64,000 bases of DNA from Mobula hypostoma (taxonomy: Eukaryota), in contig NC_086108.1 of assembly GCF_963921235.1 (NCBI RefSeq), positions 74,154,001-74,218,000 of the forward strand, read 5' to 3'. Positions 1-64,000 of the stretch are shown in pieces. The notes under the pieces are model-generated. The model did not search any database, was not told where the DNA came from, and saw only the letters and a list, made by a program, of their open reading frames with translations. Numbering within the stretch: the first letter of the stretch is position 1; the number at the start of each line of letters is the position of its first letter. The translations under genes were made by a program, and so were the position numbers.

Positions 1-335
1 AATGCTGCCAACTGGCACATTTCAGGCTGCAGGAGTACATGCTGAGGGACGCACTGAAGCTTAGAGCAGCCACTGAAAGGGCTTGGAAGGAAAGGACCAT
101 GGAGTAGAGTTCTTCTCCTACTGCAGAGGGAGGTGCGAGGTGGGGGGGTGAAGCCCCTCAATTATTGAAGCAGTTAGTGTACCACCCCAGAGTGCCACAT
201 GAGAGGCAACAGTGCTATTAATATATATAAATGTAATTGAACAGCAGGGAAAGCATTGACTACGTATGTAAAGAATGAAAAGGCATTGAATGGTTTATTC
301 TAGTAAATTTTTTTATTATGAAAGTATATTTGATG
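1..335 (+). mobile_element. 3' end of an L1/Tx1-clade LINE (ORF2 C-terminus and 3' UTR)
   Basis: Frame from nt 3 reads CCQLAHFRLQEYMLRDALKLRAATERAWKERTME*, resembling the CCxLAHxxxQxYxLRDALKLG terminus of Tx1-like ORF2. An AT-rich tail follows. Confidence 0.6.
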
Positions 336-356
336 GCTCTGAACCTAGAAAAAATG

Positions 357-672
357 AGTGGAAATTTCATTGAAACCTATGGAATATTGAAAAGCTCAGA
401 AGGAGAGGATGTTTCCTTTTGTGGGGGACTCTAGGGCCAGAGGCATAGCCTCAAAATACAAGAACAGAGATGAAAAGGAGCTTCTTTAGCCAGTATCTAT
501 GAAATTTATTGCCACCGAACCCAATTCGTTGGGTATACTTAAAGTGGAGGTTCTTGATTAGTAAGGGTGTCAAAGGTTGTAGGGGGAGAGGGTAATAAAT
601 CAGCCAGATGGAATGGCAGAGCAGACTCAATGGATTGAATGGTCCAACTCTGCTCCCATGTCCTCTGGTCTT
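357..672 (+). mobile_element. Degraded CR1 LINE 3' fragment
   Basis: Similar to the 3' ends of other CR1 copies in the window (ttgaaacctat...gcagactc...ctgctcccatgtc). Confidence 0.65.
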
Positions 673-756
673 AAAATGTTATAAAAATATGTTTAAATAC
701 CAAATCATTGTTTCCTATTTCTGGTTATGTCACAATGTTGTTATTCATTACTCCAG

Positions 757-885
757 ATGCGAAGAGTACATGAAAAAAGTAGATTGTTTTTACTATTGCT
801 CACCCCTTGCCTTCAACTGGATCAATCCCAATAACTCGTATTCAATTCTTCATGTCCCAGTCTGCAAGAGCTTTTGTGATGACTG
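757..885 (+). CDS. RBP: RfBP-like internal exon (129 nt, phase 2-2)
   Basis: ctccag|A TGC GAA...GAT GAC TG|gtaag; encodes the CFYYCSP and CKSFCDDW motifs. Confidence 0.9.
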
Positions 886-3800
886 GTAAGTTTATTTTTC
901 TGTTTAAACTCAACTTTGCCTTGGAGGAATTCTAATTTTCATCAAATATTGTCTTTTTTCTCTGTTCAGACTTAAAATAAGGTTTCAAACATTTATCAGT
1001 ATATATTTCACCATCATATATTTACTACTACTTACCGCCTGTTATGCTGCTAGTCCTCCATCTCTGGCGGTGTTTTGGCAGGGTTTTGGCCTGAAATATC
1101 GGCTATACTCTTTTCCTAGATGCTGCCTGGAGTTCCTCGAGCACTTAGTGTGCGTTGCTGAAAGATCATATTATGTGGCTTGATCAAAATGAGTGAGGGA
1201 GTCTGTGAGTAATACAGTTTTTAAAATGTTTCATCTGGTATCTATCTCTTGTGATGTTTGAATTGAGTGATGTTCACAGTTTTGAAGGCGATATCAAACA
1301 CGTGGCTACAGTACATAATGCAAGCACAAATCTCTCTGTGCTGTAATGCACCTCAAATCCAATCTCAGAAAGCCACTAATTCATCACCTGGCTCAGCCAT
1401 TATATTAACCAAGTTGGGGTTTGTCGTTTAATGAATTTTCCTGATATCCAGGTTCTAATCAGGAATTATCATGAAAGAAAGCAGTGTGAATAGTGAATGT
1501 CATAGAGCACTAATAGAGTCATAGAGCACTACAGCACTGAAACAGCCCCTTCAGCCTAAGTAGTCCACGCCAAACCTTTAATCTGCCTACTCCCATCAAA
1601 CTGCATCCAAATCAGAGCCCTCCCATTCATGTACCTCTCCGATATTCTCTTAAATGTTGAAGTCAAACCTGCATCCCCCACTTTTGCTGGCAGCTCATTC
1701 CACACTCGCACAACCCTGTGAGTGAAGAAGTTCTTCCTCACGTACCCCTTAAACATTTCACCTTTCACCCTTAACCCATGACCACTAGTTCTAGTCTTAC
1801 CCAATCTCAGTGGAAAAAGCCTGCTTATATTTACCCTATCTATGCTCCTCATAATTTTGTATATCTCTATCAAATCTCCTCTCAATCTTCTAAATTCTAG
1901 GGAATAAAATTCTAACCTATTCAGCCTTTCCCTATAACTCAGGTCCTCAAGTCCCAGCAACATCCTGGTAAATTTTCTCTGCACTCTTTCAATCTTATTT
2001 ACATCTTTTCTGTTAGTAAGTGACCAAAACTGGACACAGTACTCTGAATTAGGCCTCACCATCTTCTTATACAATTTCAACATAACATCCCAACTCTTGT
2101 ACTCAATACTTTTACTTACGAAGCCCAATGTGCCAAAAGCTTTTTTATGACCCAATCTACCTGTGATGCCACTTTCAAAGAACTATGGAACTGTATTCCC
2201 AGATCCCTCGGCTCTACCTCACTCCTGAATGCCTTCCCGCTCACCGTGTAAGAACTCCCAGAGTGCAGCGCCTCACACGTGTCTGCATTTAATTTCATCT
2301 GCCATTTTTCAGCCCATTTCACCAGCTGGTCCAGATCCTGCTGCAAGCTTTGATTGTCTTCCTCACTGTCCACTACATCCCCAATCTTGGTGTCATCTAC
2401 AAATTTGCTGATCCAGGAAACTACATCATCATCCAGATCATTGATATAGACGACAAACAATGGACCCAACACTGATCCTTACAGCACACCACCAGTCCAG
2501 GCCTCCAGTCAGACAGGCAACCATCTACAACCACTCTCTGGCTTCTTCCACAAAGTCAATGTCTAATCCAATTTACTACCTCATCTTGAATGCCGAGCAA
2601 CTGAACCTTTTTGATCAACCTCCCATGCAGGACCTGGTCAAAGCCCTTGCTATAATCCATATAGACAACATCCATTGCCTTGCCTTCATTGACTTTCCAG
2701 ACCTGGCATAGATGTAGCATCTTTCATAAGATCAGGGCAAACCAAAATGCTTCACAACTAATGAAGTGGCAATTAAATATCTATAATTGATGTTATAGTT
2801 TTGGAAAGGCAGCTGCAAATCTATTTTAAGGCCGGTCCAAAAAACAGCAAGATCATTATCTAAGGGATTCTGATTGAGAAATACCTTTGGGCAAAAAATA
2901 TGGTAATTAATCCTTGCCTGAAAGACCAGATATCATTCAAAAGAGAGAACATTTGTCCGTGTCCTGCTCCCTCAGTATTAAACTGCAGTGTGTGCTATTT
3001 TTTTGTGTGCGTTCAAGTCTCGGCAGTGAGACTTCTGACTCAGTCATGGCTATTCCTGTGAGACAACTGAAGCTTCTATTTCACTGCTTGGCAGTTCTTT
3101 TAGTGTCACACATTCTCAACTGCAGAAGCAGCCTCAAAAGACCTTCCCCTCTACATCCACCTTTACAATCATATGTTTCCTTTTAGTCTCAAAACATCAT
3201 TTTCCAAGTGCCACAAAAAAATCTGGAAGGCCATTCTGTATGACACCATGAATGTACAGAAATTCTTGCAGAAAAGTAGAAATGAAAATTCATCTGGAGT
3301 GATATTGTTGCTCCAGCATTTTATCCAGGTCCCAAGGATAAATTAGAGCAGATAGACAATAGTCATATTGCACAGAAGGCAGTTTCTTTGTCCCAACGCG
3401 CCCAAGCCAGTCATCAGGTTTTCTCTGCTAATCCCATTTTCCAGCATCAACTCATAGGCATCAATGCCATGGTGTTTCAAGTGCTCATCTGAATACTTGC
3501 AAAAATGCTGCTCCGGGGAGGAGGTTCTTGTGGATAAGGAATATTCTCATTTGGTGGATATCACCAATAGGATGAAAGTCAGCTGATCAATGACAGTGGT
3601 TACTAAGAGAGAAAGTCGTCCATTTCAGAACATCCCAAAGCACTTAACAATCAACATATTGTTTATGAACTGTAATTACCATTGTTATGCAGGCTTGCAC
3701 AATAAGCCCCCAGAACAAAGGAATAATAACTAAATGGCATGCTTTTGAAATCTTGATGTACAAACGTATGTTTACATATTAGCAGGATAAATCATGGGGC

Positions 3801-6800
3801 CTTGTTTCTCCACTTGATAAAGCAGGTAGGACCCACTTCCACATCTAATCTAGGAAACTGCACTGGGGTATCAAAGTTAATTTTTGTTCTTACCTTAGGG
3901 TAGTATAGGAACATGAGGCATCCAACAGACAAAAACACTTCAATCTGCTCATACACAGGAATTCTGCAGATGCTGGAAATTCAAGCAACACACATCAAAG
4001 TTGCTGGTGAACGCAGGAGGCCAGGCAGCATCTCTAGGAAGAGGTGCAGTCGACGTTTCAGGCCGAGACCCTTCGTCAGGACTAACTGAAGGAAGTGTGA
4101 GTAAAAGATTTCCAATCTGCTCATGCTGCAATGATCAAATATTTATATTTCAACAGGTATGCAGCTTGTAGGAATGATCGGACCTGTGTGAGAAACTGGC
4201 TCACTGATTGGGAATGGAACGATCAAGGAAATCACTGCAGAAATGAATGTGTTCCCTACCATGAGGTAAGAATAGTAGCATTATATAAATATGACCATTA
4301 GTAGTTTTTGGAGATAAATACAAATATACTTCAAAGGGGTAGAACTTGAATTGATTAATTATATTCATTGTTAGGCAGTACTCTTAGTTTGAAAATTTAA
4401 AAATTGTTCACACTGAAATTATGAACTAAAAAGCTAAAATGCTGGAAACTCAAGGTTAGGCAACAACTATGGACAGAGAAAGAGTCTTAACATTTCAGGT
4501 CAAGAATCATTTATCACAACCTTCTGTAACTCTTTCCAACTAAAAGTCTGCAGATTCTGGGTCAAGTGAAATATTGAAGATTGTGCTATTATTGTTAAAT
4601 AATGGTGTCAGGGCATATGGACCAAAGATAGATAAATGGAGTTAATGTGTAGAGCAATCACATTATTCTATTTGTTGCAGAAACCACTCAATTTTTATTT
4701 CCTTTCACCTATAGTTCAAAAATTGGGGAGCGATCAACTTTATTCTGTTCAGCAAGGAAAGCTTCAAGAGGAAAGGTTGTACATGTCCTTCTTTGTGATG
4801 GAGATACATTTGTAGATAGATAGATATGTCATCGATCCCAAAGGAAATTACAGTGTCACAGTACAAGTTCACAGATAAACAATATTAGAAGATTAGTAAG
4901 AAGAATAAATAAAAAATAAGTTATCTTGAATAGTCTAACAGGAGGGGATCATCACTTCCCTGGTTAGAGGTTGACTCATTATAGAGCCTATTAGAATGAC
5001 CTCATATAGCGCTCTTCGGAGCAGCGCAGCTGTCTTAGTCTATTACTGGAAGTGCTCTTCTGAACAGCCAAGGTGGCATGCAGAGGGAGAGGAATATTGT
5101 CCAGAATTGCCAGGATTTTCCATAGGGCCTTTTGTTCTATCACAGCCTCCAGTGTGTCCAGTTTGACTCCAATTACAGAGCCAGCCTTTCTAATCAGTTT
5201 ATTGAGCCTGTTGGCATCACCTGCGTTGATGCCATAGCCCCAGCACACTACCAATTAGAAGACTGTACTGGTGACAACAGACTGGAGAACATGCGTTAAG
5301 GTGCTGCTGCAATGGCCCAGGTGGGTAACTATAGTGCATTTTGTAAATGGTGCACAACTTCCAATAGTTTTGGAAGAAATATTGCCTCATGTGGTCTCAC
5401 CCTCCTGCCTTGGGCTTCGTAAATGGTCAAACAGCACTTATAGCATAGGAAGATGTGTTATCCATCTCAAAATACTCAGCCATTGACATACTGTTGTAGC
5501 CTTTGTATTAATGTGGCTGGCCGGATGTTTTTCATCAGTAGTGACCCTGAAGAATTTGGTGGCGTGTCTCAGAAATAAGGATGTAGTCAAACAGACTCTC
5601 TCTGTTTGGAGACGGACATTAACGGTACTTCTGTTGTACATGCCACATACTGACCGATGCCTGGATGTTTTGTAGGACTTGCTATACACAATCATCGATT
5701 ATTCCTTTTTTGAGATGTGAATGGTATTAAATATTATACAGTCTTTAGCAAACATCCTCACTTCTGACCTTATCATAGAAGGAAGGTTATCAATAAAGCA
5801 ACTGAAGAAGTTTCAGTTATGACATTGCCTTGCAGTTCCATAACTGACTTCAATTGACCACAACCACTTCCATTCAGTAACTCATCACCTTATTTGCTGC
5901 CACACTTGATCAAATACTGCCTTTATGTCAATGCGAATCATCTCACCTTACATCCAGAATTTAGTTCTCCCATCCATGCTTTGGCTATGGTTGTGATGTT
6001 ATCAGCAGATGATGAGACCCTGAAGAAACAGAATATACGTAGGTGACCCTCATCAGTCTTGATGAGATGCCTTGAGAACTTATACTTGATAGCACTGGTG
6101 ACACAATCTCGAGTCATTTTGCTGATTATTTTTGTAAACTTTTTGAGTGGCATTTAGCCAAAAATTGACTTGCCCTCCATTCTGGGGATTTGATTCTTCT
6201 GGGAATTTTTCCAGGCTATCTGCTGGAGACTGTTGTTACAAAATGCACTGAAACAACTTGCTTGATCTGTTCTTTTTTCTTCTGATAAGATTGCGGCTTG
6301 CTCATTCGCAGCAACCACTCCGGGTCCAATCAAAAATGTATTTGTTTGTCTTGAATGTCTTTTTTATGATTGTAAACTACTGCTGGATACTAAGAACATC
6401 AAGTACTACAAAACTATCCCATCAGCAAGTTGCTTGATAGTATGGAGCTGGACTTATGCCGTACTGTTGTTATGTTGTTGCCTGGGCTTGTTGCATACCG
6501 TTGTGCTGAGGTGATACACAATCTAACAAACTGAGTGAGTGGTTATCTTGTGCATTTTTATTGTGATCACAAGACCTTGTTGGACTTTGGTAACATAGAA
6601 TACTGCAAGTCCAGTTCATTGGTTCATTGGCAACACTGACGGTGAGGGAGCTGCAGTGCCTCAGTTGTGGCCAAGACTAGGCGGAAGCTGCCATGTCACC
6701 TATTGCAACCGCCCAGAGGAGGAGAGCCAAGGCGGGGTGGGGAGAGTGGGGACCTCTGTGGGGTGGACTGGAACTGATACGGGGTTGGGGTTGGCCCCAG

Positions 6801-9800
6801 CCATCAGTGTTGCTGTCTGGTATTCTCTCAGTGTTGCTCTCCAGTGTTCCGTCAGTGCTGGTCTCAGAGGAAGAACATGCTGGACCAGGGCAATCTAGTC
6901 ATGCCACTCAGGGACTTGGGCTATATTATTTTTCTTTCTCTGTGACTACATGTTTTTCTGAAATTGTAACTATATAATCTATTTGTTATGTAAGACCATA
7001 AGACAGAGGAACAGAATTAGGCCACCTGGCCCATCGAGTCTGCTCCGCCATTCAATCATGGCTGATTATTTTTTCTATCTCCTCCTCAACCCGTTACCGG
7101 CCTTCTCCCCGTAACCTTCGATGCCATGTCCAATCAAGAACTTATCAATCTCTGCCTGAAATACACCCAAAGACCTGGCCTCCACAGCTGCATGTGACAA
7201 CAAATTCCACAAATTCACCACCCTTTGGCTAAAGAAATTTCTCCACATCTCTGTTTTGAAAGGGCACCCCTCTATCCTGAGGCTGTGCCCTCTTGTCCTA
7301 GACTCTCCTTCCATGGGAAATATCCCTTCCACATCTACTCTGTCTGGGCCTTTCAACATTCGAAAGGTTTCAATGAGCTACCCCTCATCCTTCTGAATTC
7401 CGGTGAGTACAGACCCAGAGCCATTAAACATTCCTCATATAATAACCCATTCATTCCTGGAATCATCCTTGTGAACCTCCTCTGGACCCTCTCCAATGCC
7501 AGCACATCTTTTCTAAGTTGAGGGGCCCAAAACTGTTCAAAATACTCAAGCTGCAGCCTCACAAGTGCCTTATAAATCCTCAGCATCACATCCCTGCTCT
7601 TGTATTCTAGACCTCTTAATATGAATGCCAACAGGGCATTTCCCTTCCTCACCACCAACTCAACCTGCAAGTTAACCTTTAGGGTGTATGTAGTGTGCTC
7701 TTTGCTGTTGGCTGTGTGTTTTGCATCCTGGTCCCAAAGGAATGCTGTTTCTTTTGGCCATGTGCATGTGTAGCTGAATGATAATTAAATTTGAACTTGA
7801 ACTTTAGCTGGTGTTGGAGTGTCTTTGATGTATCTAGTGCATCTTGATTTCATGTCAAATTAATCAATATGGCTGAACACAGGCTTCTGTGATGACAAAG
7901 ATCACAGGAAGAAGCCGAGACTGATTCGCCAGTCGGTACTTCTGACTGAATATGATTGCAAGTGCTTTAGCTTTGTCTCCAGAAATCACACCTGGACATT
8001 CTACCCCATTCACGCAAGGTGTAACGCAAGTGCAGCTCTTTCATGCACGGTACTCTGTTGTCATGGGGTCACTTGCCTCTGTAAATCACATTACACACAC
8101 AAAATGCTGGAGGAACTCAATGGGCCAGGCAGCATCTATGGAAGAAAGTACAGTTGACGTTTCAGGCCAAGACCCTTCGGCAGGCTGTTTTTGCTGCTCA
8201 GCAAACATTCAGCCCTGAGTTACATTTTCACCCAGTTGGCATTTCACTTTGAGATAATCCAGAAAGTAAAAAAAAACACTGCACGAGAAAGTAGGTACAG
8301 CAGCCTCAGAACTCACACCATCAGGTTCAGCAACAGTTATTCCCCCTCAACCAACAGGCTCTTGAACAACAGGGGATAACAAATAAACTCTTTTTGGGCT
8401 TCAAGCCAGGTACAGGTATCAATTATAACTGACGTTTCAATGATATCAATTTATCTGCACTGTAGATAAAATTGTAGATGCTTGTTCACTGGATGTATGC
8501 TTAAGAGGCATTTTGTTAGTGTGCACCATGTGTTTTCTTCCGAAATTACTAATTGTAGTTAAAGTGGTGTTCCTGTAAGTACAAGGCTAAGCAACAGCTT
8601 CCATTGGAAAATACTGTTTTAAATGAAATTATCTGGCTACTCCTAACCCACGTAAATTTCTATTTTTCCCTACCAATTCTGCTTAGACTTATCGATTAGA
8701 ACCAAAATTTTGATGACAAACTCTGCCATCTTCTTCAGGGATAATGGCTGGGTATGTCTAGTCCAGTGGTATTTATACCCCAGGATTCTGTCCCTCCTGA
8801 TAGGTTAGTCTCAACCAATCAGGTTTCCACTCTATCACATTGTTTACAATCAACTTCCAGTTCTTACTCAGAGTGAGACTTTCATTGTTATTAAAACCTT
8901 TTCCTGTAGTTTTATTTCAATGGCTCCTTTCACCAGGTGGTCCCAAAAGCCTTTGGTGTGTCACAGTAGTTTTGTGCCATTGAAATCGGGACTGTTCACC
9001 TGCCAGCCCTCTCATCTCCTAGTGACTGGGAGTACATTGACATGTCCACCACTACCCAAGGTGAACTCATTTCATGAAGGAACACTGTGAAGCAGATCAA
9101 GAAATACAACAAACTATCCAAACAAAATGCAGCCACCCTACCATTGGACCCAGAAAGGATTGTCATCAATCAAAACGGGCAAAGCATTCACAAGGCGACT
9201 AGATTGGTCCTCGCCAAGGGGCTAAAATTCTCTCTGGTCCCCAGAGTTATACCTTAATGGGACTACATTGGCGGAGTAGAGCAAGCAATTCGAAAACTAC
9301 TACCAGATACCATGGAGGAGGTAAGGATAGAGGTCTGTATGGCCAGAAAAAGAGCCGTTTCGCCAAAACTGAACATTACATTCTAGGCACTATGGCAAAA
9401 CCAGCCATCATGATTTTACCAGCGGACAAAGAAAATGCAATGGTCCTGAGGTCCTCTGAGGAGTATCACGGGAAAATCCAATAGGTTCTGGACAATCCCA
9501 CCTACAGAGTTCTATAGCAGGATCCCACGGATTCAACTGTCAGGATGACCTGTACTTCACTGAAGAAATATGCAAGCCACTTCTGCTTCAGGTGCTGGCA
9601 CCACCAAGACTTTGGACATTATAGTCAGTTTCAACGTGGTGTCCTTGTTCACAAGGGTTCCCATCAAGGACAGCTTGGTTCTCCTGTGGTCAAGGTTTGA
9701 TAAGGGCACTATTGACCTTTTTGAATACACCCTTGCATCGATGTACTTCCTCTATAAGAGGAACTATGATGAACAAATGGACGCAGTGGCCATGGGGTCA

Positions 9801-12800
9801 CTTGTCATCGGCGTTTGCTAATTTCAACATGGAGGACTTTGAGAAGAAGGCTCCAAGTTCATTGCCTTTAAGCCTCAAATGCTTCTTCAGACATCTTCAC
9901 AGTGTGACCTCATGGACTCCAGGCACGACATTCCTACAGAATAGCTACAAAGTGAAGGAAATCACCTTAAAAGAGCTGACAGAAAAACCAGGAAACCTAA
10001 CAACTATTTCTACTGTTTCTAGAAGGATCATGAGGATCCTGAAGAAATACCAGATTAATACCATCCACAAACCTGTAAGGAAGCTCAAATCACAGCTTAT
10101 GTGGGTCAAAGATGACCTGGGACTCAGGTCGGCTGGTGTTTACAGGATACCCTGTGAATGCGGAGCAGCGTATATCGGCCAGACGGGACGCATGGTGCAA
10201 ACCTGCATTAAGGAGCATCGGAGGTGTATCCATTTTGGTTACCCAGAGAAATCAGCGATGGCCATAGGATTGACTTTGATGACACAAAACTACTGTGCCA
10301 CACCAATGGCCTTTGGAACCGCCTGGTAAAGGAAGCCATTGAAATAAAACTAGAGGAACAGAATTTTTAACAAAGGCGAAGTTCTCACTCTAAGTAACAA
10401 TTGGAATTTGATTGTAAACAAGGTGAGAAAGTAGAAACCTGACTAGATGAGGACTAACCTATCAGGAAGGACGGACTAAATACCACCGGATAGACATCCC
10501 TAGGCATCATCCCTGAAGAAGGTGGCAGAGTTCGTCATAGACATGTTGATTATAATCGATAATTGTACCCAGCTGGAAGTCTGAGAAGAGTTCATTCGTC
10601 ATATACGCCGGGAAAGCACTAGATTCTTTTTCAAAGGGGATAATTTCACTCAACTTCACTTGCCCTATCATTGAAATGTGCCCACAACCTATGGACTCAC
10701 TTTCAAAGACTCTTCACTTCATGTCCTCGATATTATTATTATTTCTTCCTTTTTGTACTTGCACACTGGTTGAATGCCCAAGTTGGTTGGGTCTTTCATT
10801 GATTCTGTTATGGTTATTCTTTGGATTTAACAAGAAAATGAATCTCAGGGTTGTTTTTGGTGACATTCATGTACTTTGATAATAAATCTACTTTATACCC
10901 TTGAACTTCAAAGAGAAGGATGCATTTGCTCCTTTCACCAGTTTAAAAAAGCTTTAACCAAGAACAAAGGTTGCAAGTGTCCGTAAGTTTGAGGCATCTT
11001 AGGGAAGCATTTATCAAGATGAGGCAGCTATCTTAGATATGCCCTCTAAACCAGAACTCCTTGAACATAGTTGCATTGTTTTGAAGTATTTTTCTTGGAA
11101 TCATTCCATTTCCAAGTAATATTTACATGTACGGTACATTCACACACGATCAGAATACTGTTCCAAGAAAGTTGCAATAACACTTAATTTCTGGAAATGT
11201 AGTTACACATTTAGAAAACATCTGTGAGAACATATTGTGTACAATAATTTTAGTTTGATGGCCCTTCCTTGTACTGTATGTATTTGATTGTTGTGGAGAA
11301 CCTCATTGCCAGGAAAATTACTTGTGGGATTCCACTAAAGCTATGCAGTACTGTACAGAATGATTAACTTTCTTACACTTGAGTGCAATTACTTCTGGTG
11401 AGATCCCAACATTTTAAAAAAATGAAAAATACAGATGTTCCAAGCAAGTACAAATATCCTATTGACATTATCTGGGCCAGATGGACTTTGAACATATGAA
11501 AGCTAGCCAAAACTGTTAACTAGGATTTATGTTGCACTTCATGACAAGATATGTCCCAGTTGCACGATCTTTATAGGTCCATGGAGAGAACAGTTGCAAA
11601 GACACAAGTCAAAAATATCAATGTTTACACCAGAAGCAGTCGTGAAAGCAAGTCGTGAAAGCAAGTCATCCTTAATCTCAAAAGGCAGATAAAAGTAAAA
11701 AGATTATCTTGTTCATTTGCAGCTTAATATTTTAAACCATTAAAAATCCATGCATATTAATCATTTACCTGTAATTGTTAAAAGGGCATGCTGATTAAGT
11801 ATGTTTGTGAACCAAGATTCCTGCACAAATCACTTAGGCTTCCCATTTAGCACCATAAGATGTATTTATTCACTATCCCTATGCTTTCTGTAACCACAAA
11901 CCTTGTTAATGATGGCTCATCTGCCTTCAGTATTGTTTCCAGCAGGACTCTTTTACTTAGGAGCCCAAGCATGGAAGTAAAAAAAAGATTAGTTTTAGTC
12001 CTCAAAAGGATAGAATACTATTGTTGTTATTTTACTCCATATTTGAGGAGAAAATTGAAATCAAATACCAGACAGGAGGAATTCTGCAGATGCTGGAAAT
12101 TCAAGCAACACACATCAAAGTTGCTGGTGAACGCAGCAGGCCAGGCAGCATCTCTAGGAAGAGGTACAGTCTCGGCCTGAAATGTCGACTGTACCTCTTC
12201 CTAGAGATGCTGCCTGGCCTGCTGCGTTCACCAGCAACTTTGATGTGTGTTGATCAAATACCAGGGTTTTCTTTCCATGGAGTTACATTAACTTTCTACA
12301 TGTGAAATAATGGCGCTAATGCTGACTTTGGTTCACTGTTTCTCAGTTTATTTTCAAAGTGATCTGTCATTTTTTTTTGCGCCCTGTAGGAATTTCACAC
12401 AAAGGATTGCTTACAGAATAATATGAGTGTATTTCAAATTAATTAACTATTTGTAAAGTTGTTGGCACTTTTCTGAAAGTATAATCAGGCATTATATATA
12501 TGTAGGCCTTTATCTGTTTCCTTATTCCTTTTTTTTAGTGTCATAGAAAACCACAGCACAGAAATATGCCCCTCAGCCCATCTAGACCTCCATATCCCAC
12601 CCATCCATGTAGCTATCCAAGGATGCCTTCTTTATTACCCTTTCTACTTCTGCTGCACTTTCAAGGAGCCATGGATAGAGCACCCCAAGATCCTTCTGCA
12701 CATCAATGATCCGAAGCTACGTACTGTGTACTTTCCTCTTACATTTGATTTCCCAACATTTCAAACTTGTTTGTATTAATGCACATGGAAATTATAAATG

Positions 12801-13081
12801 ATTTTATATATAATAAACTGTTGAATATGATGCTGAAACTACTCATTAACAATCAAATAATTCTTTGTGTGCAGATGTATAGGAATGGAAGGGACTTCTG
12901 TGAGAGCATTTGGGGTACATCTCTGAAAGTGGCTTCATGCCCTTGTCACTGTCTGATGCTGGATGATGATGATAACAATGTGGTCCAGCACTTGCAGTCC
13001 CACAGCGAAGAAACGTCAGACTGCACAGAAACATCCAGACAGAGATGCTTTTTGTCAGCAGCGGCAGGGGGGTCTGCATGA
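757..13081 (+). CDS. RBP: Riboflavin-binding protein-like (RfBP/folate receptor family), 3' part: join(757..885,4157..4265,12875..13081); 5' exons lie upstream of the window
   Basis: The spliced product CEEYMKKVDCFYYCSP...VPVCKSFCDDW/YAACRNDRTCVRNWLTDWEWNDQGNHCRNECVPYHE/MYRNGRDFCESIWGTSLKV...CHC aligns by eye with chicken RfBP as recalled (CEDFTKKIECFYRCSP...LCQSFCDDWYEACKDDSICAHNWLTDW...HCKSKCVPYSEMYANGTDMCQSMWG). All junctions are AG/GT with compatible phases. No GPI-type hydrophobic tail. Confidence 0.88.
1503..2700 (-). mobile_element. 5'-truncated, frameshifted CR1 LINE (RT C-terminal half and 3' UTR)
   Basis: ORFs 2116-2472 and 1556-2155 (GPLFVVYINDLD, KFVDDTK, YCVQFWS, RRLRGDLIE, FFTHRVV). 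Confidence 0.9.
3950..4110 (-). mobile_element. Short Penelope-LTR-derived repeat carrying a hammerhead ribozyme
   Basis: Same unit as the terminal repeat of the Penelope element at 18067-18170; near-identical to the copy at 12072-12171. Confidence 0.8.
4047..4084 (-). ncRNA. Minimal type I hammerhead ribozyme motif (GUC cleavage triplet)
   Basis: Minus strand reads UAGUC-CUGACGA-A-GGG-ucucgg-CCU-GAAAC-GUC-GACUG. It has stem I, the CUGAnGA core, stem II, GAAA, palindromic ACGU stem III and an NUH triplet. Confidence 0.75.
4157..4265 (+). CDS. RBP: RfBP-like internal exon (109 nt, phase 2-0)
   Basis: caacag|G TAT GCA GCT TGT...CAT GAG|gtaag; encodes (W)YAACRNDRTCVRNWLTDW...HCRNECVPYHE. Not present in the ORF track. 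Confidence 0.9.
4813..5300 (-). mobile_element. Rex1/Babar-like LINE 3' fragment with (TATC)n tail
   Basis: ORF 4991-5254 (VVCWG...RLNKLIRKAGSVIG...HPL...RLRQLRC..RY.RSF). The same 3' end recurs at 28270-28505. Confidence 0.7.
6993..7685 (-). mobile_element. CR1 LINE 3' fragment
   Basis: ORFs 7353-7670 and 7075-7359 (ALVR..LEY..QFWAP, TRGHSL, FFSQRVVNLWN); short-repeat tail. Confidence 0.9.
8094..8184 (-). mobile_element. Penelope-derived short repeat with mutated hammerhead core
   Basis: Minus strand CTGCCGAAGGGTCTTGGCCTGAAACGTCAACTG; core CUGA is changed to CUGC. Confidence 0.7.
8285..10905 (+). mobile_element. Rex1/Babar-like LINE 3' end split by a Penelope insertion (pieces 8285-8379 and 10635-10905)
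   Basis: RYSSLRTHTIRFSNSY.PST.RLLN remnant; the 3' UTR resumes after the duplicated AGGGGATAA. Confidence 0.7.
8380..10634 (+). mobile_element. Penelope-like element (Poseidon-type), decayed, with inverted 5' pseudo-LTR and 9-bp TSD
   Basis: Remnants VLAKGLKF, ILPADK, SFNVVSLFTRVP, AMGS and GIY-YIG GVYRIPCECGAAYIGQTGR...KEH. 8386-8987 is the reverse complement of about 10270-10595. AGGGGATAA occurs at 8371-8379 and 10635-10643. Confidence 0.85.
12072..12252. mobile_element. Palindromic dimer of the Penelope-derived hammerhead repeat, 12-bp TSD
   Basis: Perfect 66-bp inverted arms 12106-12171 and 12187-12252 with a 15-nt loop. ATCAAATACCAG occurs at 12060-12071 and 12253-12264. Confidence 0.9.
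12875..13081 (+). CDS. RBP: RfBP-like last coding exon
   Basis: tgtgcag|ATG TAT AGG AAT GGA...; MYRNGRDFCESIWGTSLKVASCPCHCLMLDDDDNNVVQHLQSHSEETSDCTETSRQRC...*. Confidence 0.88.
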   Translation: MYRNGRDFCESIWGTSLKVASCPCHCLMLDDDDNNVVQHLQSHSEETSDCTETSRQRCFLSAAAGGSA

Positions 13082-13474
13082 CAGGAGAAGGAATTAACAG
13101 GTACAAAATAGTAGAAGGACAACATTTGCAGAATGGTAATATATTCAAATGAATTCTTTGCGACATCGGATGAAAATGTATCTATGCACATCCTGCAGCT
13201 TGTTAAACAGATAAAATTCAGCGTTCACCAGCAAAGTTTGGCCTTAGCTCACTGTACTTTAAATAATGCTTTGGGTTTTTTTTTTGCCCTTTTGTATCTG
13301 AATTAGTTACAAGTAATGAATCAGATATATGCAACAGTTCTAACCTCCTACATTGGAGTTACTTTTGATTCCTCTTTCATAAGCTTTCAGCCGATTTTTC
13401 CGTCAAATCATTTAGAAGCGTTGGTCAGACGATATCTTTGCTCACCAGCTTATCTATGATGGTCTTTATTTTCC

Positions 13475-16090
13475 ATAAGACCATTGCATATTGGAGCAGA
13501 ATTATCCCTTTCGGCCCATTGAATCTGCTCTGCTATTCCACCATGGCTGATTTAATATCCCTCTCACCACTGTTCTTTTGCCTTCCCCCTGCAACCTTTG
13601 ATACTCTTACTAATCAAGAACCTATCAAACTCTGCTTTAAATGTACCCAATGACGGCCTCCAAAGCCTTCTGTGGCAATGAATTCCATAGATTCACCACA
13701 CTCTGGGTAAAAAAAATCCTCCTCATCTCTGTTCTAAAGGGGCGTCCCACTATTCTGAGGCTGTGTCCACTGGTCTTAGACTCCCCCCATTAAAGGATAT
13801 ATTCTCTCCACATCCACTCTATCTCAGCCTTTTAATATTCTAAAAGTTTCAATGAGATTCCCCCCTCATTCTTCTAATCTCCATCATGTACAGATCCAGA
13901 GCCATCACACGCTACCAATATATTAACTCTTTCATTCCCAGAATGATTCTCGTGAACCTCTTCTGGATCCTCTCCAATGCCAATACATCATTTCTCACAA
14001 TACTCCGTGCAGTCTGACCAATGCCTTATAAAGACTCAGCATTACATCCTTGCTTTTATATTCTAGTTCTCTGAAAATGAATGCTCACATTGCATTTGCC
14101 TTCCTTACTACTGACTTAATTTGCAAGTTAACCTTTAGAGAAACCTGCATGAGGACACCCAAGTCCCTTTGCACCTCTGATTTCAGAATTTTCTCCCCAT
14201 TTAGAAAATAGTCTATCTTTTTATCCATTCTACCAAAGTGGTTGACCAGACACTTCCCTACACTATACTCCATTTGCCACTTCTTTGCCCATTCTCCTAA
14301 TCTGTCTAAGTCCTTTTGCAGATTCTCAACACAACCCCCCCCCCCATCTATCTTCATATCATCCACAAACTTGGCCACAAAGTTAACTATTTCATCACTA
14401 ACATATGACATGAAAAAAAGCAGTCCCAACACTGACCACTGTGAAACACCACAAGTCACCAGCAACCAGCAAGAAAAGGCCCCTTTATTCACAGTCTTTG
14501 ACTCCTGCCAGTCAGCCAATCTTCTATCCATGTTAGAATCTTTCATGTAATACAGTGGGTTCTTATCTTGTTTAGGAGCCTCGTGAGCTGCACCTTGTCA
14601 AGGCCTTCTGAAAATCCAAGTAAACAACATCCACTGACTCTCTTTGCCTATCCTGCCTGTTATTTCCTCAAAGAGTTCCAACAGGCAAGACTTTTCATTA
14701 AAGAAACTATGCTGACTTTGGTCTATTTTATCATGTGCCTCCAAGTACTCCAAAACCTCATCCTTAATAATGGACTCCAACATATTCTCAATCACTGAAG
14801 TCAGACTAACTAGCCTATAGTGTCTTTGGCTTTGTCCCCCTCCTTTATTAAAAAATAGAGTAACATTTGCAATCTTCCAGTCCTCCAGAACCTTTCCAGA
14901 ATCTAGTGATACTTGAAAAATCACTACTAGTGCCTTCACAGTCTTTTCAGCTACCTCTTTCAGAACCCTGGGGCAAAGTGTACCTGGTCCAGGTTACTTA
15001 TCTACCTTCAGACCTTTCAGCTTCCCCAGCACCTTCCCCTTAGTGATAGCAACAACACTCACTTCTGCCCCGACACCCCTGAATTTCTAGCATACTGCTG
15101 TTGTCTTCCACAGTGATTACTGACACAAAATACATATTCAGTTTGTTTGCCATTTCTTTGTCCCTTATTTCTACCTATCCAACATAAATTTTCAGCAATC
15201 CAATATCCACTTTTGCCTCTTTTTTACTCTTTATACATCTGAAAAAAACTTTTTGTGTCCTCTTTTATGTTATTGGTTTGCTTCCCTTCATACAGTATTT
15301 CATCTTTTGTTTCCTTATTTATTTTCATTTGCTTTCTGTTGGTTTTTAAAAGCTTCCTAATCCTATAATTTCCTACCTATTTTGGCTATATTTTATGCCC
15401 TCTCTTTTGCTTTTATACTGTCTTTGACTTCCCTTGTCAGCTACAGTTGCCCCATTCTCCCTTTAGGATACTTCATCTTTGGGATGTATCTATCCTGCAC
15501 ATTCTGAATTGCTCCTGGAAATGCCAGCCACTGCTGTTCTGCCGTCATTCCTACTAGAGTCCGTTTCCAGTCAACTTTGGCCAGCTCCTCTTACACACGT
15601 CTGTAATTCCCTTTATTCCACTGTAATACTGCCCCACCTGATTTTAGCTTCTCACTTTCAAACTGCAAGGTGAATTCTATCATATTATGGTCACTGCCCC
15701 CTAAGGATTCATTTACCTTAATTCCCTAATCAAATCTGGTTCATGACACAACACCCAATCCAGAATTGCCTTTTCTCTGATTGACTCAACCACTAACTGC
15801 ACTAAAAAGCCATCTTGTAGGTGTTCTACAAATGCCCTCTCTTGAGATTGAGCACCAATCAGATTTTCCCAATGTACCTGCTTATTAAAATCCCACTTGA
15901 GTATTATAACATTGCCCATTTTAAACATCTTTTCCATGTCCCATTGTAATTTGTATATCACATTCTGGCTACTGTTCGGGGGGCTGTATATAACTTGATG
16001 GGAACTGCCCTTTTACTCTGGCAGTTTCTTAACTCCACTAACAAAGACTCTACATCTTCCAATTGTATGTCACTTCTTTCTAAGGATTTG
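13475..16090 (-). mobile_element. Decayed CR1 LINE, about 2.6 kb (part of EN, RT, 3' UTR)
   Basis: ORF fragments 15713-15961 (DFN..W...AILDWVL), 14598-14939 (DWKIANVT...YRLVSLTSV), 14085-14546 (KFVDDMK). Confidence 0.9.
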
Positions 16091-18124
16091 ATTTCTTTTT
16101 ATTTTTCCACTGACATATAGCTATCTCTTGCCAGATAGTTAAGACATATACTTTCCCTGATGTGTATGTATGAAAATGAGACAGAAGGTAGACTGCTTAA
16201 TATCAAAAAGAAACAATTCCTATTGTTTTATGTTACTGCAGAATGCAGGTTTACTCTATATTTTATTATGTGCTGTCTGCAGGATGTGCATAGCTAGACT
16301 TCAATGAAGGTGGCAAAGAAGTAATTTGAAAATCTATCAGCTCGCTTTTCAACTGCAACATTTGGCGTACTTTCAGCAAAGAATTTGAAGCAGTTCTGAG
16401 GGGAATCTGGGCCATTATGTTAATTGATAAGATTTTAAAAAGTACTGTGAATGTTAGAAACTTGAAATGAAAGCAAAAATTGCTGTAAGTAATAAACAGA
16501 TGAGGTAGCATTGGTGCAGAGAGAAAATGGGTTCTCATTTCAATTCATTCACTATGTTGAAACTTTAACTCTGTTTCTCACTCCACACATGCTTTTTGAG
16601 TTGCTGACTGCTTCTGGCTTCCTGTGGTTTTGTTTATGACAGTCAACAACATTTTAAAGTGATTTATTTTGATTTAGTTCATAGGTTAATAGAAGCAATG
16701 GCTGAACTATCTTTGCTCATTCAGTGAGTTAGCAGAGAATCACTTCTGAACTTGGCAATTTTCAAGCAACTATTATGGCAATTTGTTGACCTTAAATTGG
16801 GATATAATTGAGACATTAATTCACAGCTTTCTTCTGGACTTATACTTCCTGAGTCAAAGCATGCTTTTGATTACTTTTATTAAATTTGTACAAGATTGAC
16901 TGAGACCTTAATCAAAGTTATTCATATCTTTAACTTACAGCATAGAAGATCTGAGGACATTCCTATCCAGGAAATTTTTTGAAAAATCAAGAATAATGGT
17001 TTGAAAAATGTAACATTTCTACCATCAAATAAACAAAGTCAAGAAAAACTTTTTACTTTATTGACTCTTTGATTATTACATTTTACTTTCCCCAAGCAGT
17101 AAGGCTGAACAACACCTCCACCCACTAACTCACCCCACTACTTTATCATTTCCCGACAGTCATCTTATGTACAGACACTCCTGTACCTAGCTTCACTTTA
17201 TGTTCATACAATCAATGTATATATACAAACTTGCATATTTATTTTTAATGCATTTTTCTAAATTATTGTGTTTTTATCTTATTGTTTTTTTATGCTGCAT
17301 CAGATCCGGAGTAAAAATTATTTTGTTCTCATTTACACTTGTGTACTGGAAATGACATTAAACAATCTTGAATCTTAAACAATTTCAACATATTGCTCAC
17401 CTTAGACACTCACCCAGTCCTGAATTCATCCAAAAATCTGCTGCCTGCATCAGGTTTCACCACTGCGCTTCCCAGCTAACACTGATCAGAACGTAGAACA
17501 TAGAAAATCTACAGCACGTTACAGGCCCTTCGGTCCACAATGTTGTGCCCACCATGTAACCCACTCTAGAAGTTGCCTACAATTTTCCTACCACTTAGTG
17601 CCCTATTTTACTAGGCTCCATGTACCTCTCTAAGAGTCTCTTAAAAGACACTATTGTATCTGCCTCTACCACCTTCGCTGGCGGCCCATTCCACACACCC
17701 ACCACTCTCTGTGTGGAAAAACTTACCTCTGACATCCCCCCTTCCACCCACTTCCAAGCACCTTAAAACTATGACCCCTCGTGTTAACCATTTCAGCCCT
17801 GGGAAAGAGCCACTGACTATCCACACGATCAATGCCTCTCATCATCTCATACACCTCTGTCAGGTCACCTCTCATCCTCCATCGCTCCAAGAAGAAAAGG
17901 CCAAGTCCACTCAACCTATTCTCATAAGGCATGACCCCCCGCCCCCAATCCAGGCAACATCCTTGTAAATCTCCTCTGCAACCTTTCTATGGTTTCCACA
18001 CCCTTCCTGTAGTGAGGCGACCAGAACTGAGCACAGTACTCCAAGTGGAGTCTGACCAGGGTCCTAGCAACACTCACAAAACGCTGGAGGAACTCCGCAG
18101 TTCGGGCAGCATCCGTGGAAACGA

Positions 18125-18164
18125 TCAGTCAACGTTTCGGGCCGGAACCCTTCGTCAGGACTGA
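18125..18164 (-). ncRNA. Minimal type I hammerhead ribozyme motif in the Penelope terminal repeat (GUU triplet)
   Basis: Minus strand UCAGUC-CUGACGA-A-GGG-uuccgg-CCC-GAAAC-GUU-GACUGA; perfect 6-bp stem I and 3-bp stem II. Confidence 0.75.
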
Positions 18165-18991
18165 AGAGGGAAGGGGCAGAGGCCCTATAAAGAAGGTGGG
18201 GGGAGGGTGGAAGGAGAAGGCTGGTAGGTTCCAGGTGAAAAACCAGTAAGGGGAAAGATAAAGGGGTGGGGGAGGGGAAGCAGAGAGGTGATGGGCAGGA
18301 AAGGTGAAGAAGGAATAGGGGAAAACACAATGGGTAGTAGAAGGAGGCGGAACCATGAGAAAGGTGATAGGCAGCTAGGGGAGGGGGCAGAGTGAAATAG
18401 GGATAGGGGAAGGGAGGGGGAGGGAATCACCGGAAGTTGGAGAATTCTATGTTCATACCAAGGGGCTGGAGACTACCTAGACGGTATATGAGGTGTTGCT
18501 CCTCCAACCTGAGTTTGGCCTCATCATGGCAGTAGAGGAGGCCACGTATGGACATATCCGAATGGGAATGGGAAGCAGAGTTGAAGTGGGTGGCTACCGG
18601 GAGATCCTGTCTGTTGTGGCAGATGGAGTGGAGGTGCTCGACGAAGCGGTCCCCCAATCTGCGTCGGGTTTCACAGATGTAGAGGAGGCCGCACCGGGAG
18701 ACCGGATGCAATAGATGACCCCAACAGACTCACAAGTGAAGTGTTGCCTCACTTGGAAGGACTGTTTGGGGCCCTGAATGGTGGCAAGAGAGGAGGTGTA
18801 GGGACAGGTGTAGCACTTACGCTTACAGGGATAAGTGCTGGGTGGGAGATCCGTGGGGAGGGACCTGTGGATCAGGGAGTCGCGGAGGGACCGATCCCTG
18901 CAGAAAGCGGAGAGGGGTGGAGAGGGAAAGATGTGCTTAGTGGTGGAGTCCTGTTGAAGGTGGCGGAAGCTGTGGAGGATAATGTGCTGGA

Positions 18992-19131
18992 TGTGATGTA
19001 TTGTGTGAGTATTCGTAGCGTCAAGAGTGCGTATGACGTCAGGACTTGGAAAAGGGTTTTAAAAATGGAAGTCTGGTGAATAAACAGGGTTGTTCAATCT
19101 ACAGCGGTGTCCGAGTCACATCAATATTACA
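18992..19131 (+). repeat. Gypsy 5' LTR (140 bp)
   Basis: TGTGATG...ATTACA; differs from the 3' LTR by 4 substitutions and 1 indel; contains TGACGTCA (19034-19041) and AATAAA. Confidence 0.95.
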
Positions 19132-19143
19132 TGGTGTCAGAAG
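19132..19143 (+). other. Primer-binding site, tRNA-Leu type
   Basis: TGGTGTCAGAAG directly after the LTR is complementary to the recalled tRNA-Leu(CAA) 3' end ...CUUCUGACACCA. Confidence 0.8.
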
Positions 19144-22100
19144 AAAAAGCGAAAAATAAAAAGGAAGAGAAGACACGTAAAAGATGTCACAGTTACAGAT
19201 ACTGTAGCCTACAAGGTAAATCTTGCTGAAAACTGGAAAATATGGATCCAGAAGTTTGAGCTGTTTTGCACCGCTAGCAGCCTAGCTGAAAAGACGGAGA
19301 AAGTGCAATGTAATGTCGGCAGAAGCATTCAACTCACTGGACATCAGAGGAAGACTGGAAAAATCCACCTGCAAGCTTGTTGCATATTTCGGCCACGAGA
19401 TGGCGCCACTGGGCAAAAAAGCACTCACCTGTGTATACTAAGGTAAAAAATACAAGATCGAGTTTGAAATAGTACAACAACATGTTTCAGCAATACTGGG
19501 CAAAGCAACATGCACAAAGCTAGGCCTGGTGAAGCAAATCTATGGTGTTAAAAAAGAAAATTACATTCTCAAAGACTTTGATGACTTGTTTTCTGGATAA
19601 GGATGTTTACCAGGAAAACACCATATCAAGATTGATCCAACTATTTCACCAGTCGTGCATGCCCCGAGAAAGATTCCAGTAGCTCTCAGGGATCAAGTAG
19701 TGGAGGAGCTACACAGAATGGAACAGATGGGAGTCATAACAAGACAAATAGAACCGACCGACTGGGTGAATAGTATGGTGACAGTGGTCACAGAAAAAAA
19801 GACGAGGATTTGCATGGATCCACAAGATCTCAACCAAGCCACCAAAAGAGAGCACTATCCGCTGCTCACGGTTGAAGAGGTTGTCTCCCGCATGCCTAAT
19901 GCAAAATACTTTTCAGTATTAGACGCAAATCAAGGCTTCTGGCAGATCAAGCTGGATGAAGAAAGTTCCAAATTATGCACTTTCAACACGCCCATAGGGA
20001 GATATCATTTCCTGCATCTACCCTTTGGGATTTCTTCTGCATCAGAGGTATTCCAGAGATCCGTGGCACAAATGATTGAAGACCTGGACGGGGTGGTCAG
20101 CATCATTGATGATTTGCTGATATGGGGTGACACAAATGAGGAACATGATCAGAGACTGAGGAAGCTCCTGGAGAGAGCACATGAGTACAGCCTAAAACTG
20201 AACAAAAGTAAATGTAAGATCAGAACTACAGAGATCAAATACATAGCTCAGCGCTGATGGGCTAAAACCAGATGATGAAAAGGTCAGAGCTGTGGTACAG
20301 CTACCACCACCCAAAGACAAGCAAGGTTCATGGGCATGCTACAGTATCTTGCCAAATTCATTCCCAACTTATCAGAGGTCAGCGCTCCACTCCGAAAGCT
20401 ACTAGAGAGCAACACTGAATGGCATTGGGAAGACAAACAAAAGAAAAGTTTTGACACATTGAAGCAGTTGGTTATCAATGTACCAGCACTCAAGTTCTAT
20501 GATGTCAATAAACCGGTGACAATGTCTGTGGATGCCAGTTCGCAGGGAATAGGAGCTGTTATACTGCAGGATGGGAGGCCTGTGGCATATGGATCACGAG
20601 CACTTACGCTCAAATCTAGAAGGAATTACTTGCCATAATTCATGGGTGTGAGAAATTCCACCAATATGTATATGGCAAAGAAATCCAGGTTGAGAGTGAT
20701 CATAAACCACTTGACAGCATCTTCAAAAAGCCACTCCACCAAGCTCCTATGAGACTGCAAAGGATGCTTCTCAGGCTACAGAGGTACACGCTCACAGTCA
20801 CCTAGAAGCCAGGAAAAGAACTGCACATTGCTGATGCTGTGAGCTGTGCTTACCTCAAAGAGCAAAAGGAAGAGTTGCTAGGAAGAGAGCTGGAGGTCAA
20901 CTGGGTTACACCTCAGCTACCCATCTCTGAGAAGAAGTTGAACATGTTCAGGAAAGCGACTGCAGATGATCCTGAAATGCGAATGCTAAGAGACATTACA
21001 ATGAATGGATGGCCAGCAGAAAGAAAAGATGTTCCAAAGGAAATACAGAAACACTGGACATTTAAAGAGGAAATCAGCTATGCATCAGGACTAATGTTTA
21101 AAACGGCAAAGCTCATCATACCAAACCAAATGAGACAGGAAATGCTTAACAAAATTCATGAGTCACACCTGGGGATAGTGAAATGTAAAGAAAGAGCAAG
21201 GGACATTCTCTATTGGCCAGGCATGTCAACTCAGATAGAGGACATTGTGTGTCAGTGTGCTGTCTGTAATGAAAACAAAAACAGCAATCCAAGAGAGCCT
21301 CTGCTTCCCCATCCACTACCAGGAAGACCACAGGATAAGAATGGCACAGATCTCTTTCACTACAATGGTACAGAATATCTGCTTTGTGTGGACTACTATT
21401 CAAAATATCCGGAGATCACCAAGTTAAATCCAGTCGAGGTGTCATTACCACAATGAAGTCGACATTCGCAAGACATGGTATTCCAGATATTGTCGTTAGT
21501 GACAATGGTCCACAATATGCCAGTGGTGAGTTCAGAGGGTTCTCAGAAAGCTGGGAATTTCAACATGTTACTTGCAGTCCAGGGCACACCCAGTCTAATG
21601 GACAAGCAGAGAGAACTGTACAAACTGTCAAGAACATGCTCAAGAAGGCACATAGAGCAACGGTGACCCTTGCATTGCTCTGCTTGAATACCACAACACA
21701 CCGATTGAGGGTGTGGGGTTCTGTCCTGCGCACCTGTTGACGGGACGTCATCTGAAGTCCAAACTGCCAACATCCACAACTCTACTGACTCCTGAAGGTA
21801 ATGCTCAAGTACAGGACAAGCAGAAGTACAAGCAAATAAAGCAAAAGAGCTACTATGACTGACATACAAGACAGTTGCCAGATCTGCATACAGGTGAAAA
21901 TGTCAGAATACAGAGAGGAGACACTTGGCAACCAGCTGTGGTTGTGAACAGACATCAGCAACCAAGATCCTTCATAGTTCACACGCCGGATGGAGGAGTC
22001 TACAGGAGGAACAGGAAGCATCTGCTGAAGACAGGCGAGAGGGTGTTTCCACGTACAGATGCACAGGACATTTCCACAGATACAGACATGGAAACAAACG

Positions 22101-22433
22101 ACACCAAGAGTGATGCAGACCACAGAGAGACAGAGGCCACTCAAGAGACTGACACGGATGAAGGACAAACACAGTCACAGTTGTATCACACACGGTCTGG
22201 GAGACAAGTCAAACGTCCAGCTAGATACAGAGACTAATGAAAGGTTTATTAGTCTATGTTAGTAAAAGAAAATACACTGCTGTTAGTATTGTAAGATACA
22301 ATGCAGAATACAGTACAGGAAGGTAAGATTTTTTTTTAGTTTATGTCATAGTTGTTGCACTGTAAGAAGGGCACACCTAGAGGCATTGTTTTGGTAATTC
22401 ACAGTTTTGTAAAGAAAATCTTGAGAAGGGGGA

Positions 22434-22572
22434 TGTAATGTATTGTGTGAGTATTCGTAGCGTCAGAGTGCGTATGGCGTCAGGACGTGGAAAAGGGTTT
22501 TAAAAATGGAAGTCTGGTGAATAAACGGGGTTGTTCAATCTACAGCGGTGTCCGAGTCACATCAATATTACA
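22434..22572 (+). repeat. Gypsy 3' LTR (139 bp) preceded by polypurine tract
   Basis: GAGAAGGGGGA (22423-22433), then TGTAATG...ATTACA. Confidence 0.95.
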
Positions 22573-23669
22573 TTGTATACGGAGGCTGGTGGGGTGGTAG
22601 GTGAGGACAAGGTCCCTGTTGTAGAGGCGGGAGGATGGGGTGAGGGCCGAAGTGCGGGAAATGGAGGAGATGCGGGTGAGGGCATCATTGATGACGGCAG
22701 AAGAGAAACCACAATCCTTAAAGAAAGAGGACATTTGAGATGTCCTGGAACGGAAAGCCTCATCCTGGGAGCAGATGCGGCAGAGACGGTGGAACTGGGA
22801 ATTTTTGCATGTGGCAGGGTGGGAAGAGGTATAGTCGAGGTAGTTATGAGAGTCAGTGGGCTTGTAGAAGATGTCAGTGGACAGTCTGTCTCCAGAGATG
22901 GAGACCGAGAGATCGAGAAATAAAGGACCAGGATCCTATATAGCTGCAACATTACCTCTCGGCTCTTAAACTCGATCCCACGGTTGATGAAGGCCAATGC
23001 ACTGTATGCCTTCTTAACCACACAGTCAATCTGCACAGCAGCTTTGAGTATCCTATGGATTCAGACCCCAAGATCCCTCTGATCCTCCACACTGCCAGCA
23101 GTCTTACCATTAATACTATATTCTGCTATCATATTTGACTACTAAAATGAACCTCCTTATACTTATCTGGGTTAAATTCTATATGCCACTTCTGAGCCCA
23201 GTTTTGCATCCTATCGGTGTCCCGCTGTAACCTTTGACAACCATCCACACTATCCACAACACCCCCAACTTTTGTGTCATCAGCAAATTTACTAACCCAT
23301 CCCTCCACTTCATCATCCAGGTCATTTATAAAAATCACGAAGAGAAGGGGTCCCAGAACAGATCCCTGAGGCACACCACTAGTCACCGACCTCCATGCAG
23401 AACATGACCCATCTACAACCACTCTTTGTCTTCTGTGAACAAGCCGATTCTGGATCTACAAAGCAAGGTCCCCTTGGATCCCATGCCTCCTTACTTTCTC
23501 AATAAGCCTTGCTAGGGGTACCTTATTAAACGCCTTGCTGAAATCCATATACACTACATCCACTGCTCTACTGCAGACAGTTAATTCTCAGAGAGTTAAT
23601 GTCTTGATTTTAAAGTATTTGTTTGCAAATCATACCATGCTTTTGTTCATCTTATCTCCTCATCTAAGT

Positions 23670-25470
23670 TAAATTTCCAGTTCAAATTTATTGTCACTCA
23701 ACTGTACACATGTACACCGCCAAAGAAACAATGTTCCTCTGACCCAAGGAGCTCAGCCCTAGATATAACTTACACACAAGACATAAAGTAATATTACCAC
23801 AAAAAATTAACAAATAGTATGGTGCACTTACGACACAAGTTAAAAACTAAACGGCATGGCTATACTGGCACTTCATACACGATGAAACCTAAGTGGTGGC
23901 AGGGACTTCAGTGATCTCACAGCCTGGGGGAAAAACGTGTTTCCCATCCTAACAGTTGTTCTAACGCTATGGTACCTCCTGTCTGATGGTAGGATGTCAA
24001 ACAGATTGTGAGGCAGTGACGAGTGGGGTACCGCAAGGCTCAGTGCTAGGACCCCAGTTGTTTACAAATATTAATGACTTAGACGAGGGAATTAAATGCA
24101 GCCTCTCCAAATTTGCGGATGACACGAAGCTGGGCGGCAGTGTTAGCTATGAGGAGGATGCTAAGAGGATGCAGGGTGACTTGGATAGGTTGGGTGAGTG
24201 GGCAAATTCATGGCAGATGCAATTTAATGTGGATAAATGTGAGGTTATCTACTTTGGTGGCAAGAACAGGAAAACAGATTATTTTCTGAATGGTGGCCGA
24301 TTAGGAAAAGGGGAGGTGCAACGAGACCTGGGTGTCATTGTACACCAGTCATTGAAAGTGGGCATGCAGGTGCAGCAGGCAGTGAAAAAGGCGAATGGTA
24401 TGCTGGCATTCATAGCAAGAGGATTTGAGTACAGGAGCAGGGAGGTACTACTGCAGTTGTACAAGGCCTTGGTGAGACCACACCTGGAGTATTGTGTGCA
24501 GTTTTGGTCCCCTAATCTGAGGAAAGACATTCTTGCCATAGAGGGAGTACAAAGAAGGTTCACCAGGTTGATTCCTGGGATGGCAGGACTTTCATATGAT
24601 GAAAGACTGGATCGGCTGGGCTTATATTCTCTGGAATTTAGAAGATTGAGGGGGGATCTGATTGAAACGTATAAAATTCTAAAGGGATTGGACAGGCTAG
24701 TTGCAGGAAAATTGTTCCCGATGTTGGGGAAGTCCAGAACGAGGGGTCACAGTTTGAGGATAAAGGGGAAGCCTTTTAGGACCGAGATGAGGAAAAACTT
24801 CTTCACACAGAGAGTGGTGAATCTGTGGAATTCTCTGCCACAGGAAACAGTTGAGGCCAGTTCATTGGCTATATTTAAGAGGGAGTTAGATATGGCCTTT
24901 GTGGCTAAAGGGATCATTGGGTGTGGAGAGAAGACAGGTACAGGGTTTTGAGTTGGATGATCAGCCATGATCATACTGAATGGCGGAGCAGGCTCGAAGG
25001 GCCGAATGGCCTACTCCTGCACCTATTTTCTATGTTTCTATGTGAGGAATCATTAACAATGCTAAGAGGTCTGTGTACACAGCGCTCTTAATAAATTATT
25101 TTGGTAGGGGAAAGAGAGACCCCAGTAATCCTCTCAGAAATCCTATGTAGGGTCTTGCAGTCAGATGCTTTGCAATTCCCATACCAGACGGTGTTGCAGC
25201 TGGTCAGGACACTCTTGATGGTGCTCCTGTAAAAATTGGCTAGAAAAGGGGAGGCAAGGGAGAGGAGTCTCCCTTGCCTCAATCTTCTCAGCACGTGGAG
25301 ACACTGCTGTGGTTTCTTGACTAAAGAGGTGCTGTTGAGGGACAAGGTGAGATCATTCGCTATATGCAGTCCCAGAAACTTGCTGCTTCGAACTCCTAAC
25401 TCTCTCCACGGAGGAGCCATTTATGTATAGTGAGGAGTGGTCAGCCTGCACCTTCCTAAAGTCCATAATC
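23670..25470 (-). mobile_element. Rex1/Babar-like LINE fragment split by a CR1 (pieces about 23670-24013 and 25041-25470)
   Basis: ORF 25088-25420 (KFLGLHI..DL, KKPQQCLH.LRRLR, NFYRSTI.SVLT.C.TVWYG). TGTGAGG is duplicated at 24007-24013 and 25041-25047. Confidence 0.75.
24011..25040 (+). mobile_element. Young 5'-truncated CR1 LINE (open RT C-terminal ORF)
   Basis: ORF 23986-24951 is open through SGVPQGSVLGP, KFADDTK and the C-terminus; (TTCTATGT) tail; same subfamily as 57084-60752. Confidence 0.95.
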
Positions 25471-25479
25471 AGTTTGTGA

Positions 25480-25770
25480 AATATCCGCCACAAGAGGGAC
25501 TTCCTAGTGGCCAAACATTTTAATTCCGATTCCCATTCCTGTTTCGACGTGTCAGTCCATGGCCTCCTCTTGTACCTTCCAGCTGGCCTCCTTCCCCTCC
25601 TCCTTTTTATTCTAGCATCTTCTGCCTTCCTTCTCAGTCCTGAAGAAGGGTCACAACCTGAAATGTCACTGTTTAACCCTTTTCCATTAACGCTGCCTGC
25701 CCTGCTAAGTTCCTCCAGTGTTTAGAGTCTGTTGCTTTCGATTTCCAGCATCTGCAGACTTTCTCGTGTA
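25480..25770 (+). mobile_element. Deleted Penelope 3' fragment with degenerate hammerhead
   Basis: VAKHFNS.SHS..D.SVHGLL remnant followed by CAGTCCTGAAGAAGGGTCACAACCTGAAATGTC (25635-25667). Confidence 0.75.
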
Positions 25771-26032
25771 TTATTATTCCCGTCCGCGATGTGACTCAAG
25801 TTGTTGTGCTCACACCATTCCACCAGCCACTCCCCCTCCTCTATGTATCATTGTTATTGTTGATGAGGCCAGCCACTGCTGTTTCATTGGTGAACCTGAT
25901 GATTCGGTTTGAACTGCGAACTGCGTATAGGTCAGTCAGGCTTCAGCAGCACACAGCTCTGGGGAATGCGCGGTGCTCAGCATGCTGAAGCTAGAGATGC
26001 TTCTGCCAACATGGACTGACAGTGGTCTGTCT

Positions 26033-26590
26033 TTACTTTATCGTCGCCAAACAATTGATACTAGAACGTACAATCATCACAGCGATATTTGATTCTGCGC
26101 TTCCCGCTCCCTGGAGTACAAATCAATAGTAAATATTAAAAATTTAAATTATAAATCATAAATAGAAAATAGAAAAGGGAAAGTAAGGTACTGCAAAAAA
26201 CCAAGAGGCAGGTCCAGATATTTGGAGGGTACGGCCCAGATCCAGGTCAGGATCCATTCGGCAGTCTTATCACAGTTGGAAAGAAGCTGCTCCCAAATCT
26301 GGCTGTATGAGTCTTCAAGCTCCTGAGCCTTCTCCCGGAGGGAAGAGGGACGAAGAGTGTGTTGGCTGGGTGGGTCGTGTCCTTGATTATCCTGGCAGCA
26401 CTGCTCCAACAGCGTGCGGTGTAAAGTGAGTTCAAGGACGGAAGATGGGTTTGTGTGATGGGCTGGGCTGTGTTCACGATCTTCTGCAGCTTCTTCCGGT
26501 CTTGGACAGGACAACTTCCATACCAGGTTGTGATGCACACTAGAAGAATGCTTTCTACAGTGCACCTATAAAAATTAGTGAGGGTTTCTT
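26033..26590 (-). mobile_element. Rex1/Babar-like LINE 3' fragment
   Basis: ORF 26247-26618 (LTNFYRCTVESIL..CITTWYG...HPAN.LF..LPSGRR...RFGSSFFP). Confidence 0.85.
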
Positions 26591-26989
26591 GACTTCTGTC
26601 AAGAAGTCCAAAATCCAATTACAGAGAAAGGAGATGAGACCCAAATGAGGACAGAATTTCTATTTTCCATCCTGATCACTTTCCTTTCTAATTTATCTCC
26701 TCCCATTCCCACAGGCAGTTATCCTTTTTCCAGTCCAGAAAAAGGGTTTTGACCCAAAATGTCACTCTCCATTTGATCTCCCACACTCTTTGCAGATGCT
26801 GCCAGACCCTCCAGCAGTTTGTTTTTGCTCCAGACTCCAACATTTTCAGTCTCTTTTGTCCGTCTTTTCTCTTCACCCTTCAGTTCTGTCTCCTCTTCAC
26901 CCCTTTTGATATCCTTCCTACCCCCAACCCATTTTCCTTCAGATACAGAGCGTACACGTAGTTGAGACACTCCGAACATTTGTTTACTT

Positions 26990-27480
26990 TGTTTGAGTGT
27001 CGTTCGGTTCGGCCAGCCACAGCGCCACCTGCTGCCTTGGAAGGCACGGTACCTCCGGCCATTTGTTCGATTGCTCTTCCTGCCAGGGAGAGTGAGCTGA
27101 TGGTTGGTAGGTAACTGGATTGATCGCTTTTGGTACCAAGAGGAAGGGCTCGGTGCGAGCAGCGGTCGGCCCGAGGGCCCTGCCGGCCAGGTGACAGGAT
27201 CATGGCATCCTGCGCGTACCCGCGGCCGGGGTCGGGATCGAGCCCAGTGTCGGAGCAGGGTCGGTGGGCGAGTGACACACACGCGCGGACCCTGCTGGCC
27301 CAGATGAATCGCTTGAGGGCCCGCGCCGACTTCTGCGACGTGCAGCTGCAGGTTGAGCAGCAGGTCTTCAGCGTCCATAGACTGGTGCTGGCTGCTAGCA
27401 GCCCCTACTTCGCCGTGCTGTTCGCAGGAGGTCTGCAGGAAGCCGGCATGAGCTTAATCCAGATCCACGGCATCGAGGCA
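26990..27480 (+). promoter_or_regulatory. CpG island / probable IPP promoter and first exon
   Basis: Only markedly GC/CpG-rich non-repeat stretch seen in the window. It overlaps the IPP start codon (ggatcATGG) and has a YY1-like GGCCATTT at about 27057. Confidence 0.7.
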
Positions 27481-27517
27481 GAAATCTTCAAGCTGCTGCT
27501 TGACTTTATTTACACTG
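27202..27517 (+). CDS. IPP: IPP coding exon 1 (BTB)
   Basis: ATG GCA TCC...TAC ACT G|gttggt; FCDVQLQV, HRLVLAASSPYF, LLDFIYTG. Confidence 0.95.
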
Positions 27518-30500
27518 GTTGGTACTTGAAGAGATGGTGTTCAGTCGCTTCACAGATGAAAGCTGTTGGCAATGTTCATTGGTTTGGGGAAGGAAAACAG
27601 TAGCGCTGTCAGCATGGGAAAGAGAAGATTCGAGCGCAAATTGTAGGAGAATTTCAAACTTAAAATCCTTCTGTTTAATCAAACTTCTGGTCACATTCTT
27701 TATTTTCATATCTTTGGTTGTTTGGATTAGTAGTCCGTTGCAGGCAGCTGTGTGGTATTAACTCAATAAAGTTACAACACAGGACTCCCTTTAATGTCAA
27801 ACATTGACCAACATGATCAAAATCTGTGTTGCAAAAGGGCAATTATTTGTGGAGTGTACGTTTAAGAGATGTGGATGAATTAGTAAACTAAAGTGTGAGT
27901 GGGTTTCAAGTTTCCCATAATCGTGACCTGTTTATTCTCTAGTCAATGATTTCAGTGCAGTCAACAATAGAAATTAAAATCCGGCATTGGATCCCAACAA
28001 CAGGTCAAGTAGTGATCAAGGGCTGTACTGCCATCATCAGTGTAATGAGTAATAGTATGCACTATTCAAAGGATATTCCTCAACAATGTGCTGGCTTACT
28101 TTGACACGCTTCCCTTTCCGGTCATCTGTATTAACAGGAATAACGACTAGCAGTATCATTAGAGTTATCTCCAAGTTGTCATTCTTATTGGACATATTGA
28201 TCAGCATTCACTTTTAATCTAAATTCCTTCTGGTGATAACATTCTGGGAGCCCACCACCACTTTAGGTCAGATAAGATAGATAGATGGATAGATAACTTA
28301 TTGACCCCAATGGAAATTGCAGTGTCACAGTAGCATTACAAATGCACAGATATACAAATATTAGAAGGGAAATAAGAAAGAATAGAAAATATGTTTACCT
28401 CAAACAGTCTAACAGGAGGGGTCATCAACTTGGCTGTAGGTTGACTCATTATAGAGCCTAATGGCCGAGGGTAAGAATGACCTCATAGAGCACTCTTTGG
28501 AGCAGCACCTTTGCTCAGAAATGATTAAAATCAAATCTTTGATTGTTCCACTGAACTGTTAATTATTATTTTTCACTAATATACCAATAAACATGAGGGA
28601 TATATTAACTGATACACAATGAATTTCAATAAGCGCAGTATATGCTAATGTCTGTCCATTCAATGTCTACAATTAAAACAAAGTGATTTACAGTAGAGCA
28701 ACTGGATTTGCATCCTTCCATTTGGAAGGCCTATCAGAGTGAACCTGGAGTAGAGTCTTCTATTTTGCAAAGAAGAGAAAATCTGCAGATGCTGGAAATC
28801 CAAGCAACATACACAAAATGCTGGAGGAACTCAGCAAGCCAGACAGTATCTATTGAAAAGGGTAAACAATGGACACTTTGGGTGGGTCTCGGCCCAAAAT
28901 ATCAATTTTTTTTTACTTTTTTTTACATTGATGCTGCCTGAGCTGCTGAGTTTCTCCAGCATTTTGTGTGTGTTTGTTCTATGAGTATTGACATCGAAAC
29001 TTTACCCTCACAACAGACTATTGTAAGCTTCAAATACAAGACCTTAATTTGCACTTTCTTTTGTTTACTTTGTCCGCAGGTGTCATCAATGTCAGCATAA
29101 AAAATGTACAAGAATTGATCCTTGCTGCAGATATGTTACAGTTGACTGAGATTGTGAACATGTGTAGTGAATTTTTAAAAGGACAAATTGATCCCTCGAA
29201 CTGTGTTGGAATTTACCAATTTGCTGAGCAAATTGCCTGCCATGACCTTGTGGAATTCAGTGAAAGTTACATTTATGTCCACTTCTTGGAGGTCTGTAAA
29301 ACTGAAGAGTTTATGGGATTAGCAAAAGATCAATTGGTTAAAATTTTAAAAAGTGAAGAACTCCAGATTGAAGATGAATATCAAGTTTTCACAGCTGCAA
29401 TGGAATGGGTTCTCCAGGACATGGTGAAAAGGAAAAAATATGTGATTGAAGTTCTGGATCCTGTTCGATTCCCTTTGCTTTCTTCGCGGAGATTATTCAA
29501 ATATATTGAAGGTATTGTATGAATTTGAGTATTTTGTATTTCCTAGCTGATGTTGCTGATCTTTTCACAATAACATTCAGAAAAGAAACATGATAAATGT
29601 GGAAGTTGTTGTGCACAAATTGTTTGCTGTATTACCCAAAACATAATTAGAGATTATGTCTAATGTGTGGATTCTTCACATTTAAATTTACACAGATTTC
29701 AAAGGAATATATTTTTCTAGAGCTCTTCACACACTGGTGCTTTGGAAAATTATGGTTTGTTGCAGACCACAGAGCTCTTAATCATATGATACGATTATTA
29801 AATAAATAGTTTTCCTATAGAAATAATTATTGTTCACAATCTACATTGCATACTACTTTCCACTTTCATTTTGGATCTTCTTACTGGTATGGTTTCCATT
29901 ACACTGAACTTGCAAATTCCCCACGTGTTGTTAGAATGGGTTGAACTCCAGACCCATGATATTCTCTCATCATTGCTATTGTCAACAATATCACAGGTTG
30001 ACTTCTCTTAACCCTTTGTTGTTAAATTATGCTACTATACCACACCTTGCTGGGAAATTTAAGTTCTTGTGTGAGCTCAAATACCATCTATAAATTTGCT
30101 GATGATATAACCATTGTTGGTAGAACCTCAAATGGAGACAAGAGGGGCTACAGGAGTGAGATATACCAACTAGTGGAGTGATGTCACAGCAACAACCTTG
30201 CATTCAATGTCAGTAAGACGAAAGAGCTGATTGTGGACTTCAGGAAGGGTAAGGCAAAGGAACACATACCAATCATCATAGAGGAATCAGAAGTGGAGAG
30301 TGTGAGCAATTTCAAATTCCTGGGTGTCAGGATCTCTGAGGACCTAACCTGGTCTGGTCCCAGCATATAGATGCAGCTATAAAAAAGGCAAGACAGCAAC
30401 TATACTTCATTAGGAGCTTGAAAAGATTTGGTATGTCAACAAAAACACTCTGAAACTTATATAGGTGTACCGTGGAGAGCTTTCTGACAGGCTGCAACAC

Positions 30501-33500
30501 TGTCTGGTATGGAGGGGTGGGGCTACTGCACAGGACCGAAAGAAGCTGCAGAGGGTTATAAATTTAGTCGGCTCCATCTTGGGTACTAGCCTACAAAATA
30601 CCCAGGACATCTTCAAGGAGTGGTGTCTCAAAAAGGCAGCGTCCATTATTAAGGACGCCCAGCACCCAGGAGCATGCCCTTTTCACATTGTTACCATCAG
30701 GTAGGAGGTACAGAAGCCTGAAGGCACACACTCAGCGATTCAGGAACAGCTTCTTCCCTTCTGCCATCCGATTCTTAAATGGACATTGATCCGAACACTA
30801 CCTCACTTTTTCAATATATATTATTTCTGTTTTTGCACAATTTTTAATTTCTGATACACATACACTGTAATTTATTTAATTATTTATTCTTCTTCTATGT
30901 TTTGTATTACATTAAACTGCTGCTGCTAAGTTAACAAATTTCACGACACATGCCAGTGATAATAAACCTGATTCTGATTCCGAGTTATGACACCTTATCC
31001 TGTTTCTATTTTGTCTTTTAAGTTTTCCCTTCAAGTTATATTCAACAAGGTTCCATCTCATTCTGAGTCTCCCGTTCATTAACATTTCCAAAGGAATATC
31101 ATAAACACAAGAAAGTCTGCAGATGCTGGAAATCCAAAGCAACACACATAAAATGCTGGAAGAACTCAGCAGGTCAGGCAGTATCTATGGAAATGAATAA
31201 ACAGTTGACGTTTTGGGCTGAGACCTTTCTTCAAGCCATAATAGGTCTACGACGGATGCAATCTTACTGGCTCTCCACTCAGCCTTAAATCACCTGTATA
31301 ATAGTAATACCTGTGTCAGCCTTCAACAGAATCATACTTTCAGTTGTAATCAACAAGCTCTATAATCTGAGCCTCTGTACCTCCCTCTGCAACTGGATCC
31401 TTGACTTCCTCACCAGGAGATCAGAGCCTGAGTGGATTGGAAATAACATCTCCTTGCTGCTTGGCATACTGCTCTACTCTGGATACCCAAAAATCTGTGT
31501 GGCTGGGCACAGCTCAAACACCATCTATAAATTTGTGAATGTCACAATATTGTTGGCAGAATTTCAGGTGGTGACAAAAAGGCACAGAGGAGCGAAATAG
31601 ATCAGCTGGTTGAGTGGTGTCGCAACAATAACCTTGCACACGACATCAGTAAATCCAAGGAATTGATTGTGGACTTCAGGAAGGAGAAATTGAGGGAAGA
31701 TACATAAGTCCTCATCAAGGCGTTAGCAGTGGAAAGGGTGAGCAGTTTCAAGTTTCTGGGTGTCAATATCTCTGAAGATTTATCCTGGGCCCAACATACA
31801 AGGAAGACATGACAGTGGTTATATTTAATCAGGAATTTGAGGAGATTTGATATGTCACCAAAGACACTTGCAAATTTCTGCCGATGTACTGTGGAGAATA
31901 TTCTAACTGGTTACATCACAGTCAGATATGGAGGGGCCACTGCATAGGATTGGAAAAAGCTGCAGAAAGTTGTAAACTCATCCAGCTCCATTATGGGCAC
32001 TAGGCTCCCCAGATCGGGGACTCCTTCAAAAGGCGATGCCATTATTAAGGACCTCCCTTGCCCAGGACATGCCCCCTTCTCATTGCTACCATCAAGGCGG
32101 AGGCACAGGAGCTTGATGACACACGCTCAGCGCTTCAGGAAGAGCTTCTTCTTCCCCCACCACCAGGTTCCTGAATGGACAGTGAACCCATAAACACCAC
32201 CTCACTTTTCCCCTTTTTTTTGTACTAATTATTTAATTTAATTAAACTTTTACATACTTATTGTAATTTATAGTTGTTTTATTATTACATATTGCAATGT
32301 ACTGCTCCCGCAAAACAAGAAATTTCACAACATATGCCAGTGATATTAAACCTGATTCTGATTCAGAGGTAATGTTGCAGCTCTATAAAACCCTGGTTAG
32401 ACCACACTTGGAGTATTGTGTTCAGTTCTGGTCACTTCATTAAAGGAAGAATGTGGAAGCTTAAGAGAGAGTGCACCAGCATACTGCCTGGGTTTGAGAG
32501 CATTCCTGATAAGGATAGGTTGAACAAACTAGGGTTTTTCTCTTTGAAGCGGATGAGGGTGAGAGACAAATTGATAGAGGTGTACAAGATGATAAAAGGC
32601 ATGGATTGAGTGGAAAGGCAAAGACTTTTCCCCAGGGCAGAAATAGTTAATACGATGGGGCGTAATTTTAAAATGATTGGAGGAATGTACAGGGGCAATG
32701 TCCGAAGTCAGTTTTTTTTACACAGACTGGTGGCTGTGTGGAAAGTGCTGCCATACATAGAAACATAGAAACATAGAAAATAGGTGCAGGAGTAGGCCAT
32801 TCGGCCCTTCGAGCCTGCACCGCCATTTATTATGATCATGGCTGATCATCCAACTCAGAACCCAGCCTTCCCTCCATACCCCCTGACCCCTGTAGCCACA
32901 AGGGCCATATCTAACTTCCTTTTAAACATAGCTAATGAACTGGCCTCAACAGTTTGCTGTGGCAGAGAATTCCACAGATTCACCACTCTCTGTGTGAAGA
33001 AGTTTTTCCTAACCTCGGTCCTAAAAGGCTTCCCCTCTATCCTCAAACTGGTGGTAAAGGCTGATACATTAAGGAAATCTTTATACAGGCACATGGATGA
33101 CGAACAAAAATTGAGGGTGAAGTGGGAGAATAGAATTAGATTGACCTTAAGAGCAGGTTAAAGGTTGGCACAATATTGTGGGTCATAGGGCCTGTACTGT
33201 GCCGTAATGTTCTATGTTCTATGAGTTTTTCAGACAGATCGTGTTGCGCTAAGATAGATCTTAATTCAATCATAAAGTCCACTGCCATGCAAGATCCGAC
33301 TTATTTGACTTTGAGCTACTTCAGATAACTATCATTTAGTCCCAACAATTGACCCAGCATTCGGACCTTGTGGTAATGAAGTAAGATGGTGCATTTCTGT
33401 GTTAAAAACAGAAATGCCGGTCAAGTAATATCTGTGGAAAACTTTTTTTTGCCTGTTAAGCTGCTGCTGTTTAGAGCAGCAATGGAAGTCCACAACTCTG

Positions 33501-36500
33501 TCTGTCCTTAACTAATTCTGGTCTTGGTTTTGGTCTTGCAATGTTCATGGTCCCCTTCATCATGACAGTAGCTTTCTCTCAGTTGTCCCTGCTGTCAGCT
33601 ATGCAAGCACCTGGTGGAGACTTGGGAATACTATCGCATGCAGATCTAGAAGGATTTTTCATTGCTGTTTGACCAGTCAGTGTTGTTAGCCCTGAGCTAA
33701 ACCCTGAACCTGGAGGACTGGTGGACCACCCTTAGTCTGGCACTACCCTTTGACCTGTTTGGCATGAGTGACCCTACCAAGAGCCAAAGCATAAAGCCTT
33801 GACTCCAACCAACATAGCTCTTTAAGGTGTACAAGCCTCCAAACCACAACAGGGGTATGGTCCTCTTGGAGGATCTGTAGAAAGAGAACCCAATCAATAT
33901 TTCAGGTCGAAGATCCTTCATCAAGAAGCAAGGAAGAGAGAAAGCAAGTTAGTTTAAGTAACAGAGAAAGTGGAAGGCATCGGGTGGAATAAAGGTGTCA
34001 GTAATACAGTGAAATGACAGTTTAGCTCCTTTGTGTAACATTTTGCTAATGTTGTGAAGTCTGGGTGATGCTTTCTGGTCTGGCTTACTAGTATATTCAG
34101 GGCAGACGAGAATATGCAAAAAAAAGGAGAGAGGAATGGCCAGTACTCTGTTTCATTAGGAGTTTGAAGAGATTTAGTTTGTCACCTAAAACACTCGAAA
34201 ACTTCTACAGATGTAACATTGAGAGGCTGCATCATTGTGTGGTATGGGGGTGGGTAGGGGGTGCTACTGCACAGGATTGAAAGAAGCTACAAAAAATTGT
34301 AAAACTAGTCAGCTCCATCATGGGTATGAATCTCCGTAGTAACCAAGACATGTTCAAGGAGCAGTGCGTCAGAAAGGCGACATCCATTATTAAGAACCCC
34401 CATCACCCAGGACATGCCCTCTTCTCATTGTTACCATCAGGAATGAGGTGCAGAAGCCTGAAGGCATACACTCAGAATTCAGTAACAGCTTCTTCCCCTC
34501 TGCCATCTGATTTCTAAATGAACATTGAACCTATGAACACTACCTCACTTATTTTTTATTTGTTTTTTTTGCACTATTTTTAATTTAGCTATTTAATATG
34601 CATGTAGTACTGTAATTGATTTATCTATTTATTTGTTTCTATATTTATCATGTATTGGTTTGTACTGCTGCCACTAAGTTAACAAATTTCACGACATATG
34701 CTGGTGATATTTAACTTGATTCTGAAATGAAAAGTAAGAGCAAGTTATCTAAGTTGAGAAATTCGCTAGTGAGCCCTGCAGACTGCGACATGCTCAGACA
34801 AAAGCTGAGTCATAGAGCAATACAGCATGGGTTCAGGCCCTTCAGCCTAATGGGCTTCGGCTCACTCAGCTCATCCCAGTTTCCTGCATTCAGCCCAAAC
34901 TGCCCAAAATGAGATCAAGTTCGTCGAGCTTGTAGTAGCCCATACATGAGCCAGAGAAGTCAGAGTGGAATGGTGAATAAAAATGGCAGCTTTCCATCTG
35001 TAGTGGGGTTGGGTCCAAAATTCACTGTCTGAAAGAGTGGCAAAGGCAGGATTGCTTACCATGTAAGGTCACATTTGGCTGTGTTGTTTAAAAGCTGTGA
35101 CATGGAGGTTGAGATAAGGTTGGGCAACTCCCCTGTGATCTACAGAACTGTGCAAAAGTCTTAGGCACATATACAGTATATAGCTAGGGTGCCTAAGACA
35201 TTTGCACAATACTGTATTTGTCAACATGGAGCGGAGAGCGAGTGTAAATCTGGCAGGAGCAAAGGATGTTGGAAATGGCGAGGGTGGATTGCTGCAGGAG
35301 TAGTGTGGGACAGGTGGCAGAGAAGGACTGCAATGGGCGAAGAATGGCACTTGTGCCTAAGCGCACAGCCCTAAGACACCAGTCAAGGTCATTTGATTCC
35401 AAACAATTGGTTTATTGATCATTAGAGAATGTCTCTTTGATACCTCCCTCTTCCTTCCCCCTTTCTCTGGCCCCTTTCAGTCCACAATAGAGACCCATTA
35501 TCAGAATCACGTTTATCATCACTCATATATGACCTAATTTTTTTTGCAGCAGGACAGTGCAATACATAAAATTACTACAGTACTGTGCAGAAGTCTTAGG
35601 CACCCTAGCAATGTGTTTGTGCCTGAGACTTTCGCACAGTTCTGTTCACAGTTCATAATGTTAACATGCTTCTGTAGTCAATACACTTGTACATTTTTGG
35701 ATGACAGAAATTTAGTTATCCTGTAAGCCTGTTTGAATATGGTATTTTGCATATTAGCAAATTTGATTGGATAATTCCATCCATAAGTCCACATTTGAAT
35801 CTTTCTGTCAGCGTGTGATCCAAGAATTACAATGTTGTGATGTTTTTCATTACAATTACTCCATCGCTGATCAATTCCCCTGACTTCTGATAGTGGTCCT
35901 GCACTTGCATCACTACATAATTTCTGATGGCTAAGGGTTTGAAGTGATTTTGCAGCTTTTCTGCTATTTTGTTAAATGAGACATTGAATGTAGTAGAAGA
36001 TTCAGTTGATTTGCGAGCATCAGAAATTATTGGGCTCTCTTTCTTCTAAAAGGATCACATTGCATTCATGTATGGCCTTATGGGAGAATCTCTATTGATG
36101 TCTTCAATTTCAGTAATGTTTTTGGCCTAGGAAAATAACTCAGTCTTTTTACTATATGAACTGCAAGGCAGTACTTTGTTGTAGGCTCTGAAATAGATAT
36201 TGCCTTCAGGGACTGGTTTGCTATATTGTATTGTCAACTGCTCTGACAGTTCTGAAGCAAGTATTTTACGAGCAATCAATTTTGTGTTTGTTACTATGTT
36301 TTTGCATGCTCACCTCACCACTTTAACTTGGCATGAGTGAGTTTTTCATATGTGAGAAGATAATTCTTATTGAGATTTAACTTGTCACTTGATGTTCATT
36401 GTCCTTTATTTTGAAATCCGTATTACCAATGCAGAACATGCATTCTCTGTGGTTTTCTATTATCAAACTAAATCCAGTTTCAGAATGGGCGGAAAATACA

Positions 36501-39500
36501 TAAGAATTTCATGGAGGTTAAAGCAAACTATATTCTTTTTCGAGAGCTTTTCACCAACTATCACTGAAATATTCTATGAAACCTAGTTGTACTGCAGTTA
36601 GTTGTGACACAATCTAAAAGAAAAAAAGCCTCAAAAGCAAAAGTAGCAGTTATTGTTTGTAAAAAATAGTGTACGTACTAAAGCTGTGAAGAAATTTGAA
36701 TTTCCTTAAGTTGCAAAAATTGCCTTGTAAGTGAAGGCCATTCCTTCACTGTGCACAGGCAGGAATGCTAACATTTACAGCAGAGATACAGCGTGAAAGA
36801 GTTCCTTCCAGCCCAAATAGCCACACCATCACACAGACCACCCATTTAGCACTAGCCTAATCACAGGACAATTTACAATGGCCAATTAGTTTACTAACCA
36901 GTACCTCTTTGAAACTAGAGCACCTGGAGAAACCCACGTGACGTGGTTAGCAAGGTGAATGTATGCGGCAGAACTCTGAAATGCCTCGAGCTGTAATAAC
37001 AACGCGCTAACTCCTATGCTACCATGGCACCCTATCTTCCCATCAGATATCAAATCAAAGTGCTAACTAAAATAGTCGTGTTTTTACTGTTAGATATTTT
37101 TTATCAAATACTATTATTAATGCATTTGAATTGCTTCTTTTGTTTCAGTTTGCTCTACTGGTGCACTGTAAGTGCATTTTAGACACAAGGTCTCTCATCT
37201 TCCCCACCCAACTACCTTCTCCTTCATCCTCAGCCAATGTCTGCTGTTAATGTGAAACTGGAATCTGTCTTTGGTAATTGGCAACATTACTATTATTCCG
37301 CCATTTATGTGTAAGGCCTGGTGCCAGGCAAATAACCTCTTCCTCAATGTCAACAAGACAAAGGAGGTGGTTATCAACTTCAGAAAAACTCATACTACTC
37401 ACACCTTTCTTCACATTGGCAGCACAGCAGTGGAAACTCCTGGGAGTGCGCATCTCACACAACCTCTTACAGTCCCAGAACACACCCTCCTCAGTCAAGA
37501 AAGTTCACCAACACCCCTACTTTGTGAGGAACCTGAAGAGTGCTGAACTCTGCATATCAGTACTCAGGACCTTCTATGGATGCTCAGTTGAGAGCATTCT
37601 GAAATGCTGCGTCACTGTGTGGTATGAAAACTGCGCTGCAACAGTTAGGAGGGCTCTACAGTGGGTAGTTAAATCTGCCCAACGCATCATTGGCAACAGT
37701 CTACCCACCACCAAGGGCATATATATAGAAAGGTGCTGGGAAAAAAGGTAGCAATATCATGAAGGATCCCAATCACCCAGCTCATCGACTGTTGGTCCCA
37801 CTCCCACCAGGGGAGAGGCTACTCAGAATCCATGCCAGGATCATCAGATTCAAAAACAGTTACTTCCCCAAGCCAATCAACATGTCCAATCATTAACCCA
37901 CCAAATATTGCTGACCTACCACCATTTTATCAATTCCTTTCAGAGTCACCTTACATACAGATACTTCTGAACCTAGAGTCACTTTATTTACATACAATAT
38001 ATGTATATAAAAAAAGATGGTATTATTTATTTTTTGTGTTTTCATTGCATTCTTTATCTGGAGTAACAATCATTTCATTCTTATTTACCCTTCTATATTG
38101 TCATTCTTAAGTATACAACTTTGGATCTTGAATCTGAAATTATTGTAATATCCCTGTAAAAGAATTGACATAAGAACATAAAAAATAGGAGCAGGAGTAG
38201 GCCATCCGGCCCATCGAGCCTGCCCCGCCATTCAATAAGATCATGGCTGATCTGTCCGTAAACTCAGCTCCATCTACCTGCCTTTTCCCCATAACCCTTA
38301 ATTCCCTTACTAGTAAAAACCTATCTAACTGTTTCTTAAATATATCTAGTGAGGAAGCCTCAACTACTTCCCTGGGCAGAGAATTTCACAGATTCACTGC
38401 TCTCTGGGAAAAACAGTTTCTCCTCATCTCTGTCCTAAACCTTCTCCCCTGAATCTTGAGGCAATGTGCCCTAGTTCTAGTCTCACTCACCAATGGAAAC
38501 AACTTTCCTACTTCTATCTTATCTATCTCTTTCAAAATAGAACATAGAACATAGAATAGTACAGCACATTACAGGCCCTTTGGCCCACAATGTTGTGCCG
38601 ACCCTCAAACAAAAATTTTGTATGTTTCTATTCATTCTTCTGAACTCCAGAGAGTATAGTCCCAGGTAACTCAATCTCTCCTCATAGGTTAACCCCTTCA
38701 TCCCTGGAATCAACTCCTCTGCACTGCCTCCAAAGCCAGTATATCCTTCTTCTAGTATGGAGACCAGAACTGCACGCAGTACTCCAGGTGCGGCCTCACC
38801 AATATCCTGTGTAGTTGCAGCATGACCTCCCTGCTCTTGAATTCAATCTCTCTAGCAATGAAGGCCAACATTCTGTTTGCCTTCTTAATAACCTGTTGAC
38901 CAGCAAGCCAACTTTTTGCGATGAACAAGCACTCCCATGTCCCTCTGCACAACAGCATTGCTGCAATCTTTCACCATTTAAGTAATACTCTGCTCTTCTA
39001 TTATTCCTTCCAAAGTGGATAATCTCACATTTAATAACTCCTAATACAGGAATATTGAATCCAATTGGAAAGTATCCCATGGATACTTCAGAGCAGTGTC
39101 TCAAAAAGGCAGCGTCCATTATTAAGGACCTCCAGCACCCAGGGTTTGCTCTTTTCTCACTGTTACCATCAAGTAGGAGGTACAGAAGCCTGAAGGCACA
39201 CACTCAGCGATTCAGGAACAGCTTCTTCCCTTCTGCCATCCGATTCCTAAAATGGACACTACCTCACTTTTTTTAAGATATAGTATTTCTGTTTTTTGCA
39301 TGTTTTTAAAAAATCTATTCAATATGCATATACTGAAATTGATTTACTTGTGTATTTATTATTATTTTTGTTTTCTTTTCCTTCTATATTATGTATTGCA
39401 TTGAACTGCTGCTAAGTTAACAAATTTCACATCACATGCTGCTGATAATAGACCTGATTCATACCTAAATCATTCCTTTGATCTTGTGGTCTCTAGGATG

Positions 39501-42500
39501 TGATGCATTTACCAGTTGAGTGAAATGAGCCTCAATTCAATTAAATTTATTAATTTTATTAATTATTAAAATAAAAACTTTATGCATTAGAACTTGGTTG
39601 CTTTCCTGTCCTATTCCATCCAACTACAAGTTTATTATTCTTCATGAGGTCTCTCTTTAGCATACCCACCCACTCCTTGTGCAACATATTTAATTAAAGA
39701 TGATGATGTAACTATCTGTGTACAATTTGAATTGCCTTGAAAATGTTGTAACCCAACTTTAGGCAATTCGGATCATGTGTGGATGGTTACATTTTGGTTC
39801 TTGGATTTACGCTGTTACTTACATTAGGGTATTTAATTAGTTAGAAACAGCCCAATTTTAGGCCGCTTGTACTTAATTAAATATCCAAATCTGAGTAATG
39901 AAAAAAACAAGAAACAAATGTCTTTAACATTGACATCAATGAACTCATTACCGACTGGTTTAATCTGTCTGGGTTTACAAGTTGCAACATGCATGCCTGA
40001 ACTAGTTTTGAGTATGCGTTGAAGGCTTTAGTATTATATTTAATGCAAATTTTTTTTCACACCACCAGGCATTTCTGATTTTAGTCTACGAGTTGCTCTG
40101 CAAAAGTTGCTGGAGGAATACAGGGAAGTCACTAAACCTCAGAAAGAGATCAAGTTTGGAAAAATGCCTCCTGCATCAAAGATTCGTCCTCGGAGGAAAG
40201 CCCGGAAGTTCCTCTATGCCATAGGTTACCAGCTTTACTATCATTTCTGTAGTCAAATGTAAAAACATTTCAATGGCCAATGTCACATCATGCCAGGGTG
40301 CAATTGATAAATTGCCACACTTACAATGTTAGAGGGAGAAGTGTTGATGGTATTTGGAGATCAGGCCCGAATGAACAATTACATGTGTCAAAGACATATA
40401 CAGCCCTTTACCCACCAAATCCATGTGGAACTTCAACCACTCTTTTGATTTTAATGTGACTAGAAGTAGGATACCTGAAAATGCAGCAGCTGAAAATTGA
40501 TTCATCAGGATTATATATAGTAACCATTTAATTGAACTTTTGTTTGTACACTTCTCAGGCTGGGTTGCATCTGTAGGAATATTGGCTTTGTTTTTCTTCT
40601 TACAGATGGGGCCTGGTTTGCAGTGCATTTCCAGAATTTTCTAGGTTATTTTGGTTAAGATTACCAATATTTGCAGTTTTTTTGAAATTTTCACTTGTAC
40701 ATTGATGTTGTGCATTCATCATTAAACACAACCAAATATTCTTTTTTTTCCTGAAATTTCTTAAATTGTCTTATGATAAGTGATCTGCTCTATTATTTGA
40801 TTTCTCAGATCTGGAAACAGCATTTCCAACAATAATTACTTTTAAAGTCATGGAGCACACAAACTGGCCTTTTGGCCTATATGGTCTATGCCAAGCTGTG
40901 ATTCTGCATCATTCTTATCAACCTGTACTTGGACCATAGCCCTCCATTCCCTTCCCATCCACGTACTTACCCAAATTTCTCTTAAATATTGCTATCGAAC
41001 TGCATCTACCATTTCCACTTGCAACTCCTTCCACATTTCACCTTTCACCCTTAACCTGTGATCTCCAGTTCTGGTCTCATCCAACCTTAGTGAAAAAGGT
41101 CTTCATGCATTTACCTATCTATACCCCTCATAATTTTGTATACCTTTGTTAATTCTCACCTTATTCTTCTATGCTCTAGGGAATAGAGTCCTAACCATTT
41201 CAACCTTTCCCTTGAACTCTGGTCCTCAAGTCCCAGCAACATATTATAAATTTTCTCTGTACTCTTTCACTCTTATTGATATCTTTCCTGTAGATAGGTG
41301 ACCAGAACAGTAAACAATATTTCAAATTTGGCCTCACCAACATCTTATTCAACTTCAACGTAACATGCCAGCTCCTGTACTTTGACTTAGGAAGGCCGCT
41401 ATGCAAAATGCTCTCCTTTCGACCTTATCTACCTGTGATGGCACCTTCAAGGAATTATGGATCTGTATTGCCAGATTCCTTTGTTCTACCGCACTGCTCA
41501 GTGCCCCACCGTTCACTGTGCAAAGCATATCCTCATTTGTCCTCCCGAAGTGCAAACACCTTACACTTAACTGCATTAAAGTCTGTCTTGCTTTTTTCAT
41601 CCCATTTTTCCAGCTGATCTAGATCCAACTTCAAACCTTGATAGCTTTCCTCAAAGTCCACTACACCCCTTATCTTAGTGCCATCTGCAAATTTGCTGAT
41701 CCAGTTTACCAATTATCAGATCAATTATCATCTGATCCCTGAGGCACATTGCTAGTTACAGGCCTCCAGTCAGAGAGGCAACCATCTACTACTACACCGT
41801 TGCTTCTCCTGCAAAGCCAATGTTGAATCCAGTTTACTATTTCATCCTATACGCCAAGCAACTGAACCTTCTGGAGTGGTTCCTGGGAGGCCTTTGTCAA
41901 AGGCCTTGCTGAAGTCTATGTAGACAACATCGGCTACCTTTTCTCTATCTACTTTCCTGATAACCATAAGACCATAAGACAAAGGAGCAGAAGTCAGCCA
42001 TTTGGCCCATCGAATCTGCTCTGCCATTTTATCATGAGCTGATCCATTCTCCCATTTAGTCCCACTCCCCCACCTTCTCACCATAACCTTTGATGCCCTG
42101 GCTACTCAGATACCCATCAATCTCTGCCTTAAGTACACCCAGTGACTTGGCCTCCACTGCTGCCCGTGGCAACAAATTCCATAGATTCACCACCCTCTGA
42201 CTAAAAAAATTTCTTCGCATTTCTGTTCTGAATGAGCGCCCTTCAATCCTTAAGTCATGCCCTCTTGTACTAGACTCCCCCATCATGGGAAACAACTTTA
42301 CCACATCCACTCTGTCCATGCCTTGCCTTTCAACATTCAAAATGTTTCTCATTCTTCTAAACTCCAAGGAATACAGTCCAAGAGCGGACAAACGTTCCTC
42401 ATATATTAACCCTCTCATTCCCGGAATCATTCTGGTGAATTTTCTCTGTACCCTCTCCAACGTCAGCACATCCTTTCTTAAATAAGGAGACCAAAACTGC

Positions 42501-45500
42501 CTATGGTACTCCAAGTGAGGTCTCACCAGTGCCTTATAGAGCCTCAACATCATATCCCTGCTCCTATACTCTATTCCTCTAGAAATAAATGCCAACATTG
42601 CATTCACCTTCTTCACCACCGACTCAACCTGGAGGTTAACCTTCAGGGTATCCTGTATGATGACTCCCAAGTCCTGTTGCCCCTCAGAACTTTGAATTCT
42701 TTCCCCATTTAAATAATAGTCTGCCCATTTATTTCTTCTGCCAAAGTGCATAACCATACACTTTACAACATTGTATTTCATTTGCCACTTCTTTGCCCAT
42801 TCTTCCAATCTATCCAAGTCTCTCTGCAGACTCTCCGTTTCCTCAGCACTACCGGCCCCTCCACCTATCTTCGTATCGTCAGCAAACTTAGCCACAAAGC
42901 CATCTATTCCATAATCCAAATCATTGATGTACAATGTAAAAAGAAGCGGCCCCAACCCGGACCCCTGTGGAACACCACTGGTAACCGGCAGCCAACCAGA
43001 ATAGGATCCCTTTATTCCCACTCTCTGTTTCTTGCCAATCAGCCAACCCTCTACCCACGTATGTAACTTTCCCGTAATAACCTCCTTGAAAATCTCTATA
43101 AGATTGGTTAAACATGACCTACCATGCACAAAACTACGTGGATGATCCCTAATCTAGCCCTGTCTATGCAAATACTTATATATCCTGTCATTTAGCATAG
43201 CTTCCAATAATTTACCCACTGCTGATGTCAGATTCATTTTCTGGCTTATTTTTAGAACCTTTCTTGAACAATGGAACAACATTAGCTATCCTCTAGTCCT
43301 CTTGTCACCTCACCCGTAGCTAAGGATATTTTAAATAGCTCTGCTAGGGCTTCTGTAATTTCTGTAGTAGCCTCCCACAAGGTCCAAGCGGACATCTCAT
43401 CAGGTCCTGGGAAATTATCCACTTTATTTTGCGTCAGGACATTAAGCACCTCTCTTCTGTAATCCTGTTACAGTCCATAACGTCACCGCTGTTTTAACTG
43501 TTCCAGACTCCGTGTCCATCTTAGTTCAAAATGTCCATTCAAGGTCTCCCCTTTCCCTTTCCACTCCATGCCTGGATGAACTAAAATATGAATCAAGTTT
43601 CAACAAAGCACCTTTGTTTGATCTTTAATTTTTTAGTGGGGAAGAGCTCAGGAATTGGGTAAGTTTTAGTAATATTCAGTTGTTTTTTTTTATCTAGTAG
43701 TTATGTATGTAGAATAATTAAATGATGATCAAAAGCATTCTCCCCATCCCCCTCAACTAAGACCAGTGTCTTATTTCTGTGAAGGTGCAAACAAAAATGG
43801 AGTTCCAATCCTCATTAACCTGACATAACTGTCAGATATTAATCTAGAAATCTCATCCTTTTGTTGATATGAATCCTTCCATTTTGTAGTAGTATTATTC
43901 ACATTTCAAATGAGTCATCTCCAGAAGCAAATACTTTTTCACAAGTTTGTGTCAGATTTTCACATTTTATTGTCTTGAAGAGTAGTGATGTCTGAACAAA
44001 ATTACTGGTACTTGCCATATAAACCATGAAAAACAAGAAATTATAACTTGCTTTTTGCTTCTCTTTTAATTCACTGAATGAGGTGTTTTATTTATAAATG
44101 TATATTTGGAAAATGATATTGTCATGAAAAGTAATTGCAATAACATCTTGTTTCAGTAACATCAAGGTGCAGTCAGAAGTTTGAAACATTAGATTCAGAT
44201 TTTCAGATTAATATACACCGGGGTGCAATGAAATTCTTTGCTCACGTGAAGCTTACAGAGTAAACAGAAAACATAGTAATAATTATACAACAATTTATGG
44301 CAAAAGTGCACAACAACACAATGGTGCAATAGTTTTAGTGAAATCTGAAGTACTGCAGAAAGAAATTCTGAAGTAACATAACCAAGGGAGGTAGAGTTAG
44401 TTTGAGAACATGGCAACAGATCGGTGGTGTGAAAGAGATGATTGGTTCAGAAGCCCTTTTGTTATTTTGCAACTAGTCATGATCAACACACCTTGTCACT
44501 AACATACTGTGTTTTATCACGAGAATCTAAGCCACTGACTTTCATTTGAGAATTTAAACTTAACATGACAGTTTTCATGGTATTTTTTAAAGTTTCATTT
44601 GATTATTAAATAGAATAATTTAAATATTGAATATGTTTCTGGGTCTTTAAAAAAATAGTCTAGTTGTCCAGTTAGTACATAGAAATTGGTTTTAAAACAC
44701 TTACAGAAGTGAAACTCTGTAAAGAATCTGACTGGGATTTGTTTATATGTTTAATTTCTTTCTTTGATTTTGCAAGGTGGTTACACACGGCTTCAGGGAG
44801 GTCGGTGGAGTGATAGCAGAACTCTTAGCTGTGTGGAACGTTTTGATTCGTTCAGTCAATATTGGACCACAGTGTCATCACTCCACCAAGCTAGAAGTGG
44901 GCTGGGTGTTGCAGTACTCGAAGGAATGATCTATGTAATAGGTGGTAAGTACCGTTATAATGTTCCCTTTGGAACAACAACAACAACAATATTTCCACAT
45001 GTAGAATATGGTTTCTATAAAGTTTCTATGTACGTGCTCAAATTGTGAGATGTCAGCAGGGTACTCTATTTCTGACCTGTGGCAGAAATGCATTTTCTTC
45101 TTTCTTGCCATAGCTGATATTTCAAGGAGTTTGAACAGATAATACCTAAAAATCTTCTGTACTCTGTTTTTTTTTCATATAGTCATTGATTTTTCCAGCT
45201 AATTCGTTGTTTCTGGTAATTGTGATGTCCATGTTTCACAGGTTGGTGGGGGAAATTAGTCTTTTAGAAAGTTTCCAGTGAGTACCAGAACCACTAAAAT
45301 CACTTGTCAGAAAATGGGTACTTGGGGGAATTTGAGGTGCTGTGGGCAAAAAATTAAGTTACTTTGGTACTGTTTTAATTTCTGTTCCATCAAAGATTAA
45401 AAGCAATATTGTTTATATTTTTGATTGGTCAAAATTCTGTTATTTCATAAAAATGGACATTTTAAATAGTTGCTTAACTTTACCATAAAGTCAAAAGAAA

Positions 45501-48500
45501 CAGATTACATTTTTAATTATATTGAAGAGGATAGGCTATAAAAAGCAGTGTGATTAGCTATACTAGGTATGTTTAAAGGTTCAAAGGTTCATCTATTATC
45601 AAGTTATACAACTCTGAAATTCTTCTTCTCCAGATAGCCATAAAGAAAAGAAAGGCAGCACAATCATCAACTCCTAAATCCCTTCTCCCCGCACAAAAAA
45701 AAACAAAATTGGAACAGACATATCGACCCCCCAAACTCCCCTCCCCCGCACATAGAAAATAAATGAGAAAGCTCAGGTGAAAAGACAAAGAATACAAAAA
45801 AAATTATAAGACTAAAAAAAGTCCACATCCAAAATGCAAAAAACTTGGGCAACATTCTCCCTCTCTGTTGCACAGCAATCTCACCAGCGATAAAAACACA
45901 GTCTGCTCTCTTTGTAGCGGAGTGATCTCACCAATGATAAAAGGCAGTCTCCTTTCTCCATATCAGAGCGATCTCACCAGCACTAAAAAGGCAGTCTCCA
46001 CTCTTTGTGCAGGAATGGGCCTTCTCACCACGAGGTTTCTGCACACTGCCTCTGCCTCCCGGAATCCTCTTGGAGACTGCAGAGCGCTGAAACATCTAAG
46101 CAATCTCCAAACTGCAAATCACTGGCTCTAACAGTTCCAGAATCACATTCAATATGAAAAACAAATGTAAATGACATAAAAGACGTGAAATATATGGCTT
46201 CATGATTTATCTGAATGTGATGCATTAATAATTTTTTAAGGTGAAAGTGATTCCATGATTTTCGACTGTACTGAGCGATATGATCCAGTTACTAAGCAAT
46301 GGGCAGCAGTGGCCTCAATGAATTTTCCTCGATGTGGACTTGCTGTATGTGCCTGTCATGCTACTATTTATGCGCTAGGTAAGAATGCAAACTCATGTTT
46401 TACAGTTACTTTATAAAACTACAATAAAAGTAAATCATTGATAATGCAGAACTAGTGCAATGAAATATCCTTTCATTGTGATTAAAAATATCTTTATTCA
46501 GTTTTGTTTACTGCCATAAGTTACAATATAACCATGTCAACTTTGTAAATTGCATAGATTGGCAAGTAATCGCACTGGCTAATATTAGATGGCATATATG
46601 GGATCTTCAGTGATAATTTGTTTCAAATTTTCAGCTAAACCACAGCCAAATTGAAATGACCTGACATTTTCTGTTGTAAATATTTTCTCTTAATTGCAGG
46701 AATATGTAATTTAACACTGTTTCTTTTGTGAGTCTAACTTAATAAAAAAAGCTAATAGGGAGTCAGATGAACACTGAGGTGCAAATACCATTCAGACCTC
46801 AAGACTGATATGATCAAAAGGGGTGCAGGCTGTCCACAATAAACAATGAAGTTGTGAATTGAAAACATTAAAAATCACATGAAGACTTTATTAAGAAAAT
46901 TTAAAAATGTAATATTTTAATTCTGCTAATTAACAAGTGTTTTGAGTGAGGTGTGTTAACAATGTAACATTTTTAAGAAATCTCCAAATCTTTTCACGCA
47001 GTGTGCATCTATTAATTATTTACAGGAGGTTGGGTTGGAGCAGATATTGGGAAGACTATGGAAAGATTTGATCCTTCTGAGAATAAGTGGGAAGTTGTTG
47101 GCGAAATGGTTATCCCTCGATACTTCTTTGGTTGTTGTGAAATGCAAGGTATGGTATGATCTCCCAGGATATAATTTCTTGTGGGTGTGAACAAATGGGT
47201 TTTAATGGCATTTTCTGCTTAGGTACAATAGATTTTTACTGATTTTTAAAAATTTTCCTCCCTTCCTTCCAGCCACCTTTTACCTAAGCTAAAATACAAA
47301 CAGGTCCTTCTTGATTCTGAGGGATTGGGTATGAAGTGAAGATAAAACTCACTTAAATGTAAAAATAATTAGAACAATCCTCCATCACGTTCGCATTCGA
47401 GCAAACTACATTTCATGAATGCAAAGCCTATTTCATTAGGATTGATGATTAATTTCATAAAAATAAATGGAAACAAATGATCAACATGCTAGAAATATCT
47501 GTAATTGCTCCACAGGCTTCATTTATATTGTTGGAGGTTTAAGTGACGCGGGGTCAGAGCTCTCTTCAGCTGAAATGTTTGATCCTATTACAAAACGCTG
47601 GACAACATTAGACAGTATGAAAACAAGAAGAGCTTATGTTGGAGTAGCTGCTCTGAATGACTGTATTTACGCTGTTGGAGGGTGGAATGAGACTCAAAAT
47701 GCTTTGCGTACAGTTGAAAAGTATTCCCTTCAGGAGGTGAGTGTGATTTGCTTATTATTAAGTATGATAACATTGTATTCCCAAAGAAGAAAGATAAAAT
47801 TATGTTACATATTGTTTGGTAAGATCACAGTAAGTAAATACAGTATTTAGTGCAGTACTGTTAGGATTCACTAAGGCTGTTTTTTTAATGTCTCTGGCCC
47901 CATTCTAGCAGAAGCCATTTTGTGAGTATGAAAACAGGGCCTAATAGCAGAAATAGGAAGCCCCAGTTTAAAATATTAATTGGCGTTAGAGGGTGCTCTC
48001 AAGTTGTGCTTCTGCTTTGCTATCTTGCTTTGTTAGCTGCCCTCAAAATCTCTTCATCTTGTCAAGTCCTTCAAGGACCAGCATCATCGTCTACTTTGAT
48101 GGGTTGAAATTAAGGCAGGTGCTCAAGAATGTTCCCTTGGTCTCCGTAATGTACCTACTGAACGTACAACTATTGAGGGATTAAAACTACTTTCCATGCA
48201 TTACAAGTTCTGCAGGTATCTTTTTGTGGCTCAGCAAGTGCATTGGACAGAGCAATTCAGCATTTGCTGTATATATGGATATAGGAAGAAAGAGAAGAGA
48301 AATTGCCTTTAAACTCACAAGAGAGCATAGGCCATCAACTTTTTGCTGTTGATGTCTCTGTAGCAGGCAATTTATTTTTTACGAGGTCGAGTTGCTAGCT
48401 CGACACTCAACCCAGCACGGATGGAAAACCGTGCCTGGGGGGCCGGCTGGGTTCGAACTTGGGAGTCTTTGCTCCGAAGTCCGGTGCTGATGCCACTACG

Positions 48501-49863
48501 CCACCAGCCGGCTAATATGGATAAAGGAGTCCATTCATTTCATGAGATCCATGCCAGGTGAGCAATCCCAGTAGTACGAATCTCCCCCTTATTTCCTTGT
48601 ACATTATTGTTTCTTCCACAAGCCCATCAACTTTCTTTTGATTCTTTCTGTCATTAACCTACACTGAGGTAATCTATAGTAACCAATCAATTTACCAGCA
48701 TGTCTTTGCAATATTGGAGGAAACTGAACGAATCCCACATGGTCACATGAAAAACACACAAAGCACACTGAGGTCATGATGGATCCTGAGCCCTTGGAAC
48801 TGACAAAAAGTAGCAGTGACTACACCACTGTGCCAGCCTCATACATGATAAAGACCAGAGTTCAATCCGTTGTTACTTTACTGTATTGAATGGCATCAGC
48901 AGGAGATTGGAATGGTCAGTACTGCGCATTTTATGCCCCAGCTATTGTAAAATGACCTTCCTGCCCATTGTAGACAATATGCTGCTTGGTTAAGTATTTG
49001 GGGTTTGTTAGAGATTTTACTTATTGCACTCAAATAAACATATGTTTTAGTTTTATGAATGGGGTTGTGTTTTCATCTACACTCCTTGTTCTTTTGAACA
49101 GAACGACTAGGGGGATTTGATGGTCAAGCATAACATTTTTGGCTGTAATCAATTTGACACTGGGATTTTTTTCCTGTATGTAGGATGAATGCATTTAGAT
49201 ATTCACCTAATCTTAAAAATGATGGCAGGGGAATACCCATACAAACCTAACCTGGCACTCCACTTACTTAGACTGAAAGCAATGGGTGTGAAATGTTGAA
49301 CCATCTGACTCACTTGGGAGCATTGCCAGTAAACGCACTGCCTTTATGTTCTTCCATTCACCTGGCATTTTGAACTGCTAATGATTTTGCATGCAGGAAG
49401 TCTAGATAGAATTTTGATTTTTCCTTTTGCCTTAATGACTAATTTCAAAATGAAAAACAATTATCAATATAATTGAAAAAATGAAACCTTTCTGAAAATT
49501 AGAAATGTGATTACTGTTGTAAATTTCTAAAGTAACACCATGACAATATCTGATAAAATACATACATGCAGGAAATTTGCCTAACTTTATGAATTCAGAT
49601 TTCCCTTTTTTTGTTCTCTTTTCCCATTTCTTTTTCAGGAGAAGTGGTTTGAGGTTTCTTCTATGAAAGTAGCAAGAGCAGGTGTTTCAGCCATTGCTGT
49701 TAACGGGCTGCTTTATGCAGCGGGTGGTCGAACGTCAGGCCGAGATTCCTCAGCTCCTGTTACTCTGGACTCCGTAGAAGTGTATGATCCTCATACTGAC
49801 ACTTGGATGGAAATCGGGAACATGATAACCAGCCGCTGTGATGGGGGTGTAGCAGTGCTTTGA
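27202..49863 (+). CDS. IPP: Actin-binding protein IPP (KLHL27), BTB-BACK-6xKelch, 592 aa: join(27202..27517,29080..29511,40069..40224,44777..44944,46241..46378,47026..47148,47516..47736,49639..49863)
   Basis: Exons total 1779 nt, stay in frame and are all GT-AG. Diagnostic IPP peptides: HRLVLAASSPYF, GGYTRLQGGRWSDSR.LSCVERFD, DSMIFDCTE.YDPVTKQW, EIGNMITSRC.GGVAVL*. Confidence 0.97.
28270..28505 (-). mobile_element. Rex1/Babar-like 3' end (same family as 4813-5300)
   Basis: Shared (GATA)n tail and ...ggaaattgcagtgtcacagt...gactcattatagagccta... sequence. Confidence 0.7.
28772..28975. mobile_element. Older head-to-head dimer of the Penelope-derived repeat
   Basis: acacaaaatgctggaggaactcagca... 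is followed by its diverged reverse complement ...tgctgagtttctccagcattttgtgt; the junction lies within the hammerhead remnant. Confidence 0.75.
29080..29511 (+). CDS. IPP: IPP coding exon 2 (BTB end, BACK; 432 nt)
   Basis: ccgcag|GT GTC ATC...ATT GAA G|gtattg. Confidence 0.97.
30045..30980 (+). mobile_element. Rex1/Babar-like LINE 3' part
   Basis: Remnants KFADD, KTKELIVDFRK, FKFLGV, RFRNSFFPSAIR; tail aataaacctgattctgattc. Confidence 0.85.
31102..31235 (-). mobile_element. Penelope-derived short repeat, degenerate hammerhead
   Basis: tctgcagatgctggaaatcc...gacgttttgggctgagacctttcttcaag. Confidence 0.75.
31236..32365 (+). mobile_element. Rex1/Babar-like LINE 3' part
   Basis: ORF 31313-31600 (SAFN.I....I.KL...LCNWILDFLT) and 31993-32193; tail gattctgattc. 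Confidence 0.85.
32366..33222 (+). mobile_element. CR1 3' fragment interrupted by an opposite-strand young CR1 tail (32757-33050)
   Basis: LYKTLVRPHLEYC remnant with (TTCTATG) tail; the inner copy has an (ACATAGAA)n end and ORF 32855-33094. Confidence 0.85.
33450..33872 (-). mobile_element. Probable RTE-related non-autonomous element inserted in a Penelope-derived repeat
   Basis: Resembles RTE 5' UTR sequence by eye; flanked by ATCTGTGGAAA / ATCTGTAGAAA. Confidence 0.4.
34125..34725 (+). mobile_element. Rex1/Babar-like LINE 3' part
   Basis: ORF 34320-34517 (RKATSIIKNPHHPGHALFSLLPSG); same family as 30045-30980. Confidence 0.85.
35143..35644. mobile_element. Tc1/mariner-type MITE with self-palindromic termini of about 70 bp
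   Basis: Four copies of CAG(A/T)ACTGTGCAAAAGTCTTAGGCAC in alternating orientation (35143-35214, 35578-35644); TA flanks three of the four ends. Confidence 0.8.
36785..37032 (-). mobile_element. tRNA-derived V-SINE (HE1-like)
   Basis: Minus-strand head ggtagcataggagttagc; central gggtttctccaggtgctctagtttc...aattggccattgtaaattgtcc; CR1-like tail. Confidence 0.65.
37312..38135 (+). mobile_element. Rex1/Babar-like LINE 3' part
   Basis: ORFs 37271-37546 (WCQANNLFLNVNKTKE) and 37278-37751 (FYGCSVESIL.CC.TVWY). Confidence 0.85.
38168..39032 (-). mobile_element. CR1 3' fragment containing a nested short CR1 tail (about 38538-38610)
   Basis: ORFs 38752-38958 (VRPHLEYCVQFWSPY) and 38519-38713. Confidence 0.85.
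39080..39460 (+). mobile_element. Rex1/Babar-like LINE 3' end
   Basis: ORF 39055-39276 (KKAASIIKD..HPG..LFSLLPS.RRYRSL...RFRNSFFPSAIR). Confidence 0.85.
40069..40224 (+). CDS. IPP: IPP coding exon 3 (156 nt)
   Basis: caccag|GC ATT TCT GAT...GCC ATA G|gttacc; ISDFSLRVALQKLL...IRPRRKARKFLYAI. Absent from the ORF track. Confidence 0.95.
   Translation, partial: AFLILVYELLCKSCWRNTGKSLNLRKRSSLEKCLLHQRFVLGGKPGSSSMP
40845..43580 (-). mobile_element. Older CR1 split by a younger CR1 (inner copy about 41966-43076)
   Basis: The inner copy carries open ORF 42056-43129. The host resumes across duplicated ATAACC (compare the uninterrupted homologous site near 62741-62765). Confidence 0.9.
44777..44944 (+). 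CDS. IPP: IPP coding exon 4 (Kelch; 168 nt)
   Basis: tgcaag|GT GGT TAC...GGT G|gtaagt. Confidence 0.96.
46241..46378 (+). CDS. IPP: IPP coding exon 5 (Kelch; 138 nt)
   Basis: tttaag|GT GAA AGT GAT TCC...GCG CTA G|gtaaga; ESDSMIFDCTERYDPVTKQW. Confidence 0.95.
47026..47148 (+). CDS. IPP: IPP coding exon 6 (Kelch; 123 nt)
   Basis: ttacag|GA GGT TGG GTT...ATG CAA G|gtatgg; GWVGADIGKTMERFDPSENKWEVVG. Confidence 0.95.
47516..47736 (+). CDS. IPP: IPP coding exon 7 (Kelch; 221 nt)
   Basis: ccacag|GC TTC ATT TAT...CAG GAG|gtgagt. Confidence 0.96.
48287..48514 (-). mobile_element. tRNA-derived SINE with 14-bp TSD
   Basis: Minus strand A-box TGGCGTAGTGG and B-box GTTCGAACC, with a TC-rich tail. ATATGGATA(T/A)AGGA occurs at 48273-48286 and 48515-48528. 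Confidence 0.8.
48530..48835 (-). mobile_element. Degraded V-SINE
   Basis: V-domain-like ...gcatgtctttg...ggaggaaactg...cccacatggtcac... and a tRNA-like head remnant. Confidence 0.55.
49639..49863 (+). CDS. IPP: IPP last coding exon
   Basis: tttcag|GAG AAG TGG...GTG CTT TGA. Confidence 0.96.
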   Translation, partial: EKWFEVSSMKVARAGVSAIAVNGLLYAAGGRTSGRDSSAPVTLDSVEVYDPHTDTWMEIGNMITSRCDGGVAVL

Positions 49864-50915
49864 CTATTGATGACTTCCTAAGATTCTAAGAAAACTGTCA
49901 CAGAATGCAAAAGATTGTGACATCTTGAATTGTCATCGTCTTTCTCTATGGAGACGAAGGAAATTTTCATGAGTTTACATAGCTACTTAACGCAGTCTTG
50001 AGTCAGTGTCGTAAAACCTAAAATGTAGGCACTGTAGGCGAGCTCCTCCTTCAATTGAGTTGTGGCTGCTCTACTACCTCACCTGTTCTCTATTCCTAAT
50101 TACTTCAGTATTTATAAGTATTTCGATTCCTGTCTTAAATATTATCAGTGATTGAACTTACACTGCTCACAAGAATGAGAGAATGGCATTTATTTAAAAC
50201 CATTTGGAGGGAGAAGTTATATTTGCTGCAATGTAAAATAAAGCTGCCACTCACTACTTGCACAAATATACATGAGACAATGTCATCATCTGTTTCAGAG
50301 AAACTAAATGCAGGATGAATGTTGGCCAGAAAAATTTTCTTTGAAATGGTGTCATAAAGGAACTTCAAAAAATGAAGCAATGGAATAGCAGCCTGGATTG
50401 ATATAATCCAGAATTTGGAGTGGAATTTAAATGCTTTAGTCTCCCGAATGAGGCACACATTGGCAATCAACTAACACAGTTGCCGCAAATCGAACTTTGA
50501 TCAAACAATTAATTCTAATTTAATACTAGAAGTTGAAGTACAGGAAAAACTTGAAGCATTATTCTTTGTACAACCTTTAATTTATAGCGTATTGTTATGT
50601 TAATGTTTTGAGTGAAGTTTTCAGAAGATCACAGATGCAGCACATAAACACGCCCTTCAATCCACTGAGTCTGTGCAGACTGTCAACCACTCACTTGCAC
50701 TAATCCTACATTAAGCCCCACGCATCTGAGTGCATTTTTTAAAAAGTCGGGGCACATTCAGTGATCTAACTGAGCCAGTGCCTTATAGTGATTTCCTGTA
50801 TCCACATTATATTTGGAGATGATTTTGATGTTTATTATAACCTTACTGTACACAGCTGCATTGTGAATTTAATGGATGGATTAGTATTAACTGGCAGTCT
50901 TTTGTATTTTTTTTT

Positions 50916-50930
50916 AATAAATGTATTAAA
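50916..50930 (+). terminator. Candidate IPP polyadenylation signal
   Basis: AATAAA followed by ATTAAA after a T-rich stretch, about 1.05 kb past the stop; GT-rich sequence lies downstream. Confidence 0.45.
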
Positions 50931-51799
50931 CCGTATTTATTTGCTTTGCATTTATAGGTCTAGAAGTACAAAGTAGTGCTGTTTGATTGTATTGAAAACT
51001 ATTGAATTGAAGGAAATTTATAGATTGTGGGACTATATTTCATGATTGTTTTTCAATCATCCTATAAGCCAAACCTCTCTATCCTTGCCATCCTGTGGTC
51101 TTGTAACCCCAAATGGTACCTCTGATGTTCCAGTTCTGGCTTCTTCATCACTCCTGAATTTAAGTGGTCTATCAGTACTTGCTACGTCTTCATCTAACTT
51201 AGTTAATTCCATTTGTGACAACAATTGACAAGACTGAGGAGGTTCAGTTTATGTAGCTGACAGTGCCACGGCAAACTGAAAATCATTGCATATTATTGAA
51301 AATCTTCTGCGTTACTGTTTGTACAAACACCCCAAATGAGGAGGCAATGGCCTTACTTTGATATTTAACTTCTATGTCAAAGAAACTGCACTTTTCTAAA
51401 CAACTGAAGAACAGTTTTACACTTGTTAAACATTTTGAATTTACTCTCATCGATCACCTTAATAAACGTACTTGTGTCCATGACAAAATGGCACATAGAA
51501 CAGTACAGTACAGCACAGGGCAGGCTGTTCAGCCCACAAGGCCAATCTAAACCTCTCCTACCTGTTTCCACAGGCTCTTTCTCCCTCTATTTCCTGGCTG
51601 TTTGTATATCTCTCTAAATTTTCATTTAACATTATGATATCTGTTTCTACCACTTTCCTTGGTATTGTGTTCCAGGTACCTACTACCTCTTTATGTATAA
51701 AAAAAAGGAACCTGGCTCCCAAATGTCAATTAAACTTTCCCCCTCTCACCAAAATATCTGGCATTTCCATCCTGGGAAAGACTTATCTACCCAATCTAC

Positions 51800-52395
51800 A
51801 TCCCGTAGTCACTATAAGGTACACCTGCTCATTAATGCAAATATCTAATCAGTCAATCGTGGCAGAACTCAAATCATAAAAGGATGCATACATAGTTAAG
51901 CAGTTCAGTTGGTGTCCAGATCAAACATCATAGTGGGGACGAAATTTGATCTAAATGACTAACCGTGGAATGATTGTCCATGCCAGACAGGGTGAATTGA
52001 GTATCTCAGAAACTGCTGACCTCCTGAGATTTTCATGCACAACAGTCTCTGGAGCAGGGATTCCCAAACTGGGGTCCACAGACTCCTCAGTTAATGGTAG
52101 GGGTCCATGGCATAAAATAATGCTTGGGAACCCCTGCCCGAAAGCTTGCAGAGAGTGATGCAAAATACAAAAAAAAACAGCCAGTGAGCTGCAGTTCTGT
52201 GGGTGAAAATGCCTTGTTAGCCAGAGAGATCAATGGAAGACTGGTTCAAGCTGACTGGAAAGTGAGAATAACTCCAATAACCACGTGTTACAACAGTGGT
52301 TTGCAGAAGAGCATTTTCCAAATCTACAACATGTTGATTCTTTAAGTGGATGAGCAACAGCAGCAGAAGACCACAAACTCACACTCAATGGATTT
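51800..52395 (+). mobile_element. Tc1-like transposon remnant
   Basis: ORF 51955 RGMIVHARQGELSISETADLLRFSCTTVS is a Tc1 transposase N-terminal HTH remnant. Confidence 0.75.
52055..52136. mobile_element. 82-bp hAT (Charlie-type) MITE nested in the Tc1 remnant
   Basis: TIRs CAGGGATTCCCAA / TTGGGAACCCCTG; inserted at CTCTGGAG (NTCTAGAN-like site); right TSD degenerate. Confidence 0.7.
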
Positions 52396-53150
52396 AAATA
52401 CCATATCAGACTGAGGCTCAGCCTAAATGAACAGACAAATCTGGTTAGAAATAAACTAGTATACATATGGTTTTGTGAACAAAAATTATTTGGAGTAAAT
52501 ACAAGCTTTGAAATGCAAAACACACAAGAACGTTTATGGGTTGTAGTCCTGTGCTTTGCTGGTAGGATGATGTTTCCTGGCACATGATTTCCCAGTTGAC
52601 AAGTGGAAAATCTTGCAGAAGCAGGAGCATCTCATTTATCTGCCATCATCTCTCAACATGAACAATTATGCTAAATTTATAGGTTTCTGACTGCAAAACT
52701 GCTTTTAAACTATCAGCAAGATTATAGCATTGTATGTCTTTAATGTATCTTTAGATACTGATATACAAATATTGGCCAAACCTTAATGTTATATATAGTT
52801 TGCATAAATAATTGGCTTTAACCCAACATATGGATTGTGGCCAGTAAAAGACACCAATGGATGCTCTTAAACAACAAAAATTTCTTTAACCTAAAGACTT
52901 AAAGTTGATTTCCTATTTAAATTATCACCAATACTTGTAACAATGTCAGAAAAAGGACTCAAACTAAAAAAAGGGATATAATGAATGTTAATCAAAAGAC
53001 TCTTACAAATAATATAACTGAATTAATTGTTAATCATCACATTTGGTTTTCTCCACACACAATCAGTTTGAATTAAAATGACGATGTTGTCCACTGTTAC
53101 GCAATTTGAAGAGCTCATAAAATCGCTTTCCTTTAACATCGTTTTCCCAT

Positions 53151-53849
53151 TTAAACTAACTTTTTCTCAGGATATGTACTTTTTATTATTATTGAAGCAA
53201 CCAAAGAGAACGTTGCTATCACAGTCAACAGAGTTCGAAGTGCTCTGAGCCAACTGGGATAACCTGGGAGTAAATTTAAGTCATAATGTAATGCTATACC
53301 AAGACCCATGATAATCATAATTGCAGCCTCACTGAAATTGTCATGAAAGAGTAGGGCTATCCAGGCAAATAAGGAAGGAACCACACTATTTCCCAGATTC
53401 AGCCAGTCAGGTTTTGCAGGGCTGTTTTCTGGAATTGAAAATCCCCATCGTGCTCCTCCAAGGAATGAGAGTATTGCTGCTCCGTATGCCATTTGGGCAA
53501 AAGCTAGTTCAGGGAAATACGTTTCTGAAATAGCCATGAAAAGAGGAGCAGAGACAAAAGGAATTAATCCACCAAAACCAAGATAGAGAGCAGGTTTGGG
53601 AGTGTTCTTCAGTTCTTTAAAGTCATACCTTAACAAGTCTAATTCACGTTTCTCTGGTTCCTCTACTTTCTTCATCTTGGATGCTGGAGAGGACAGATAA
53701 AACGAGCTGGTCTGAATCAAAAAAGGTGCAGATTTTTGCAGGTATTTCATGCTTTGCTGCAAGGTAATTCTTTGCATATAAGGGATCGATAAACAATGAG
53801 AAGTAAATTTTCGTGATTCATGTAGAAACAGTGATGTCAATTTCTGAAT
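53151..53849 (-). CDS. TMEM69: TMEM69 main coding exon
   Basis: ORF 53151-53840 extended by 3 codons to the acceptor; multiple hydrophobic helices. Confidence 0.96.
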   Translation of the reverse strand: MQKLTSLFLHESRKFTSHCLSIPYMQRITLQQSMKYLQKSAPFLIQTSSFYLSSPASKMKKVEEPEKRELDLLRYDFKELKNTPKPALYLGFGGLIPFVSAPLFMAISETYFPELAFAQMAYGAAILSFLGGARWGFSIPENSPAKPDWLNLGNSVVPSLFAWIALLFHDNFSEAAIMIIMGLGIALHYDLNLLPGYPSWLRALRTLLTVIATFSLVASIIIKSTYPEKKLV

Positions 53850-54831
53850 CTGGAATACAAAGTATAAATGATTAAAGAAATAGTATGTGTGGTCGATTTA
53901 GCATCAGAGTTTGTTTTAGTTACAACATGCATAAAAACATTTCTAAAATTCGAAGCATATTGTTATCACTATATATTTTTTTAAATCCCACTCTTTCTCA
54001 AACTCAGTTTGCAAAAATACCATTCTTTTCTGAATGAGAAATACAAAGAACTTTACAAAATTAAAAACCACTTAAAATCATTTCCCCACATGAAATAGTT
54101 CAGGACTATTTCGGCAGTTGGCTGTAATTTAATTAAATTTCATAGGACTGAATTAAAAGATATATTCAGTTTTGGTTTGGTCTGTTGGATAATTCATAAA
54201 CATAAAAAAGTTATTAAACTACATAGGAAGTGTTGTTTCTATGAACTTCAAAATCGTAAGTTTAGATTGCTGTATATACTGGCCACATCCATTTGCAAAC
54301 GTGGAACAGGTATTTCCTTCAGTCCAACAATGAACAATTTGTTTCCAATGATTGCACTTCTACAGCCACATCTGCCAAATCAAATGGCAAATTACACCTC
54401 TGGAACATAGTTCCAAAGTTAGGCAACTTTGCCAACGATCCTACTGTCCAGTATATTTATTCAGCAACTTACATTTTCTGTAGTTTCAATTCTGTTGATA
54501 TTTCTCCCAGCTAGTCTCATCCTAGCATATTTTATTGGTTAGTAAATGCCTTAATATTATATTAAATTTGAATAAGTATTTCAGGTTCTTATCTTTCAAT
54601 AATACCCTTACCAATAATGATAAATTACAGAATTCCAAATATTCTCAATTATGCCTCTGCAATTGTATAATTACCACCATCTTTTTCTACTGCATTATTA
54701 CTGGAAAAATAACATGTTTTAACATTCCTCTGAAATCTAGTCAGTGTAGTGGTGAAATTTCCATGCTTGAAATGCTTAACACTTACCTTCTTGTTAGTTT
54801 GAAAGCAACTCCGCATCAAAAAAGCATACAT
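53151..54831 (-). CDS. TMEM69: Transmembrane protein 69 (DUF3429), 247 aa: complement(join(53151..53849,54787..54831))
   Basis: Short exon MYAFLMRSCFQTNKK|gtaagt is spliced in phase 0 to ttccag|IQKLTSLF... Conserved PKPAL...GLIPFV, AFAQMAYGAAILSFLGGARWGF, SPAKPD, LLPGYPSW. Same two-coding-exon layout and IPP neighbour as recalled for human. Confidence 0.95.
54787..54831 (-). CDS. TMEM69: TMEM69 first coding exon (15 codons; acceptor near 54848)
   Basis: tttctgcag|gcatccaggactcaatATG...AAG|gtaagt. The basic, non-acidic N-terminus is compatible with a mitochondrial presequence. Confidence 0.85.
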
Positions 54832-57178
54832 ATTGAGTCCTGGATGCCTGCAGAAATGAAATCAAATCTTCATCTGTCTCTGCATTTGAATATTATTATT
54901 CTCCAGTTAAAAAGAAAGATGGTTAGAAAATTAAATGGAGTGGGTTCATAATTATTGGTAATAAGAATTAACTCGATGGATTCCTGTAGCTTTAAACACT
55001 TTGATTTTGGATTACTGATGTTACTGTATGTTTCTATAAATAAAACTTAGCTTCCTTTGGCCCAATGGCTCCTGAGCTCACCCTATTTGCCTGCATTTGG
55101 TCTGTATTCTTCTAAACCAGTGGTTCCAAAAGGGGGCGATATCACCCTGCTTGGGGGGGGGGGGCAGGGATTGATAAAGATAAAGGGTCCAGTGAGGGGG
55201 GCACTCGTAGCAAGGAGGGTAGCTAATTTAATTTAAGAAATTAGTTCCTTATTTTAAGTATTTGATCCTCAGTGCCTCATAAATAACTACAATGTTCATG
55301 TAATCATCTCATCTCTTGCTAACCCACTGTTCTCTGAGACTTTGCTCAAAACGCATTATAGTTGTTGAAAAGCAATGTGACACTTCTGTATTTGGCATAT
55401 CATGGGAAATCTGGACCGAAGAAATCATTCTACTTCTGGGCTGGGCCCGCACATTATTGCTGTTCACCACTGTAGTACAGTGTCAACTAGAACGATTTCC
55501 ATACCAAATCACACAGTGACATAACTCCTGTAATTTAGGGTATGGCATTCAATGGGATAAAGTTCAGAATCTGTCCTTTCAGTTGGTCTTGACCACATCT
55601 GAAGGCTTCTTGAATATTTGAAGAGAATACACTCTGATAAAGCAAACAAAAACTTGGCTTATTTTCAGTCACTTTGTGAAAACTTTCAGATTCAGAAGTC
55701 ACTTCAAAACATAACAATGATGATTTGTGTGCTTCATACAACATTTCAATTTCGTTGCTAAATATGGAAAATCCCATACAATTGAAGAACCGATTCTACC
55801 GGCAGTAAGGGAGGTTCTGAGTATGGTTTTGCAAAAGTCACCAGACCAAATAATTAAAGCGATTCCACTCAGCGACAACTCTGTTCAACGATGAATAATG
55901 AAATACCTGAGAATGTGGAAAACACATTGTGCACCATATTTAGGACAACAGAATTTGCTCTGCAGTTGGATGAGCCAACTTTGCCAGGGAACAAATCTTC
56001 ACTTCTTGGTTACTCTTGCTTCATAAAAGATGAAAGCATGATTCAAGAGTTGTTATTTGCAAGGAGACAAGAAACTGATACAGAGGGGGAGTCAAGATTT
56101 CGGGTTGTTAAACAAATTTTCAAAGAGGAGGATATTCCTCTCACCAGCATTCTTATCATTAATGGTTTCTCATTGGTTGCACAAACAAGACACCACCGTG
56201 GGGTTATTACTTTCTTGAAAACAGTTGTATCTAACATATTTACCATTCCGTGTAATTCACAGACTACACTGTGTCGCAAAAATCCTAAGTGATCAGTTAC
56301 ACAAATCATTAAATACTGTTATCACAGTGGTAATTAGAATCAAGACCTATGCTCTCATTCTTGACTATTTTGAGAGCTTTGTACTGAAAATGATGAACTG
56401 TTTGCATGCTTGCTGTGGCACACGGAAGTCAGATGGCTCTCAAAAAGGAAAAGGAGCTGCATTTTTTGAAACTATAATAAAATTCTTTGAAGACTTGAAT
56501 GAATTCAGTCTTCAATTGCAAGGATACAATGTGAATTTTATCAAAGTCAAATCAGTTGTCTCCACATTTCTGTCTCAGTTAACCCTATTTAAGTGCAACA
56601 TTGGTCATTGCAACCCTTGCCAATTTCTGAGCCTCTCTGAGTTGTAAGAGAAAAAAAATACCAAATGATGATCTTGAAGTATACTGTGCCCGCCTGGGTG
56701 AGCTGCATAAAGACAAATAAGAGAGATATCAGGATCTTCTCTCAATCTAAATTCCAGATTGAGTAAAAAAAATCCCATTCTCAACACTTGAAATGAAAAA
56801 TTAACAGGAAGGAATGAGGGAGAACCAATCTCACTACAAAATGACATTGAGCTGAATCAGAGGTTCAAAAACTCATCTCAAGACTTTTGGTTGCAGAAAG
56901 AAATCTCTGAACTATCCTACACTGTGGAAAAAGGTCAAAATGTTTCCTATTGCCTTTCTAACAACGTATTTAGTTGAACCCAGTTCCAGTGCAGTCACTC
57001 AACTTCTTGCAAAGCAACAAAACAAACCACAAATTACTGAACATAGGGATATGAGACTCTTGGGTAGCATTGCACCTGATGTTAAAACATAGAAACATAG
57101 AAAATAGGTGCAGGAGTAGGCCATTTGGCCCTCTGAGCCTGCACCACCATTTATTATGATCATGGCTGATCATCCAAC

Positions 57179-60100
57179 TCAGAATCCTACACCAGCCTTC
57201 CCTCCATACCCCCTGATCCCCGTAGCCACAAGGGCCATATCTAACTCCCTCTTAAATATAGCCAATGAACCGGCCTCAACTGTTTCCTGTGGCAGAGAAT
57301 TCCACAGATTCACCACTCTCTGTGTGAAGAAGTTTTTCCCAATCTCAGTCCTAAAAGGCTTCCCCTTTATCCTCAAACTGTGACCCCTCGTTCTGGACTT
57401 CCCCAACATCGGGGACAATCTTCCTGCATCTAGCCTGTCCAATCCCTTTAGGATTTTATATGTTTCAATCAGATCCCCCCCCTCAATCTTCTAAATTCCA
57501 ACAAGTACAAGCCTAGTTCATCCAGTCTTTCTTCATATGAAAGTCCTGCCATCCCAGGAATCAATCTGGTGAACCTTCTTTGTACTCCCTCTATGGCAAG
57601 GATGTCTTTCCTCAGATTAGGGGACCAAAATTGCACACAATACTCCAGGTGTGGTCTCACCAAGGCCTTGTACAACTGCAGTAGTACCTCCCTGCTCCTG
57701 TACTCGAATCCTCTCGCTATAAATGCCAGCATACCATTCGCCTTTTTCACCGCCTGCTCTACCTGCATGCCCGCTTTCAATGACTGGTGTATAATGACAC
57801 CCAGGTCTCGTTGCACCTCCCCTTTTCCTAATCGGCCACCATTCAGATAATAATCTGTTTTCCTATTTTTGCCACCAAAGTGGATAACTTCACATTTATC
57901 CACATTAAATTGCATCTGCCATGAATTTGCCCACTCACCCAACCTATCCAAGTCACCCTGCATCCTCTTAGCATCCTCCTCACAGCTAACACTGCCGCCC
58001 AGCTTCGTGTCATCCGCAAACTTGGAGATGCTGCATTTAATTCCCTCATCCAAGTCATTAGTATATATTGTAAACAACTGGGGTCCCAGCACTGAGCCTT
58101 GCGGTACCCCACTAGTCACTGCCTGCCATTCTGAAAAGGTCCCGTTTATTCCCACTCTTTGCTTCCTGTCTGCTAACCAATTCTCTATCCACATCAATAC
58201 CTTACCCCCAATACCGTGTGCTTTAAGTTTGCACACTAATCTCCTGTGTGGGAACTTGTCAAAAGCCTTTTGAAAATCCAAATATACCACATCCACTGGT
58301 TCTCCCCTATCCACTCTACTAGTTACATCCTCAAAAAATTCTATGAGATTCGTCAGACATGATTTTCCTTTCACAAATCCATGCTGACTTTGTCCGATCA
58401 TTTCACCGCTTTCCAAATGTGCTGTTATCACATCTTTGATAACTGACTCCAGCAGTTTCCCCACCACCGACGTTAGGCTAACCAGTCTATAATTCCCCGG
58501 TTTCTCTCTCCCTCCTTTTTTAAAAAGTGGGGTTACATTAGCCACCCTCCAATCCTCAGGAACTAGTCCAGAATCTAACGAGTTTTGAAAAATTATCACT
58601 AATGCATCCACTATTTCTTGGGCTACTTCCTTAAGCACTCTGGGATGCAGACCATCTGGCCCTGGGGATTTATCTGCCTTTAATCCCTTCAATTTACCTA
58701 ACACCACTTCCCTACTAACATGTATTTCGCTCAGTTCCTCCATCTCACTGGACCCTCTGTCCCCTACTATTTCTGGAAGATTATTTATGTCCTCCTTAGT
58801 GAAGACAGAACCAAAGTAATTATTCAATTGGTCTGCCATGTCCTTGCTCCCCATAATCAATTCACCTGTTTCTGTCTGTAGGGGACCTACATTTGTCTTT
58901 ACCAGTCTTTTCCTTTTTACATATCTATAAAAGCTTTTACAGTCAGTTTTTATGTTCCCTGCCAGTTTTCTCTCATAATCTTTTTTCCCCTTCCTAATTA
59001 AGCCCTTTGTCCTCCTCTGCTGAACTCTGAATTTCTCCCAGTCCTCAGGTGAGCCACTTTTTCTGGCTAATTTGTATGCTTCTTCTTTGGAATTGATACT
59101 ATCCCTAATTTCTCTTGTCAGCCACGGGTGCACTACCTTCCTTGATTTATTCTTTTGCCAAACTGGGATGAACAATTGTTGTAGTTCATCCATGCAATCT
59201 TTAAATGCTTGCCATTGCATATCCACCGTCAATCCTTTAAGTGTCATTTGCCACTCCATCTGAGCTAATTCACGACTCATACCTTCAAAGTTACCCCTCT
59301 TCAAGTTCAGAATCTTTGTTTCTGAATTAACTATGTCACTCTCCATCTTAATGAAGAATTCCACCATATTATGGTCACTCTTACCCAAGGGGCCTCTCAC
59401 GACAAGATTGCTAATTAACCCTTCCTCATTGCTCAAAACCCAGTCCAGAATAGCCTGCTCTCTAGTTGGTTCCTCGACATGTTGGTTCAAAAAACCATCC
59501 CGCATACATTCCAAGAAATCCTCTTCCTCAGCACCTTTACCAATTTGGTTCACCCAGTCTACATGTAGATTGAAGTCACCCATTATAACTGCTGTTCCTT
59601 TATTGCACACATTTCTAATTTCCTGTTTAATACCATCTCCGACCTCACTACTACTGTTAGGTGGCCTGTACACAACTCCCACCAGCGTTTTCTGCCCCTT
59701 ACTGTTATGCAGCTCTACCCATATCGATTCCACATCTTCCCGGCTTATGTCCTTCCTTTCTATTGCGTTAATCTCATCTTTAACCAGCAACACCACCCCA
59801 CCTCCTTTTCTTTCATGTCTATCCCTCCTGAATATTGAATATCCCTGAATGTTGAGCTCCCATCCTTGGTCACCCTGGAGCCACGTCTCTGTGATCCCAA
59901 CTATATCATAATCATTAATAACAATCTGCACTTTCAATTCATCCACCTTGTTACGAATGTTCCTTGCATTGACACACAAAGCCTTCAGGCGCTCTTTTAC
60001 AACTCTCTTAGCCCTTATACAATTATGTTGAAAAGTGACCCTTTTTGATGCTTGCCCTGGATTTGTCAGCCTGCCACTTTTACTTTTCTCCTTACTACTT

Positions 60101-60213
60101 TTTGCTTCTACCCTCACTTTACACCCCTCTGTCTCTCTGCACTGGTTCCCATCCCCCTGTTGTGAACTAACCTCCTCTCGCCTAGCCTCTTTAATTTGAT
60201 TCCCACCCCCCAA
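57179..60213 (-). pseudogene. CR1 ORF2 (APE endonuclease + reverse transcriptase) with one frameshift
   Basis: GITETW, VYRPP, MGDFN, SDHN, KSPGPDG, LDFQKAFD, PQGSVLGP, FADDTK. The frame breaks at the G8 run (57475-57482) and resumes in ORF 57179-57442. Confidence 0.92.
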
Positions 60214-60218
60214 CCATT

Positions 60219-60752
60219 CTAGTTTAAAGTCACCTCAGTAGCCCTCGCTAATCTCCCTGCCAGGATATTGGTCCCCCTAGGATTCAAGTGTAACCCGTCC
60301 TTTTTGTACAGGTCACACCTGCGCCAAAAGAGGTCCCAATGATCCAAAAACTTGAATCCCTGCCTCCTGCTCCAATCCCTCAGCCACGCATTTATCCTCC
60401 ACCTCATCGCATTCCTATTCTCACTGTCGCGTGGCACAGGCAGTAATCCCGAGATTACTACCTTTGCAGTCCTTTTTCTCAACTCCCTTCCTAGCTCCCT
60501 ATATTCTCCTTTCAGGACCTCTTCCCTTTTCCTACCTATGTCATTGGTACCTATATGTACCACGACCTCTGGCTCCTCACCCTCCCACTTCAGGATATCT
60601 TGAACATGATCAGAAATATCCCGGACCCTGGCACCAGGGAGGCAAACTACCATCCGGGTCTCTGGACTGCATCCACAGAATCACCTATCTGACCCCCTTA
60701 CTATCGAGTCCCCTATCACAACTGCCCTCCTCTTCCTTCCCCTACCCTTCTG
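60219..60752 (-). pseudogene. CR1 ORF1 C-terminal SGNH/GDSL esterase domain, one in-frame stop
   Basis: VVIGDSIVRG (block I), LPGA, HIGTND (block III), DGLHLN (block V); TGA after GSDR. Confidence 0.88.
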
Positions 60753-61569
60753 AGAAGCTGATATCACAACACCAAGCCCATCCATCTCATTGAAAGGTGA
60801 AAAAGCAATGAACTGGTGAATAGTTGGTCTAATAATGCACTCTGTAGCATTGATGATAAAAATTGTTTTACTGTAATTCAAGAAATAATTGTATTTGTAG
60901 CTTTAAACAGATTTGAATATTTTTTGCAAATGATTTGTCACTGCTTTAAATTTGCAATTCCTATTTTCTTTCACTGCGCATCGTAAATCAAAATTCTTTA
61001 CAGTTTTTACGTAATGTCCGGAAAGGGAGGGGGCACTGGGGATGTGGTCTGGGAGTCAATAGGGCAACAATCCAAAGAGGTTTGGGAACCATTGTTAGAA
61101 ACCTTTCCAATTCATGTGTTTGTCTAAATGCCTTTTAAACATTGTAACTGTACCCACCTTTACAGTATCCTATGGTAGCTTGTTTTACATATTCACTATG
61201 AAAAAGTTGCACCTCAGGTCTGTTCTGAATCTTTTCCCTCTCACCTTTCATCCCTGACCTCTAGTTTTAGACTCACCCACCCTGGGAAAAAGACTATGAC
61301 CATTCACTTTATCTATCCCCCCTCATGATTGTATAAATAAAGTCACCCCTCACTTTCCTCCACTCTGTTGATTTCACAGTTCTGAAACACAAAGCTGTTC
61401 CGAATAGCAGAGTGCTCCATGTTACAAATAACTACTAGCTTCCTACATGGCTATCATCCATATTGTAATTTTACATAGCAGCATGAAACCTATTATGGCA
61501 CTTTGTATACATTTTCTACTCCCACTCCTAATCTCATTGGCCCACTTAAATAGCCTCTCTTGAACTATC

Positions 61570-64000
61570 ATAGTCATAAGCAGGGCACAGAAACTGGCCC
61601 TTCAGCACAGCTGGTCCGTGCCGAAACCATTTAAACTGCCTCCTCCCAACGACCTGCACTGGGACCATAGCCCTTCATATCCCGACTATCCATGTACCTA
61701 TCCAAACTTCTCTAAATGTTGAAATCGAGCTCGCATGGTCCACTTGTGCTGGCACCTCATTCCTTCCACATTCTTTCGACACTCTGAGTGAAGTTTCCCC
61801 TTAAACTTCTCATCTTTCACCCTTAACACATGACCCAACTTCAGTGGAAAAAGCCTGCTTGCATTTACCCTATCTATACCCCTCATAATATTGTAAACCT
61901 CCATCAACTATCCTCTCAATCTTCTACATACTGAAGAATACAGTCCTAACCTATTCAATCTTTCCTTATAACTCAGGTCCTCCAGACCTGGCAACATCCT
62001 TGTAAGTTTTCTCTGTACTCTTTAAACCTTGTTTACAGTTTTCCTGCAGGTTGGCAGCCAAAACTGCAAACACTACTCCAAATTAGGCCTCACCAACGAC
62101 GTATACAACTTCAACATAACATCCCATCTCCTGTACTCAATACATTGATTTATGAAGGCCAATGTGCCAAACACTTTCTTTACAACCCTGTCTACCTGTG
62201 ACACTGCTTTCGATGAATTATGGACTTGTATTCCTGGATCCCTTTGTTCTACCACATTCCTCAGTGACCTACTGTTCACTGTGTAGGACCTACCCTGCTT
62301 GGACCGACTGAAGTGCAAAACTTTGCACTTGTCTGCATTAAATTTCATCTGCCATTTTCAGCCCATTTTTACAGCTGATACAGACCCTTCTGCAAGTCAT
62401 GATCGCCTTCCTCACTGTCCACTACACACCAATCTACGTTTCATCTGCAAATTTGCTGACCCAGTTCACAACAATATCATCCAGATCATTGATAAAGATG
62501 ACAAACAACAAATGACCCAGTACTGATCCCTGCAGCGCAGCACTGGTCACAGGCCTCCAGTCAGAGAGGCAACCATCTACTACCACTCTCTGGCTTCTAC
62601 AAAGCTAATGTCTCATCCAATTTACTACCTCATCCTGAGTGCCAAGCCACTGAACCTTCTTGACCAGCCTCCCACGTAGGATCTTGTCAAATGCCTTACT
62701 AAAGTCTATGGAGACAACGTCCACTGTCTTGCCTTCATCCACTTTCCTGGTAACCTCCTTGTAAAACCTTACAAGATTGGTTTGACATGATCGAATGCAC
62801 ACAGAGCTACGCTGACTATCCTTAATCAATCCATGTCTATTCAAATACTTGTATATCCAGTCCCTTAGAATACCTTCCAATAACTTTCCCACAACTGATG
62901 TCAGACTCACTGGCCTATAATATCCTTGTTTATGTTTAGAGTCTTTTTAAACATTGGAACAACATTGGTTATCCTCCATTCCTCTCTCCTGTCGCTAAGG
63001 ATGTTTTAAATATTTCTGCTAGGACCCAGCAATTTCTGCATTTGCCTCCCGTAGGGTCCGTGGGAACACCTTGTCAGACCCTGGGGATTTATCCGCCATG
63101 ATTTGCCTCAAGGTAGCAAACACCTCCTCCTCTAATCTGTACAGGGTCCATGAAGTTGATTTCACTTTGCCTCACTCTATAAACTCTGTGTCCTTCTCCA
63201 AAGTAAATACAGATGCAAAGAATTCATTTAAGATATCCCCAATCTATTTTGTCTCCACATGGCCACTCTGGTTTTCCAGAGAACCAATTTTGTCCCTTGC
63301 AATCCTTTTGCTCATAACATATCTGTAGAATCCCTTAGGATTCTCCTTCAGTTTGTCTGCTAGAGCAACTTCATACCTTCTTTTAGCCTTCCTGATTTCT
63401 TTCTTAAGTGTTCCTTATACTCGATAAGCACCTCATTTGTTCCTCCTTGCCTATACCTACTATGCAGCTCCTTTTTTCTCTTAAACAGGGCCTCAATATC
63501 TTTTGAAAACCAAGGTTTCCTCCACTTGTCATCTTTACCTTTTATTCTGCAGCACATTCAAGCATTGTACTCTCAAACTTTCATTTTTGAAGGCCTCCCA
63601 CTTTCCAAGTGCAGTTTTGCCAGAAAACAGCCTGTCCCAGTCCACACTTGCCAGATCATTTCTGATACCATTAAAATTGGCCTTTCTCCAAATTGAAATC
63701 TCAACTTGCAGACTAGACCTATCTTTTTTCATACTTACTTTGAAATTAATGGCATTGTAGTCACTAGATGCAAAATGTTTCCCCTACACAAACTTCTGTC
63801 ACCTGCCCTGTCTCATTCCCTAATAGCAGGACCAGCACCGCACGCTCTCTCATTGGGACTTCTACGTATTGATGAAGGAAACTTTCCTGAACACATTTGA
63901 CAAACTCTATCCCATCTAGTCCTTTTACATTAGGGGATTCCCAGTCAATATGTGGAAAGTTAAAATCGCCTTATGTTTCTTGCAACAGTTTGCGATCTCT
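61570..64000 (-). mobile_element. Decayed CR1 LINE running off the window
   Basis: ORF fragments 63535-63732, 63360-63557, 62605-62910 (SLTSVVGKLLE, DFSKAFD), 62073-62348 and 61698-61907. Confidence 0.9.

Follow-up and report, generated by a model that had tools for sequence, protein, structure and literature searches.

The short repeats scattered through the window (the whole 64-kb stretch of ray DNA analysed here) are the clipped 3' ends, a pseudo-LTR (pLTR) with an optional tail of about 30 nt, of Neptune-type Penelope-like elements (PLEs). We consider it very probable that they are dead-on-arrival, 5'-truncated insertions of several Neptune-type subfamilies, made by the elements' own reverse transcriptase (RT) and GIY-YIG endonuclease (EN). 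Their anatomy, their ends, their target duplications and their linkage to Neptune coding sequence are established here. The initial annotation had seen in them a separate non-autonomous, retrozyme-like mini-element, a view at odds with the lack of tandem units and of a common 5' end, and with the continuation of two loci upstream into EN or RT coding sequence. The finding adds a ray Neptune lineage to the PLE hammerheads known since 2014.

Results

A profile built from five seed copies was searched across the window, with the reversed window as a decoy. Among the non-seed arms it recovered both at 12072, both at 28772 and those at 1080, 4430, 8094 and 33880; E-values ran from 2e-21 and better to 8.7e-5, and the decoy gave no match up to E=1. 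A dispersed family of short repeats therefore exists, and 10 of the 11 short loci originally listed belong to it. The eleventh, at 16480, is an imperfect palindrome (16470..16640; score 31, the best of 200 shuffles reaching 30) that gave no match even at E<=5 with a profile made from all 13 arms, and whose scores against two reference copies did not exceed those of shuffles; it may be an old relic. The all-arm profile also gave a weak extra candidate beyond the range first described (40584..40681, plus strand, E 0.0047). The repeat was also confirmed to share its end with the Neptune element at 18067, of which it forms the last 100 nt or so (70-87% identical in BLAST pieces). It is not, as had been proposed, one uniform unit of 100-200 bp: pairwise identity between copies ranges from 45 to 100% over aligned columns, and both ends vary. 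The proposal of several age classes held, and the loci at 3950 and 12072 are young and near-identical (94-96%). Exact-pattern scans of viral contigs, metagenome contigs and prokaryote genomes found no further copies. A metagenome scan with a ray Neptune protein gave 29 loci, mostly short and only 40-63% identical; the single minimal hammerhead in their 70,236 bases is uninformative for the ray family.

The element at 18067 links the repeat to coding sequence. Its pLTR (18067..18426, minus strand) is the tail-less 3' non-coding end of a 5'-truncated Neptune element, and leads into a remnant of the linker (C-X3-C-X2-C) and the GIY-YIG EN (18427..18990, minus strand), frameshifted near 18700. A secondary LTR retrotransposon outside the repeat family (18991..22576, plus strand; two LTRs of about 147 bp, 96% alike, and an RVT_1 match) splits the element, and the RT-thumb portion follows at 22577..22925 (minus strand), ending at the 5' truncation point. 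The Neptune insertion lies inside a CR1-type LINE, between the two copies of a 13-bp target duplication with one mismatch (18054-18066 / 22926-22938), and contig loose ends at 18066 read uninterrupted CR1-type LINE. The RT-thumb, C-X3-C-X2-C linker and GIY-YIG parts match 14 homologues, the named ones coming from Hypanus and Mobula, and the pieces 22573-22920 (RT-thumb) and 18430-18977 (linker/EN) align in order to single homologous proteins with YIDD; an RT followed by a C-terminal GIY-YIG is the order found in Neptune-clade PLEs. GIY-YIG Pfam matches fell just under the gathering score in three of the five homologues scanned, and a GIY-YIG Pfam scan of the window's own broken pieces gave none. 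The zinc-finger-like CX2-5CxxC linker is present as C-K-R-K-C-Y-T-C in 18699-18989 (minus strand). Such a linker between RT and EN is described as common to Neptune and Nematis (Craig 2021, PMC8557442), and we assign the element presumptively to Neptune on the basis of its vertebrate host and the literature.

In contigs of four runs from four organisms, none of the 30 bins between the hammerhead and the EN lacks coverage, and diverged contig pieces bridge the hammerhead to the pLTR and the pLTR to the EN; contig depth cannot rank parts of the element and was excluded as a measure of copy number. The linkage of the repeat to RT-thumb, linker and GIY-YIG sequence bears out the Penelope/Neptune origin first suggested for it, and we also hold mobilisation by Neptune RT/GIY-YIG to be right. 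For the youngest subfamily (3950/12072) no master element turned up, a point against truncated insertion.

Two of the short insertions are young. The first is a solo pLTR with a tail, 158 bp long (3955..4112, minus strand), with a 14-bp target duplication carrying one mismatch (3941-3954 / 4113-4126). The second is a head-to-head fold-back (12072..12252) within an exact 12-bp target duplication (12060-12071 / 12253-12264), whose left arm, on the minus strand, has a tail and starts at 0 to +3, counted relative to the predicted cut site, whose right arm, on the plus strand, is tail-less and starts at -18 to -15, and whose turn shows a 3-nt microhomology. Another fold-back (28776..28974), with no intact core, lies in an intron of IPP between coding exons 27202-27519 and 29058-29516; its left arm aligns from +6/+9, or by eye up to about -12, and, as in the first, the tail is confined to one arm, here the left. 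A rule that fold-backs turn at the cut site holds for one of the two only (12072, blurred by the microhomology) and was rejected.

The remaining copies are decayed to various degrees. Upstream of the IPP CpG island we find a tail-less pLTR stub without an intact core (1078..1165, plus strand; aligned from some 21 nt before the predicted cut site), an old stub identified by the profile search (4435..4509, minus strand), and a tail-less stub with a mutated core that, by profile search and end alignment, starts near the 5' strand of stem I (8093..8186, minus strand). An older stub (25483..25768, plus strand) also keeps EN sequence (25483-25570), followed by a shortened pLTR, a damaged hammerhead (25635-25672) and a tail, and an old stub with the remnant of a tail (26702..26859, plus strand) sits just upstream of the IPP CpG island. 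Two more are intronic and antisense to IPP: a tailed stub with a mutated core (31107..31245, minus strand) and an old stub whose 3' side is also cut (33864..33951, minus strand).

Measured against the predicted cut site, the 5' ends range widely, the farthest upstream lying inside the RT gene and the last at about +6/+9; some are uncertain since the pyrimidine-rich upstream pLTR aligns poorly between subfamilies. In 11 of the 13 arms the start lies no more than about 80 nt upstream of that site, or just past it, and in six between about -39 and -11. The 3' ends fall into two classes, the short one stopping about 64 nt and the long one about 96 nt downstream of the same site. Target duplications of 12-14 bp score 11-12, against a maximum of 10 in 300 random pairs, and were found at three of 13 loci tested (3955, 12072 and the 18067 element), a low proportion that counts against truncation. 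Scattered 5' ends, two 3' classes, tails on one arm and target duplications match the published patterns of 5'-truncated PLE insertions, and the features expected of these (5' truncation, an optional tail of 30-40 bp, an inverted 5'-truncated partner) are all found here. At least 11 of the 13 arms span the predicted cut site, which argues that they were most likely copied from RNA uncut at the hammerhead. One arm, the left one at 12072, begins at the predicted cut site, a weak lead on cleavage in vivo.

A strict hammerhead descriptor (CUGANGA, an extra nucleotide after position 9, helix II, GAAA, palindromic 15.2-16.2, NUH, helix I) matched twice in the window, at 4079 and 18158, both on the minus strand, and never in 100 Markov simulations, so that the minimal type I hammerhead, in which a palindromic ACGU stands where helix III would be, is well founded. 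The motif at 4047..4084 (minus strand) has a GUC cut triplet, a 5-bp stem I, CUGACGA, a bulged A, a 4-bp stem II, GAAA and CG; the one at 18126..18163 (minus strand) has a GUU triplet. The core first attributed to the whole repeat is thus real, but intact in two of 13 arms only and lost in the other 11; the arm at 25640 keeps CUGANGA..GAAA with a damaged palindrome and stem I. The G10.1-C11.1 pair is G-C in 18067 and G-U in 3950, and among seven aligned copies G-U in four and G-C in two, as CpG decay would give. In these seven, mostly decayed and too few for a covariation test, none of nine stem pairs changed on both sides, and stem II is 92.9% paired with a one-sided U-G/U-A change. Core letters match the column consensus in 92 of 102 cases, against 576 of 729 in the 3' flank, in counts that drew partly on the core to set the arm starts and that come from related copies; at most, a core more conserved than its 3' flank points to selection in master lineages. 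The fold predicted for the monomer is a rod, with core bases paired to the cut-site strand, and not the active fold. An Rfam scan gave no hammerhead family match up to E=1, and its three rows are all sub-threshold miRNA hairpins.

Discussion

We propose that the Neptune RT/GIY-YIG protein would nick the target DNA and start reverse transcription at an internal position of its own RNA, either about 64 nt or about 96 nt downstream of the cut site, as suggested by the 3'-end classes and by analogy with Anolis Poseidon. Reverse transcription would usually be cut short, in many cases on reaching the hammerhead hairpin or within it, so that stubs of 90-160 bp result. Where both target strands were extended, two cDNAs may have been joined by microhomology into a fold-back with a tail on one arm. 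The minimal hammerhead would be kept in master lineages and decay in stubs, and, judging from published work on other PLEs, it probably cuts only as a dimer or with help from protein.

Inverted insertions with a tail on one end are described for PLEs (Craig 2021, PMC8557442; Arkhipova 2013, PMC3846280), and the tail has been tied to two internal RT start sites, both-strand extension and uncut template RNA (Frangieh 2024, PMC11167929). Like those of the ray, the insertions of EN+ PLEs in these reports are truncated to varying extents at the 5' end, fall into two 3'-end classes that lie about 30 nt apart, include head-to-head inverted arms of which one end bears the tail, show target duplications in some copies only, and occur also as solo pLTRs; the ray inserts differ in being very short (90-200 bp), and belong to the Neptune clade, whereas the biochemistry (PMC11167929) was done on a Poseidon element. 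The ray motif likewise resembles the minimal hammerheads in the pLTRs of metazoan PLEs (Cervera and De la Pena 2014, PMC4209133): type I without helix III, palindromic 15.2-16.2, an extra nucleotide between 9 and 10.1, a 5-bp helix I, a Neptune pLTR location, and mostly single dispersed motifs with some opposite-strand pairs. That report describes such dispersed motifs as 'probably related to truncated PLEs'. Stem II has 4 bp in the ray and 7-8 bp in the Schistosoma motifs described there, and the supplement files searched list neither sharks, skates nor Callorhinchus. A literature search on non-autonomous Penelope elements with a solo pLTR returned no match.

Cleavage by PLE hammerheads is reported to be dispensable for insertion in vitro (Frangieh 2024, PMC11167929); a genome with very many such short insertions lends itself to a computational test of what the hammerheads do, in which 5' ends are plotted about the predicted cut site. 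It is conceivable, if unlikely, that stub 5' ends record the ribozyme in vivo, some being run-off cDNAs from cut RNA (position 0, like the 12072 left arm) and others stops at the hairpin. If true, the ray genome would be a single-base, genome-wide read-out of minimal hammerhead cutting during PLE retrotransposition, and the short product might itself spread in the manner of a SINE.

Most copies in the window are short stubs, and the six arm starts between about -39 and -11 could also come from a discrete short family or a short transcript. A separate SINE-like family, its units some 130-160 nt long and made up of the hammerhead and the RT-start region, amplified in trans by the Neptune protein, would account for the clustering of 5' ends near the 5' edge of the hammerhead. 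Rotifer pLTR sequences alone can reportedly support integration in trans (Arkhipova 2013, PMC3846280), and monomeric derivatives of pLTR-related retrozymes are described as dispersed in genomes, including that of one chondrichthyan sampled (Li 2026). We nevertheless find such a family rather improbable: starts near the hammerhead occur in arms of different sequence subfamilies and differ in position, the near-identical young loci 3950 and 12072 have three 5' ends (-61, -18 and 0), and, for the 18067 subfamily, none of the 24 best-supported of 4738 loose ends is a 5' boundary at the hammerhead.

Truncated insertion, our preferred reading, also has to be contrasted with descent from a true tandem non-LTR retrozyme making circular RNA, of which the copies would be monomer offspring. 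Animal non-LTR retrozymes (PMC7229834; Li 2026, 10.64898/2026.07.22.740005) are similarly non-coding, carry a type I hammerhead, are related to PLE pLTRs and would need a PLE protein; the latter source reports them in the one chondrichthyan sampled and also admits minimal motifs. Two unexplained joints in contigs of run X12, from another organism (18162 to 18115 and 18126), could be head-to-tail duplications of the ribozyme. However, what defines a retrozyme is a tandem arrangement of hammerhead-bearing units, together with unit-length linear and circular RNA (PMC7229834; Li 2026), and the ray copies are single or inverted, with ragged 5' ends, two 3' ends in place of a uniform unit length, and mostly dead cores. 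The 10 TRF rows for the 64-kb window include no tandem array of the repeat, and TRF and the descriptor found there no head-to-tail units with two or more complete hammerheads. A cut monomer should begin just after one cut site and end at the next, whereas the copies hold the site internally and end 64-97 nt downstream of it. The motif, finally, is of the minimal PLE type and not the canonical type I, with contact between loops 1 and 2, of described animal retrozymes (Cervera 2020). We regard this origin as very unlikely.

That IPP is regulated by the copies, as intronic ribozymes or hairpin RNA genes retained by the host, deserves practically no credence: three confirmed loci do lie in IPP introns, each fold-back would give a long hairpin (-148.5 and -93.4 kcal/mol) and 12072 has a sub-threshold Rfam miRNA-hairpin match (43.8 bits, gathering 82), but no intronic locus has an intact core or sense ribozyme, two are antisense to IPP, seven aligned copies show no compensatory change, and the palindrome alone explains the Rfam match; a miRNA at 12072 was rejected. 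The copies had been described as sitting inside host introns, and the IPP exon map supports this for 28772, 31102 and 33880; the other seven of the 10 confirmed short loci are located upstream of both the CpG island of IPP and its first coding exon.

The repeat family and its parent element

A profile built from five seed copies in the window recovered 13 arms (an arm being one copy within a locus) at 11 loci with E ≤ 8.7e-5, eight of them non-seed arms, and found zero matches in the reversed window used as a decoy. The dispersed family described in the initial annotation is thus real: ten of its eleven short loci, named here by approximate window position, were recovered together with the 18067 terminus, and one further, weak copy lies at 40584-40681. 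Counts refer to the window unless otherwise given. The remaining locus, 16480, is not confirmed as a family copy: the profile made from all 13 arms left it unmatched up to E = 5, and against two references it did no better than shuffles. This stretch (16470-16640) is an imperfect palindrome that looks like an old fold-back insertion; the statistical link to the family is absent, and it may be an old relic. Pairwise identity among copies ranges from 45 to 100% (94-96% between 3950 and 12072), so that several subfamilies are present and, as had been proposed, several ages.

The unit is also, as suggested earlier, the terminus of a Neptune-type Penelope-like element (PLE): its pseudo-LTR (pLTR) end at 18067 adjoins coding sequence for a C-X3-C-X2-C linker and a GIY-YIG endonuclease, frameshifted near 18700, with 14 protein matches, those named being from Hypanus and Mobula. 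Such a linker marks Neptune and Nematis in Craig 2021 (PMC8557442). The element is split by an LTR retrotransposon (18991-22576; two LTRs of ~147 bp, 96% alike; RVT_1), beyond which its RT-thumb part continues (22573-22920). Without the LTR element, the whole insert is 5'-truncated and measures ~1.27 kb. Its host is a CR1-type LINE, with 13-bp target duplications on both sides, and loose ends at 18066 read the uninterrupted LINE in all four sequencing runs. Three insertion layers are therefore nested here, LTR retrotransposon within Neptune element within LINE.

Contigs from these runs, representing four organisms, cover 30 of 30 bins from terminus to endonuclease; 42,770 to 83,818 contigs per run were aligned, some LINE flank included, and depth there is not copy number. 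Diverged contig pieces bridge the hammerhead to the upstream pLTR (records 17 and 18) and the pLTR to the endonuclease (records 1 and 19). Two public ray gene models, P0001 and P0005, named kinase-domain protein and mucin-2, contain Neptune RT/endonuclease sequence and are probably annotation artefacts or exonised elements.

Ends and origin of the short copies

Counted from the predicted hammerhead cut site, the 5' ends are widely scattered. The 18067 copy starts inside the RT and 25635 inside the endonuclease (match 25483-25570). The others start at -61 (3950, bounded by a target duplication), about -49 to -82 (33880), -32 to -41 (26730), -29 to -33 (8094), -27 to -39 (31102), -21 (1080), -20 (28772 right arm), -18 (12072 right arm), -11 to -17 (4430), 0 (12072 left arm) and +6 to +9 (28772 left arm). 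The 3' ends form two classes, one short, near +64 (1080, 8094, 12072 right, 18067, 28772 right), and one long, near +95 to +97 (3950, 12072 left, 25635, 28772 left, 31102; 26730 is decayed), 4430 and 33880 being too decayed to classify. At both fold-back loci (12072 and 28772) the arms are head-to-head, with the tail confined to one arm; the turn coincides with the cut site at 12072, where a 3-nt microhomology blurs it, and does not at 28772. Of the 13 loci tested, three (3950, 12072 and the Neptune insert) are bounded by target duplications of 12-14 bp, above the background maximum of 300 random pairs, and none was found at the other 10.

Every one of these traits has a published PLE counterpart: strong 5' truncation, inverted truncated partners and 30-40 bp tails at a single end (Craig 2021); head-to-head junctions that are palindromic, tails carried by one inverted pLTR, and solo pLTRs (Arkhipova 2013, PMC3846280); and a Poseidon protein that nicks and extends both strands, assists its hammerhead, and starts on uncut RNA at two internal sites, which delimit the tail (Frangieh 2024, PMC11167929). 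The cut site lies within at least 11 of the 13 arms, consistent with uncut templates. The stubs would then be early-terminated products of such a two-strand reaction, and the fold-backs two cDNAs joined through microhomology, the turn at 12072 having three shared letters. Cervera 2014 (PMC4209133) likewise describes minimal hammerheads as mostly dispersed singles, some in opposite-strand pairs, probably related to truncated PLEs.

A short non-autonomous lineage could also produce the copies. Short stubs predominate, six arms begin at about -39 to -11, and the master of the youngest subfamily was not seen; on these grounds we give it a slim chance. As for the retrozyme-like family put forward initially, no tandem array of the unit occurs within the 64-kb window, and the copies there are not of unit length, so this reading is not supported by the window. 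In general form the idea is already published, since Li 2026 (bioRxiv 10.64898/2026.07.22.740005) reports non-LTR retrozymes in the single chondrichthyan sampled and derives them from pLTRs.

The hammerhead motif

A strict hammerhead descriptor matched twice on the minus strand, at 4079 and at 18158; 100 Markov simulations gave no match. The core attributed to the unit is thus intact in two of the 13 arms and in none of the other 11. Both motifs match the minimal PLE hammerhead of Cervera and De la Pena 2014 (PMC4209133) in their traits: a 5-bp stem I, CUGACGA, a single bulged A, a stem II of 4 bp closed by a tetraloop, GAAA and, instead of helix III, a palindromic ACGU. No Rfam hammerhead model matches the window motifs. 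Repeat and motif are both real and both of known kind; the literature searched yielded no chondrichthyan description.

As monomers, both intact motifs are predicted to fold into a rod with core bases paired to the cut-site strand (z-scores -1.4 and -0.3), which is compatible with a motif requiring a partner copy or protein and proves nothing. At 18126-18163 and 4047-4084 (minus), C occupies the variable core position, and the predicted core-cut-site pairing may be a built-in off state. None of nine stem pairs changed on both sides, in only seven aligned, mostly decayed copies. Letters match the consensus in 92 of 102 core cells and in 576 of the 729 cells of the 3' flank; with arm starts set partly from the core and copies related, this points at most to selection in master lineages. 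Among the best-supported 40 of 240 differences in contigs of the four runs, none lies in the core and two in loop II.

In one run from another organism (X12), contigs on 18115-18162 carry joints that lead from 18162 either to 18115 (depth 179) or to 18126 (depth 29) across a few letters; should they run backwards and not switch strand, they would represent head-to-tail duplications of the ribozyme itself, 44-50 nt long, in a related organism. A metagenome contig (L013) has a minimal hammerhead with palindromic AUAU near 1615 (minus); a Neptune-like RT match lies about 1.2 kb away, on the other strand.

Host genes and neighbouring elements

A BACK-domain exon (28992-29519) shares 97% identity with IPP of Mobula birostris and 84-93% with that of other sharks and skates. 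IPP coding exons lie on the plus strand at 27202-27519, 29058-29516 and 40068-40226, onward to 49860, and a CpG island spans roughly 26900-27600. The placement of copies inside host introns stands for 28772, 31102 and 33880, all in IPP introns, all without an intact core and two of them antisense. The two intact motifs lie on the minus strand upstream of the CpG island, where no gene could be mapped. An IPP intron also holds a 47-bp tandem repeat (45856-46012, 3.4 copies). A TMEM69-type DUF3429 gene occupies 53151-53897 (minus).

A second, Poseidon-type Penelope element has inverted arms at 8600-9000 (minus) and 9300-10620 (plus), and an endonuclease without the Neptune linker; a decayed hammerhead-like motif is present in each arm, with the CUGAAGA core lying near 10513 and again in the inverted arm. 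Young CR1-type LINE copies lie inverted at 57469-60234 (minus) and 23965-24951 (plus), 93-95% alike, one with a 921-codon open frame.

Follow-up and report, generated by a model that had tools for sequence, protein, structure and literature searches.

A 181-bp head-to-head insertion of a Penelope-like element in a riboflavin-binding protein intron of Mobula hypostoma, with one arm starting at the hammerhead cut site

The window analysed here is a stretch of 64,000 nucleotides from Mobula hypostoma (NCBI RefSeq assembly GCF_963921235.1, contig NC_086108.1, positions 74,154,001 to 74,218,000, forward strand), and all coordinates below count from its first letter. Identified by its exon matches, the host gene is RfBP: for the exon at 4157-4265, riboflavin-binding protein 6hce_A scores first (E 1.5e-10) and Juno next (3.7e-4), and the exon from 12875 carries on the Pfam Folate_rec profile where the first leaves it (positions 104-141, then 142-171). 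The intron between these exons contains a palindromic insertion, with 610 nt separating it from the 3' splice site. The features of the locus are as follows.

4266 to 12874, + strand: RfBP intron containing the insertion (GT/AG ends read; exon identity)
12060 to 12071, no strand: target-site duplication, left copy, 12 bp
12072 to 12171, - strand: left arm, a Penelope-like 3' end that begins directly after the GUC triplet and includes the whole tail; 97.9% identity to the sister copy (3957-4051) over 95 nt, offset 0
12072 to 12105, - strand: 34-nt tail, present in the left arm only (arm comparison)
12169 to 12171, no strand: 3-nt microhomology, common to both arms (arm comparison)
12169 to 12252, + strand: right arm, from hammerhead stem II (offset -18) through the cut site (12186/12187) to a tail-less 3' end; 96.4% identity to 3986-4069 over 84 nt
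12172 to 12186, + strand: 15-nt loop, corresponding to the hammerhead 3' half (part of stem II, GAAA and the triplet; comparison with the sister copy)
12253 to 12264, no strand: target-site duplication, right copy, 12 bp

The insert proper spans 12072-12252, and its arms are exact reverse complements over 66 bp (12106-12171 and 12187-12252). Judged from the alignments, both arms are 3' ends of Penelope-like elements, set head to head and pointing outward. A sequence-only reading of this DNA had already described Penelope-derived head-to-head copies pairing over 66 bp without a mismatch around a 15-nt loop, and the arm comparison confirms them. The 181-bp insertion within a perfect 12-bp duplication was likewise recovered, upholding a single insertion event; the left copy does begin directly after the GUC triplet, at offset 0 relative to the sister-copy core (4052-4079), and the breakpoint is indeed ambiguous by 3 nt, which belong to either arm. 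Two features had been overlooked, namely the 34-nt one-sided tail and the passage of the right arm across the cut site. At its 3' end, the right arm stops at the equivalent of sister-copy position 3986. The loop lacks the CUGACGA half of the hammerhead and differs from the sister copy by one CpG-type change, which in the right arm would weaken a dimer helix III. Neither arm holds a whole ribozyme: the arms are 84-100 nt long and contain no ORF, and the entire insertion is one hairpin, with a predicted fold of -148.5 kcal/mol (z -20.25) that none of 200 shuffles equalled.

Such a duplex would form in the RfBP pre-mRNA, and a stem of this length would suffice for ADAR. The earlier claim of a long dsRNA stem inside the RfBP intron is upheld in both location and duplex by the exon matches and the fold; the intronic duplex is real, but every inverted pair of this kind forms one. 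Since the + strand holds only half a ribozyme, the RfBP transcript is not expected to cut itself at the insert.

A blast search of the window with the insert returned one near-identical sister copy and several older copies. Three further loci of the family are needed below.

3953 to 4112, - strand: sister copy of the same young subfamily, with a complete minimal hammerhead (core 4052-4079); reference for all offsets
18066 to 19058, - strand: older-subfamily copy associated with an endonuclease frame of GIY-YIG type, frameshifted and bearing a C-X3-C-X2-C linker (Neptune type; read by eye, same strand as the hammerhead)
28775 to 28974, no strand: older head-to-head pair of the same family, with the same one-sided tail and inner ends at -11 and -20, in stem II (alignment)

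The sister copy is bounded by its own 12-bp duplication (3941-3952 and 4113-4124); it lies antisense to RfBP and ends 32 nt upstream of an exon's 3' splice site. Its hammerhead has a short helix I, one extra base before a short stem II of 4 bp, and a palindromic, loop-less helix III. Matches to the hammerhead core number two in the window against 0.02 expected, while an Rfam search of the window gave no hit at the gathering score and the fold of the ribozyme monomer and tail is unexceptional (z 0.08).

The family looks like a Neptune-type, endonuclease-bearing Penelope-like element, an assignment taken from the frame of the older copy and not from the insert. That copy shares 75% identity over 101 nt at 18066, directly downstream of the GIY-YIG frame, and its C-X3-C-X2-C linker agrees with the CX2-5CxxC motif between RT and endonuclease that marks Neptune in the cited passages of PMC8557442. 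A Pfam search with three decayed element frames gave no hits, and a 24-base family pattern had no match in metagenome, viral and prokaryote contigs. Endonuclease-bearing Penelope-like insertions typically show, in the same passages, an inverted 5'-truncated copy beside the 5' end and, on one side, a tail of 30-40 bp (PMC8557442). The GIY-YIG frame was found here at the level of the family and the hammerhead motif as its 3' half only in the insert, which itself has the inverted 5'-truncated neighbour, the one-end tail (34 nt) and a short duplication (12 bp). Two other classes were rejected: a non-LTR retrozyme, whose definition calls for two or more tandem units with an entire type I hammerhead apiece, because the units here are inverted and neither motif is whole; and a MITE or DNA transposon, which would have symmetric terminal inverted repeats, because the ends differ by 34 nt and single-armed copies of the same sequence exist.

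The window holds other repeats. The Neptune-type copy is split by an LTR-type retrotransposon (~19000-22570), itself decayed, whose two terminal repeats are direct, and two inverted LINE copies, 93-95% alike and 32 kb apart, lie at 23965-25043 and 57087-60234, the second retaining a 921-aa frame. The decayed pair at 28775-28974 lies within an intron of a kelch/BTB gene. The RfBP intron also holds an older inverted pair of 290 bp from a different, Poseidon-like family (8689-8980 against 10279-10562, 80% identical), whose inner ends fall about 270 nt and >1.5 kb upstream of its hammerhead-like motif; the Poseidon-like element itself (8689-10630) has an inverted partial copy at its 5' end and a decayed hammerhead-like motif from 10513.

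The position of 5' ends relative to the cut is central to the interpretation, and the sequence-only reading had proposed plotting them against the GUH site. Within the window, this check gave no concentration: nine of the ten aligned family 5' ends run past the cut and one lies on it, a distribution with which a small excess at the cut is still compatible. The nine passing ends have offsets of -18, -11, -20, -21, -29, about -28 to -34 and about -60, and two lie beyond the aligned part, where they continue into longer element sequence. Five of the ten copies (1080-31241) have 5' ends at -11 to -29 and a sixth at -28 to -34. In this small sample, the ends cluster within the hammerhead core or at its border, as they might if the reverse transcriptase stalled at the folded ribozyme. 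The three head-to-head pairs of the window have inner ends at 0, -18, -11, -20, about -270 and >1.5 kb upstream, so that one of six is on the cut; for the left arm of the 28-kb pair, local alignment placed the 5' end at +6 and realignment to two older copies at -11, which is the value used.

How often an arm would reach the cut by chance was estimated in two ways. In a null of microhomology alone, all maximal inverted matches of at least 3 nt in the sister copy were listed as ordered joins; those with an arm exactly at the cut made up 4/114 (offsets -58 to +40), 4/39 (-35 to +15) and 2/20 (-30 to +5), which means that joins guided by microhomology alone would reach the cut 3.5-10% of the time. 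Just two pairings place an arm at the cut; the observed one (0, -18) is among them, and the other has its partner at -32. With uniformly distributed ends, an exact cut-site match is expected in 2-6% of cases, and in 8-22% within the 3-nt ambiguity. Both estimates apply to a case picked post hoc from a very large family (71,983 contigs aligned in X3).

Contigs of four species (runs X3, X7, X12 and X13) were aligned to the sister-copy region 3908-4147 at 90% likeness. At 3955/3957, the 3' (priming) ends pile up in both X3 (200 and 259 contigs) and X7 (124 and 218), and X7 has a further 75 at 3984; in these counts, identical junctions collapse to one contig and X3 is under-counted. The positions of the piles agree with two start sites that bound the tail. 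No loose end at 4051/4052, the cut, was present among the 24 listed of 633, a listing not selected by count alone. Loose ends at 3994, 4047, 4049 and 4083 were attributed to subfamily divergence, since their consensus letters continue as an older-type element. Summed depth, which cannot rank parts of the element, shows no drop across the cut (9.85 to 10.51 million in X3, 3.68 to 3.78 million in X7, with rises in X12 and X13) and falls only from 4076 on. Among the six listed joints that lead back to the 3' part, one leaves exactly at 4051 (X3, 4051 to 4014; 12 listed of 61, strand not given). Strand-change joints were absent from the 15 listed of 28, including any of the type expected from the 12-kb locus. 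Fourteen 'skip' joints (left side 3977-4012, right side 4027-4066) were set aside as probable older subfamilies with a middle part of <90% identity. As weak evidence, the contig data speak against the cut as the usual 5' end; an excess of a few percent is compatible with them. The CpG-type change of the loop is common in the family, at 7.9% of summed depth in X3. Separately, seven of 27 listed joints, in organisms A, C and D, lead from 4082-4094, adjoining stem I on its upstream side, back to the region of the cut at 4046-4055 (strand missing for six). In some copies, the ribozyme core of 35-45 nt thus seems to have been duplicated locally, and a doubled core could provide a dimer in cis.

By the standards of the window, the insertion is young. 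The 66 identical pairs set a 95% upper bound on arm divergence of 4.4%, or 3.8% when the duplication is included, and because the bound is this high, the 'very recent' origin claimed in the sequence-only reading does not follow from them. The sister copy and the left arm differ at 2/95 sites. In organism B, one contig (record 32, 4076-4147) spans the 5' junction of the sister copy, in a stretch that shares 61% of its words with the window (about 98.4% identity by crude conversion); a copy of the young subfamily therefore predates that split. A single contig from organism C, of equal depth, takes in the two flanks of the sister copy, consistent with an empty site.

We consider the most probable origin of the insert, at roughly 0.7, to be an ordinary head-to-head integration of a Neptune-type Penelope-like element whose arms were joined by a 3-nt inverted match. 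Both target strands would have been cut 12 nt apart, as the duplication suggests. Reverse transcription may then have begun from each freed end at a different internal start site of the element, from the left end at the tail site and from the right end 34 nt further in. Since the right arm has no tail to copy, the left end was primed separately. A head-to-head repeat needs either two opposite cDNAs or a cDNA that copies itself, and a self-copying cDNA would come without the tail, which points to priming from both target ends. Both cDNAs would then have stopped early, in or near the hammerhead, and been joined at the 3-nt inverted match (GTC/GAC). Either their ends would have annealed to each other or the right cDNA would have folded back on itself, with fill-in afterwards; from one locus, these two routes cannot be told apart. 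A pure fold-back of the right arm as the full account was rejected, since it cannot supply the tail. The exact position of the left arm counts against an ordinary join, which the microhomology null would place at the cut in so few cases. The turn nevertheless probably falls there without any cut in the RNA, because the nucleotides that follow the cut make up one strand of stem I and have short inverted partners inside the ribozyme.

An alternative, which we regard as unlikely, is that the hammerhead cleaved itself and the 3' product served as template for the left cDNA, which ran off at the 5'-OH and annealed by its last three bases to the end of a right cDNA made from uncut RNA. Under either reading, the template of the right arm was uncut, as shown by the loop, which is part of that arm, crosses the cut and runs in element sense on the + strand. 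The exact offset 0 of the left arm, the one listed contig joint leaving at 4051 and the complete hammerhead core of the sister copy all argue for a cleaved template, as do, in the parts cited, the R2 ribozyme, which cuts at the precise 5' junction (PMC3774820), and minimal hammerheads, which cleave weakly as dimers in vitro (PMC4209133). Two RNAs in a dimeric complex could, speculatively, supply the dimer that a minimal hammerhead needs. The loop change weakening dimer helix III would fit a right-arm template that stayed uncut because it was impaired, but the same change is a common CpG-type variant. Against cleavage stand the nine of ten window ends that pass the cut, the lack of a visible contig pile-up there, a breakpoint ambiguous by 3 nt and the post hoc choice of the case from a very high-copy family. 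In the cited passages on the Anolis element, moreover, ribozyme mutants inserted unchanged in vitro and no RNA-seq reads started or ended at the cut (PMC11167929).

The sequence-only reading had interpreted the junction as a footprint of ribozyme cleavage followed by template switching of the RT. The first part is not borne out: it is a single case, its partner arm and most ends of the window cross the cut, the null reaches the cut in 3.5-10% of joins, and contig ends do not accumulate there. The second part fails on strand logic, as run-off from a cut RNA and a jump to a second sense RNA would yield a direct, head-to-tail repeat instead of an inverted one. That a minority of Penelope-like RNAs is cut in the germline and reverse-transcribed, leaving a small genome-wide excess at the cut and, in this insert, pairing a cut with an uncut template, is doubtful on the present evidence.

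Two other explanations fare worse. A later microhomology-mediated deletion may have removed a longer centre of an unstable palindrome and left the present junction, and both the 3-nt microhomology and the frequency of such deletions in rotifer Penelope copies (in the part cited of PMC3846280) would agree with this. We consider it very unlikely: no longer allele is known, a shorter loop would make the palindrome less stable rather than more, and the second small pair (28775-28974) likewise turns inside the hammerhead, as early stops predict. A fold-back artefact of sequencing or assembly, suggested by the perfect arms and by the absence of the strand-change joint from the 15 listed of 28 (aligned on the sister copy, not the 12-kb site), is scarcely credible, given that a read fold-back mirrors all the way out and can make neither a 12-bp direct duplication bordered on either side by unique intron sequence nor a 34-nt tail on one arm, and that an older, decayed pair shows the same layout.

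The architecture of the insert is already published; a footprint of cleavage, unsupported here, would be novel. In the cited passages on rotifers, head-to-head is the most frequent arrangement and self-priming at junction palindromes has been proposed; in Pen2a_Av of Adineta vaga, the tail measures 31 bp and the duplication 9 bp, and the inverted junction overlaps by 15 bp (PMC3846280). The insert resembles such insertions in its inverted 5'-truncated neighbour, one-sided tail, short duplication and junction overlap, and differs from them in arms of only 84-100 nt, the lack of an ORF and the single hairpin that makes up the whole insertion. The descriptions of inverted insertions in the cited passages of PMC3846280 and PMC8557442 do not map the turn against the hammerhead. 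Nor did the titles and abstract openings searched, a scope outside which subscription journals fell, contain a mapping of Penelope-like 5' ends to the hammerhead cut.

The closest biochemical parallel is PAc, a Poseidon element of Anolis carolinensis. According to the cited passages, its tail in vitro is the stretch between two RT start sites, both target strands are cut and extended, the ribozyme is not needed and uncut RNA is the main template (PMC11167929). By analogy, the insert would share with PAc two internal RT start sites defining the tail, cutting and extension of both target strands, and a hammerhead near the start sites. PAc belongs to the Poseidon clade and is known from in vitro data, whereas the ray family looks Neptune type and is known from sequence. 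The joining of two arms was not reconstituted for PAc, nor is it shown for any such element in the passages cited from PMC11167929, PMC8557442 and PMC3846280.

Minimal hammerheads, in the part cited of PMC4209133, cleave weakly and only as dimers or with added helix III, and pairs of hammerhead motifs on opposite strands, 100-700 bp apart, were noted earlier in metazoan Penelope-like elements. The sister copy has the short helix I, the extra base before stem II and the palindromic, loop-less helix III of the metazoan minimal hammerheads described there. Unlike the schistosome families, with a stem II of 7-8 bp (PMC4209133), the present hammerhead has one of 4 bp, and neither arm holds a whole ribozyme. 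A cut-site start, if systematic, would bear on whether and why animal Penelope-like hammerheads cleave in vivo; germline cleavage, if true, would be in vivo evidence of working ribozymes, which is absent from the cited passages of PMC11167929, PMC8557442 and PMC4209133. The idea of the sequence-only reading recalls R2, whose HDV-like 5' ribozyme makes a cut that sets the 5' end of the inserted copy; in R2, the ribozyme sits at the 5' end and fixes the junction (PMC3774820, in the part cited), whereas the hammerhead here is close to the 3' end and is crossed by nearly all copies.

The insert is the shortest form of the known head-to-head pattern, in which a single event displays the two start sites of the element, and the abundance of the family makes the cut-site question testable by counting ends in an assembly. 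In L1 twin priming, both target ends prime different parts of one RNA, microhomology joins the cDNA ends, and the 5' part is inverted. The insert is like it in the priming from both ends, the microhomology join and the inversion, and unlike it in that the arms copy the same stretch and the asymmetric tail marks two fixed start sites.
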